From: Schmidtea polychroa
Lineage: Eukaryota
Length of the DNA stretch: 64,000 nucleotides
Assembly: GCA_044892525.1 (NCBI GenBank)
Contig: CM097888.1
Coordinates: forward strand, 34,100,001 to 34,164,000
Direction: 5' to 3'
Shown: positions 1 through 64,000 of the stretch, piece after piece
Numbering within the stretch: the first letter of the stretch is position 1
Layout of the letters: the number at the start of each line of letters is the position of its first letter
Program-made: the position numbers and the translations under genes
Notes under the pieces: generated by a model
What the model was told of the DNA's origin: nothing
The model's input: the letters and a program-made list of their open reading frames with translations, nothing else
The model's database searches: none

Positions 1-803
1 CTTTCATGCTTAATCTCTCGACACCATTCTCCACTATATTCAACATGCTCAATTACATTTTCTATGCTAATATCCTCTATTGTCGGCTTAGCGGTTGAAG
101 TAGCAATATCTAGCATTGGAATCTCCCAACTTACACTCTCATTTTCGATTAACAGTCTTTCTGATTCTTCATCCGGTTTCTGTATAGGAACTATTTCTTC
201 GACAATTTCAACAGTTTCACATTCAACTGTGCAGCAACTCAATTCAAACATCGACGACTCATCTATCACTTTCACTCCTACTGTCATTACATCGACTTCT
301 ACAGTTTCTATCATTTGATCTACTTGACTGTCTTCCATACTTATTGTATATTCACTTGAACATTCTACAATCACACTTCTGAATTCTGATCCGACCTCGA
401 CTACCTTAGAACCAACATGACTCCAACTTTCTTCAATTGATTTACATTCAAAACTGCTTTCACTATCAACTGTCTCACACATGAACTCAGTCATTGTTTC
501 TTGGAATTTTCCTACAGCTTCATGACTTGTTAATGTATCAATGAATACAATATGCTTTTCTCCGAATGTTTCGCTTCCTACTTCAATCAATTTACTCTCT
601 ACACTACTACCGAAGTCAACTGTGTCTTTGAGTTTTTCGAAAGAAACATCTGCAATTTCACTATCTTTCACTGATTCACTACTCATATCTATAGCCTCTG
701 CTTTATAGTCAGTTAACTTATTTGAAGCCTTTGTATCTTTTTCCAAGCTCGTATGTGTCAATTCGATTATTCCAGTTTCAGTTGCAATGTTTTCAGATTT
801 GAT
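1..803 (-). CDS. Exon U0 (partial, runs off window)
   Basis: Acceptor at 804/805, ATC at 803; carries KVVEV and VEVDV alleles like U2. Confidence 0.7.
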   Translation of the reverse strand, partial: MKSENIATETGIIELTHTSLEKDTKASNKLTDYKAEAIDMSSESVKDSEIADVSFEKLKDTVDFGSSVESKLIEVGSETFGEKHIVFIDTLTSHEAVGKFQETMTEFMCETVDSESSFECKSIEESWSHVGSKVVEVGSEFRSVIVECSSEYTISMEDSQVDQMIETVEVDVMTVGVKVIDESSMFELSCCTVECETVEIVEEIVPIQKPDEESERLLIENESVSWEIPMLDIATSTAKPTIEDISIENVIEHVEYSGEWCREIKHE

Positions 804-3800
804 CTAAACACGAGAAAACATTTCTTAAAAATGTCCAAAATGTTTTGTAGTGTTTTTAAACGATAATTTATTATTATAAAAAGTAATTAAAAGAAATGAA
901 TAAAAAATATGTTTAATGAAAATTTAATAAATATCATGATAAATGTATCAAACATTGCTTTAGTGCTATAAATTGTAGGAAAAAAATTAATTTTATTTAC
1001 CTCTATTTCACTGAAACATTCTTCCATTGTTGATTTCATTTCGTAGCCAGATTCCATGTTGCGAGTCTTTGTTTCTTCGAATTGTATTTCAACGGTGCAA
1101 TATTTATTGTCTTCATCTGATGATATGATGGATGTTGAATAAACTGATTTTTCTGTTTCAAACATTTCGCTTTCATGCTTAATCTCTCGACACCATTCTC
1201 CACTATATTCAACATGCTCAATTACATTTTCTATGCTAACATCCTCTATTGTCGGCTTAGCGGTTGAAGTAGCAATATCTAGCATTGGAATCTCCCAACT
1301 TACACTCTCATTTTCGATTAACAGTCTTTCTGATTCTTCATCCGGTTTCTGTATAGGAACTATTTCTTCGACAATTTCAACAGTTTCACATTCAACTGTG
1401 CAGCAACTTAATTCAAACATCGACGACTCATCTATCACTTTCACTCCTACTGTCATTACACCGACTTCTACAGTTTCTATCATTTGATCTACTTGACTGT
1501 CTTCCATACTTATTGTATATTCACTTGAACATTCTACAATCACACTTCTGAATTCTGATCCGACCTCGACTGCCTTAGAACCAACATGACTCCAACTTTC
1601 TTCAATTGATTTACATTCAAAACTGCTTTCACTATCAACTGTCTCACACATGAACTCAGTCATTGTTTCTTGGAATTTTCCTACAGCTTCATGACTTGTT
1701 AATGTATCAATGAATACAATATGCTTTTCTCCGAATGTTTCGCTTCCTACTTCAATCAATTTACTCTCTACACTACTACCGAAGTCAACTGTGTCTTTGA
1801 GTTTTTCGAAAGAAACATCTGCAATTTCACTATCTTTCACTGATTCACTACTCATATCTATAGCCTCTGCTTTATAGTCAGTTAACTTATTTGAAGCCTT
1901 TGTATCTTTTTCCAAGCTCGTATGTGTCAATTCGATTATTCCAGTTTCAGTTGCAATGTTTTCAGATTTGATCTAAACACGAGAAAACATTTCTTAAAAA
2001 TGTCCAAAATGTTTTGTAGTTTTTTTAAACGATAATTTATTATTATAAAAAGTAATTAAAAGAAATGAATAAAAAATATGTTTAATGAAAATTTAATAAA
2101 TATCATGATAAATGTATCAAACATTGCTTTAGTGCTATAAATTGTAGAAAAAAATTAATTTTATTTACCTCTATTTCACTGAAACATTCTTCCATTGTTG
2201 ATTTCATTTCGTAGCCAGATTCCATGTTTCGAGTCTGTGTTTCTTCGAATTGTATTTCAACGGTGCAATATTTAATGTCTTCATCTGATGATATGATGGT
2301 TGTTGAATAAACTGATTTTTCTGTTTCAAACATTTCGCTTTCATGCTTAATCTCTCGACACCATTCTCCACTATATTCAACAAGCTCAATTACATTTTCT
2401 ATGATAATATCCTCTATTGTCGGCTTAGCGGTTGAAGTAGCAATATCTAGCATTGGAATCTCCCAACTTACACTCTCATTTTCGATTAACAGTCTTTCTG
2501 ATTCTTCATCCGGTTTCTGTATAGGAACTATTTCTTCGACAATTTCAACAGTTTCACATTCAACTGTGCAGCAACTCAATTCAAACATCGACGACTCATC
2601 TATCACTTTCACTCCTACTGTCATTACATCGACTTCTACAGTTTCTATCATTTGATCTACTTGACTGTCTTCCATACTTATTGTATATTCACTTGAACAT
2701 TCTACAATCACACTTCTGAATTCTGATCCGACCTCGACTACCTTAGAACCAACATGACTCCAACTTTCTTCAATTGATTTACATTCAAAACTGCTTTCAC
2801 TATCAACTGTCTCACACATGAACTCAGTCATTGTTTCTTGGAATTTTCCTACAGCTTCATGACTTGTTAATGTATCAATGAATACAATATGCTTTTCTCC
2901 GAATGTTTCGCTTCCTACTTCAATCAATTTACTCTCTACACTACTACCGAAGTCAACTGTGTCTTTGAGTTTTTCGAAAGAAACATCTGCAATTTCACTA
3001 TCTTTCACTGATTCACTACTCATATCTATAGCCTCTGCTTTATAGTCAGTTAACTTATTTGAAGCCTTTGTATCTTTTTCCAAGCTCGTATGTGTCAATT
3101 CGATTATTCCAGTTTCAGTTGCAATGTTTTCAGATTTGATCTAAACACGAGAAAACATTTCTTAAAAATGTCCAAAATGTTTTGTAGTGTTTTTAAACGA
3201 TAATTTATTATTATAAAAAGTAATTAAAAGAAATGAATAAAAAATATGTTTAATGAAAATTTAATAAATATCATGATAAATGTATCAAACATTGCTTTAG
3301 TGCTATAAATTGTAGGAAAAAAATTAATTTTATTTACCTCTATTTCACTGAAACATTCTTCCATTGTTGATTTCATTTCGTAGCCAGATTCCATGTTGCG
3401 AGTCTTTGTTTCTTCGAATTGTATTTCAACGGTGCAATATTTAATGTCTTCATCTGATGATATGATGGTTGTTGAATAAACTGATTTTTCTGTTTCAAAC
3501 ATTTCGCTTTCATGCTTAATCTCTCGACACCATTCTCCACTATATTCAACATGCTCAATTACATTTTCTATGCTAATATCCTCTATTGTCGGCTTAGCGG
3601 TTGAAGTAGCAATATCTAGCATTGGAATCTCCCAACTTACACTCTCATTTTCGATTAACAGTCTTTCTGATTCTTCATCCGGTTTCTGTATAGGAACTAT
3701 TTCTTCGACAATTTCAACAGTTTCACATTCAACTGTGCAGCAACTTAATTCAAACATCGACGACTCATCTATCACTTTCACTCCTACTGTCATTACACCG

Positions 3801-6800
3801 ACTTCTACAGTTTCTATCATTTGATCTACTTGACTGTCTTCCATACTTATTGTATATTCACTTGAACATTCTACAATCACACTTCTGAATTCTGATCCGA
3901 CCTCGACTGCCTTAGAACCAACATGACTCCAACTTTCTTCAATTGATTTACATTCAAAACTGCTTTCATTATCAACTGTCTCACACATGAACTCAGTCAT
4001 TGTTTCTTGGAATTTTCCTACAGCTTCATGACTTGTTAATGTATCAATGAATACAATATGCTTTTCTCCGAATGTTTCGCTTCCTACTTCAATCAATTTA
4101 CTCTCTACACTACTACCGAAGTCAACTGTGTCTTTGAGTTTTTCGAAAGAAACATCTGCAATTTCACTATCTTTCACTGATTCACTACTCATATCTATAG
4201 CCTCTGCTTTATAGTCAGTTAACTTATTTGAAGCCTTTGTATCTTTTTCCAAGCTCGTATGTGTCAATTCGATTATTCCAGTTTCAGTTGCAATGTTTTC
4301 AGATTTGATCTAAACACGAGAAAACATTTCTTAAAAATGTCCAAAATGTTTTGTAGTTTTTTTAAACGATAATTTATTATTATAAAAAGTAATTAAAAGA
4401 AATGAATAAAAAATATGTTTAATGAAAATTTAATAAATATCATGATAAATGTATCAAACATTGCTTTAGTGCTATAAATTGTAGGAAAAAAATTAATTTT
4501 ATTTACCTCTATTTCACTGAAACATTCTTCCATTGTTGATTTCATTTCGTAGCCAGATTCCATGTTGCGAGTCTTTGTTTCTTCGAATTGTATTTCAACG
4601 GTGCAATATTTAATGTCTTCATCTGATGATATGATGGTTGTTGAATAAACTGATTTTTCTGTTTCAAACATTTCGCTTTCATGCTTAATCTCTCGACACC
4701 ATTCTCCACTATATTCAACATGCTCAATTACATTTTCTATGCTAATATCCTCTATTGTCGGCTTAGCGGTTGAAGTAGCAATATCTAGCATTGGAATCTC
4801 CCAACTTACACTCTCATTTTCGATTAACAGTCTTTCTGATTCTTCATCCGGTTTCTGTATAGGAACTATTTCTTCGACAATTTCAACAGTTTCACATTCA
4901 ACTGTGCAGCAACTTAATTCAAACATCGACGACTCATCTATCACTTTCACTCCTACTGTCATTACACCGACTTCTACAGTTTCTATCATTTGATCTACTT
5001 GACTGTCTTCCATACTTATTGTATATTCACTTGAACATTCTACAATCACACTTCTGAATTCTGATCCGAGCTCGACTGCCTTAGAACCAACATGACTCCA
5101 ACTTTCTTCAATTGATTTACATTCAAAACTGCTTTCATTATCAACTGTCTCACACATGAACTCAGTCATTGTTTCTTGGAATTTTCCTACAGCTTCATGA
5201 CTAGTTAATGTATCAATGAATACAATATGCTTTTCTCCGAATGTTTCGCTTCCTACTTCAATCAATTTACTCTCTACACTACTACCGAAGTCAACTGTGT
5301 CTTTGAGTTTTTCGAAAGAAACATCTGCAATTTCACTATCTTTCACTGATTCACTACTCATATCTATAGCCTCTGCTTTATAGTCAGTTAACTTATTTGA
5401 AGCCTTTGTATCTTTTTCCAAGCTCGTATGTGTCAATTCGATTATTCCAGTTTCAGTTGCAATGTTTTCAGATTTGATCTAAACACGAGAAAACATTTCT
5501 TAAAAATGTCCAAAATGTTTTGTAGTTTTTTTAAACGATAATTTATTATTATAAAAAGTAATTAAAAGAAATGAATAAAAAATATGTTTAATGAAAATTT
5601 AATAAATATCATGATAAATGTATCAAACATTGCTTTAGTGCTATAAATTGTAGAAAAAAATTAATTTTATTTACCTCTATTTCACTGAAACATTCTTCCA
5701 TTGTTGATTTCATTTCGTAGCCAGATTCCATGTTGCGAGTCTTTGTTTCTTCGAATTGTATTTCAACGGTGCAATATTTAATGTCTTCATCTGATGATAT
5801 GATGGTTGTTGAATAAACTGATTTTTCTGTTTCAAACATTTCGCTTTCATGCTTAATCTCTCGACACCATTCTCCACTATATTCAACATGCTCAATTACA
5901 TTTTCTATGCTAATATCCTCTATTGTCGGCTTAGCGGTTGAAGTAGCAATATCTAGCATTGGAATCTCCCAACTTACACTCTCATTTTCGATTAACAGTC
6001 TTTCTGATTCTTCATCCGGTTTCTGTATAGGAACTATTTCTTCGACAATTTCAACAGTTTCACATTCAACTGTGCAGCAACTTAATTCAAACATCGACGA
6101 CTCATCTATCACTTTCACTCCTACTGTCATTACACCGACTTCTACAGTTTCTATCATTTGATCTACTTGACTGTCTTCCATACTTATTGTATATTCACTT
6201 GAACATTCTACAATCACACTTCTGAATTCTGATCCGACCTCGACTGCCTTAGAACCAACATGACTCCAACTTTCTTCAATTGATTTACATTCAAAACTGC
6301 TTTCATTATCAACTGTCTCACACATGAACTCAGTCATTGTTTCTTGGAATTTTCCTACAGCTTCATGACTTGTTAATGTATCAATGAATACAATATGCTT
6401 TTCTCCGAATGTTTCGCTTCCTACTTCAATCAATTTACTCTCTACACTACTACCGAAGTCAACTGTGTCTTTGAGTTTTTCGAAAGAAACATCTGCAATT
6501 TCACTATCTTTCACTGATTCACTACTCATATCTATAGCCTCTGCTTTATAGTCAGTTAACTTATTTGAAGCCTTTGTATCTTTTTCCAAGCTCGTATGTG
6601 TCAATTCGATTATTCCAGTTTCAGTTGCAATGTTTTCAGATTTGATCTAAACACGAGAAAACATTTCTTAAAAATGTCCAAAATGTTTTGTAGTTTTTTT
6701 AAACGATAATTTATTATTATAAAAAGTAATTAAAAGAAATGAATAAAAAATATGTTTAATGAAAATTTAATAAATATCATGATAAATGTATCAAACATTG

Positions 6801-9800
6801 CTTTAGTGCTATAAATTGTAGAAAAAAATTAATTTTATTTACCTCTATTTCACTGAAACATTCTTCCATTGTTGATTTCATTTCGTAGCCAGATTCCATG
6901 TTGCGAGTCTTTGTTTCTTCGAATTGTATTTCAACGGTGCAATATTTAATGTCTTCATCTGATGATATGATGGTTGTTGAATAAACTGATTTTTCTGTTT
7001 CAAACATTTCGCTTTCATGCTTAATCTCTCGACACCATTCTCCACTATATTCAACATGCTCAATTACATTTTCTATGCTAATATCCTCTATTGTCGGCTT
7101 AGCGGTTGAAGTAGCAATATCTAGCATTGGAATCTCCCAACTTACACTCTCATTTTCGATTAACAGTCTTTCTGATTCTTCATCCGGTTTCTGTATAGGA
7201 ACTATTTCTTCGACAATTTCAACAGTTTCACATTCAACTGTGCAGCAACTTAATTCAAACATCGACGACTCATCTATCACTTTCACTCCTACTGTCATTA
7301 CACCGACTTCTACAGTTTCTATCATTTGATCTACTTGACTGTCTTCCATACTTATTGTATATTCACTTGAACATTCTACAATCACACTTCTGAATTCTGA
7401 TCCGAGCTCGACTGCCTTAGAACCAACATGACTCCAACTTTCTTCAATTGATTTACATTCAAAACTGCTTTCATTATCAACTGTCTCACACATGAACTCA
7501 GTCATTGTTTCTTGGAATTTTCCTACAGCTTCATGACTAGTTAATGTATCAATGAATACAATATGCTTTTCTCCGAATGTTTCGCTTCCTACTTCAATCA
7601 ATTTACTCTCTACACTACTACCGAAGTCAACTGTGTCTTTGAGTTTTTCGAAAGAAACATCTGCAATTTCACTATCTTTCACTGATTCACTACTCATATC
7701 TATAGCCTCTGCTTTATAGTCAGTTAACTTATTTGAAGCCTTTGTATCTTTTTCCAAGCTCGTATGTGTCAATTCGATTATTCCAGTTTCAGTTGCAATG
7801 TTTTCAGATTTGATCTAAACACGAGAAAACATTTCTTAAAAATGTCCAAAATGTTTTGTAGTTTTTTTAAACGATAATTTATTATTATAAAAAGTAATTA
7901 AAAGAAATGAATAAAAAATATGTTTAATGAAAATTTAATAAATATCATGATAAATGTATCAAACATTGCTTTAGTGCTATAAATTGTAGAAAAAAATTAA
8001 TTTTATTTACCTCTATTTCACTGAAACATTCTTCCATTGTTGATTTCATTTCGTAGCCAGATTCCATGTTGCGAGTCTTTGTTTCTTCGAATTGTATTTC
8101 AACGGTGCAATATTTAATGTCTTCATCTGATGATATGATGGTTGTTGAATAAACTGATTTTTCTGTTTCAAACATTTCGCTTTCATGCTTAATCTCTCGA
8201 CACCATTCTCCACTATATTCAACATGCTCAATTACATTTTCTATGCTAATATCCTCTATTGTCGGCTTAGCTGTTGAAGTAGCAATATCTAGCATTGGAA
8301 TCTCCCAACTTACACTCTCATTTTCGATTAACAGTCTTTCTGATTCTTCATCCGGTTTCTGTATAGGAACTATTTCTTCGACAATTTCAACAGTTTCACA
8401 TTCAACTGTGCAGCAACTCAATTCAAACATCGACGACTCATCTATCACTTTCACTCCTACTGTCATTACACCGACTTCTACAGTTTCTATCATTTGATCT
8501 ACTTGACTGTCTTCCATACTTATTGTATATTCACTTGAACATTCTACAATCACACTTCTGAATTCTGATCCGACCTCGACTGCCTTAGAACCAACATGAC
8601 TCCAACTTTCTTCAATTGATTTACATTCAAAACTGCTTTCACTATCAACTGTCTCACACATGAACTCAGTCATTGTTTCTTGGAATTTTCCTACAGCTTC
8701 ATGACTTGTTAATGTATCAATGAATACAATATGCTTTTCTCCGAATGTTTCGCTTCCTACTTCAATCAATTTACTCTCTACACTACTACCGAAGTCAACT
8801 GTGTCTTTGAGTTTTTCGAAAGAAACATCTGCAATTTCACTATCTTTCACTGATTCACTACTCATATCTATAGCCTCTGCTTTATAGTCAGTTAACTTAT
8901 TTGAAGCCTTTGTATCTTTTTCCAAGCTCGTATGTGTCAATTCGATTATTCCAGTTTCAGTTGCAATGTTTTCAGATTTGATCTAAACACGAGAAAACAT
9001 TTCTTAAAAATGTCCAAAATGTTTTGTAGTTTTTTTAAACGATAATTTATTATTATAAAAAGTAATTAAAAGAAATGAATAAAAAATATGTTTAATGAAA
9101 ATTTAATAAATATCATGATAAATGTATCAAACATTGCTTTAGTGCTATAAATTGTAGAAAAAAATTAATTTTATTTACCTCTATTTCACTGAAACATTCT
9201 TCCATTGTTGATTTCATTTCGTAGCCAGATTCCATGTTGCGAGTCTTTGTTTCTTCGAATTGTATTTCAACGGTGCAATATTTAATGTCTTCATCTGATG
9301 ATATGATGGTTGTTGAATAAACTGATTTTTCTGTTTCAAACATTTCGCTTTCATGCTTAATCTCTCGACACCATTCTCCACTATATTCAACATGCTCAAT
9401 TACATTTTCTATGCTAATATCCTCTATTGTCGGCTTAGCTGTTGAAGTAGCAATATCTAGCATTGGAATCTCCCAACTTACACTCTCATTTTCGATTAAC
9501 AGTCTTTCTGATTCTTCATCCGGTTTCTGTATAGGAACTATTTCTTCGACAATTTCAACAGTTTCACATTCAACTGTGCAGCAACTCAATTCAAACATCG
9601 ACGACTCATCTATCACTTTCACTCCTACTGTCATTACACCGACTTCTACAGTTTCTATCATTTGATCTACTTGACTGTCTTCCATACTTATTGTATATTC
9701 ACTTGAACATTCTACAATCACACTTCTGAATTCTGATCCGACCTCGACTGCCTTAGAACCAACATGACTCCAACTTTCTTCAATTGATTTACATTCAAAA

Positions 9801-12800
9801 CTGCTTTCACTATCAACTGTCTCACACATGAACTCAGTCATTGTTTCTTGTAATTTTCCTACAGCTTCATGACTTGTTAATGTATCAATGAATACAATAT
9901 GCTTTTCTCCGAATGTTTCGCTTCCTACTTCAATCAATTTACTCTCTACACTACTACCGAAGTCAACTGTGTCTTTGAGTTTTTCGAAAGAAACATCTGC
10001 AATTTCACTATCTTTCACTGATTCACTACTCATATCTATAGCCTCTGCTTTATAGTCAGTTAACTTATTTGAAGCCTTTGTATCTTTTTCCAAGCTCGTA
10101 TGTGTCAATTCGATTATTCCAGTTTCAGTTGCAATGTTTTCAGATTTGATCTAAACACGAGAAAACATTTCTTAAAAATGTCCAAAATGTTTTGTAGTTT
10201 TTTTAAACGATAATTTATTATTATAAAAAGTAATTAAAAGAAATGAATAAAAAATATGTTTAATGAAAATTTAATAAATATCATGATAAATGTATCAAAC
10301 ATTGCTTTAGTGCTATAAATTGTAGAAAAAAATAAATTTTATTTACCTCTATTTCACTGAAACATTCTTCCATTGTTGATTTCATTTCGTAGCCAGATTC
10401 CATGTTGCGATTCTTTGTTTCTTCGAATTGTATTTCAACGGTGCAATATTTAATGTCTTCATCTGATGATATGATGGTTGTTGAATAAACTGATTTTTCT
10501 GTTTCAAACATTTCGCTTTCATGCTTAATCTCTCGACACCATTCTCCACTATATTCAACATGCTCAATTACATTTTCTATGCTAATATCCTCTATTGTCG
10601 GCTTAGCGGTTGAAGTAGCAATATCTAGCATTGGAATCTCCCAACTTACACTCTCATTTTCGATTAACAGTCTTTCTGATTCTTCATCCGGTTTCTGTAT
10701 AGGAACTATTTCTTCGACAATTTCAACAGTTTCACATTCAACTGTGCAGCAACTCAATTCAAACATCGACGACTCATCTATCACTTTCACTCCTACTGTC
10801 ATTACATCGACTTCTACAGTTTCTATCATTTGATCTACTTGACTGTCTTCCATACTTATTGTATATTCACTTGAACATTCTACAATCACACTTCTGAATT
10901 CTGATCCGACCTCGACTGCCTTAGAACCAACATGACTCCAACTTTCTTCAATTGATTTACATTCAAAACTGCTTTCACTATCAACTGTCTCACACATGAA
11001 CTCAGTCATTGTTTCTTGGAATTTTCCTACAGCTTCATGACTTGTTAATGTATCAATGAATACAATATGCTTTTCTCCGAATGTTTCGCTTCCTACTTCA
11101 ATCAATTTACTCTCTACACTACTACCGAAGTCAACTGTGTCTTTGAGTTTTTCGAAAGAAACATCTGCAATTTCACTATCTTTCACTGATTCACTACTCA
11201 TATCTATAGCCTCTGCTTTATAGTCAGTTAACTTATTTGAAGCCTTTGTATCTTTTTCCAAGCTCGTATGTGTCAATTCGATTATTCCAGTTTCAGTTGC
11301 AATGTTTTCAGATTTGATCTAAACACGAGAAAACATTTCTTAAAAATGTCCAAAATGTTTTGTAGTTTTTTTAAACGATAATTTATTATTATAAAAAGTA
11401 ATTAAAAGAAATGAATAAAAAATATATTTAATGAAAATTTAATAAATATCATGATAAATGTATCAAACATTGCTTTAGTGCTATAAATTGTAGGAAAAAA
11501 ATTAATTTTATTTACCTCTATTTCACTGAAACATTCTTCCATTGTTGATTTCATTTCGTAGCCAGATTCCATGTTGCGAGTCTTTGTTTCTTCGAATTGT
11601 ATTTCAACGGTGCAATATTTAATGTCTTCATCTGATGATATGATGGTTGTTGAATAAACTGATTTTTCTGTTTCAAACATTTCGCTTTCATGCTTAATCT
11701 CTCGACACCATTCTCCACTATATTCAACATGCTCAATTACATTTTCTATGCTAATATCCTCTATTGTCGGCTTAGCGGTTGAAGTAGCAATATCTAGCAT
11801 TGGAATCTCCCAACTTACACTCTCATTTTCGATTAACAGTCTTTCTGATTCTTCATCCGGTTTCTGTATAGGAACTATTTCTTCGACAATTTCAACAGTT
11901 TCACATTCAACTGTGCAGCAACTTAATTCAAACATCGACGACTCATCTATCACTTTCACTCCTACTGTCATTACACCGACTTCTACAGTTTCTATCATTT
12001 GATCTACTTGACTGTCTTCCATACTTATTGTATATTCACTTGAACATTCTACAATCACACTTCTGAATTCTGATCCGACCTCGACTGCCTTAGAACCAAC
12101 ATGACTCCAACTTTCTTCAATTGATTTACATTCAAAACTGCTTTCACTATCAACTGTCTCACACATGAACTCAGTCATTGTTTCTTGGAATTTTCCTACA
12201 GCTTCATGACTAGTTAATGTATCAATGAATACAATATGCTTTTCTCCGAATGTTTCGCTTCCTACTTCAATCAATTTACTCTCTACACTACTACCGAAGT
12301 CAACTGTGTCTTTGAGTTTTTCGAAAGAAACATCTGCAATTTCACTATCTTTCACTGATTCACTACTCATATCTATAGCCTCTGCTTTATAGTCAGTTAA
12401 CTTATTTGAAGCCTTTGTATCTTTTTCCAAGCTCGTATGTGTCAATTCGATTATTCCAGTTTCAGTTGCAATGTTTTCAGATTTGATCTAAACACGAGAA
12501 AACATTTCTTAAAAATGTCCAAAATGTTTTGTAGTTTTTTTAAACGATAATTTATTATTATAAAAAGTAATTAAAAGAAATGAATAAAAAATATGTTTAA
12601 TGAAAATTTAATAAATATCATGATAAATGTATCAAACATTGCTTTAGTGCTATAAATTGTAGAAAAAAATTAATTTTATTTACCTCTATTTCACTGAAAC
12701 ATTCTTCCATTGTTGATTTCATTTCGTAGCCAGATTCCATGTTGCGAGTCTTTGTTTCTTCGAATTGTATTTCAACGGTGCAATATTTAATGTCTTCATC

Positions 12801-15800
12801 TGATGATATGATGGTTGTTGAATAAACTGATTTTTCTGTTTCAAACATTTCGCTTTCATGCTTAATCTCTCGACACCATTCTCCACTATATTCAACATGC
12901 TCAATTACATTTTCTATGCTAATATCCTCTATTGTCGGCTTAGCGGTTGAAGTAGCAATATCTAGCATTGGAATCTCCCAACTTACACTCTCATTTTCGA
13001 TTAACAGTCTTTCTGATTCTTCATCCGGTTTCTGTATAGGAACTATTTCTTCGACAATTTCAACAGTTTCACATTCAACTGTGCAGCAACTCAATTCAAA
13101 CATCGACGACTCATCTATCACTTTCACTCCTACTGTCATTACATCGACTTCTACAGTTTCTATCATTTGATCTACTTGACTGTCTTCCATACTTATTGTA
13201 TATTCACTTGAACATTCTACAATCACACTTCTGAATTCTGATCCGACCTCGACTGCCTTAGAACCAACATGACTCCAACTTTCTTCAATTGATTTACATT
13301 CAAAACTGCTTTCACTATCAACTGTCTCACACATGAACTCAGTCATTGTTTCTTGGAATTTTCCTACAGCTTCATGACTTGTTAATGTATCAATGAATAC
13401 AATATGCTTTTCTCCGAATGTTTCGCTTCCTACTTCAATCAATTTACTCTCTACACTACTACCGAAGTCAACTGTGTCTTTGAGTTTTTCGAAAGAAACA
13501 TCTGCAATTTCACTATCTTTCACTGATTCACTACTCATATCTATAGCCTCTGCTTTATAGTCAGTTAACTTATTTGAAGCCTTTGTATCTTTTTCCAAGC
13601 TCGTATGTGTCAATTCGATTATTCCAGTTTCAGTTGCAATGTTTTCAGATTTGATCTAAACACGAGAAAACATTTCTTAAAAATGTCCAAAATGTTTTGT
13701 AGTTTTTTTAAACGATAATTTATTATTATAAAAAGTAATTAAAAGAAATGAATAAAAAATATGTTTAATGAAAATTTAATAAATATCATGATAAATGTAT
13801 CAAACATTGCTTTAGTGCTATAAATTGTAGGAAAAAAATTAATTTTATTTACCTCTATTTCACTGAAACATTCTTCCATTGTTGATTTCATTTCGTAGCC
13901 AGATTCCATGTTGCGAGTCTTTGTTTCTTCGAATTGTATTTCAACGGTGCAATATTTAATGTCTTCATCTGATGATATGATGGTTGTTGAATAAACTGAT
14001 TTTTCTGTTTCAAACATTTCGCTTTCATGCTTAATCTCTCGACACCATTCTCCACTATATTCAACATGCTCAATTACATTTTCTATGCTAATATCCTCTA
14101 TTGTCGGCTTAGCGGTTGAAGTAGCAATATCTAGCATTGGAATCTCCCAACTTACACTCTCATTTTCGATTAACAGTCTTTCTGATTCTTCATCCGGTTT
14201 CTGTATAGGAACTATTTCTTCGACAATTTCAACAGTTTCACATTCAACTGTGCAGCAACTCAATTCAAACATCGACGACTCATCTATCACTTTCACTCCT
14301 ACTGTCATTACATCGACTTCTACAGTTTCTATCATTTGATCTACTTGACTGTCTTCCATACTTATTGTATATTCACTTGAACATTCTACAATCACACTTC
14401 TGAATTCTGATCCGACCTCGACTGCCTTAGAACCAACATGACTCCAACTTTCTTCAATTGATTTACATTCAAAACTGCTTTCACTATCAACTGTCTCACA
14501 CATGAACTCAGTCATTGTTTCTTGGAATTTTCCTACAGCTTCATGACTAGTTAATGTATCAATGAATACAATATGCTTTTCTCCGAATGTTTCGCTTCCT
14601 ACTTCAATCAATTTACTCTCTACACTACTACCGAAGTCAACTGTGTCTTTGAGTTTTTCGAAAGAAACATCTGCAATTTCACTATCTTTCACTGATTCAC
14701 TACTCATATCTATAGCCTCTGCTTTATAGTCAGTTAACTTATTTGAAGCCTTTGTATCTTTTTCCAAGCTCGTATGTGTCAATTCGATTATTCCAGTTTC
14801 AGTTGCAATGTTTTCACATTTGATCTAAACACGAGAAAACATTTCTTAAAAATGTCCAAAATGTTTTGTAGTTTTTTTAAACGATAATTTATTATTATAA
14901 AAAGTAATTAAAAGAAATGAATAAAAAATATGTTTAATGAAAATTTAATAAATATCATGATAAATGTATCAAACATTGCTTTAGTGCTATAAATTGTAGA
15001 AAAAAATTAATTTTATTTACCTCTATTTCACTGAAACATTCTTCCATTGTTGATTTCATTTCGTAGCCAGATTCCATGTTGCGAGTCTTTGTTTCTTCGA
15101 ATTGTATTTCAACGGTGCAATATTTAATGTCTTCATCTGATGATATGATGGTTGTTGAATAAACTGATTTTTCTGTTTCAAACATTTCGCTTTCATGCTT
15201 AATCTCTCGACACCATTCTCCACTATATTCAACATGCTCAATTACATTTTCTATGCTAATATCCTCTATTGTCGGCTTAGCTGTTGAAGTAGCAATATCT
15301 AGCATTGGAATCTCCCAACTTACACTCTCATTTTCGATTAACAGTCTTTCTGATTCTTCATCCGGTTTCTGTATAGGAACTATTTCTTCGACAATTTCAA
15401 CAGTTTCACATTCAACTGTGCAGCAACTCAATTCAAACATCGACGACTCATCTATCACTTTCACTCCTACTGTCATTACACCGACTTCTACAGTTTCTAT
15501 CATTTGATCTACTTGACTGTCTTCCATACTTATTGTATATTCACTTGAACATTCTACAATCACACTTCTGAATTCTGATCCGACCTCGACTGCCTTAGAA
15601 CCAACATGACTCCAACTTTCTTCAATTGATTTACATTCAAAACTGCTTTCACTATCAACTGTCTCACACATGAACTCAGTCATTGTTTCTTGGAATTTTC
15701 CTACAGCTTCATGACTAGTTAATGTATCAATGAATACAATATGCTTTTCTCCGAATGTTTCGCTTCCTACTTCAATCAATTTACTCTCTACACTACTACC

Positions 15801-18800
15801 GAAGTCAACTGTGTCTTTGAGTTTTTCGAAAGAAACATCTGCAATTTCACTATCTTTCACTGATTCACTACTCATATCTATAGCCTCTGCTTTATAGTCA
15901 GTTAACTTATTTGAAGCCTTTGTATCTTTTTCCAAGCTCGTATGTGTCAATTCGATTATTCCAGTTTCAGTTGCAATGTTTTCAGATTTGATCTAAACAC
16001 GAGAAAACATTTCTTAAAAATGTCCAAAATGTTTTGTAGTTTTTTTAAACGATAATTTATTATTATAAAAAGTAATTAAAAGAAATGAATAAAAAATATG
16101 TTTAATGAAAATTTAATAAATATCATGATAAATGTATCAAACATTGCTTTAGTGCTATAAATTGTAGAAAAAAATTAATTTTATTTACCTCTATTTCACT
16201 GAAACATTCTTCCATTGTTGATTTCATTTCGTAGCCAGATTCCATGTTGCGAGTCTTTGTTTCTTCGAATTGTATTTCAACGGTGCAATATTTAATGTCT
16301 TCATCTGATGATATGATGGTTGTTGAATAAACTGATTTTTCTGTTTCAAACATTTCGCTTTCATGCTTAATCTCTCGACACCATTCTCCACTATATTCAA
16401 CATGCTCAATTACATTTTCTATGCTAATATCCTCTATTGTCGGCTTAGCGGTTGAAGTAGCAATATCTAGCATTGGAATCTCCCAACTTACACTCTCATT
16501 TTCGATTAACAGTCTTTCTGATTCTTCATCCGGTTTCTGTATAGGAACTATTTCTTCGACAATTTCAACAGTTTCACATTCAACTGTGCAGCAACTCAAT
16601 TCAAACATCGACGACTCATCTATCACTTTCACTCCTACTGTCATTACATCGACTTCTACAGTTTCTATCATTTGATCTACTTGACTGTCTTCCATACTTA
16701 TTGTATATTCACTTGAACATTCTACAATCACACTTCTGAATTCTGATCCGACCTCGACTGCCTTAGAACCAACATGACTCCAACTTTCTTCAATTGATTT
16801 ACATTCAAAACTGCTTTCACTATCAACTGTCTCACACATGAACTCAGTCATTGTTTCTTGGAATTTTCCTACAGCTTCATGACTAGTTAATGTATCAATG
16901 AATACAATATGCTTTTCTCCGAATGTTTCGCTTCCTACTTCAATCAATTTACTCTCTACACTACTACCGAAGTCAACTGTGTCTTTGAGTTTTTCGAAAG
17001 AAACATCTGCAATTTCACTATCTTTCACTGATTCACTACTCATATCTATAGCCTCTGCTTTATAGTCAGTTAACTTATTTGAAGCCTTTGTATCTTTTTC
17101 CAAGCTCGTATGTGTCAATTCGATTATTCCAGTTTCAGTTGCAATGTTTTCAGATTTGATCTAAACACGAGAAAACATTTCTTAAAAATGTCCAAAATGT
17201 TTTGTAGTTTTTTTAAACGATAATTTATTATTATAAAAAGTAATTAAAAGAAATGAATAAAAAATATGTTTAATGAAAATTTAATAAATATCATGATAAA
17301 TGTATCAAACATTGCTTTAGTGCTATAAATTGTAGAAAAAAATTAATTTTATTTACCTCTATTTCACTGAAACATTCTTCCATTGTTGATTTCATTTCGT
17401 AGCCAGATTCCATGTTGCGAGTCTTTGTTTCTTCGAATTGTATTTCAACGGTGCAATATTTAATGTCTTCATCTGATGATATGATGGTTGTTGAATAAAC
17501 TGATTTTTCTGTTTCAAACATTTCGCTTTCATGCTTAATCTCTCGACACCATTCTCCACTATATTCAACATGCTCAATTACATTTTCTATGCTAATATCC
17601 TCTATTGTCGGCTTAGCGGTTGAAGTAGCAATATCTAGCATTGGAATCTCCCAACTTACACTCTCATTTTCGATTAACAGTCTTTCTGATTCTTCATCCG
17701 GTTTCTGTATAGGAACTATTTCTTCGACAATTTCAACAGTTTCACATTCAACTGTGCAGCAACTCAATTCAAACATCGACGACTCATCTATCACTTTCAC
17801 TCCTACTGTCATTACATCGACTTCTACAGTTTCTATCATTTGATCTACTTGACTGTCTTCCATACTTATTGTATATTCACTTGAACATTCTACAATCACA
17901 CTTCTGAATTCTGATCCGACCTCGACTGCCTTAGAACCAACATGACTCCAACTTTCTTCAATTGATTTACATTCAAAACTGCTTTCACTATCAACTGTCT
18001 CACACATGAACTCAGTCATTGTTTCTTGGAATTTTCCTACAGCTTCATGACTAGTTAATGTATCAATGAATACAATATGCTTTTCTCCGAATGTTTCGCT
18101 TCCTACTTCAATCAATTTACTCTCTACACTACTACCGAAGTCAACGGTGTCTTTGAGTTTTTCGAAAGAAACATCTGCAATTTCACTATCTTTCACTGAT
18201 TCACTACTCATATCTATAGCCTCTGCTTTATAGTCAGTTAACTTATTTGAAGCCTTTGTATCTTTTTCCAAGCTCGTATGTGTCAATTCGATTATTCCAG
18301 TTTCAGTTGCAATGTTTTCAGATTTGATCTAAACACGAGAAAACATTTCATAAAAATGTCCAAAATGTTTTGTAGTTTTTTTAAACGATAATTTATTATT
18401 ATAAAAAGTAATTAAAAGAAATGAATAAAAAATATGTTTAATGAAAATTTAATAAATATCATGATAAATGTATCAAACATTGCTTTAGTGCTATAAATTG
18501 TAGAAAAAAATTAATTTTATTTACCTCTATTTCACTGAAACATTCTTCCATTGTTGATTTCATTTCGTAGCCAGATTCCATGTTGCGAGTCTTTGTTTCT
18601 TCGAATTGTATTTCAACGGTGCAATATTTAATGTCTTCATCTGATGATATGATGGTTGTTGAATAAACTGATTTTTCTGTTTCAAACATTTCGCTTTCAT
18701 GCTTAATCTCTCGACACCATTCTCCACTATATTCAACATGCTCAATTACATTTTCTATGCTAATATCCTCTATTGTCGGCTTAGCTGTTGAAGTAGCAAT

Positions 18801-21800
18801 ATCTAGCATTGGAATCTCCCAACTTACACTCTCATTTTCGATTAACAGTCTTTCTGATTCTTCATCCGGTTTCTGTATAGGAACTATTTCTTCGACAATT
18901 TCAACAGTTTCACATTCAACTGTGCAGCAACTCAATTCAAACATCGACGACTCATCTATCACTTTCACTCCTACTGTCATTACACCGACTTCTACAGTTT
19001 CTATCATTTGATCTACTTGACTGTCTTCCATACTTATTGTATATTCACTTGAACATTCTACAATCACACTTCTGAATTCTGATCCGACCTCGACTGCCTT
19101 AGAACCAACATGACTCCAACTTTCTTCAATTGATTTACATTCAAAACTGCTTTCACTATCAACTGTCTCACACATGAACTCAGTCATTGTTTCTTGGAAT
19201 TTTCCTACAGCTTCATGACTTGTTAATGTATCAATGAATACAATATGCTTTTCTCCGAATGTTTCGCTTCCTACTTCAATCAATTTACTCTCTACACTAC
19301 TACCGAAGTCAACTGTGTCTTTGAGTTTTTCGAAAGAAACATCTGCAATTTCACTATCTTTCACTGATTCACTACTCATATCTATAGCCTCTGCTTTATA
19401 GTCAGTTAACTTATTTGAAGCCTTTGTATCTTTTTCCAAGCTCGTATGTGTCAATTCGATTATTCCAGTTTCAGTTGCAATGTTTTCAGATTTGATCTAA
19501 ACACGAGAAAACATTTCTTAAAAATGTCCAAAATGTTTTGTAGTTTTTTAAAACGATAATTTATTATTATAAAAAGTAATTAAAAGAAATGAATAAAAAA
19601 TATGTTTAATGAAAATTTAATAAATATCATGATAAATGTATCAAACATTGCTTTAGTGCTATAAATTGTAGAAAAAAATTAATTTTATTTACCTCTATTT
19701 CACTGAAACATTCTTCCATTGTTGATTTCATTTCGTAGCCAGATTCCATGTTGCGAGTCTTTGTTTCTTCGAATTGTATTTCAACGGTGCAATATTTAAT
19801 GTCTTCATCTGATGATATGATGGTTGTTGAATAAACTGATTTTTCTGTTTCAAACATTTCGCTTTCATGCTTAATCTCTCGACACCATTCTCCACTATAT
19901 TCAACATGCTCAATTACATTTTCTATGCTAATATCCTCTATTGTCGGCTTAGCTGTTGAAGTAGCAATATCTAGCATTGGAATCTCCCAACTTACACTCT
20001 CATTTTCGATTAACAGTCTTTCTGATTCTTCATCCGGTTTCTGTATAGGAACTATTTCTTCGACAATTTCAACAGTTTCACATTCAACTGTGCAGCAACT
20101 CAATTCAAACATCGACGACTCATCTATCACTTTCACTCCTACTGTCATTACACCGACTTCTACAGTTTCTATCATTTGATCTACTTGACTGTCTTCCATA
20201 CTTATTGTATATTCACTTGAACATTCTACAATCACACTTCTGAATTCTGATCCGACCTCGACTGCCTTAGAACCAACATGACTCCAACTTTCTTCAATTG
20301 ATTTACATTCAAAACTGCTTTCACTATCAACTGTCTCACACATGAACTCAGTCATTGTTTCTTGGAATTTTCCTACAGCTTCATGACTTGTTAATGTATC
20401 AATGAATACAATATGCTTTTCTCCGAATGTTTCGCTTCCTACTTCAATCAATTTACTCTCTACACTACTACCGAAGTCAACTGTGTCTTTGAGTTTTTCG
20501 AAAGAAACATCTGCAATTTCACTATCTTTCACTGATTCACTACTCATATCTATAGCCTCTGCTTTATAGTCAGTTAACTTATTTGAAGCCTTTGTATCTT
20601 TTTCCAAGCTCGTATGTGTCAATTCGATTATTCCAGTTTCAGTTGCAATGTTTTCAGATTTGATCTAAACACGAGAAAACATTTCTTAAAAATGTCCAAA
20701 ATGTTTTGTAGTTTTTTAAAACGATAATTTATTATTATAAAAAGTAATTAAAAGAAATGAATAAAAAATATGTTTAATGAAAATTTAATAAATATCATGA
20801 TAAATGTATCAAACATTGCTTTAGTGCTATAAATTGTAGAAAAAAATTAATTTTATTTACCTCTATTTCACTGAAACATTCTTCCATTGTTGATTTCATT
20901 TCGTAGCCAGATTCCATGTTGCGAGTCTTTGTTTCTTCGAATTGTATTTCAACGGTGCAATATTTAATGTCTTCATCTGATGATATGATGGTTGTTGAAT
21001 AAACTGATTTTTCTGTTTCAAACATTTCGCTTTCATGCTTAATCTCTCGACACCATTCTCCACTATATTCAACATGCTCAATTACATTTTCTATGCTAAT
21101 ATCCTCTATTGTCGGCTTAGCGGTTGAAGTAGCAATATCTAGCATTGGAATCTCCCAACTTACACTCTCATTTTCGATTAACAGTCTTTCTGATTCTTCA
21201 TCCGGTTTCTGTATAGGAACTATTTCTTCGACAATTTCAACAGTTTCACATTCAACTGTGCAGCAACTCAATTCAAACATCGACGACTCATCTATCACTT
21301 TCACTCCTACTGTCATTACACCGACTTCTACAGTTTCTATCATTTGATCTACTTGACTGTCTTCCATACTTATTGTATATTCACTTGAACATTCTACAAT
21401 CACACTTCTGAATTCTGATCCGACCTCGACTGCCTTAGAACCAACATGACTCCAACTTTCTTCAATTGATTTACATTCAAAACTGCTTTCACTATCAACT
21501 GTCTCACACATGAACTCAGTCATTGTTTCTTGGAATTTTCCTACAGCTTCATGACTTGTTAATGTATCAATGAATACAATATGCTTTTCTCCGAATGTTT
21601 CGCTTCCTACTTCAATCAATTTACTCTCTACACTACTACCGAAGTCAACTGTGTCTTTGAGTTTTTCGAAAGAAACATCTGCAATTTCACTATCTTTCAC
21701 TGATTCACTACTCATATCTATAGCCTCTGCTTTATAGTCAGTTAACTTATTTGAAGCCTTTGTATCTTTTTCCAAGCTCGTATGTGTCAATTCGATTATT

Positions 21801-24800
21801 CCAGTTTCAGTTGCAATGTTTTCAGATTTGATCTAAACACGAGAAAACATTTCTTAAAAATGTCCAAAATGTTTTGTAGTTTTTTTAAACGATAATTTAT
21901 TATTATAAAAAGTAATTAAAAGAAATGAATAAAAAATATGTTTAATGAAAATTTAATAAATATCATGATAAATGTATCAAACATTGCTTTAGTGCTATAA
22001 ATTGTAGAAAAAAATTAATTTTATTTACCTCTATTTCACTGAAACATTCTTCCATTGTTGATTTCATTTCGTAGCCAGATTCCATGTTGTGAGTCTTTGT
22101 TTCTTCGAATTGTATTTCAACGGTGCAATATTTAATGTCTTCATCTGATGATATGATGGTTGTTGAATAAACTGATTTTTCTGTTTCAAACATTTCGCTT
22201 TCATGCTTAATCTCTCGACACCATTCTCCACTATATTCAACATGCTCAATTACATTTTCTATGCTAATATCCTCTATTGTCGGCTTAGCTGTTGAAGTAG
22301 CAATATCTAGCATTGGAATCTCCCAACTTACACTCTCATTTTCGATTAACAGTCTTTCTGATTCTTCATCCGGTTTCTGTATAGGAACTATTTCTTCGAC
22401 AATTTCAACAGTTTCACATCCAACTGTGCAGCAACTCAATTCAAACATCGACGACTCATCTATCACTTTCACTCCTACTGTCATTACACCGACTTCTACA
22501 GTTTCTATCATTTGATCTACTTGACTGTCTTCCATACTTATTGTATATTCACTTGAACATTCTACAATCACACTTCTGAATTCTGATCCGACCTCGACTG
22601 CCTTAGAACCAACATGACTCCAACTTTCTTCAATTGATTTACATTCAAAACTGCTTTCACTATCAACTGTCTCACACATGAACTCAGTCATTGTTTCTTG
22701 GAATTTTCCTACAGCTTCATGACTTGTTAATGTATCAATGAATACAATATGCTTTTCTCCGAATGTTTCGCTTCCTACTTCAATCAATTTACTCTCTACA
22801 CTACTACCGAAGTCAACTGTGTCTTTGAGTTTTTCGAAAGAAACATCTGCAATTTCACTATCTTTCACTGATTCACTACTCATATCTATAGCCTCTGCTT
22901 TATAGTCAGTTAACTTATTTGAAGCCTTTGTATCTTTTTCCAAGCTCGTATGTGTCAATTCGATTATTCCAGTTTCAGTTGCAATGTTTTCAGATTTGAT
23001 CTAAACACGAGAAAACATTTCTTAAAAATGTCCAAAATGTTTTGTAGTTTTTTTAAACGATAATTTATTATTATAAAAAGTAATTAAAAGAAATGAATAA
23101 AAAATATGTTTAATGAAAATTTAATAAATATCATGATAAATGTATCAAACATTGCTTTAGTGCTATAAATTGTAGAAAAAAATTAATTTTATTTACCTCT
23201 ATTTCACTGAAACATTCTTCCATTGTTGATTTCATTTCGTAGCCAGATTCCATGTTGTGAGTCTTTGTTTCTTCGAATTGTATTTCAACGGTGCAATATT
23301 TAATGTCTTCATCTGATGATATGATGGTTGTTGAATAAACTGATTTTTCTGTTTCAAACATTTCGCTTTCATGCTTAATCTCTCGACACCATTCTCCACT
23401 ATATTCAACATGCTCAATTACATTTTCTATGCTAATATCCTCTATTGTCGGCTTAGCTGTTGAAGTAGCAATATCTAGCATTGGAATCTCCCAACTTACA
23501 CTCTCATTTTCGATTAACAGTCTTTCTGATTCTTCATCCGGTTTCTGTATAGGAACTATTTCTTCGACAATTTCAACAGTTTCACATTCAACTGTGCAGC
23601 AACTCAATTCAAACATCGACGACTCATCTATCACTTTCACTCCTACTGTCATTACACCGACTTCTACAGTTTCTATCATTTGATCTACTTGACTGTCTTC
23701 CATACTTATTGTATATTCACTTGAACATTCTACAATCACACTTCTGAATTCTGATCCGACCTCGACTGCCTTAGAACCAACATGACTCCAACTTTCTTCA
23801 ATTGATTTACATTCAAAACTGCTTTCACTATCAACTGTCTCACACATGAACTCAGTCATTGTTTCTTGGAATTTTCCTACAGCTTCATGACTTGTTAATG
23901 TATCAATGAATACAATATGCTTTTCTCCGAATGTTTCGCTTCCTACTTCAATCAATTTACTCTCTACACTACTACCGAAGTCAACTGTGTCTTTGAGTTT
24001 TTCGAAAGAAACATCTGCAATTTCACTATCTTTCACTGATTCACTACTCATATCTATAGCCTCTGCTTTATAGTCAGTTAACTTATTTGAAGCCTTTGTA
24101 TCTTTTTCCAAGCTCGTATGTGTCAATTCGATTATTCCAGTTTCAGTTGCAATGTTTTCAGATTTGATCTAAACACGAGAAAACATTTCTTAAAAATGTC
24201 CAAAATGTTTTGTAGTTTTTTTAAACGATAATTTATTATTATAAAAAGTAATTAAAAGAAATGAATAAAAAATATGTTTAATGAAAATTTAATAAATATC
24301 ATGATAAATGTATCAAACATTGCTTTAGTGCTATAAATTGTAGAAAAAAATTAATTTTATTTACCTCTATTTCACTGAAACATTCTTCCATTGTTGATTT
24401 CATTTCGTAGCCAGATTCCATGTTGTGAGTCTTTGTTTCTTCGAATTGTATTTCAACGGTGCAATATTTAATGTCTTCATCTGATGATATGATGGTTGTT
24501 GAATAAACTGATTTTTCTGTTTCAAACATTTCGCTTTCATGCTTAATCTCTCGACACCATTCTCCACTATATTCAACATGCTCAATTACATTTTCTATGC
24601 TAATATCCTCTATTGTCGGCTTAGCTGTTGAAGTAGCAATATCTAGCATTGGAATCTCCCAACTTACACTCTCATTTTCGATTAACAGTCTTTCTGATTC
24701 TTCATCCGGTTTCTGTATAGGAACTATTTCTTCGACAATTTCAACAGTTTCACATTCAACTGTGCAGCAACTCAATTCAAACATCGACGACTCATCTATC

Positions 24801-27800
24801 ACTTTCACTCCTACTGTCATTACACCGACTTCTACAGTTTCTATCATTTGATCTACTTGACTGTCTTCCATACTTATTGTATATTCACTTGAACATTCTA
24901 CAATCACACTTCTGAATTCTGATCCGACCTCGACTGCCTTAGAACCAACATGACTCCAACTTTCTTCAATTGATTTACATTCAAAACTGCTTTCACTATC
25001 AACTGTCTCACACATGAACTCAGTCATTGTTTCTTGGAATTTTCCTACAGCTTCATGACTTGTTAATGTATCAATGAATACAATATGCTTTTCTCCGAAT
25101 GTTTCGCTTCCTACTTCAATCAATTTACTCTCTACACTACTACCGAAGTCAACTGTGTCTTTGAGTTTTTCGAAAGAAACATCTGCAATTTCACTATCTT
25201 TCACTGATTCACTACTCATATCTATAGCCTCTGCTTTATAGTCAGTTAACTTATTTGAAGCCTTTGTATCTTTTTCCAAGCTCGTATGTGTCAATTCGAT
25301 TATTCCAGTTTCAGTTGCAATGTTTTCAGATTTGATCTAAACACGAGAAAACATTTCTTAAAAATGTCCAAAATGTTTTGTAGTTTTTTTAAACGATAAT
25401 TTATTATTATAAAAAGTAATTAAAAGAAATGAATAAAAAATATGTTTAATGAAAATTTAATAAATATCATGATAAATGTATCAAACATTGCTTTAGTGCT
25501 ATAAATTGTAGAAAAAAATTAATTTTATTTACCTCTATTTCACTGAAACATTCTTCCATTGTTGATTTCATTTCGTAGCCAGATTCCATGTTGTGAGTCT
25601 TTGTTTCTTCGAATTGTATTTCAACGGTGCAATATTTAATGTCTTCATCTGATGATATGATGGTTGTTGAATAAACTGATTTTTCTGTTTCAAACATTTC
25701 GCTTTCATGCTTAATCTCTCGACACCATTCTCCACTATATTCAACATGCTCAATTACATTTTCTATGCTAATATCCTCTATTGTCGGCTTAGCTGTTGAA
25801 GTAGCAATATCTAGCATTGGAATCTCCCAACTTACACTCTCATTTTCGATTAACAGTCTTTCTGATTCTTCATCCGGTTTCTGTATAGGAACTATTTCTT
25901 CGACAATTTCAACAGTTTCACATTCAACTGTGCAGCAACTCAATTCAAACATCGACGACTCATCTATCACTTTCACTCCTACTGTCATTACACCGACTTC
26001 TACAGTTTCTATCATTTGATCTACTTGACTGTCTTCCATACTTATTGTATATTCACTTGAACATTCTACAATCACACTTCTGAATTCTGATCCGACCTCG
26101 ACTGCCTTAGAACCAACATGACTCCAACTTTCTTCAATTGATTTACATTCAAAACTGCTTTCACTATCAACTGTCTCACACATGAACTCAGTCATTGTTT
26201 CTTGGAATTTTCCTACAGCTTCATGACTAGTTAATGTATCAATGAATACAATATGCTTTTCTCCGAATGTTTCGCTTCCTACTTCAATCAATTTACTCTC
26301 TACACTACTACCGAAGTCAACTGTGTCTTTGAGTTTTTCGAAAGAAACATCTGCAATTTCACTATCTTTCACTGATTCACTACTCATATCTATAGCCTCT
26401 GCTTTATAGTCAGTTAACTTATTTGAAGCCTTTGTATCTTTTTCCAAGCTCGTATGTGTCAATTCGATTATTCCAGTTTCAGTTGCAATGTTTTCAGATT
26501 TGATCTAAACACGAGAAAACATTTCTTAAAAATGTCCAAAATGTTTTGTAGTTTTTTTAAACGATAATTTATTATTATAAAAAGTAATTAAAAGAAATGA
26601 ATAAAAAATATGTTTAATGAAAATTTAATAAATATCATGATAAATGTATCAAACATTGCTTTAGTGCTATAAATTGTAGAAAAAAATTAATTTTATTTAC
26701 CTCTATTTCACTGAAACATTCTTCCATTGTTGATTTCATTTCGTAGCCAGATTCCATGTTGCGAGTCTTTGTTTCTTCGAATTGTATTTCAACGGTGCAA
26801 TATTTAATGTCTTCATCTGATGATATGATGGTTGTTGAATAAACTGATTTTTCTGTTTCAAACATTTCGCTTTCATGCTTAATCTCTCGACACCATTCTC
26901 CACTATATTCAACATGCTCAATTACATTTTCTATGCTAATATCCTCTATTGTCGGCTTAGCGGTTGAAGTAGCAATATCTAGCATTGGAATCTCCCAACT
27001 TACACTCTCATTTTCGATTAACAGTCTTTCTGATTCTTCATCCGGTTTCTGTATAGGAACTATTTCTTCGACAATTTCAACAGTTTCACATTCAACTGTG
27101 CAGCAACTCAATTCAAACATCGACGACTCATCTATCACTTTCACTCCTACTGTCATTACACCGACTTCTACAGTTTCTATCATTTGATCTACTTGACTGT
27201 CTTCCATACTTATTGTATATTCACTTGAACATTCTACAATCACACTTCTGAATTCTGATCCGACCTCGACTGCCTTAGAACCAACATGACTCCAACTTTC
27301 TTCAATTGATTTACATTCAAAACTGCTTTCACTATCAACTGTCTCACACATGAACTCAGTCATTGTTTCTTGGAATTTTCCTACAGCTTCATGACTTGTT
27401 AATGTATCAATGAATACAATATGCTTTTCTCCGAATGTTTCGCTTCCTACTTCAATCAATTTACTCTCTACACTACTACCGAAGTCAACTGTGTCTTTGA
27501 GTTTTTCGAAAGAAACATCTGCAATTTCACTATCTTTCACTGATTCACTACTCATATCTATAGCCTCTGCTTTATAGTCAGTTAACTTATTTGAAGCCTT
27601 TGTATCTTTTTCCAAGCTCGTATGTGTCAATTCGATTATTCCAGTTTCAGTTGCAATGTTTTCAGATTTGATCTAAACACGAGAAAACATTTCTTAAAAA
27701 TGTCCAAAATGTTTTGTAGTTTTTTTAAACGATAATTTATTATTATAAAAAGTAATTAAAAGAAATGAATAAAAAATATGTTTAATGAAAATTTAATAAA

Positions 27801-30800
27801 TATCATGATAAATGTATCAAACATTGCTTTAGTGCTATAAATTGTAGAAAAAAATTAATTTTATTTACCTCTATTTCACTGAAACATTCTTCCATTGTTG
27901 ATTTCATTTCGTAGCCAGATTCCATGTTGTGAGTCTTTGTTTCTTCGAATTGTATTTCAACGGTGCAATATTTAATGTCTTCATCTGATGATATGATGGT
28001 TGTTGAATAAACTGATTTTTCTGTTTCAAACATTTCGCTTTCATGCTTAATCTCTCGACACCATTCTCCACTATATTCAACATGCTCAATTACATTTTCT
28101 ATGCTAATATCCTCTATTGTCGGCTTAGCGGTTGAAGTAGCAATATCTAGCATTGGAATCTCCCAACTTACACTCTCATTTTCGATTAACAGTCTTTCTG
28201 ATTCTTCATCCGGTTTCTGTATAGGAACTATTTCTTCGACAATTTCAACAGTTTCACTTTCAACTGTGCAGCAACTCAATTCAAACATCGACGACTCATC
28301 TATCACTTTCACTCCTACTGTCATTACACCGACTTCTACAGTTTCTATCATTTGATCTACTTGACTGTCTTCCATACTTATTGTATATTCACTTGAACAT
28401 TCTACAATCACACTTCTGAATTCTGATCCGACCTCGACTGCCTTAGAACCAACATGACTCCAACTTTCTTCAATTGATTTACATTCAAAACTGCTTTCAC
28501 TATCAACTGTCTCACACATGAACTCAGTCATTGTTTCTTGGAATTTTCCTACAGCTTCATGACTTGTTAATGTATCAATGAATACAATATGCTTTTCTCC
28601 GAATGTTTCGCTTCCTACTTCAATCAATTTACTCTCTACACTACTACCGAAGTCAACTGTGTCTTTGAGTTTTTCGAAAGAAACATCTGCAATTTCACTA
28701 TCTTTCACTGATTCACTACTCATATCTATAGCCTCTGCTTTATAGTCAGTTAACTTATTTGAAGCCTTTGTATCTTTTTCCAAGCTCGTATGTGTCAATT
28801 CGATTATTCCAGTTTCAGTTGCAATGTTTTCAGATTTGATCTAAACACGAGAAAACATTTCTTAAAAATGTCCAAAATGTTTTGTAGTTTTTTTAAACGA
28901 TAATTTATTATTATAAAAAGTAATTAAAAGAAATGAATAAAAAATATGTTTAATGAAAATTTAATAAATATCATGATAAATGTATCAAACATTGTTTTAG
29001 TGCTATAAATTGTAGAAAAAAATTAATTTTATTTACCTCTATTTCACTGAAACATTCTTCCATTGTTGATTTCATTTCGTAGCCAGATTCCAATTTGTGA
29101 GTCTTTGTTTCTTCGAATTGTATTTCAACGGTGCAATATTTAATGTCTTCATCTGATGATATGATGGTTGTTGAATAAACTGATTTTTCTGTTTCAAACA
29201 TTTCGCTTTCATGCTTAATCTCTCGACACCATTCTCCACTATATTCAACATGCTCAATTACATTTTCTATGCTAATATCCTCTATTGTCGGCTTAGCGGT
29301 TGAAGTAGCAATATCTAGCATTGGAATCTCCCAACTTACACTCTCATTTTCGATTAACAGTCTTTCTGATTCTTCATCCGGTTTCTGTATAGGAACTATT
29401 TCTTCGACAATTTCAACAGTTTCACATTCAACTGTGCAGCAACTCAATTCAAACATCGACGACTCATCTATCACTTTCACTCCTACTGTCATTACACCGA
29501 CTTCTACAGTTTCTATCATTTGATCTACTTGACTGTCTTCCATACTTATTGTATATTCACTTGAACATTCTACAATCACACTTCTGAATTCTGATCCGAC
29601 CTCGACTGCCTTAGAACCAACATGACTCCAACTTTCTTCAATTGATTTACATTCAAAACTGCTTTCACTATCAACTGTCTCACACATGAACTCAGTCATT
29701 GTTTCTTGGAATTTTCCTACAGCTTCATGACTTGTTAATGTATCAATGAATACAATATGCTTTTCTCCGAATGTTTCGCTTCCTACTTCAATCAATTTAC
29801 TCTCTACACTACTACCGAAGTCAACTGTGTCTTTGAGTTTTTCGAAAGAAACATCTGCAATTTCACTATCTTTCACTGATTCACTACTCATATCTATAGC
29901 CTCTGCTTTATAGTCAGTTAACTTATTTGAAGCCTTTGTATCTTTTTCCAAGCTCGTATGTGTCAATTCGATTATTCCAGTTTCAGTTGCAATGTTTTCA
30001 GATTTGATCTAAACACGAGAAAACATTTCTTAAAAATGTCCAAAATGTTTTGTAGTTTTTTTAAACGATAATTTATTATTATAAAAAGTAATTAAAAGAA
30101 ATGAATAAAAAATATGTTTAATGAAAATTTAATAAATATCATGATAAATGTATCAAACATTGCTTTAGTGCTATAAATTGTAGAAAAAAATTAATTTTAT
30201 TTACCTCTATTTCACTGAAACATTCTTCCATTGTTGATTTCATTTCGTAGCCAGATTCCATGTTGTGAGTCTTTGTTTCTTCGAATTGTATTTCAACGGT
30301 GCAATATTTAATGTCTTCATCTGATGATATGATGGTTGTTGAATAAACTGATTTTTCTGTTTCAAACATTTCGCTTTCATGCTTAATCTCTCGACACCAT
30401 TCTCCACTATATTCAACATGCTCAATTACATTTTCTATGCTAATATCCTCTATTGTCGGCTTAGCTGTTGAAGTAGCAATATCTAGCATTGGAATCTCCC
30501 AACTTACACTCTCATTTTCGATTAACAGTCTTTCTGATTCTTCATCCGGTTTCTGTATAGGAACTATTTCTTCGACAATTTCAACAGTTTCACATTCAAC
30601 TGTGCAGCAACTCAATTCAAACATCGACGACTCATCTATCACTTTCACTCCTACTGTCATTACACCGACTTCTACAGTTTCTATCATTTGATCTACTTGA
30701 CTGTCTTCCATACTTATTGTATATTCACTTGAACATTCTACAATCACACTTCTGAATTCTGATCCGACCTCGACTGCCTTAGAACCAACATGACTCCAAC

Positions 30801-33800
30801 TTTCTTCAATTGATTTACATTCAAAACTGCTTTCACTATCAACTGTCTCACACATGAACTCAGTCATTGTTTCTTGGAATTTTCCTACAGCTTCATGACT
30901 TGTTAATGTATCAATGAATACAATATGCTTTTCTCCGAATGTTTCGCTTCCTACTTCAATCAATTTACTCTCTACACTACTACCGAAGTCAACTGTGTCT
31001 TTGAGTTTTTCGAAAGAAACATCTGCAATTTCACTATCTTTCACTGATTCACTACTCATATCTATAGCCTCTGCTTTATAGTCAGTTAACTTATTTGAAG
31101 CCTTTGTATCTTTTTCCAAGCTCGTATGTGTCAATTCGATTATTCCAGTTTCAGTTGCAATGTTTTCAGATTTGATCTAAACACGAGAAAACATTTCTTA
31201 AAAATGTCCAAAATGTTTTGTAGTTTTTTTAAACGATAATTTATTATTATAAAAAGTAATTAAAAGAAATGAATAAAAAATATGTTTAATGAAAATTTAA
31301 TAAATATCATGATAAATGTATCAAACATTGCTTTAGTGCTATAAATTGTAGAAAAAAATTAATTTTATTTACCTCTATTTCACTGAAACATTCTTCCATT
31401 GTTGATTTCATTTCGTAGCCAGATTCCATGTTGTGAGTCTTTGTTTCTTCGAATTGTATTTCAACGGTGCAATATTTAATGTCTTCATCTGATGATATGA
31501 TGGTTGTTGAATAAACTGATTTTTCTGTTTCAAACATTTCGCTTTCATGCTTAATCTCTCGACACCATTCTCCACTATATTCAACATGCTCAATTACATT
31601 TTCTATGCTAATATCCTCTATTGTCGGCTTAGCTGTTGAAGTAGCAATATCTAGCATTGGAATCTCCCAACTTACACTCTCATTTTCGATTAACAGTCTT
31701 TCTGATTCTTCATCCGGTTTCTGTATAGGAACTATTTCTTCGACAATTTCAACAGTTTCACATTCAACTGTGCAGCAACTCAATTCAAACATCGACGACT
31801 CATCTATCACTTTCACTCCTACTGTCATTACACCGACTTCTACAGTTTCTATCATTTGATCTACTTGACTGTCTTCCATACTTATTGTATATTCACTTGA
31901 ACATTCTACAATCACACTTCTGAATTCTGATCCGACCTCGACTGCCTTAGAACCAACATGACTCCAACTTTCTTCAATTGATTTACATTCAAAACTGCTT
32001 TCACTATCAACTGTCTCACACATGAACTCAGTCATTGTTTCTTGGAATTTTCCTACAGCTTCATGACTAGTTAATGTATCAATGAATACAATATGCTTTT
32101 CTCCGAATGTTTCGCTTCCTACTTCAATCAATTTACTCTCTACACTACTACCGAAGTCAACTGTGTCTTTGAGTTTTTCGAAAGAAACATCTGCAATTTC
32201 ACTATCTTTCACTGATTCACTACTCATATCTATAGCCTCTGCTTTATAGTCAGTTAACTTATTTGAAGCCTTTGTATCTTTTTCCAAGCTCGTATGTGTC
32301 AATTCGATTATTCCAGTTTCAGTTGCAATGTTTTCAGATTTGATCTAAACACGAGAAAACATTTCTTAAAAATGTCCAAAATGTTTTGTAGTTTTTTTAA
32401 ACGATAATTTATTATTATAAAAAGTAATTAAAAGAAATGAATAAAAAATATGTTTAATGAAAATTTAATAAATATCATGATAAATGTATCAAACATTGCT
32501 TTAGTGCTATAAATTGTAGAAAAAAATTAATTTTATTTACCTCTATTTCACTGAAACATTCTTCCATTGTTGATTTCATTTCGTAGCCAGATTCCATGTT
32601 GCGAGTCTTTGTTTCTTCGAATTGTATTTCAACGGTGCAATATTTAATGTCTTCATCTGATGATATGATGGTTGTTGAATAAACTGATTTTTCTGTTTCA
32701 AACATTTCGCTTTCATGCTTAATCTCTCGACACCATTCTCCACTATATTCAACATGCTCAATTACATTTTCTATGCTAATATCCTCTATTGTCGGCTTAG
32801 CGGTTGAAGTAGCAATATCTAGCATTGGAATCTCCCAACTTACACTCTCATTTTCGATTAACAGTCTTTCTGATTCTTCATCCGGTTTCTGTATAGGAAC
32901 TATTTCTTCGACAATTTCAACAGTTTCACATTCAACTGTGCAGCAACTCAATTCAAACATCGACGACTCATCTATCACTTTCACTCCTACTGTCATTACA
33001 CCGACTTCTACAGTTTCTATCATTTGATCTACTTGACTGTCTTCCATACTTATTGTATATTCACTTGAACATTCTACAATCACACTTCTGAATTCTGATC
33101 CGACCTCGACTGCCTTAGAACCAACATGACTCCAACTTTCTTCAATTGATTTACATTCAAAACTGCTTTCACTATCAACTGTCTCACACATGAACTCAGT
33201 CATTGTTTCTTGGAATTTTCCTACAGCTTCATGACTTGTTAATGTATCAATGAATACAATATGCTTTTCTCCGAATGTTTCGCTTCCTACTTCAATCAAT
33301 TTACTCTCTACACTACTACCGAAGTCAACTGTGTCTTTGAGTTTTTCGAAAGAAACATCTGCAATTTCACTATCTTTCACTGATTCACTACTCATATCTA
33401 TAGCCTCTGCTTTATAGTCAGTTAACTTATTTGAAGCCTTTGTATCTTTTTCCAAGCTCGTATGTGTCAATTCGATTATTCCAGTTTCAGTTGCAATGTT
33501 TTCAGATTTGATCTAAACACGAGAAAACATTTCTTAAAAATGTCCAAAATGTTTTGTAGTTTTTTTAAACGATAATTTATTATTATAAAAAGTAATTAAA
33601 AGAAATGAATAAAAAATATGTTTAATGAAAATTTAATAAATATCATGATAAATGTATCAAACATTGCTTTAGTGCTATAAATTGTAGAAAAAAATTAATT
33701 TTATTTACCTCTATTTCACTGAAACATTCTTCCATTGTTGATTTCATTTCGTAGCCAGATTCCATGTTGTGAGTCTTTGTTTCTTCGAATTGTATTTCAA

Positions 33801-36800
33801 CGGTGCAATATTTAATGTCTTCATCTGATGATATGATGGTTGTTGAATAAACTGATTTTTCTGTTTCAAACATTTCGCTTTCATGCTTAATCTCTCGACA
33901 CCATTCTCCACTATATTCAACATGCTCAATTACATTTTCTATGCTAATATCCTCTATTGTCGGCTTAGCGGTTGAAGTAGCAATATCTAGCATTGGAATC
34001 TCCCAACTTACACTCTCATTTTCGATTAACAGTCTTTCTGATTCTTCATCCGGTTTCTGTATAGGAACTATTTCTTCGACAATTTCAACAGTTTCACTTT
34101 CAACTGTGCAGCAACTCAATTCAAACATCGACGACTCATCTATCACTTTCACTCCTACTGTCATTACACCGACTTCTACAGTTTCTATCATTTGATCTAC
34201 TTGACTGTCTTCCATACTTATTGTATATTCACTTGAACATTCTACAATCACACTTCTGAATTCTGATCCGACCTCGACTGCCTTAGAACCAACATGACTC
34301 CAACTTTCTTCAATTGATTTACATTCAAAACTGCTTTCACTATCAACTGTCTCACACATGAACTCAGTCATTGTTTCTTGGAATTTTCCTACAGCTTCAT
34401 GACTTGTTAATGTATCAATGAATACAATATGCTTTTCTCCGAATGTTTCGCTTCCTACTTCAATCAATTTACTCTCTACACTACTACCGAAGTCAACTGT
34501 GTCTTTGAGTTTTTCGAAAGAAACATCTGCAATTTCACTATCTTTCACTGATTCACTACTCATATCTATAGCCTCTGCTTTATAGTCAGTTAACTTATTT
34601 GAAGCCTTTGTATCTTTTTCCAAGCTCGTATGTGTCAATTCGATTATTCCAGTTTCAGTTGCAATGTTTTCAGATTTGATCTAAACACGAGAAAACATTT
34701 CTTAAAAATGTCCAAAATGTTTTGTAGTTTTTTTAAACGATAATTTATTATTATAAAAAGTAATTAAAAGAAATGAATAAAAAATATGTTTAATGAAAAT
34801 TTAATAAATATCATGATAAATGTATCAAACATTGTTTTAGTGCTATAAATTGTAGAAAAAAATTAATTTTATTTACCTCTATTTCACTGAAACATTCTTC
34901 CATTGTTGATTTCATTTCGTAGCCAGATTCCAATTTGTGAGTCTTTGTTTCTTCGAATTGTATTTCAACGGTGCAATATTTAATGTCTTCATCTGATGAT
35001 ATGATGGTTGTTGAATAAACTGATTTTTCTGTTTCAAACATTTCGCTTTCATGCTTAATCTCTCGACACCATTCTCCACTATATTCAACATGCTCAATTA
35101 CATTTTCTATGCTAATATCCTCTATTGTCGGCTTAGCGGTTGAAGTAGCAATATCTAGCATTGGAATCTCCCAACTTACACTCTCATTTTCGATTAACAG
35201 TCTTTCTGATTCTTCATCCGGTTTCTGTATAGGAACTATTTCTTCGACAATTTCAACAGTTTCACATTCAACTGTGCAGCAACTCAATTCAAACATCGAC
35301 GACTCATCTATCACTTTCACTCCTACTGTCATTACACCGACTTCTACAGTTTCTATCATTTGATCTACTTGACTGTCTTCCATACTTATTGTATATTCAC
35401 TTGAACATTCTACAATCACACTTCTGAATTCTGATCCGACCTCGACTGCCTTAGAACCAACATGACTCCAACTTTCTTCAATTGATTTACATTCAAAACT
35501 GCTTTCACTATCAACTGTCTCACACATGAACTCAGTCATTGTTTCTTGGAATTTTCCTACAGCTTCATGACTTGTTAATGTATCAATGAATACAATATGC
35601 TTTTCTCCGAATGTTTCGCTTCCTACTTCAATCAATTTACTCTCTACACTACTACCGAAGTCAACTGTGTCTTTGAGTTTTTCGAAAGAAACATCTGCAA
35701 TTTCACTATCTTTCACTGATTCACTACTCATATCTATAGCCTCTGCTTTATAGTCAGTTAACTTATTTGAAGCCTTTGTATCTTTTTCCAAGCTCGTATG
35801 TGTCAATTCGATTATTCCAGTTTCAGTTGCAATGTTTTCAGATTTGATCTAAACACGAGAAAACATTTCTTAAAAATGTCCAAAATGTTTTGTAGTTTTT
35901 TTAAACGATAATTTATTATTATAAAAAGTAATTAAAAGAAATGAATAAAAAATATGTTTAATGAAAATTTAATAAATATCATGATAAATGTATCAAACAT
36001 TGCTTTAGTGCTATAAATTGTAGAAAAAAATTAATTTTATTTACCTCTATTTCACTGAAACATTCTTCCATTGTTGATTTCATTTCGTAGCCAGATTCCA
36101 TGTTGTGAGTCTTTGTTTCTTCGAATTGTATTTCAACGGTGCAATATTTAATGTCTTCATCTGATGATATGATGGTTGTTGAATAAACTGATTTTTCTGT
36201 TTCAAACATTTCGCTTTCATGCTTAATCTCTCGACACCATTCTCCACTATATTCAACATGCTCAATTACATTTTCTATGCTAATATCCTCTATTGTCGGC
36301 TTAGCGGTTGAAGTAGCAATATCTAGCATTGGAATCTCCCAACTTACACTCTCATTTTCGATTAACAGTCTTTCTGATTCTTCATCCGGTTTCTGTATAG
36401 GAACTATTTCTTCGACAATTTCAACAGTTTCACATTCAACTGTGCAGCAACTCAATTCCTTCATCGACGACTCATCTATCACTTTCACTCCTACTGTCAT
36501 TACACCGACTTCTACAGTTTCTATCATTTGATCTACTTGACTGTCTTCCATACTTATTGTATATTCACTTGAACATTCTACAATCACACTTCTGAATTCT
36601 GATCCGACCTCGACTGCCTTAGAACCAACATGACTCCAACTTTCTTCAATTGATTTACATTCAAAACTGCTTTCACTATCAACTGTCTCACACATGAACT
36701 CAGTCATTGTTTCTTGGAATTTTCCTACAGCTTCATGACTTGTTAATGTATCAATGAATACAATATGCTTTTCTCCGAATGTTTCGCTTCCTACTTCAAT

Positions 36801-39800
36801 CAATTTACTCTCTACACTACTACCGAAGTCAACTGTGTCTTTGAGTTTTTCGAAAGAAACATCTGCAATTTCACTATCTTTCACTGATTCACTACTCATA
36901 TCTATAGCCTCTGCTTTATAGTCAGTTAACTTATTTGAAGCCTTTGTATCTTTTTCCAAGCTCGTATGTGTCAATTCGATTATTCCAGTTTCAGTTGCAA
37001 TGTTTTCAGATTTGATCTAAACACGAGAAAACATTTCTTAAAAATGTCCAAAATGTTTTGTAGTTTTTTTAAACGATAATTTATTATTATAAAAAGTAAT
37101 TAAAAGAAATGAATAAAAAATATGTTTAATGAAAATTTAATAAATATCATGATAAATGTATCAAACATTGCTTTAGTGCTATAAATTGTAGAAAAAAATT
37201 AATTTTATTTACCTCTATTTCACTGAAACATTCTTCCATTGTTGATTTCATTTCGTAGCCAGATTCCATGTTGTGAGTCTTTGTTTCTTCGAATTGTATT
37301 TCAACGGTGCAATATTTAATGTCTTCATCTGATGATATGATGGTTGTTGAATAAACTGATTTTTCTGTTTCAAACATTTCGCTTTCATGCTTAATCTCTC
37401 GACACCATTCTCCACTATATTCAACATGCTCAATTACATTTTCTATGCTAATATCCTCTATTGTCGGCTTAGCGGTTGAAGTAGCAATATCTAGCATTGG
37501 AATCTCCCAACTTACACTCTCATTTTCGATTAACAGTCTTTCTGATTCTTCATCCGGTTTCTGTATAGGAACTATTTCTTCGACAATTTCAACAGTTTCA
37601 CATTCAACTGTGCAGCAACTCAATTCAAACATCGACGACTCATCTATCACTTTCACTCCTACTGTCATTACACCGACTTCTACAGTTTCTATCATTTGAT
37701 CTACTTGACTGTCTTCCATACTTATTGTATATTCACTTGAACATTCTACAATCACACTTCTGAATTCTGATCCGACCTCGACTGCCTTAGAACCAACATG
37801 ACTCCAACTTTCTTCAATTGATTTACATTCAAAACTGCTTTCACTATCAACTGTCTCACACATGAACTCAGTCATTGTTTCTTGGAATTTTCCTACAGCT
37901 TCATGACTTGTTAATGTATCAATGAATACAATATGCTTTTCTCCGAATGTTTCGCTTCCTACTTCAATCAATTTACTCTCTACACTACTACCGAAGTCAA
38001 CTGTGTCTTTGAGTTTTTCGAAAGAAACATCTGCAATTTCACTATCTTTCACTGATTCACTACTCATATCTATAGCCTCTGCTTTATAGTCAGTTAACTT
38101 ATTTGAAGCCTTTGTATCTTTTTCCAAGCTCGTATGTGTCAATTCGATTATTCCAGTTTCAGTTGCAATGTTTTCAGATTTGATCTAAACACGAGAAAAC
38201 ATTTCTTAAAAATGTCCAAAATGTTTTGTAGTTTTTTTAAACGATAATTTATTATTATAAAAAGTAATTAAAAGAAATGAATAAAAAATATGTTTAATGA
38301 AAATTTAATAAATATCATGATAAATGTATCAAACATTGCTTTAGTGCTATAAATTGTAGAAAAAAATTAATTTTATTTACCTCTATTTCACTGAAACATT
38401 CTTCCATTGTTGATTTCATTTCGTAGCCAGATTCCATGTTGCGAGTCTTTGTTTCTTCGAATTGTATTTCAACGGTGCAATATTTAATGTCTTCATCTGA
38501 TGATATGATGGTTGTTGAATAAACTGATTTTTCTGTTTCAAACATTTCGCTTTCATGCTTAATCTCTCGACACCATTCTCCACTATATTCAACATGCTCA
38601 ATTACATTTTCTATGCTAATATCCTCTATTGTCGGCTTAGCTGTTGAAGTAGCAATATCTAGCATTGGAATCTCCCAACTTACACTCTCATTTTCGATTA
38701 ACAGTCTTTCTGATTCTTCATCCGGTTTCTGTATAGGAACTATTTCTTCGACAATTTCAACAGTTTCACATTCAACTGTGCAGCAACTCAATTCAAACAT
38801 CGACGACTCATCTATCACTTTCACTCCTACTGTCATTACACCGACTTCTACAGTTTCTATCATTTGATCTACTTGACTGTCTTCCATACTTATTGTATAT
38901 TCACTTGAACATTCTACAATCACACTTCTGAATTCTGATCCGACCTCGACTGCCTTAGAACCAACATGACTCCAACTTTCTTCAATTGATTTACATTCAA
39001 AACTGCTTTCACTATCAACTGTCTCACACATGAACTCAGTCATTGTTTCTTGGAATTTTCCTACAGCTTCATGACTTGTTAATGTATCAATGAATACAAT
39101 ATGCTTTTCTCCGAATGTTTCGCTTCCTACTTCAATCAATTTACTCTCTACACTACTACCGAAGTCAACTGTGTCTTTGAGTTTTTCGAAAGAAACATCT
39201 GCAATTTCACTATCTTTCACTGATTCACTACTCATATCTATAGCCTCTGCTTTATAGTCAGTTAACTTATTTGAAGCCTTTGTATCTTTTTCCAAGCTCG
39301 TATGTGTCAATTCGATTATTCCAGTTTCAGTTGCAATGTTTTCAGATTTGATCTAAACACGAGAAAACATTTCTTAAAAATGTCCAAAATGTTTTGTAGT
39401 TTTTTTAAACGATAATTTATTATTATAAAAAGTAATTAAAAGAAATGAATAAAAAATATGTTTAATGAAAATTTAATAAATATCATGATAAATGTATCAA
39501 ACATTGCTTTAGTGCTATAAATTGTAGAAAAAAATTAATTTTATTTACCTCTATTTCACTGAAACATTCTTCCATTGTTGATTTCATTTCGTAGCCAGAT
39601 TCCATGTTGCGAGTCTTTGTTTCTTCGAATTGTATTTCAACGGTGCAATATTTAATGTCTTCATCTGATGATATGATGGTTGTTGAATAAACTGATTTTT
39701 CTGTTTCAAACATTTCGCTTTCATGCTTAATCTCTCGACACCATTCTCCACTATATTCAACATGCTCAATTACATTTTCTATGCTAATATCCTCTATTGT

Positions 39801-42800
39801 CGGCTTAGCGGTTGAAGTAGCAATATCTAGCATTGGAATCTCCCAACTTACACTCTCATTTTCGATTAACAGTCTTTCTGATTCTTCATCCGGTTTCTGT
39901 ATAGGAACTATTTCTTCGACAATTTCAACAGTTTCACATTCAACTGTGCAGCAACTCAATTCAAACATCGACGACTCATCTATCACTTTCACTCCTACTG
40001 TCATTACACCGACTTCTACAGTTTCTATCATTTGATCTACTTGACTGTCTTCCATACTTATTGTATATTCACTTGAACATTCTACAATCACACTTCTGAA
40101 TTCTGATCCGACCTCGACTGCCTTAGAACCAACATGACTCCAACTTTCTTCAATTGATTTACATTCAAAACTGCTTTCACTATCAACTGTCTCACACATG
40201 AACTCAGTCATTGTTTCTTGGAATTTTCCTACAGCTTCATGACTTGTTAATGTATCAATGAATACAATATGCTTTTCTCCGAATGTTTCGCTTCCTACTT
40301 CAATCAATTTACTCTCTACACTACTACCGAAGTCAACTGTGTCTTTGAGTTTTTCGAAAGAAACATCTGCAATTTCACTATCTTTCACTGATTCACTACT
40401 CATATCTATAGCCTCTGCTTTATAGTCAGTTAACTTATTTGAAGCCTTTGTATCTTTTTCCAAGCTCGTATGTGTCAATTCGATTATTCCAGTTTCAGTT
40501 GCAATGTTTTCAGATTTGATCTAAACACGAGAAAACATTTCTTAAAAATGTCCAAAATGTTTTGTAGTTTTTTTAAACGATAATTTATTATTATAAAAAG
40601 TAATTAAAAGAAATGAATAAAAAATATGTTTAATGAAAATTTAATAAATATCATGATAAATGTATCAAACATTGCTTTAGTGCTATAAATTGTAGAAAAA
40701 AATTAATTTTATTTACCTCTATTTCACTGAAACATTCTTCCATTGTTGATTTCATTTCGTAGCCAGATTCCATGTTGTGAGTCTTTGTTTCTTCGAATTG
40801 TATTTCAACGGTGCAATATTTAATGTCTTCATCTGATGATATGATGGTTGTTGAATAAACTGATTTTTCTGTTTCAAACATTTCGCTTTCATGCTTAATC
40901 TCTCGACACCATTCTCCACTATATTCAACATGCTCAATTACATTTTCTATGCTAATATCCTCTATTGTCGGCTTAGCGGTTGAAGTAGCAATATCTAGCA
41001 TTGGAATCTCCCAACTTACACTCTCATTTTCGATTAACAGTCTTTCTGATTCTTCATCCGGTTTCTGTATAGGAACTATTTCTTCGACAATTTCAACAGT
41101 TTCACTTTCAACTGTGCAGCAACTCAATTCAAACATCGACGACTCATCTATCACTTTCACTCCTACTGTCATTACACCGACTTCTACAGTTTCTATCATT
41201 TGATCTACTTGACTGTCTTCCATACTTATTGTATATTCACTTGAACATTCTACAATCACACTTCTGAATTCTGATCCGACCTCGACTGCCTTAGAACCAA
41301 CATGACTCCAACTTTCTTCAATTGATTTACATTCAAAACTGCTTTCACTATCAACTGTCTCACACATGAACTCAGTCATTGTTTCTTGGAATTTTCCTAC
41401 AGCTTCATGACTTGTTAATGTATCAATGAATACAATATGCTTTTCTCCGAATGTTTCGCTTCCTACTTCAATCAATTTACTCTCTACACTACTACCGAAG
41501 TCAACTGTGTCTTTGAGTTTTTCGAAAGAAACATCTGCAATTTCACTATCTTTCACTGATTCACTACTCATATCTATAGCCTCTGCTTTATAGTCAGTTA
41601 ACTTATTTGAAGCCTTTGTATCTTTTTCCAAGCTCGTATGTGTCAATTCGATTATTCCAGTTTCAGTTGCAATGTTTTCAGATTTGATCTAAACACGAGA
41701 AAACATTTCTTAAAAATGTCCAAAATGTTTTGTAGTTTTTTTAAACGATAATTTATTATTATAAAAAGTAATTAAAAGAAATGAATAAAAAATATGTTTA
41801 ATGAAAATTTAATAAATATCATGATAAATGTATCAAACATTGCTTTAGTGCTATAAATTGTAGAAAAAAATTAATTTTATTTACCTCTATTTCACTGAAA
41901 CATTCTTCCATTGTTGATTTCATTTCGTAGCCAGATTCCATGTTGCGAGTCTTTGTTTCTTCGAATTGTATTTCAACGGTGCAATATTTAATGTCTTCAT
42001 CTGATGATATGATGGTTGTTGAATAAACTGATTTTTCTGTTTCAAACATTTCGCTTTCATGCTTAATCTCTCGACACCATTCTCCACTATATTCAACATG
42101 CTCAATTACATTTTCTATGCTAATATCCTCTATTGTCGGCTTAGCTGTTGAAGTAGCAATATCTAGCATTGGAATCTCCCAACTTACACTCTCATTTTCG
42201 ATTAACAGTCTTTCTGATTCTTCATCCGGTTTCTGTATAGGAACTATTTCTTCGACAATTTCAACAGTTTCACATTCAACTGTGCAGCAACTCAATTCAA
42301 ACATCGACGACTCATCTATCACTTTCACTCCTACTGTCATTACACCGACTTCTACAGTTTCTATCATTTGATCTACTTGACTGTCTTCCATACTTATTGT
42401 ATATTCACTTGAACATTCTACAATCACACTTCTGAATTCTGATCCGACCTCGACTGCCTTAGAACCAACATGACTCCAACTTTCTTCAATTGATTTACAT
42501 TCAAAACTGCTTTCACTATCAACTGTCTCACACATGAACTCAGTCATTGTTTCTTGGAATTTTCCTACAGCTTCATGACTTGTTAATGTATCAATGAATA
42601 CAATATGCTTTTCTCCGAATGTTTCGCTTCCTACTTCAATCAATTTACTCTCTACACTACTACCGAAGTCAACTGTGTCTTTGAGTTTTTCGAAAGAAAC
42701 ATCTGCAATTTCACTATCTTTCACTGATTCACTACTCATATCTATAGCCTCTGCTTTATAGTCAGTTAACTTATTTGAAGCCTTTGTATCTTTTTCCAAG

Positions 42801-45800
42801 CTCGTATGTGTCAATTCGATTATTCCAGTTTCAGTTGCAATGTTTTCAGATTTGATCTAAACACGAGAAAACATTTCTTAAAAATGTCCAAAATGTTTTG
42901 TAGTTTTTTTAAACGATAATTTATTATTATAAAAAGTAATTAAAAGAAATGAATAAAAAATATGTTTAATGAAAATTTAATAAATATCATGATAAATGTA
43001 TCAAACATTGCTTTAGTGCTATAAATTGTAGAAAAAAATTAATTTTATTTACCTCTATTTCACTGAAACATTCTTCCATTGTTGATTTCATTTCGTAGCC
43101 AGATTCCATGTTGCGAGTCTTTGTTTCTTCGAATTGTATTTCAACGGTGCAATATTTAATGTCTTCATCTGATGATATGATGGTTGTTGAATAAACTGAT
43201 TTTTCTGTTTCAAACATTTCGCTTTCATGCTTAATCTCTCGACACCATTCTCCACTATATTCAACATGCTCAATTACATTTTCTATGCTAATATCCTCTA
43301 TTGTCGGCTTAGCGGTTGAAGTAGCAATATCTAGCATTGGAATCTCCCAACTTACACTCTCATTTTCGATTAACAGTCTTTCTGATTCTTCATCCGGTTT
43401 CTGTATAGGAACTATTTCTTCGACAATTTCAACAGTTTCACATTCAACTGTGCAGCAACTCAATTCAAACATCGACGACTCATCTATCACTTTCACTCCT
43501 ACTGTCATTACACCGACTTCTACAGTTTCTATCATTTGATCTACTTGACTGTCTTCCATACTTATTGTATATTCACTTGAACATTCTACAATCACACTTC
43601 TGAATTCTGATCCGACCTCGACTGCCTTAGAACCAACATGACTCCAACTTTCTTCAATTGATTTACATTCAAAACTGCTTTCACTATCAACTGTCTCACA
43701 CATGAACTCAGTCATTGTTTCTTGGAATTTTCCTACAGCTTCATGACTTGTTAATGTATCAATGAATACAATATGCTTTTCTCCGAATGTTTCGCTTCCT
43801 ACTTCAATCAATTTACTCTCTACACTACTACCGAAGTCAACTGTGTCTTTGAGTTTTTCGAAAGAAACATCTGCAATTTCACTATCTTTCACTGATTCAC
43901 TACTCATATCTATAGCCTCTGCTTTATAGTCAGTTAACTTATTTGAAGCCTTTGTATCTTTTTCCAAGCTCGTATGTGTCAATTCGATTATTCCAGTTTC
44001 AGTTGCAATGTTTTCAGATTTGATCTAAACACGAGAAAACATTTCTTAAAAATGTCCAAAATGTTTTGTAGTTTTTTTAAACGATAATTTATTATTATAA
44101 AAAGTAATTAAAAGAAATGAATAAAAAATATGTTTAATGAAAATTTAATAAATATCATGATAAATGTATCAAACATTGCTTTAGTGCTATAAATTGTAGA
44201 AAAAAATTAATTTTATTTACCTCTATTTCACTGAAACATTCTTCCATTGTTGATTTCATTTCGTAGCCAGATTCCATGTTGCGAGTCTTTGTTTCTTCGA
44301 ATTGTATTTCAACGGTGCAATATTTAATGTCTTCATCTGATGATATGATGGTTGTTGAATAAACTGATTTTTCTGTTTCAAACATTTCGCTTTCATGCTT
44401 AATCTCTCGACACCATTCTCCACTATATTCAACATGCTCAATTACATTTTCTATGCTAATATCCTCTATTGTCGGCATAGCTGTTGAAGTAGCAATATCT
44501 AGCATTGGAATCTCCCAACTTACACTCTCATTTTCGATTAACAGTCTTTCTGATTCTTCATCCGGTTTCTGTATAGGAACTATTTCTTCGACAATTTCAA
44601 CAGTTTCACATTCAACTGTGCAGCAACTCAATTCAAACATCGACGACTCATCTATCACTTTCACTCCTACTGTCATTACACCGACTTCTACAGTTTCTAT
44701 CATTTGATCTACTTGACTGTCTTCCATACTTATTGTATATTCACTTGAACATTCTACAATCACACTTCTGAATTCTGATCCGACCTCGACTGCCTTAGAA
44801 CCAACATGACTCCAACTTTCTTCAATTGATTTACATTCAAAACTGCTTTCACTATCAACTGTCTCACACATGAACTCAGTCATTGTTTCTTGGAATTTTC
44901 CTACAGCTTCATGACTTGTTAATGTATCAATGAATACAATATGCTTTTCTCCGAATGTTTCGCTTCCTACTTCAATCAATTTACTCTCTACACTACTACC
45001 GAAGTCAACTGTGTCTTTGAGTTTTTCGAAAGAAACATCTGCAATTTCACTATCTTTCACTGATTCACTACTCATATCTATAGCCTCTGCTTTATAGTCA
45101 GTTAACTTATTTGAAGCCTTTGTATCTTTTTCCAAGCTCGTATGTGTCAATTCGATTATTCCAGTTTCAGTTGCAATGTTTTCAGATTTGATCTAAACAC
45201 GAGAAAACATTTCTTAAAAATGTCCAAAATGTTTTGTAGTTTTTTTAAACGATAATTTATTATTATAAAAAGTAATTAAAAGAAATGAATAAAAAATATG
45301 TTTAATGAAAATTTAATAAATATCATGATAAATGTATCAAACATTGCTTTAGTGCTATAAATTGTAGAAAAAAATTAATTTTATTTACCTCTATTTCACT
45401 GAAACATTCTTCCATTGTTGATTTCATTTCGTAGCCAGATTCCATGTTGCGAGTCTTTGTTTCTTCGAATTGTATTTCAACGGTGCAATATTTAATGTCT
45501 TCATCTGATGATATGATGGTTGTTGAATAAACTGATTTTTCTGTTTCAAACATTTCGCTTTCATGCTTAATCTCTCGACACCATTCTCCACTATATTCAA
45601 CATGCTCAATTACATTTTCTATGCTAATATCCTCTATTGTCGGCTTAGCGGTTGAAGTAGCAATATCTAGCATTGGAATCTCCCAACTTACACTCTCATT
45701 TTCGATTAACAGTCTTTCTGATTCTTCATCCGGTTTCTGTATAGGAACTATTTCTTCGACAATTTCAACAGTTTCACATTCAACTGTGCAGCAACTCAAT

Positions 45801-48800
45801 TCAAACATCGACGACTCATCTATCACTTTCACTCCTACTGTCATTACACCGACTTCTACAGTTTCTATCATTTGATCTACTTGACTGTCTTCCATACTTA
45901 TTGTATATTCACTTGAACATTCTACAATCACACTTCTGAATTCTGATCCGACCTCGACTGCCTTAGAACCAACATGACTCCAACTTTCTTCAATTGATTT
46001 ACATTCAAAACTGCTTTCACTATCAACTGTCTCACACATGAACTCAGTCATTGTTTCTTGGAATTTTCCTACAGCTTCATGACTTGTTAATGTATCAATG
46101 AATACAATATGCTTTTCTCCGAATGTTTCGCTTCCTACTTCAATCAATTTACTCTCTACACTACTACCGAAGTCAACTGTGTCTTTGAGTTTTTCGAAAG
46201 AAACATCTGCAATTTCACTATCTTTCACTGATTCACTACTCATATCTATAGCCTCTGCTTTATAGTCAGTTAACTTATTTGAAGCCTTTGTATCTTTTTC
46301 CAAGCTCGTATGTGTCAATTCGATTATTCCAGTTTCAGTTGCAATGTTTTCAGATTTGATCTAAACACGAGAAAACATTTCTTAAAAATGTCCAAAATGT
46401 TTTGTAGTTTTTTTAAACGATAATTTATTATTATAAAAAGTAATTAAAAGAAATGAATAAAAAATATGTTTAATGAAAATTTAATAAATATCATGATAAA
46501 TGTATCAAACATTGCTTTAGTGCTATAAATTGTAGAAAAAAATTAATTTTATTTACCTCTATTTCACTGAAACATTCTTCCATTGTTGATTTCATTTCGT
46601 AGCCAGATTCCATGTTGCGAGTCTTTGTTTCTTCGAATTGTATTTCAACGGTGCAATATTTAATGTCTTCATCTGATGATATGATGGTTGTTGAATAAAC
46701 TGATTTTTCTGTTTCAAACATTTCGCTTTCATGCTTAATCTCTCGACACCATTCTCCACTATATTCAACATGCTCAATTACATTTTCTATGCTAATATCC
46801 TCTATTGTCGGCTTAGCGGTTGAAGTAGCAATATCTAGCATTGGAATCTCCCAACTTACACTCTCATTTTCGATTAACAGTCTTTCTGATTCTTCATCCG
46901 GTTTCTGTATAGGAACTATTTCTTCGACAATTTCAACAGTTTCACAGTCAACTGTGCAGCAACTCAATTCAAACATCGACGACTCATCTATCACTTTCAC
47001 TCCTACTGTCATTACATCGACTTCTACAGTTTCTATCATTTGATCTACTTGACTGTCTTCCATACTTATTGTATATTCACTTGAACATTCTACAATCACA
47101 CTTCTGAATTCTGATCCGACCTCGACTGCCTTAGAACCAACATGACTCCAACTTTCTTCAATTGATTTACATTCAAAACTGCTTTCACTATCAACTGTCT
47201 CACACATGAACTCAGTCATTGTTTCTTGGAATTTTCCTACAGCTTCATGACTTGTTAATGTATCAATGAATACAATATGCTTTTCTCCGAATGTTTCGCT
47301 TCCTACTTCAATCAATTTACTCTCTACACTACTACCGAAGTCAACTGTGTCTTTGAGTTTTTCGAAAGAAACATCTGCAATTTCACTATCTTTCACTGAT
47401 TCACTACTCATATCTATAGCCTCTGCTTTATAGTCAGTTAACTTATTTGAAGCCTTTGTATCTTTTTCCAAGCTCGTATGTGTCAATTCGATTATTCCAG
47501 TTTCAGTTGCAATGTTTTCAGATTTGATCTAAACACGAGAAAACATTTCTTAAAAATGTCCAAAATGTTTTGTAGTTTTTTTAAACGATAATTTATTATT
47601 ATAAAAAGTAATTAAAAGAAATGAATAAAAAATATGTTTAATGAAAATTTAATAAATATCATGATAAATGTATCAAACATTGCTTTAGTGCTATAAATTG
47701 TAGAAAAAAATTAATTTTATTTACCTCTATTTCACTGAAACATTCTTCCATTGTTGATTTCATTTCGTAGCCAGATTCCATGTTGTGAGTCTTTGTTTCT
47801 TCGAATTGTATTTCAACGGTGCAATATTTAATGTCTTCATCTGATGATATGATGGTTGTTGAATAAACTGATTTTTCTGTTTCAAACATTTCGCTTTCAT
47901 GCTTAATCTCTCGACACCATTCTCCACTATATTCAACATGCTCAATTACATTTTCTATGCTAATATCCTCTATTGTCGGCTTAGCGGTTGAAGTAGCAAT
48001 ATCTAGCATTGGAATCTCCCAACTTACACTCTCATTTTCGATTAACAGTCTTTCTGATTCTTCATCCGGTTTCTGTATAGGAACTATTTCTTCGACAATT
48101 TCAACAGTTTCACTTTCAACTGTGCAGCAACTCAATTCAAACATCGACGACTCATCTATCACTTTCACTCCTACTGTCATTACACCGACTTCTACAGTTT
48201 CTATCATTTGATCTACTTGACTGTCTTCCATACTTATTGTATATTCACTTGAACATTCTACAATCACACTTCTGAATTCTGATCCGACCTCGACTGCCTT
48301 AGAACCAACATGACTCCAACTTTCTTCAATTGATTTACATTCAAAACTGCTTTCACTATCAACTGTCTCACACATGAACTCAGTCATTGTTTCTTGGAAT
48401 TTTCCTACAGCTTCATGACTTGTTAATGTATCAATGAATACAATATGCTTTTCTCCGAATGTTTCGCTTCCTACTTCAATCAATTTACTCTCTACACTAC
48501 TACCGAAGTCAACTGTGTCTTTGAGTTTTTCGAAAGAAACATCTGCAATTTCACTATCTTTCACTGATTCACTACTCATATCTATAGCCTCTGCTTTATA
48601 GTCAGTTAACTTATTTGAAGCCTTTGTATCTTTTTCCAAGCTCGTATGTGTCAATTCGATTATTCCAGTTTCAGTTGCAATGTTTTCAGATTTGATCTAA
48701 ACACGAGAAAACATTTCTTAAAAATGTCCAAAATGTTTTGTAGTTTTTTTAAACGATAATTTATTATTATAAAAAGTAATTAAAAGAAATGAATAAAAAA

Positions 48801-51800
48801 TATGTTTAATGAAAATTTAATAAATATCATGATAAATGTATCAAACATTGCTTTAGTGCTATAAATTGTAGAAAAAAATTAATTTTATTTACCTCTATTT
48901 CACTGAAACATTCTTCCATTGTTGATTTCATTTCGTAGCCAGATTCCATGTTGTGAGTCTTTGTTTCTTCGAATTGTATTTCAACGGTGCAATATTTAAT
49001 GTCTTCATCTGATGATATGATGGTTGTTGAATAAACTGATTTTTCTGTTTCAAACATTTCGCTTTCATGCTTAATCTCTCGACACCATTCTCCACTATAT
49101 TCAACATGCTCAATTACATTTTCTATGCTAATATCCTCTATTGTCGGCTTAGCGGTTGAAGTAGCAATATCTAGCATTGGAATCTCCCAACTTACACTCT
49201 CATTTTCGATTAACAGTCTTTCTGATTCTTCATCCGGTTTCTGTATAGGAACTATTTCTTCGACAATTTCAACAGTTTCACTTTCAACTGTGCAGCAACT
49301 CAATTCAAACATCGACGACTCATCTATCACTTTCACTCCTACTGTCATTACACCGACTTCTACAGTTTCTATCATTTGATCTACTTGACTGTCTTCCATA
49401 CTTATTGTATATTCACTTGAACATTCTACAATCACACTTCTGAATTCTGATCCGACCTCGACTGCCTTAGAACCAACATGACTCCAACTTTCTTCAATTG
49501 ATTTACATTCAAAACTGCTTTCACTATCAACTGTCTCACACATGAACTCAGTCATTGTTTCTTGGAATTTTCCTACAGCTTCATGACTTGTTAATGTATC
49601 AATGAATACAATATGCTTTTCTCCGAATGTTTCGCTTCCTACTTCAATCAATTTACTCTCTACACTACTACCGAAGTCAACTGTGTCTTTGAGTTTTTCG
49701 AAAGAAACATCTGCAATTTCACTATCTTTCACTGATTCACTACTCATATCTATAGCCTCTGCTTTATAGTCAGTTAACTTATTTGAAGCCTTTGTATCTT
49801 TTTCCAAGCTCGTATGTGTCAATTCGATTATTCCAGTTTCAGTTGCAATGTTTTCAGATTTGATCTAAACACGAGAAAACATTTCTTAAAAATGTCCAAA
49901 ATGTTTTGTAGTTTTTTTAAACGATAATTTATTATTATAAAAAGTAATTAAAAGAAATGAATAAAAAATATGTTTAATGAAAATTTAATAAATATCATGA
50001 TAAATGTATCAAACATTGCTTTAGTGCTATAAATTGTAGAAAAAAATTAATTTTATTTACCTCTATTTCACTGAAACATTCTTCCATTGTTGATTTCATT
50101 TCGTAGCCAGATTCCATGTTGTGAGTCTTTGTTTCTTCGAATTGTATTTCAACGGTGCAATATTTAATGTCTTCATCTGATGATATGATGGTTGTTGAAT
50201 AAACTGATTTTTCTGTTTCAAACATTTCGCTTTCATGCTTAATCTCTCGACACCATTCTCCACTATATTCAACATGCTCAATTACATTTTCTATGCTAAT
50301 ATCCTCTATTGTCGGCTTAGCTGTTGAAGTAGCAATATCTAGCATTGGAATCTCCCAACTTACACTCTCATTTTCGATTAACAGTCTTTCTGATTCTTCA
50401 TCCGGTTTCTGTATAGGAACTATTTCTTCACCAATTTCAACAGTTTCACTTTCAACTGTGCAGCAACTCAATTCAAACATCGACGACTCATCTATCACTT
50501 TCACTCCTACTGTCATTACACCGACTTCTACAGTTTCTATCATTTGATCTACTTGACTGTCTTCCATACTTATTGTATATTCACTTGAACATTCTACAAT
50601 CACACTTCTGAATTCTGATCCGACCTCGACTGCCTTAGAACCAACATGACTCCAACTTTCTTCAATTGATTTACATTCAAAACTGCTTTCACTATCAACT
50701 GTCTCACACATGAACTCAGTCATTGTTTCTTGGAATTTTCCTACAGCTTCATGACTTGTTAATGTATCAATGAATACAATATGCTTTTCTCCGAATGTTT
50801 CGCTTCCTACTTCAATCAATTTACTCTCTACACTACTACCGAAGTCAACTGTGTCTTTGAGTTTTTCGAAAGAAACATCTGCAATTTCACTATCTTTCAC
50901 TGATTCACTACTCATATCTATAGCCTCTGCTTTATAGTCAGTTAACTTATTTGAAGCCTTTGTATCTTTTTCCAAGCTCGTATGTGTCAATTCGATTATT
51001 CCAGTTTCAGTTGCAATGTTTTCAGATTTGATCTAAACACGAGAAAACATTTCTTAAAAATGTCCAAAATGTTTTGTAGTTTTTTTAAACGATAATTTAT
51101 TATTATAAAAAGTAATTAAAAGAAATGAATAAAAAATATGTTTAATGAAAATTTAATAAATATCATGATAAATGTATCAAACATTGCTTTAGTGCTATAA
51201 ATTGTAGAAAAAAATTAATTTTATTTACCTCTATTTCACTGAAACATTCTTCCATTGTTGATTTCATTTCGTAGCCAGATTCCATGTTGCGAGTCTTTGT
51301 TTCTTCGAATTGTATTTCAACGGTGCAATATTTAATGTCTTCATCTGATGATATGATGGTTGTTGAATAAACTGATTTTTCTGTTTCAAACATTTCGCTT
51401 TCATGCTTAATCTCTCGACACCATTCTCCACTATATTCAACATGCTCAATTACATTTTCTATGCTAATATCCTCTATTGTCGGCTTAGCGGTTGAAGTAG
51501 CAATATCTAGCATTGGAATCTCCCAACTTACACTCTCATTTTCGATTAACAGTCTTTCTGATTCTTCATCCGGTTTCTGTATAGGAACTATTTCTTCGAC
51601 AATTTCAACAGTTTCACATTCAACTGTGCAGCAACTCAATTCAAACATCGACGACTCATCTATCACTTTCACTCCTACTGTCATTACACCGACTTCTACA
51701 GTTTCTATCATTTGATCTACTTGACTGTCTTCCATACTTATTGTATATTCACTTGAACATTCTACAATCACACTTCTGAATTCTGATCCGACCTCGACTG

Positions 51801-54800
51801 CCTTAGAACCAACATGACTCCAACTTTCTTCAATTGATTTACATTCAAAACTGCTTTCACTATCAACTGTCTCACACATGAACTCAGTCATTGTTTCTTG
51901 GAATTTTCCTACAGCTTCATGACTTGTTAATGTATCAATGAATACAATATGCTTTTCTCCGAATGTTTCGCTTCCTACTTCAATCAATTTACTCTCTACA
52001 CTACTACCGAAGTCAACTGTGTCTTTGAGTTTTTCGAAAGAAACTTCTGCAATTTCACTATCTTTCACTGATTCACTACTCATATCTATAGCCTCTGCTT
52101 TATAGTCAGTTAACTTATTTGAAGCCTTTGTATCTTTTTCCAAGCTCGTATGTGTCAATTCGATTATTCCAGTTTCAGTTGCAATGTTTTCAGATTTGAT
52201 CTAAACACGAGAAAACATTTCTTAAAAATGTCCAAAATGTTTTGTAGTTTTTTTAAACGATAATTTATTATTATAAAAAGTAATTAAAAGAAATGAATAA
52301 AAAATATGTTTAATGAAAATTTAATAAATATCATGATAAATGTATCAAACATTGCTTTAGTGCTATAAATTGTAGAAAAAAATTAATTTTATTTACCTCT
52401 ATTTCACTGAAACATTCTTCCATTGTTGATTTCATTTCGTAGCCAGATTCCATGTTGTGAGTCTTTGTTTCTTCGAATTGTATTTCAACGGTGCAATATT
52501 TAATGTCTTCATCTGATGATATGATGGTTGTTGAATAAACTGATTTTTCTGTTTCAAACATTTCGCTTTCATGCTTAATCTCTCGACACCATTCTCCACT
52601 ATATTCAACATGCTCAATTACATTTTCTATGCTAATATCCTCTATTGTCGGCTTAGCTGTTGAAGTAGCAATATCTAGCATTGGAATCTCCCAACTTACA
52701 CTCTCATTTTCGATTAACAGTCTTTCTGATTCTTCATCCGGTTTCTGTATAGGAACTATTTCTTCGACAATTTCAACAGTTTCACTTTCAACTGTGCAGC
52801 AACTCAATTCAAACATCGACGACTCATCTATCACTTTCACTCCTACTGTCATTACACCGACTTCTACAGTTTCTATCATTTGATCTACTTGACTGTCTTC
52901 CATACTTATTGTATATTCACTTGAACATTCTACAATCACACTTCTGAATTCTGATCCGACCTCGACTGCCTTAGAACCAACATGACTCCAACTTTCTTCA
53001 ATTGATTTACATTCAAAACTGCTTTCACTATCAACTGTCTCACACATGAACTCAGTCATTGTTTCTTGGAATTTTCCTACAGCTTCATGACTTGTTAATG
53101 TATCAATGAATACAATATGCTTTTCTCCGAATGTTTCGCTTCCTACTTCAATCAATTTACTCTCTACACTACTACCGAAGTCAACTGTGTCTTTGAGTTT
53201 TTCGAAAGAAACATCTGCAATTTCACTATCTTTCACTGATTCACTACTCATATCTATAGCCTCTGCTTTATAGTCAGTTAACTTATTTGAAGCCTTTGTA
53301 TCTTTTTCCAAGCTCGTATGTGTCAATTCGATTATTCCAGTTTCAGTTGCAATGTTTTCAGATTTGATCTAAACACGAGAAAACATTTCTTAAAAATGTC
53401 CAAAATGTTTTGTAGTTTTTTTAAACGATAATTTATTATTATAAAAAGTAATTAAAAGAAATGAATAAAAAATATGTTTAATGAAAATTTAATAAATATC
53501 ATGATAAATGTATCAAACATTGCTTTAGTGCTATAAATTGTAGAAAAAAATTAATTTTATTTACCTCTATTTCACTGAAACATTCTTCCATTGTTGATTT
53601 CATTTCGTAGCCAGATTCCATGTTGCGAGTCTTTGTTTCTTCGAATTGTATTTCAACGGTGCAATATTTAATGTCTTCATCTGATGATATGATGGTTGTT
53701 GAATAAACTGATTTTTCTGTTTCAAACATTTCGCTTTCATGCTTAATCTCTCGACACCATTCTCCACTATATTCAACATGCTCAATTACATTTTCTATGC
53801 TAATATCCTCTATTGTCGGCTTAGCGGTTGAAGTAGCAATATCTAGCATTGGAATCTCCCAACTTACACTCTCATTTTCGATTAACAGTCTTTCTGATTC
53901 TTCATCCGGTTTCTGTATAGGAACTATTTCTTCGACAATTTCAACAGTTTCACATTCAACTGTGCAGCAACTCAATTCAAACATCGACGACTCATCTATC
54001 ACTTTCACTCCTACTGTCATTACACCGACTTCTACAGTTTCTATCATTTGATCTACTTGACTGTCTTCCATACTTATTGTATATTCACTTGAACATTCTA
54101 CAATCACACTTCTGAATTCTGATCCGACCTCGACTGCCTTAGAACCAACATGACTCCAACTTTCTTCAATTGATTTACATTCAAAACTGCTTTCACTATC
54201 AACTGTCTCACACATGAACTCAGTCATTGTTTCTTGGAATTTTCCTACAGCTTCATGACTTGTTAATGTATCAATGAATACAATATGCTTTTCTCCGAAT
54301 GTTTCGCTTCCTACTTCAATCAATTTACTCTCTACACTACTACCGAAGTCAACTGTGTCTTTGAGTTTTTCGAAAGAAACTTCTGCAATTTCACTATCTT
54401 TCACTGATTCACTACTCATATCTATAGCCTCTGCTTTATAGTCAGTTAACTTATTTGAAGCCTTTGTATCTTTTTCCAAGCTCGTATGTGTCAATTCGAT
54501 TATTCCAGTTTCAGTTGCAATGTTTTCAGATTTGATCTAAACACGAGAAAACATTTCTTAAAAATGTCCAAAATGTTTTGTAGTTTTTTTAAACGATAAT
54601 TTATTATTATAAAATGTAATTAAAAGAAATGAATAAAAAATATGTTTAATGAAAATTTAATAAATATCATGATAAATGTATCAAACATTGCTTTAGTGCT
54701 ATAAATTGTAGAAAAAAATTAATTTTATTTACCTCTATTTCACTGAAACATTCTTCCATTGTTGATTTCATTTCGTAGCCAGATTCCATGTTGTGAGTCT

Positions 54801-57800
54801 TTGTTTCTTCGAATTGTATTTCAACGGTGCAATATTTAATGTCTTCATCTGATGATATGATGGTTGTTGAATAAACTGATTTTTCTGTTTCAAACATTTC
54901 GCTTTCATGCTTAATCTCTCGACACCATTCTCCACTATATTCAACATGCTCAATTACATTTTCTATGCTAATATCCTCTATTGTCGGCTTAGCGGTTGAA
55001 GTAGCAATATCTAGCATTGGAATCTCCCAACTTACACTCTCATTTTCGATTAACAGTCTTTCTGATTCTTCATCCGGTTTCTGTATAGGAACTATTTCTT
55101 CGACAATTTCAACAGTTTCACTTTCAACTGTGCAGCAACTCAATTCAAACATCGACGACTCATCTATCACTTTCACTCCTACTGTCATTACACCGACTTC
55201 TACAGTTTCTATCATTTGATCTACTTGACTGTCTTCCATACTTATTGTATATTCACTTGAACATTCTACAATCACACTTCTGAATTCTGATCCGACCTCG
55301 ACTGCCTTAGAACCAACATGACTCCAACTTTCTTCAATTGATTTACATTCAAAACTGCTTTCACTATCAACTGTCTCACACATGAACTCAGTCATTGTTT
55401 CTTGGAATTTTCCTACAGCTTCATGACTTGTTAATGTATCAATGAATACAATATGCTTTTCTCCGAATGTTTCGCTTCCTACTTCAATCAATTTACTCTC
55501 TACACTACTACCGAAGTCAACTGTGTCTTTGAGTTTTTCGAAAGAAACATCTGCAATTTCACTATCTTTCACTGATTCACTACTCATATCTATAGCCTCT
55601 GCTTTATAGTCAGTTAACTTATTTGAAGCCTTTGTATCTTTTTCCAAGCTCGTATGTGTCAATTCGATTATTCCAGTTTCAGTTGCAATGTTTTCAGATT
55701 TGATCTAAACACGAGAAAATATTTCTTAAAAGTGTTCAAAATGTTTTGTAGATTTGTTTAAACGATAATTTATCATTATAAAAAGTGATTTAAAGAAATG
55801 AATAAAAAATATGTTTAATGAAAATTTAATAAATATCATGATAAATGTATCAAATATTGCTTTAGTGCTATAAATTGTAGAAAAAAATTAATTTTATTTA
55901 CCTCTATTTCACTGAAACATTCTTCCATTGTTGATTTCATTTCGTAGCCAGATTCCATGTTGTGAGTCTTTGTTTCTTCGAATTGTATTTCAACGGTGCA
56001 ATATTTAATGTCTTCATCTGATGATATGATGGTTGTTGAATAAACTGATTTTTCTGTTTCAAACATTTCGCTTTCATGCTTAATCTCTCGACACCATTCT
56101 CCACTATATTCAACATGCTCAATTACATTTTCTATGCTAATATCCTCTATTGTCGGCTTAGCTGTTGAAGTAGCAATATCTAGCATTGGAATCTCCCAAC
56201 TTACACTCTCATTTTCGATTAACAGTCTTTCTGATTCTTCATCCGGTTTCTGTATAGGAACTATTTCTTCGACAATTTCAACAGTTTCACATTCAACTGT
56301 GCAGCAACTCAATTCAAACATCGACGACTCATCTATCACTTTCACTCCTACTGTCATTACACCGACTTCTACAGTTTCTATCATTTGATCTACTTGACTG
56401 TCTTCCATACTTATTGTATATTCACTTGAACATTCTACAATCACACTTCTGAATTCTGATCCGACCTCGACTGCCTTAGAACCAACATGACTCCAACTTT
56501 CTTCAATTGATTTACATTCAAAACTGCTTTCACTATCAACTGTCTCACACATGAACTCAGTCATTGTTTCTTGGAATTTTCCTACAGCTTCATGACTAGT
56601 TAATGTATCAATGAATACAATATGCTTTTCTCCGAATGTTTCGCTTCCTACTTCAATATATTTACTCTCTACACTACTACCGAAGTCAACTGTGTCTTTG
56701 AGTTTTTCGAAAGAAACATCTGCAATTTCACTATCTTTCACTGATTCACTACTCATATCTATAGCCTCTGCTTTATAGTCAGTTAACTTATTTGAAGCCT
56801 TTGTATCTTTTTCCAAGCTCGTATGTGTCAATTCGATTATTCCAGTTTCAGTTGCAATGTTTTCAGATTTGATCTAAACACGAGAAAACATTTCTTAAAA
56901 ATGTCCAAAATGTTTTGTAGTTTTTTTAAACGATAATTTATTATTATAAAAAGTAATTAAAAGAAATGAATAAAAAATATGTTTAATGAAAATTTAATAA
57001 ATATCATGATAAATGTATCAAACATTGCTTTAGTGTTATAAATTGTAGGAAAAAAATTAATTTTATTTACCTCTATTTCACTGAAACATTCTTCCATTGT
57101 TGATTTCATTTCGTAGCCAGATTCCATGTTGTGAGTCTTTGTTTCTTCGAATTGTATTTCAACGGTGCAATATTTAATGTCTTCATCTGATGATATGATG
57201 GTTGTTGAATAAACTGATTTTTCTGTTTCAAACATTTCGCTTTCATGCTTAATCTCTCGACACCATTCTCCACTATATTCAACATGCTCAATTACATTTT
57301 CTATGCTAATATCCTCTATTGTCGGCTTAGCTGTTGAAGTAGCAATATCTAGCATTGGAATCTCCCAACTTACACTCTCATTTTCGATTAACAGTCTTTC
57401 TGATTCTTCATCCGGTTTCTGTATAGGAACTATTTCTTCGACAATTTCAACAGTTTCACTTTCAACTGTGCAGCAACTCAATTCAAACATCGACGACTCA
57501 TCTATCACTTTCACTCCTACTGTCATTACACCGACTTCTACAGTTTCTATCATTTGATCTACTTGACTGTCTTCCATACTTATTGTATATTCACTTGAAC
57601 ATTCTACAATCACACTTCTGAATTCTGATCCGACCTCGACTGCCTTAGAACCAACATGACTCCAACTTTCTTCAATTGATTTACATTCAAAACTGCTTTC
57701 ACTATCAACTGTCTCACACATGAACTCAGTCATTGTTTCTTGGAATTTTCCTACAGCTTCATGACTAGTTAATGTATCAATGAATACAATATGCTTTTCT

Positions 57801-60800
57801 CCGAATGTTTCGCTTCCTACTTCAATATATTTACTCTCTACACTACTACCGAAGTCAACTGTGTCTTTGAGTTTTTCGAAAGAAACATCTGCAATTTCAC
57901 TATCTTTCACTGATTCACTACTCATATCTATAGCCTCTGCTTTATAGTCAGTTAACTTATTTGAAGCCTTTGTATCTTTTTCCAAGCTCGTATGTGTCAA
58001 TTCGATTATTCCAGTTTCAGTTGCAATGTTTTCAGATTTGATCTAAACACGAGAAAACATTTCTTAAAAATGTCCAAAATGTTTTGTAGTTTTTTTAAAC
58101 GATAATTTATTATTATAAAAAGTAATTAAAAGAAATGAATAAAAAATATGTTTAATGAAAATTTAATAAATATCATGATAAATGTATCAAACATTGCTTT
58201 AGTGTTATAAATTGTAGGAAAAAAATTAATTTTATTTACCTCTATTTCACTGAAACATTCTTCCATTGTTGATTTCATTTCGTAGCCAGATTCCATGTTG
58301 TGAGTCTTTGTTTCTTCGAATTGTATTTCAACGGTGCAATATTTAATGTCTTCATCTGATGATATGATGGTTGTTGAATAAACTGATTTTTCTGTTTCAA
58401 ACATTTCGCTTTCATGCTTAATCTCTCGACACCATTCTCCACTATATTCAACATGCTCAATTACATTTTCTATGCTAATATCCTCTATTGTCGGCTTAGC
58501 TGTTGAAGTAGCAATATCTAGCATTGGAATCTCCCAACTTACACTCTCATTTTCGATTAACAGTCTTTCTGATTCTTCATCCGGTTTCTGTATAGGAACT
58601 ATTTCTTCGACAATTTCAACAGTTTCACTTTCAACTGTGCAGCAACTCAATTCAAACATCGACGACTCATCTATCACTTTCACTCCTACTGTCATTACAC
58701 CGACTTCTACAGTTTCTATCATTTGATCTACTTGACTGTCTTCCATACTTATTGTATATTCACTTGAACATTCTACAATCACACTTCTGAATTCTGATCC
58801 GACCTCGACTGCCTTAGAACCAACATGACTCCAACTTTCTTCAATTGATTTACATTCAAAACTGCTTTCACTATCAACTGTCTCACACATGAACTCAGTC
58901 ATTGTTTCTTGGAATTTTCCTACAGCTTCATGACTTGTTAATGTATCAATGAATACAATATGCTTTTCTCCGAATGTTTCGCTTCCTACTTCAATCAATT
59001 TACTCTCTACACTACTACCGAAGTCAACTGTGTCTTTGAGTTTTTCGAAAGAAACATCTGCAATTTCACTATCTTTCACTGATTCACTACTCATATCTAT
59101 AGCCTCTGCTTTATAGTCAGTTAACTTATTTGAAGCCTTTGTATCTTTTTCCAAGCTCGTATGTGTCAATTCGATTATTCCAGTTTCAGTTGCAATGTTT
59201 TCAGATTTGATCTAAACACGAGAAAACATTTCTTAAAAGTGTTCAAAATGTTTTGTAGATTTGTTTAAACGATAATTTATCATTATAAAAAGTGATTTAA
59301 AGAAATGAATAAAAAATATGTTTAATGAAAATTTAATAAATATCATGATAAATGTATCAAATATTGCTTTAGTGCTATAAATTGTAGAAAAAAATTAATT
59401 TTATTTACCTCTATTTCACTGAAACATTCTTCCATTGTTGATTTCATTTCGTAGCCAGATTCCATGTTGCGAGTCTTTGTTTCTTCGAATTGTATTTCAA
59501 CGGTGCAATATTTAATGTCTTCATCTGATGATATGATGGTTGTTGAATAAACTGATTTTTCTGTTTCAAACATTTCGCTTTCATGCTTAATCTCTCGACA
59601 CCATTCTCCACTATATTCAACATGCTCAATTACATTTTCTATGCTAATATCCTCTATTGTCGGCTTAGCTGTTGAAGTAGCAATATCTAGCATTGGAATC
59701 TCCCAACTTACACTCTCATTTTCGATTAACAGTCTTTCTGATTCTTCATCCGGTTTCTGTATAGGAACTATTTCTTCGACAATTTCAACAGTTTCACATT
59801 CAACTGTGCAGCAACTCAATTCAAACATCGACGACTCATCTATCACTTTCACTCCTACTGTCATTACACCGACTTCTACAGTTTCTATCATTTGATCTAC
59901 TTGACTGTCTTCCATACTTATTGTATATTCACTTGAACATTCTACAATCACACTTCTGAATTCTGATCCGACCTCGACTGCCTTAGAACCAACATGACTC
60001 CAACTTTCTTCAATTGATTTACATTCAAAACTGCTTTCACTATCAACTGTCTCACACATGAACTCAGTCATTGTTTCTTGGAATTTTCCTACAGCTTCAT
60101 GACTAGTTAATGTATCAATGAATACAATATGCTTTTCTCCGAATGTTTCGCTTCCTACTTCAATATATTTACTCTCTACACTACTACCGAAGTCAACTGT
60201 GTCTTTGAGTTTTTCGAAAGAAACATCTGCAATTTCACTATCTTTCACTGATTCACTACTCATATCTATAGCCTCTGCTTTATAGTCAGTTAACTTATTT
60301 GAAGCCTTTGTATCTTTTTCCAAGCTCGTATGTGTCAATTCGATTATTCCAGTTTCAGTTGCAATGTTTTCAGATTTGATCTAAACACGAGAAAACATTT
60401 CTTAAAAATGTCCAAAATGTTTTGTAGTTTTTTTAAACGATAATTTATTATTATAAAAAGTAATTAAAAGAAATGAATAAAAAATATGTTTAATGAAAAT
60501 TTAATAAATATCATGATAAATGTATCAAACATTGCTTTAGTGTTATAAATTGTAGGAAAAAAATTAATTTTATTTACCTCTATTTCACTGAAACATTCTT
60601 CCATTGTTGATTTCATTTCGTAGCCAGATTCCATGTTGTGAGTCTTTGTTTCTTCGAATTGTATTTCAACGGTGCAATATTTAATGTCTTCATCTGATGA
60701 TATGATGGTTGTTGAATAAACTGATTTTTCTGTTTCAAACATTTCGCTTTCATGCTTAATCTCTCGACACCATTCTCCACTATATTCAACATGCTCAATT

Positions 60801-63800
60801 ACATTTTCTATGCTAATATCCTCTATTGTCGGCTTAGCTGTTGAAGTAGCAATATCTAGCATTGGAATCTCCCAACTTACACTCTCATTTTCGATTAACA
60901 GTCTTTCTGATTCTTCATCCGGTTTCTGTATAGGAACTATTTCTTCGACAATTTCAACAGTTTCACTTTCAACTGTGCAGCAACTCAATTCAAACATCGA
61001 CGACTCATCTATCACTTTCACTCCTACTGTCATTACACCGACTTCTACAGTTTCTATCATTTGATCTACTTGACTGTCTTCCATACTTATTGTATATTCA
61101 CTTGAACATTCTACAATCACACTTCTGAATTCTGATCCGACCTCGACTGCCTTAGAACCAACATGACTCCAACTTTCTTCAATTGATTTACATTCAAAAC
61201 TGCTTTCACTATCAACTGTCTCACACATGAACTCAGTCATTGTTTCTTGGAATTTTCCTACAGCTTCATGACTTGTTAATGTATCAATGAATACAATATG
61301 CTTTTCTCCGAATGTTTCGCTTCCAACTTCAATCAATTTACTCTCTACACTACTACCGAAGTCAACTGTGTCTTTGAGTTTTTCGAAAGAAACATCTGCA
61401 ATTTCACTATCTTTCACTGATTCACTACTCATATCTATAGCCTCTGCTTTATAGTCAGTTAACTTATTTGAAGCCTTTGTATCTTTTTCCAAGCTCGTAT
61501 GTGTCAATTCGATTATTCCAGTTTCAGTTGCAATGTTTTCAGATTTGATCTAAACACGAGAAAACATTTCTTAAAAATGTCCAAAATGTTTTGTAGTTTT
61601 TTTAAACGATAATTTATTATTATAAAAAGTAATTAAAAGAAATGAATAAAAAATATGTTTAATGAAAATTTAATAAATATCATGATAAATGTATCAAACA
61701 TTGCTTTAGTGCTATAAATTGTAGAAAAAAATTAATTTTATTTACCTCTATTTCACTGAAACATTCTTCCATTGTTGATTTCATTTCGTAGCCAGATTCC
61801 ATGTTGCGAGTCTTTGTTTCTTCGAATTGTATTTCAACGGTGCAATATTTAATGTCTTCATCTGATGATATGATGGTTGTTGAATAAACTGATTTTTCTG
61901 TTTCAAACATTTCGCTTTCATGCTTAATCTCTCGACACCATTCTCCACTATATTCAACATGCTCAATTACATTTTCTATGCTAATATCCTCTATTGTCGG
62001 CTTAGCGGTTGAAGTAGCAATATCTAGCATTGGAATCTCCCAACTTACACTCTCATTTTCGATTAACAGTCTTTCTGATTCTTCATCCGGTTTCTGTATA
62101 GGAACTATTTCTTCGACAATTTCAACAGTTTCACATTCAACTGTGCAGCAACTCAATTCAAACATCGACGACTCATCTATCACTTTCACTCCTACTGTCA
62201 TTACACCGACTTCTACAGTTTCTATCATTTGATCTACTTGACTGTCTTCCATACTTATTGTATATTCACTTGAACATTCTACAATCACACTTCTGAATTC
62301 TGATCCGACCTCGACTGCCTTAGAACCAACATGACTCCAACTTTCTTCAATTGATTTACATTCAAAACTGCTTTCACTATCAACTGTCTCACACATGAAC
62401 TCAGTCATTGTTTCTTGGAATTTTCCTACAGCTTCATGACTTGTTAATGTATCAATGAATACAATATGCTTTTCTCCGAATGTTTCGCTTCCTACTTCAA
62501 TCAATTTACTCTCTACACTACTACCGAAGTCAACTGTGTCTTTGAGTTTTTCGAAAGAAACTTCTGCAATTTCACTATCTTTCACTGATTCACTACTCAT
62601 ATCTATAGCCTCTGCTTTATAGTCAGTTAACTTATTTGAAGCCTTTGTATCTTTTTCCAAGCTCGTATGTGTCAATTCGATTATTCCAGTTTCAGTTGCA
62701 ATGTTTTCAGATTTGATCTAAACACGAGAAAACATTTCTTAAAAATGTCCAAAATGTTTTGTAGTTTTTTTAAACGATAATTTATTATTATAAAATGTAA
62801 TTAAAAGAAATGAATAAAAAATATGTTTAATGAAAATTTAATAAATATCATGATAAATGTATCAAACATTGCTTTAGTGCTATAAATTGTAGAAAAAAAT
62901 TAATTTTATTTACCTCTATTTCACTGAAACATTCTTCCATTGTTGATTTCATTTCGTAGCCAGATTCCATGTTGTGAGTCTTTGTTTCTTCGAATTGTAT
63001 TTCAACGGTGCAATATTTAATGTCTTCATCTGATGATATGATGGTTGTTGAATAAACTGATTTTTCTGTTTCAAACATTTCGCTTTCATGCTTAATCTCT
63101 CGACACCATTCTCCACTATATTCAACATGCTCAATTACATTTTCTATGCTAATATCCTCTATTGTCGGCTTAGCGGTTGAAGTAGCAATATCTAGCATTG
63201 GAATCTCCCAACTTACACTCTCATTTTCGATTAACAGTCTTTCTGATTCTTCATCCGGTTTCTGTATAGGAACTATTTCTTCGACAATTTCAACAGTTTC
63301 ACATTCAACTGTGCAGCAACTCAATTCAAACATCGACAACTCATCTATCACTTTCACTCCTACTGTCATTACACCGACTTCTACAGTTTCTATCATTTGA
63401 TCTACTTGACTGTCTTCCATACTTATTGTATATTCACTTGAACATTCTACAATCACACTTCTGAATTCTGATCCGACCTCGACTGCCTTAGAACCAACAT
63501 GACTCCAACTTTCTTCAATTGATTTACATTCAAAACTGCTTTCACTATCAACTGTCTCACACATGAACTCAGTCATTGTTTCTTGGAATTTTCCTACAGC
63601 TTCATGACTTGTTAATGTATCAATGAATACAATATGCTTTTCTCCGAATGTTTCGCTTCCTACTTCAATCAATTTACTCTCTACACTACTACCGAAGTCA
63701 ACTGTGTCTTTGAGTTTTTCGAAAGAAACTTCTGCAATTTCACTATCTTTCACTGATTCACTACTCATATCTATAGCCTCTGCTTTATAGTCAGTTAACT

Positions 63801-63885
63801 TATTTGAAGCCTTTGTATCTTTTTCCAAGCTCGTATGTGTCAATTCGATTATTCCAGTTTCAGTTGCAATGTTTTCAGATTTGAT
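1..63885 (-). CDS. Interior of a giant multi-exon gene: 54 complete 972-nt phase-0 exons plus a partial one, encoding tandem 324-aa acidic E/S/T/V/I-rich repeats (uncharacterised; 5' and 3' ends outside window)
   Basis: Every unit has acceptor TTTTCTCGTGTTTAG|ATC AAA TCT (IKSENIATETGIIELTHTSLEK...) and donor ...GAA ATA GAG|GTAAAT (...MEECFSEIE). 972 = 324x3, so joins stay in frame. No stop or indel seen in any exon; GC falls from about 35% to about 18% at the junctions. Splicing is inferred, not observed. Confidence 0.8.
804..1000 (-). other. Repeated GT-AG intron (representative, 197 nt; 196 nt in most units)
   Basis: Minus strand begins GTAAATAAAATT at 1000 and ends GTGTTTAG at 804; 35 G+C in 197 nt. 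The same intron lies between every pair of exons listed. Confidence 0.8.
1001..1972 (-). CDS. Exon U1, 324-aa repeat
   Basis: AG/GT bounded; private I>N, T>S, I>V. Confidence 0.75.
2169..3140 (-). CDS. Exon U2
   Basis: AG/GT bounded; A>V, G>D, S>I, H>L, K>Q. Confidence 0.75.
3338..4309 (-). CDS. Exon U3
   Basis: AG/GT bounded; S>N. Confidence 0.75.
4507..5478 (-). CDS. Exon U4
   Basis: AG/GT bounded; S>N, V>L. Confidence 0.75.
5675..6646 (-). CDS. Exon U5
   Basis: AG/GT bounded; S>N. Confidence 0.75.
6843..7814 (-). CDS. Exon U6
   Basis: AG/GT bounded; S>N, V>L. Confidence 0.75.
8011..8982 (-). CDS. Exon U7
   Basis: AG/GT bounded; consensus protein. Confidence 0.75.
9179..10150 (-). CDS. 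Exon U8
   Basis: AG/GT bounded; F>L. Confidence 0.75.
10347..11318 (-). CDS. Exon U9
   Basis: AG/GT bounded; G>D, T>N. Confidence 0.75.
11516..12487 (-). CDS. Exon U10
   Basis: AG/GT bounded; consensus protein. Confidence 0.75.
12684..13655 (-). CDS. Exon U11
   Basis: AG/GT bounded; G>D. Confidence 0.75.
13853..14824 (-). CDS. Exon U12
   Basis: AG/GT bounded; G>D, S>C at exon codon 3. Confidence 0.75.
15021..15992 (-). CDS. Exon U13
   Basis: AG/GT bounded; consensus protein. Confidence 0.75.
16189..17160 (-). CDS. Exon U14
   Basis: AG/GT bounded; G>D. Confidence 0.75.
17357..18328 (-). CDS. Exon U15
   Basis: AG/GT bounded; G>D. Confidence 0.75.
18525..19496 (-). CDS. Exon U16
   Basis: AG/GT bounded; consensus protein. 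Confidence 0.75.
19693..20664 (-). CDS. Exon U17
   Basis: AG/GT bounded; consensus protein. Confidence 0.75.
20861..21832 (-). CDS. Exon U18
   Basis: AG/GT bounded; consensus protein. Confidence 0.75.
22029..23000 (-). CDS. Exon U19
   Basis: AG/GT bounded; E>G, R>H. Confidence 0.75.
23197..24168 (-). CDS. Exon U20
   Basis: AG/GT bounded; R>H. Confidence 0.75.
24365..25336 (-). CDS. Exon U21
   Basis: AG/GT bounded; R>H. Confidence 0.75.
25533..26504 (-). CDS. Exon U22
   Basis: AG/GT bounded; R>H. Confidence 0.75.
26701..27672 (-). CDS. Exon U23
   Basis: AG/GT bounded; consensus protein. Confidence 0.75.
27869..28840 (-). CDS. Exon U24
   Basis: AG/GT bounded; C>S, R>H. Confidence 0.75.
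29037..30008 (-). CDS. Exon U25
   Basis: AG/GT bounded; RNM>HKL. Confidence 0.75.
30205..31176 (-). CDS. Exon U26
   Basis: AG/GT bounded; R>H. Confidence 0.75.
31373..32344 (-). CDS. Exon U27
   Basis: AG/GT bounded; R>H. Confidence 0.75.
32541..33512 (-). CDS. Exon U28
   Basis: AG/GT bounded; consensus protein. Confidence 0.75.
33709..34680 (-). CDS. Exon U29
   Basis: AG/GT bounded; C>S, R>H. Confidence 0.75.
34877..35848 (-). CDS. Exon U30
   Basis: AG/GT bounded; RNM>HKL. Confidence 0.75.
36045..37016 (-). CDS. Exon U31
   Basis: AG/GT bounded; F>K, R>H. Confidence 0.75.
37213..38184 (-). CDS. Exon U32
   Basis: AG/GT bounded; R>H. Confidence 0.75.
38381..39352 (-). CDS. Exon U33
   Basis: AG/GT bounded; consensus protein. 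Confidence 0.75.
39549..40520 (-). CDS. Exon U34
   Basis: AG/GT bounded; consensus protein. Confidence 0.75.
40717..41688 (-). CDS. Exon U35
   Basis: AG/GT bounded; C>S, R>H. Confidence 0.75.
41885..42856 (-). CDS. Exon U36
   Basis: AG/GT bounded; consensus protein. Confidence 0.75.
43053..44024 (-). CDS. Exon U37
   Basis: AG/GT bounded; consensus protein. Confidence 0.75.
44221..45192 (-). CDS. Exon U38
   Basis: AG/GT bounded; K>M. Confidence 0.75.
45389..46360 (-). CDS. Exon U39
   Basis: AG/GT bounded; consensus protein. Confidence 0.75.
46557..47528 (-). CDS. Exon U40
   Basis: AG/GT bounded; G>D, E>D. Confidence 0.75.
47725..48696 (-). CDS. Exon U41
   Basis: AG/GT bounded; C>S, R>H. 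Confidence 0.75.
48893..49864 (-). CDS. Exon U42
   Basis: AG/GT bounded; C>S, R>H. Confidence 0.75.
50061..51032 (-). CDS. Exon U43
   Basis: AG/GT bounded; C>S, V>G, R>H. Confidence 0.75.
51229..52200 (-). CDS. Exon U44
   Basis: AG/GT bounded; D>E. Confidence 0.75.
52397..53368 (-). CDS. Exon U45
   Basis: AG/GT bounded; C>S, R>H. Confidence 0.75.
53565..54536 (-). CDS. Exon U46
   Basis: AG/GT bounded; D>E. Confidence 0.75.
54733..55704 (-). CDS. Exon U47
   Basis: AG/GT bounded; C>S, R>H. Confidence 0.75.
55705..55901 (-). other. Divergent intron allele, copy 1
   Basis: About 9 differences from consensus intron including a 1-nt insertion; GT/AG ends intact. Confidence 0.85.
55902..56873 (-). 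CDS. Exon U48
   Basis: AG/GT bounded; L>Y, R>H. Confidence 0.75.
57071..58042 (-). CDS. Exon U49 (chimeric)
   Basis: AG/GT bounded; L>Y, C>S, R>H. Confidence 0.75.
58240..59211 (-). CDS. Exon U50
   Basis: AG/GT bounded; C>S, R>H. Confidence 0.75.
59212..59408 (-). other. Divergent intron allele, copy 2
   Basis: Same variants as 55705-55901 except the one nearest the acceptor (gagaaaac rather than gagaaaat). Confidence 0.85.
59409..60380 (-). CDS. Exon U51
   Basis: AG/GT bounded; L>Y. Confidence 0.75.
60578..61549 (-). CDS. Exon U52
   Basis: AG/GT bounded; C>S, R>H. Confidence 0.75.
61746..62717 (-). CDS. Exon U53
   Basis: AG/GT bounded; D>E. Confidence 0.75.
62914..63885 (-). CDS. Exon U54 (most 5' complete exon in window)
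   Basis: AG/GT bounded; D>E, S>L, R>H. Confidence 0.75.
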
Positions 63886-64000
63886 CTAAACACGAGAAAA
63901 CATTTCTTAAAAATGTCCAAAATGTTTTGTAGATTTTTTAAACGATAATTTATTATTATAAAAAGTAATTAAAAGAAATGAATAAAAAATATGTTTAATG
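63886..64000 (-). other. 3' part of repeated intron, truncated by window edge
   Basis: Acceptor GTGTTTAG ends at 63886; matches the other introns, with a gtagattttt variant. Confidence 0.7.

What the first reader, a model, noticed from the sequence alone, without database searches (positions are those of the whole stretch)
1..63885. What looks like a satellite or gene array is probably one titin-scale gene built from more than 54 near-identical exon+intron cassettes
Seen: each unit has a 972-nt frame that opens exactly at a pyrimidine-rich TAG| acceptor (the acceptor's TAG is the upstream in-frame stop) and switches to F/I/N/K-rich AT junk exactly at a GAG|GTAAAT donor. Both junctions are phase 0 and GC drops from about 35% to about 18% across them. 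Inference: splicing gives at least 53 kb of continuous CDS, 54x324 = 17,496 aa plus 267 aa, with no end in sight. Known precedents for iterated exon-intron units are LPA kringle IV-2, the titin and nebulin triplicated regions, NBPF/Olduvai arrays and the spider flagelliform spidroin gene. More than 54 copies of a 324-aa exon at about 99% identity is extreme, and I do not recognise the sequence as any of these.
Basis: partly seen in the sequence, partly recalled or inferred. Interest (0 to 1): 0.9.

Follow-up and report, generated by a model that had tools for sequence, protein, structure and literature searches.

The report
Giant gene of 54+ identical spliced exons
The whole window is one stretch of a real, transcribed and spliced animal gene. 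At least 54 almost identical 972-letter exons, each followed by a 196-letter intron, join in frame into a very acidic protein of at least 17,500 residues that matches no known family.

Summary
The minus strand carries 54 complete units of 1168/1169 nt. Each unit is a 972-nt open exon (GC 35.5%) followed by a 196/197-nt intron (GC 16.8%) running GTAAAT...TTTAG. Both junctions are phase 0, exon copies are 99.6% identical, and the array runs off both ends of the window.

- Contigs from two independent RNA studies skip exactly the 196 nt, giving the predicted junction FSEIE-IKSENIA.
- The RNA runs hold none of the intron words, while DNA-type runs do.
- A UniParc protein (P0011) shows the same junction, followed by a unique in-frame 539-aa tail.
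- Homologues at 34-72% identity from about ten other, probably planarian, collapsed arrays keep the same splice sites and phase.
- Between species, exon dN/dS is 0.14-0.26 and the introns are unalignable.

Not shown: that all units sit in one transcript, the total copy number, the 5' end, translation, and function. The 324-aa unit (net charge -52, 9 Cys) has no Pfam, PDB or fold match.

The architecture is a known kind, like the LPA KIV-2 coding repeat, at extreme scale. The protein family is undescribed. An earlier scan note names the genome Schmidtea mediterranea; I did not verify that here.

The parts
1..64000 (-). Part of one tandem array: 54 complete exon+intron cassettes plus a partial one at each end. 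Period 1168/1169 nt. The gene reads from high to low coordinates.
63886..64000 (-). Last 115 nt of an upstream intron, so the array continues beyond the window on the gene's 5' side.
   Evidence: the first event on the minus strand is an acceptor at offset 115.
62914..63885 (-). Exon 0: 972 nt, 324 codons, phase 0 at both ends.
   Evidence: Used as the protein query.
62718..62913 (-). Intron 0: 196 nt, GTAAAT...TTTAG. Removed in RNA.
   Evidence: the X1 contig joins 62717 to 62914. RNA runs hold 0.00 of its words; no stable fold (z 0.23); no Rfam match.
61746..62717 (-). Exon 1. A single 1002-nt RNA contig covers all of it and carries the previous exon's last 29 nt in front.
   Evidence: table 8, record 1 of run X1 (972 + 30 nt, as expected for an exon-to-exon cyclic repeat at word size 31).
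61550..61745 (-). Intron 1: 196 nt. Removed in RNA, and present unspliced in a DNA-type run.
   Evidence: the X4 contig joins 61549 to 61746 with 117 nt on the shorter side. X15 contig 3 runs straight through it.
60578..61549 (-). Exon 2.
1001..1972 (-). Exon 53, the last complete exon in the window.
804..1000 (-). Intron after exon 53: the 197-nt variant with an inserted C.
1..803 (-). First 803 nt (267 codons) of the next exon, so the array continues beyond the window on the gene's 3' side.
30009..35848 (-). Five-unit block (exons 24-28 with their introns), first copy of a perfect duplication.
   Evidence: 5840 of 5840 nt identical to 24169-30008. The pattern is visible.
24169..30008 (-). 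Five-unit block (exons 29-33), second copy of the perfect duplication.
59212..59408 (-). Diverged intron type with 8 linked differences including a 1-nt insertion. It is also found at 55705-55901.

Best explanation
The window is an internal stretch of one very large protein-coding gene on the minus strand.

Shown:
- The unit is a symmetric phase-0 exon of 972 nt plus a canonical GT-AG intron of 196 nt.
- Neighbouring exons are spliced to each other in RNA, and the intron is absent from RNA.
- The same exon, with the same splice positions and phase, occurs as a collapsed tandem array in about ten other species' DNA. Between species the exon is under purifying selection and the intron is free to change in both sequence and length.

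Inferred:
- The array is kept uniform by unequal crossing-over or gene conversion, that is, concerted evolution. Units within a species are 90-99.6% alike, and units between species 34-72%. A perfect 5-unit duplication shows the process is recent.
- Because every cassette is a whole number of codons, any gain, loss or skipping of cassettes stays in frame. Copy number can therefore drift like a coding minisatellite.
- The product is a chain of at least 54 copies of a 324-aa module, possibly about 80-100 copies. Each module is 18.5% Glu and 13% Ser, with net charge -52, pI 4.2, 9 Cys and 4 Pro.
- If P0011 is this gene's 3' end, the chain ends in a unique acidic tail.

My best guess at function is a giant polyanionic structural or scaffold protein, more likely intracellular than secreted (about 60:40). 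The reasons are that only 3 of the 9 Cys are nearly invariant, the single N-glycosylation sequon is not conserved, there is no mucin-like Pro/Thr tract, and the P0011 tail carries periodic TQT and GVQT motifs of the kind that bind dynein light chain LC8. The function is inference only.
For: Anatomy.

Splicing:
- One search shows joints that skip 196 nt, with GT..AG ends on the minus strand, in X1 (study P1) and X4 (study P2). The intron bins have depth 0 there. The X1 contig is 972 + 30 nt.
- intron-only words score 0.00 in RNA runs X1-X4 and X6. They score 0.20-0.80 in DNA-labelled holders, including freshwater and sediment metagenomes, and in holders of unknown library type. One of that study's runs, X15, holds the intron unspliced.

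Protein record: P0011 contains FSEIE-IKSENIA between two non-identical units (they differ, for example, at LEDIS versus LEHIS), then a unique in-frame tail.

Conservation:
- 10 homologues at E-values of 1e-34 to 1e-120, from contigs about one unit long.
- Every homologue reads on into V(N/Y/I)F... at the same column, which marks the donor GT.
- AG|AT acceptors and GAG/GAA/AAG|GTAA donors are conserved. Where both boundaries were located, exons are 969-978 nt. The implied units are 1115-1818 nt, and contig ends overlap.
- dN/dS is 0.26, 0.14 and 0.17 between species, and 0.23-0.28 between neighbouring units of L002.
- Intron identity between the window and L003 is 64%, against 61 +/- 1.5% for shuffled sequence. 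Exon identity is 79%.

Other points:
- No frameshift or stop in 54 x 972 nt, while both indel variants lie in the intron.
- No plus-strand ORF.
- Published S. mediterranea annotations list longest transcripts of 76,733 and 94,201 nt in the two haplotypes, against 28-36 kb in three sister species (PMC11410931, Table 1). The difference is 17.97 x 972 nt. This is a lead only.
Against: - No read or contig spans more than one junction, so a single transcript through all units is not shown.
- Contigs of identical exons cannot tell linear exon N to exon N+1 splicing from back-splicing.
- The 5' end, start codon and any signal peptide were not seen.
- P0011's units are only 89-92% identical to the window's. 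None of its 32 differences occurs in any window unit, so it may come from the array's edge, another strain or a sister species. No contig for it is on record.
- Variants among window copies look neutral, 28:7 against an expected 28.3:6.7.
- AlphaFold2 gives no fold (pLDDT 32 and 33), and no family, PDB or Atlas match exists. The function is therefore guesswork.
- The TQT motifs are in P0011, not in the window.
Confidence: 0.8

Rival explanations
1. The gene is real and spliced, but the products are heterogeneous and mostly much shorter than the array. Internal starts, premature polyadenylation or extensive exon skipping would give a ladder of proteins with few to many units, not one titin-scale chain. 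All such products stay in frame because the exons are symmetric.
For: - Every exon is phase 0-0, so skipping costs nothing.
- AATAAA lies directly after each donor (GTAAATAAAA).
- No evidence here spans more than one junction.
Against: - The intron, which carries that AATAAA, is absent from the RNA runs.
- Published annotations of the presumed species contain transcripts of 77-94 kb, though these are not tied to this locus.
Confidence: 0.2
2. The exon-exon junction comes from back-splicing of single exons, giving 972-nt circular RNAs, rather than from linear splicing of neighbours.
For: The X1 contig is exactly one exon closed on itself (972 + 30 nt). A circle would give the same contig.
Against: - A collapsed linear repeat gives the same contig.
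- P0011 joins two different units and then a unique tail in one chain.
- Protein-level purifying selection across species is not expected for a non-coding circle.
Confidence: 0.04
3. This is a non-coding satellite that happens to be transcribed and to contain splice-like sites, and the open frame is an accident of recent amplification.
For: - Copies are 99.6% identical, so 54 open frames are not 54 independent tests.
- Within-array N:S is neutral.
- The unit has no recognisable domain or fold.
Against: - The frame is open, with the same boundaries, in about ten diverged arrays at 34-72% identity.
- dN/dS is 0.14-0.28.
- Intron sequence and length are unconstrained.
- The described S. mediterranea satellites have units of 158, 159 and 424-766 bp (PMC13309565).
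Confidence: 0.02
4. The copy number or order in the window is an assembly artefact, an over-expanded or mis-ordered repeat.
For: A 5840-nt block is repeated with 100% identity, which could be an assembler stutter.
Against: - Variants are ordered in local neighbourhoods along the array, as expected for a resolved array.
- A DNA-type contig confirms the unspliced unit, including the 197-nt intron variant.
- Collapsed single-unit contigs in many other samples show the tandem arrangement is genuine.
Confidence: 0.07

Closest known systems
Human LPA kringle IV type 2 coding copy-number repeat
   Same: Tandem cassettes of whole exons plus introns inside one gene. They are spliced in frame and the copies are 98-100% identical. 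Copy number sets protein length (PMC4378929).
   Different: LPA units are 5.5 kb with two small exons (160 and 182 bp), in 1 to more than 40 copies, and encode a known kringle domain. Here the unit is 1.17 kb with one 972-nt exon that makes up 83% of it. There are at least 54 copies and the module is unknown. Allelic copy-number variation was not tested here.
Spider flagelliform silk (Flag) gene and other iterated-exon structural genes (titin and nebulin repeat regions). From my own knowledge: Hayashi & Lewis 2000 for Flag.
   Same: Long structural proteins built from iterated exon-intron units homogenised together, introns included.
   Different: Those have far fewer and less identical cassettes, and recognisable motifs or domains (GPGGX silk motifs, Ig/Fn3, nebulin repeats). 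Pfam finds none of these here.
Satellite DNAs of Schmidtea mediterranea (158mer, 159mer, pericentromeric units of 424-766 bp)
   Same: Highly homogeneous tandem arrays in the same presumed genome (PMC13309565).
   Different: Those are short non-coding units in megabase gene deserts. This is a 1168-nt unit that is transcribed, spliced and under protein-level selection.
Giant repetitive flatworm adhesive proteins (Macrostomum Mlig-ap1 and ap2; PMC6410801, which appeared only as a search hit and was not read)
   Same: Very large, repetitive, flatworm-specific proteins.
   Different: From my own knowledge, those carry known extracellular domains or Lys/Arg-rich repeats. This module is strongly acidic and has no Pfam domain. 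No sequence relation was found in any search.
Multivalent LC8 (DYNLL) clients such as ASCIZ (PMC5963919, PMC10046861; both appeared only as search hits and were not read)
   Same: The tail of P0011 has 4 TQT motifs and 10 [TVIS]Q[TVI] motifs against 2.1 expected, spaced about 71 aa apart in a disordered acidic region.
   Different: This is a motif resemblance only, found in a database protein outside the window. Binding is untested and the repeat module itself lacks the motif.

Membership tests
Intragenic coding exon-intron cassette array (LPA KIV-2 type) | Each tandem unit contains whole exon(s) plus intron(s) with canonical splice sites | tested here: met
   54 units of 972-nt exon plus 196/197-nt intron, GTAAAT...TTTAG.
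Intragenic coding exon-intron cassette array (LPA KIV-2 type) | Cassettes keep the reading frame when joined | tested here: met
   All exons are 324 codons, phase 0-0, with no stops. Homologous exons are 969-978 nt wherever both boundaries were located.
Intragenic coding exon-intron cassette array (LPA KIV-2 type) | Units are spliced to each other in mRNA | tested here: met
   RNA contigs skip exactly 196 nt in two studies. RNA runs hold no intron words. P0011 carries the junction.
Intragenic coding exon-intron cassette array (LPA KIV-2 type) | Unique flanking exons that complete one gene | tested here: inconclusive
   P0011 shows a unique in-frame 3' tail, but it is not placed on this genome. 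The 5' end was not seen, and the window lies wholly inside the array.
Intragenic coding exon-intron cassette array (LPA KIV-2 type) | Copy number varies between alleles | not testable with these tools
   The only lead is that the longest annotated transcripts of the two haplotypes differ by 17,468 nt, which is 17.97 x 972.
Titin / connectin-like muscle giants | Ig-like and fibronectin type III domain repeats, and a kinase domain | tested here: not met
   No Pfam family at E up to 1. No PDB sequence match. Only the size is titin-like.
Non-coding satellite DNA | No conserved reading frame and no protein-level selection | tested here: not met
   The frame and its boundaries are conserved at 34-72% identity. 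dN/dS is 0.14-0.28.
Gel-forming mucins and secreted adhesive giants | Pro/Thr/Ser-rich tracts, VWD/C8/TIL or similar Cys-rich domains, a signal peptide | tested here: inconclusive
   The module has 1.2% Pro, no Pfam domain, and only 3 of 9 Cys nearly invariant. These points argue against membership, but the N-terminus and any signal peptide were not seen.
Multivalent LC8/DYNLL-binding proteins | Several TQT-type anchor motifs in disordered sequence, with shown binding | tested here: inconclusive
   Motifs are enriched and periodic in the P0011 tail. They are absent from the repeat module. Binding cannot be tested here.

The most novel reading that the evidence does not exclude
The gene encodes one continuous chain of roughly 80-100 modules, about 25,000-31,000 residues and about 3 MDa. 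That would make it one of the largest proteins of any animal. Copy number would differ between haplotypes like a coding minisatellite. The family would be planarian-specific, conserved yet constantly re-homogenised, and would act as a giant polyanionic intracellular filament, perhaps bundled through LC8 sites in its tail.
Probability: 0.25. Interest if true: 0.8.

Novelty: new variant of a known kind. Interest (0 to 1): 0.62.

Why it matters
This would be the most extreme example I know of a coding exon-intron cassette array. It has at least 54 copies (LPA reaches a little over 40), each cassette encodes 324 residues, and copies are 99.6% identical including their introns.

It offers a natural system for three questions:
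- How the spliceosome pairs dozens of identical donors and acceptors in the right order.
- How concerted evolution and purifying selection act together on one gene.
- How assemblies and annotations treat coding "satellites".

It also defines an unstudied protein family, probably confined to planarians, that short-read transcriptomes and metagenomes collapse into a single unit. One RNAi trigger against the 972-nt exon would hit every unit, so function is directly testable in a planarian.

Tried and rejected
- **Tandem Repeats Finder** found nothing relevant, because its longest period is 500.
- **Family and structure searches on the module** gave nothing: Pfam, NCBIfam, a PDB profile search and the ESM Atlas. 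The best Atlas score was 0.72 at low recognition.
- **AlphaFold2**, run twice with 12 and 17 aligned sequences, gave pLDDT 32 and 33. No fold search was worth running.
- **Internal sub-repeats** of about 100 aa are only hinted at: hhalign probability 42-62%, and a self-alignment score within the range of shuffled sequences.
- **A snoRNA or other structured RNA in the intron** is rejected: no Rfam match at E up to 1, and a fold z-score of 0.23.
- **S-x-E (Fam20C-type) motifs** are only mildly enriched, 13 against 8.0 expected, p about 0.04. I dropped this as evidence.
- **The exon-versus-intron variant density test** (Fisher p = 0.011) is discounted, because 8 of the 18 intron columns come from one diverged intron type.
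- **L001**, which seemed to put the module next to bacterial genes, is a chimeric metagenome scaffold. Its GC jumps from 0.35-0.38 to 0.53-0.63.
- **The metagenome locus scan** added only one locus.
- **P0011** has no encoding contig on record, and its tail has no homologues.
- **The scan's own notes** hold nothing for P0011's sequence.
- **Literature searches** for a planarian giant, repeated-exon or acidic repeat gene found no description.
- **The supplements of the genome paper** do not mention a 1168-nt monomer.
- **Human filaggrin** also has 324-aa repeats (from my own knowledge). Those lie in one exon and are basic, so the match in length is a coincidence.
Full report
**What is in the sequence**

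The whole window is one tandem array that reads on the minus strand. Two anchor words, GAAATAGAG|GTAAAT and TAG|ATCAAATCTGAA, recur 54 times each at spacings of 1168 or 1169 nt. They cut the array into 54 complete exons of exactly 972 nt and 54 introns of 196 nt (44 copies) or 197 nt (10 copies).

- No exon has a stop or a frameshift.
- The codon just upstream of every exon is the acceptor's TAG. Reading through the donor gives VNKINFF... and soon a stop.
- GC is 0.355 in the exon and 0.168 in the intron.
- Mean exon identity is 99.63%.
- The window starts 803 nt into an exon and ends 115 nt into an intron, so the array continues on both sides.
- The plus strand has no ORF of 150 aa or more.

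**Fine structure of the array**

Variants are not scattered at random. Neighbouring units share them. Window 24169-30008 is a perfect copy (5840 of 5840 nt) of 30009-35848, a five-unit duplication. A diverged intron type with eight linked differences sits after exons 3 and 6. This is the signature of ongoing unequal exchange.

Variation inside the array says nothing about selection. Non-synonymous to synonymous changes are 28:7, against 28.3:6.7 expected by chance. The higher variant density in the intron is driven by that single diverged intron type. The only within-array hint of coding constraint is that both indel variants lie in the intron and none in 54 x 972 nt of exon.

**Is it spliced?**

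Yes. I laid Logan contigs of four runs on window 60578-63885.

- Two RNA-labelled runs from different studies each hold a contig that skips exactly 196 nt. X4 joins 61549 to 61746 (117 nt on the shorter side). X1 joins 62717 to 62914. The skipped ends are CT..AC on the plus strand, which is GT..AG on the minus strand.
- The X1 contig is 1002 nt, that is 972 + 30. A chain of exon joined to exon collapses to this at word size 31.
- The intron bins have depth 0 in the RNA runs.
- Run X15 holds a 1138-nt contig that goes straight through intron 1, so it contains genomic DNA and serves as the unspliced control.

As a second test I queried the run index with intron-only sequence. RNA runs X1-X4 and X6 held 0.32-0.55 of the words of the exon+intron stretch, but they hold 0.00 of the intron words. 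The runs that do hold intron words are DNA-labelled runs, several freshwater and sediment metagenomes, and runs of unknown library type. They hold 0.20-0.80.

**Independent protein record**

A profile search of 1.84 billion representative proteins found eight relatives. One of them, P0011, is a 1003-aa UniParc entry. It reads:

- the last 140 residues of a unit;
- the predicted junction ...CFSEIE|IKSENIA...;
- a complete unit, 89% identical to the window's;
- ...CFSEIE|FKNTIF..., followed by a unique acidic tail of 539 aa.

Its two units differ from each other, so the record is a linear chain ending in a unique in-frame 3' part.

There are caveats. No contig for P0011 is on record. None of its 32 differences from the window consensus occurs in any window unit. 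It may represent the less homogenised edge of this array, another strain or a sister species.

**Conservation elsewhere**

The module has ten homologues at 34-70% identity (E-values 1e-34 to 1e-120). Nearly all come from metagenome or Logan contigs of 1.1-1.35 kb, which is one unit long.

- In the alignment every homologue runs on into V(N/Y/I)F... at the same column. That column is the donor GT.
- At the DNA level, L002-L009 keep the AG|AT acceptor and the GAG/GAA/AAG|GTAA donor. Where both boundaries were located, exons are 969-978 nt, always a multiple of three.
- Contig ends overlap by the assembler's word length, so the contigs are collapsed tandem arrays with units of 1115, 1192, 1201, 1290 and 1818 nt. 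L002's 2499 nt holds two diverged units.
- Implied intron lengths run from about 146 nt to about 849 nt.
- dN/dS is 0.26 (window vs L003), 0.14 (window vs L002) and 0.17 (L003 vs L002). Between neighbouring units inside L002 it is 0.23-0.28.
- The window and L003 introns are 64% identical, no better than shuffled sequence at 61 +/- 1.5%. The exons are 79% identical.

The frame is therefore a protein under purifying selection. The exon boundaries are old, and each species' array has been homogenised separately, which is concerted evolution.

**What the protein looks like**

One module has 60 Glu, 43 Ser, 30 Ile, 29 Val and 28 Thr. Its net charge is -52 and its pI 4.2, with 9 Cys and 4 Pro. Conserved blocks include IDMSSE, FEK.KDTVDF, SVE..IEVG.E.FGEK, DTLTSHE, CSSEY, IEHVE.S.EW, HESE.FETEK and YCTV.IQFEE.

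It matches no Pfam or NCBIfam family, no PDB sequence and no convincing Atlas cluster. AlphaFold2 gives pLDDT 32-33 with 12 or 17 aligned sequences. Hints of a threefold internal period of about 100 aa are weak.

Only three Cys are nearly invariant, and the single N-glycosylation sequon is not conserved. With so little Pro, this speaks against a mucin-like or disulfide-rich secreted module. The N-terminus is unseen, so secretion is not excluded.

P0011's tail carries 4 TQT motifs and 10 [TVIS]Q[TVI] motifs (2.1 expected), at a period of about 71 aa and paired with RS.G/A.Q. The anchor is the kind that dynein light chain LC8 binds in multivalent clients. That is my own knowledge; papers on multivalent LC8 clients turned up in the search but I did not read them. 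It is a lead towards an intracellular scaffold, nothing more.

**Which organism, and is it known?**

The AT-richness and the freshwater metagenome hits fit, but I did not verify it.

The published satellites of that species have units of 158, 159, 424, 544, 693 and 766 bp (PMC13309565), so none matches the 1168-nt unit. The genome paper's Table 1 lists longest transcripts of 76,733 and 94,201 nt in the two haplotypes, against 28-36 kb in three sister species (PMC11410931). The difference is 17,468 nt, or 17.97 x 972. That fits this gene being annotated with about 79 and about 97 exons, but I could not check it. Six literature searches found no description of such a gene.

**Verdict**

"One titin-scale protein" remains an inference. 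It rests on symmetric exons, clean intron removal, a record with a terminal tail, and the absence of any sign of unit-length transcripts. Back-splicing, heterogeneous shorter isoforms and assembly inflation are not excluded but have little support.

The architecture is a known kind. LPA KIV-2 has 5.5-kb units with two exons, in 1 to more than 40 copies (PMC4378929). This array takes the design to an extreme, and the protein family is undescribed.

Noticed in passing
P0011 residues 465-1003 (database protein, outside the window): The unique acidic tail (net charge -71) holds 4 TQT and 10 [TVIS]Q[TVI] motifs against 2.1 expected. They recur about every 71 aa together with RS.G/A.Q. This resembles multivalent LC8/DYNLL-binding regions.
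   Followed up: partly
window 24169-30008 and 30009-35848: A five-unit (5840-nt) block is duplicated with 100% identity. It is either a very recent unequal exchange or an assembler stutter.
   Followed up: partly
window 59212-59408 and 55705-55901: Two introns share a diverged type with eight linked differences. This looks like an older variant that survived homogenisation or was moved by conversion.
   Followed up: no
L001:1-4966: A metagenome scaffold joins 780 nt of the module (GC 0.35-0.38) to bacterial-looking genes (Wzy_C, polysaccharide deacetylase; GC 0.53-0.63). It is almost certainly a chimeric scaffold, not gene transfer.
   Followed up: partly
window 62722-62909 (intron-only query): Near-identical intron words occur in freshwater, lake-water and sediment metagenomes. 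The multicopy array could therefore serve as a sensitive environmental-DNA marker for this animal or its close kin.
   Followed up: no
L005:1-1959: In one distant homologue the implied unit is 1818 nt, with an intron of about 849 nt, against 146-316 nt in the others. The extra sequence was not examined.
   Followed up: no
every intron, first 12 nt (for example window 62902-62913, minus strand): The donor context GTAAATAAAA contains AATAAA. An unspliced transcript would meet a polyadenylation-like signal straight after each exon.
   Followed up: no
PMC11410931, Table 1 (literature, not sequence): The longest annotated transcripts of the two S. mediterranea haplotypes differ by 17,468 nt, which is 17.97 x 972. 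This may reflect an 18-unit copy-number difference at this gene.
   Followed up: no
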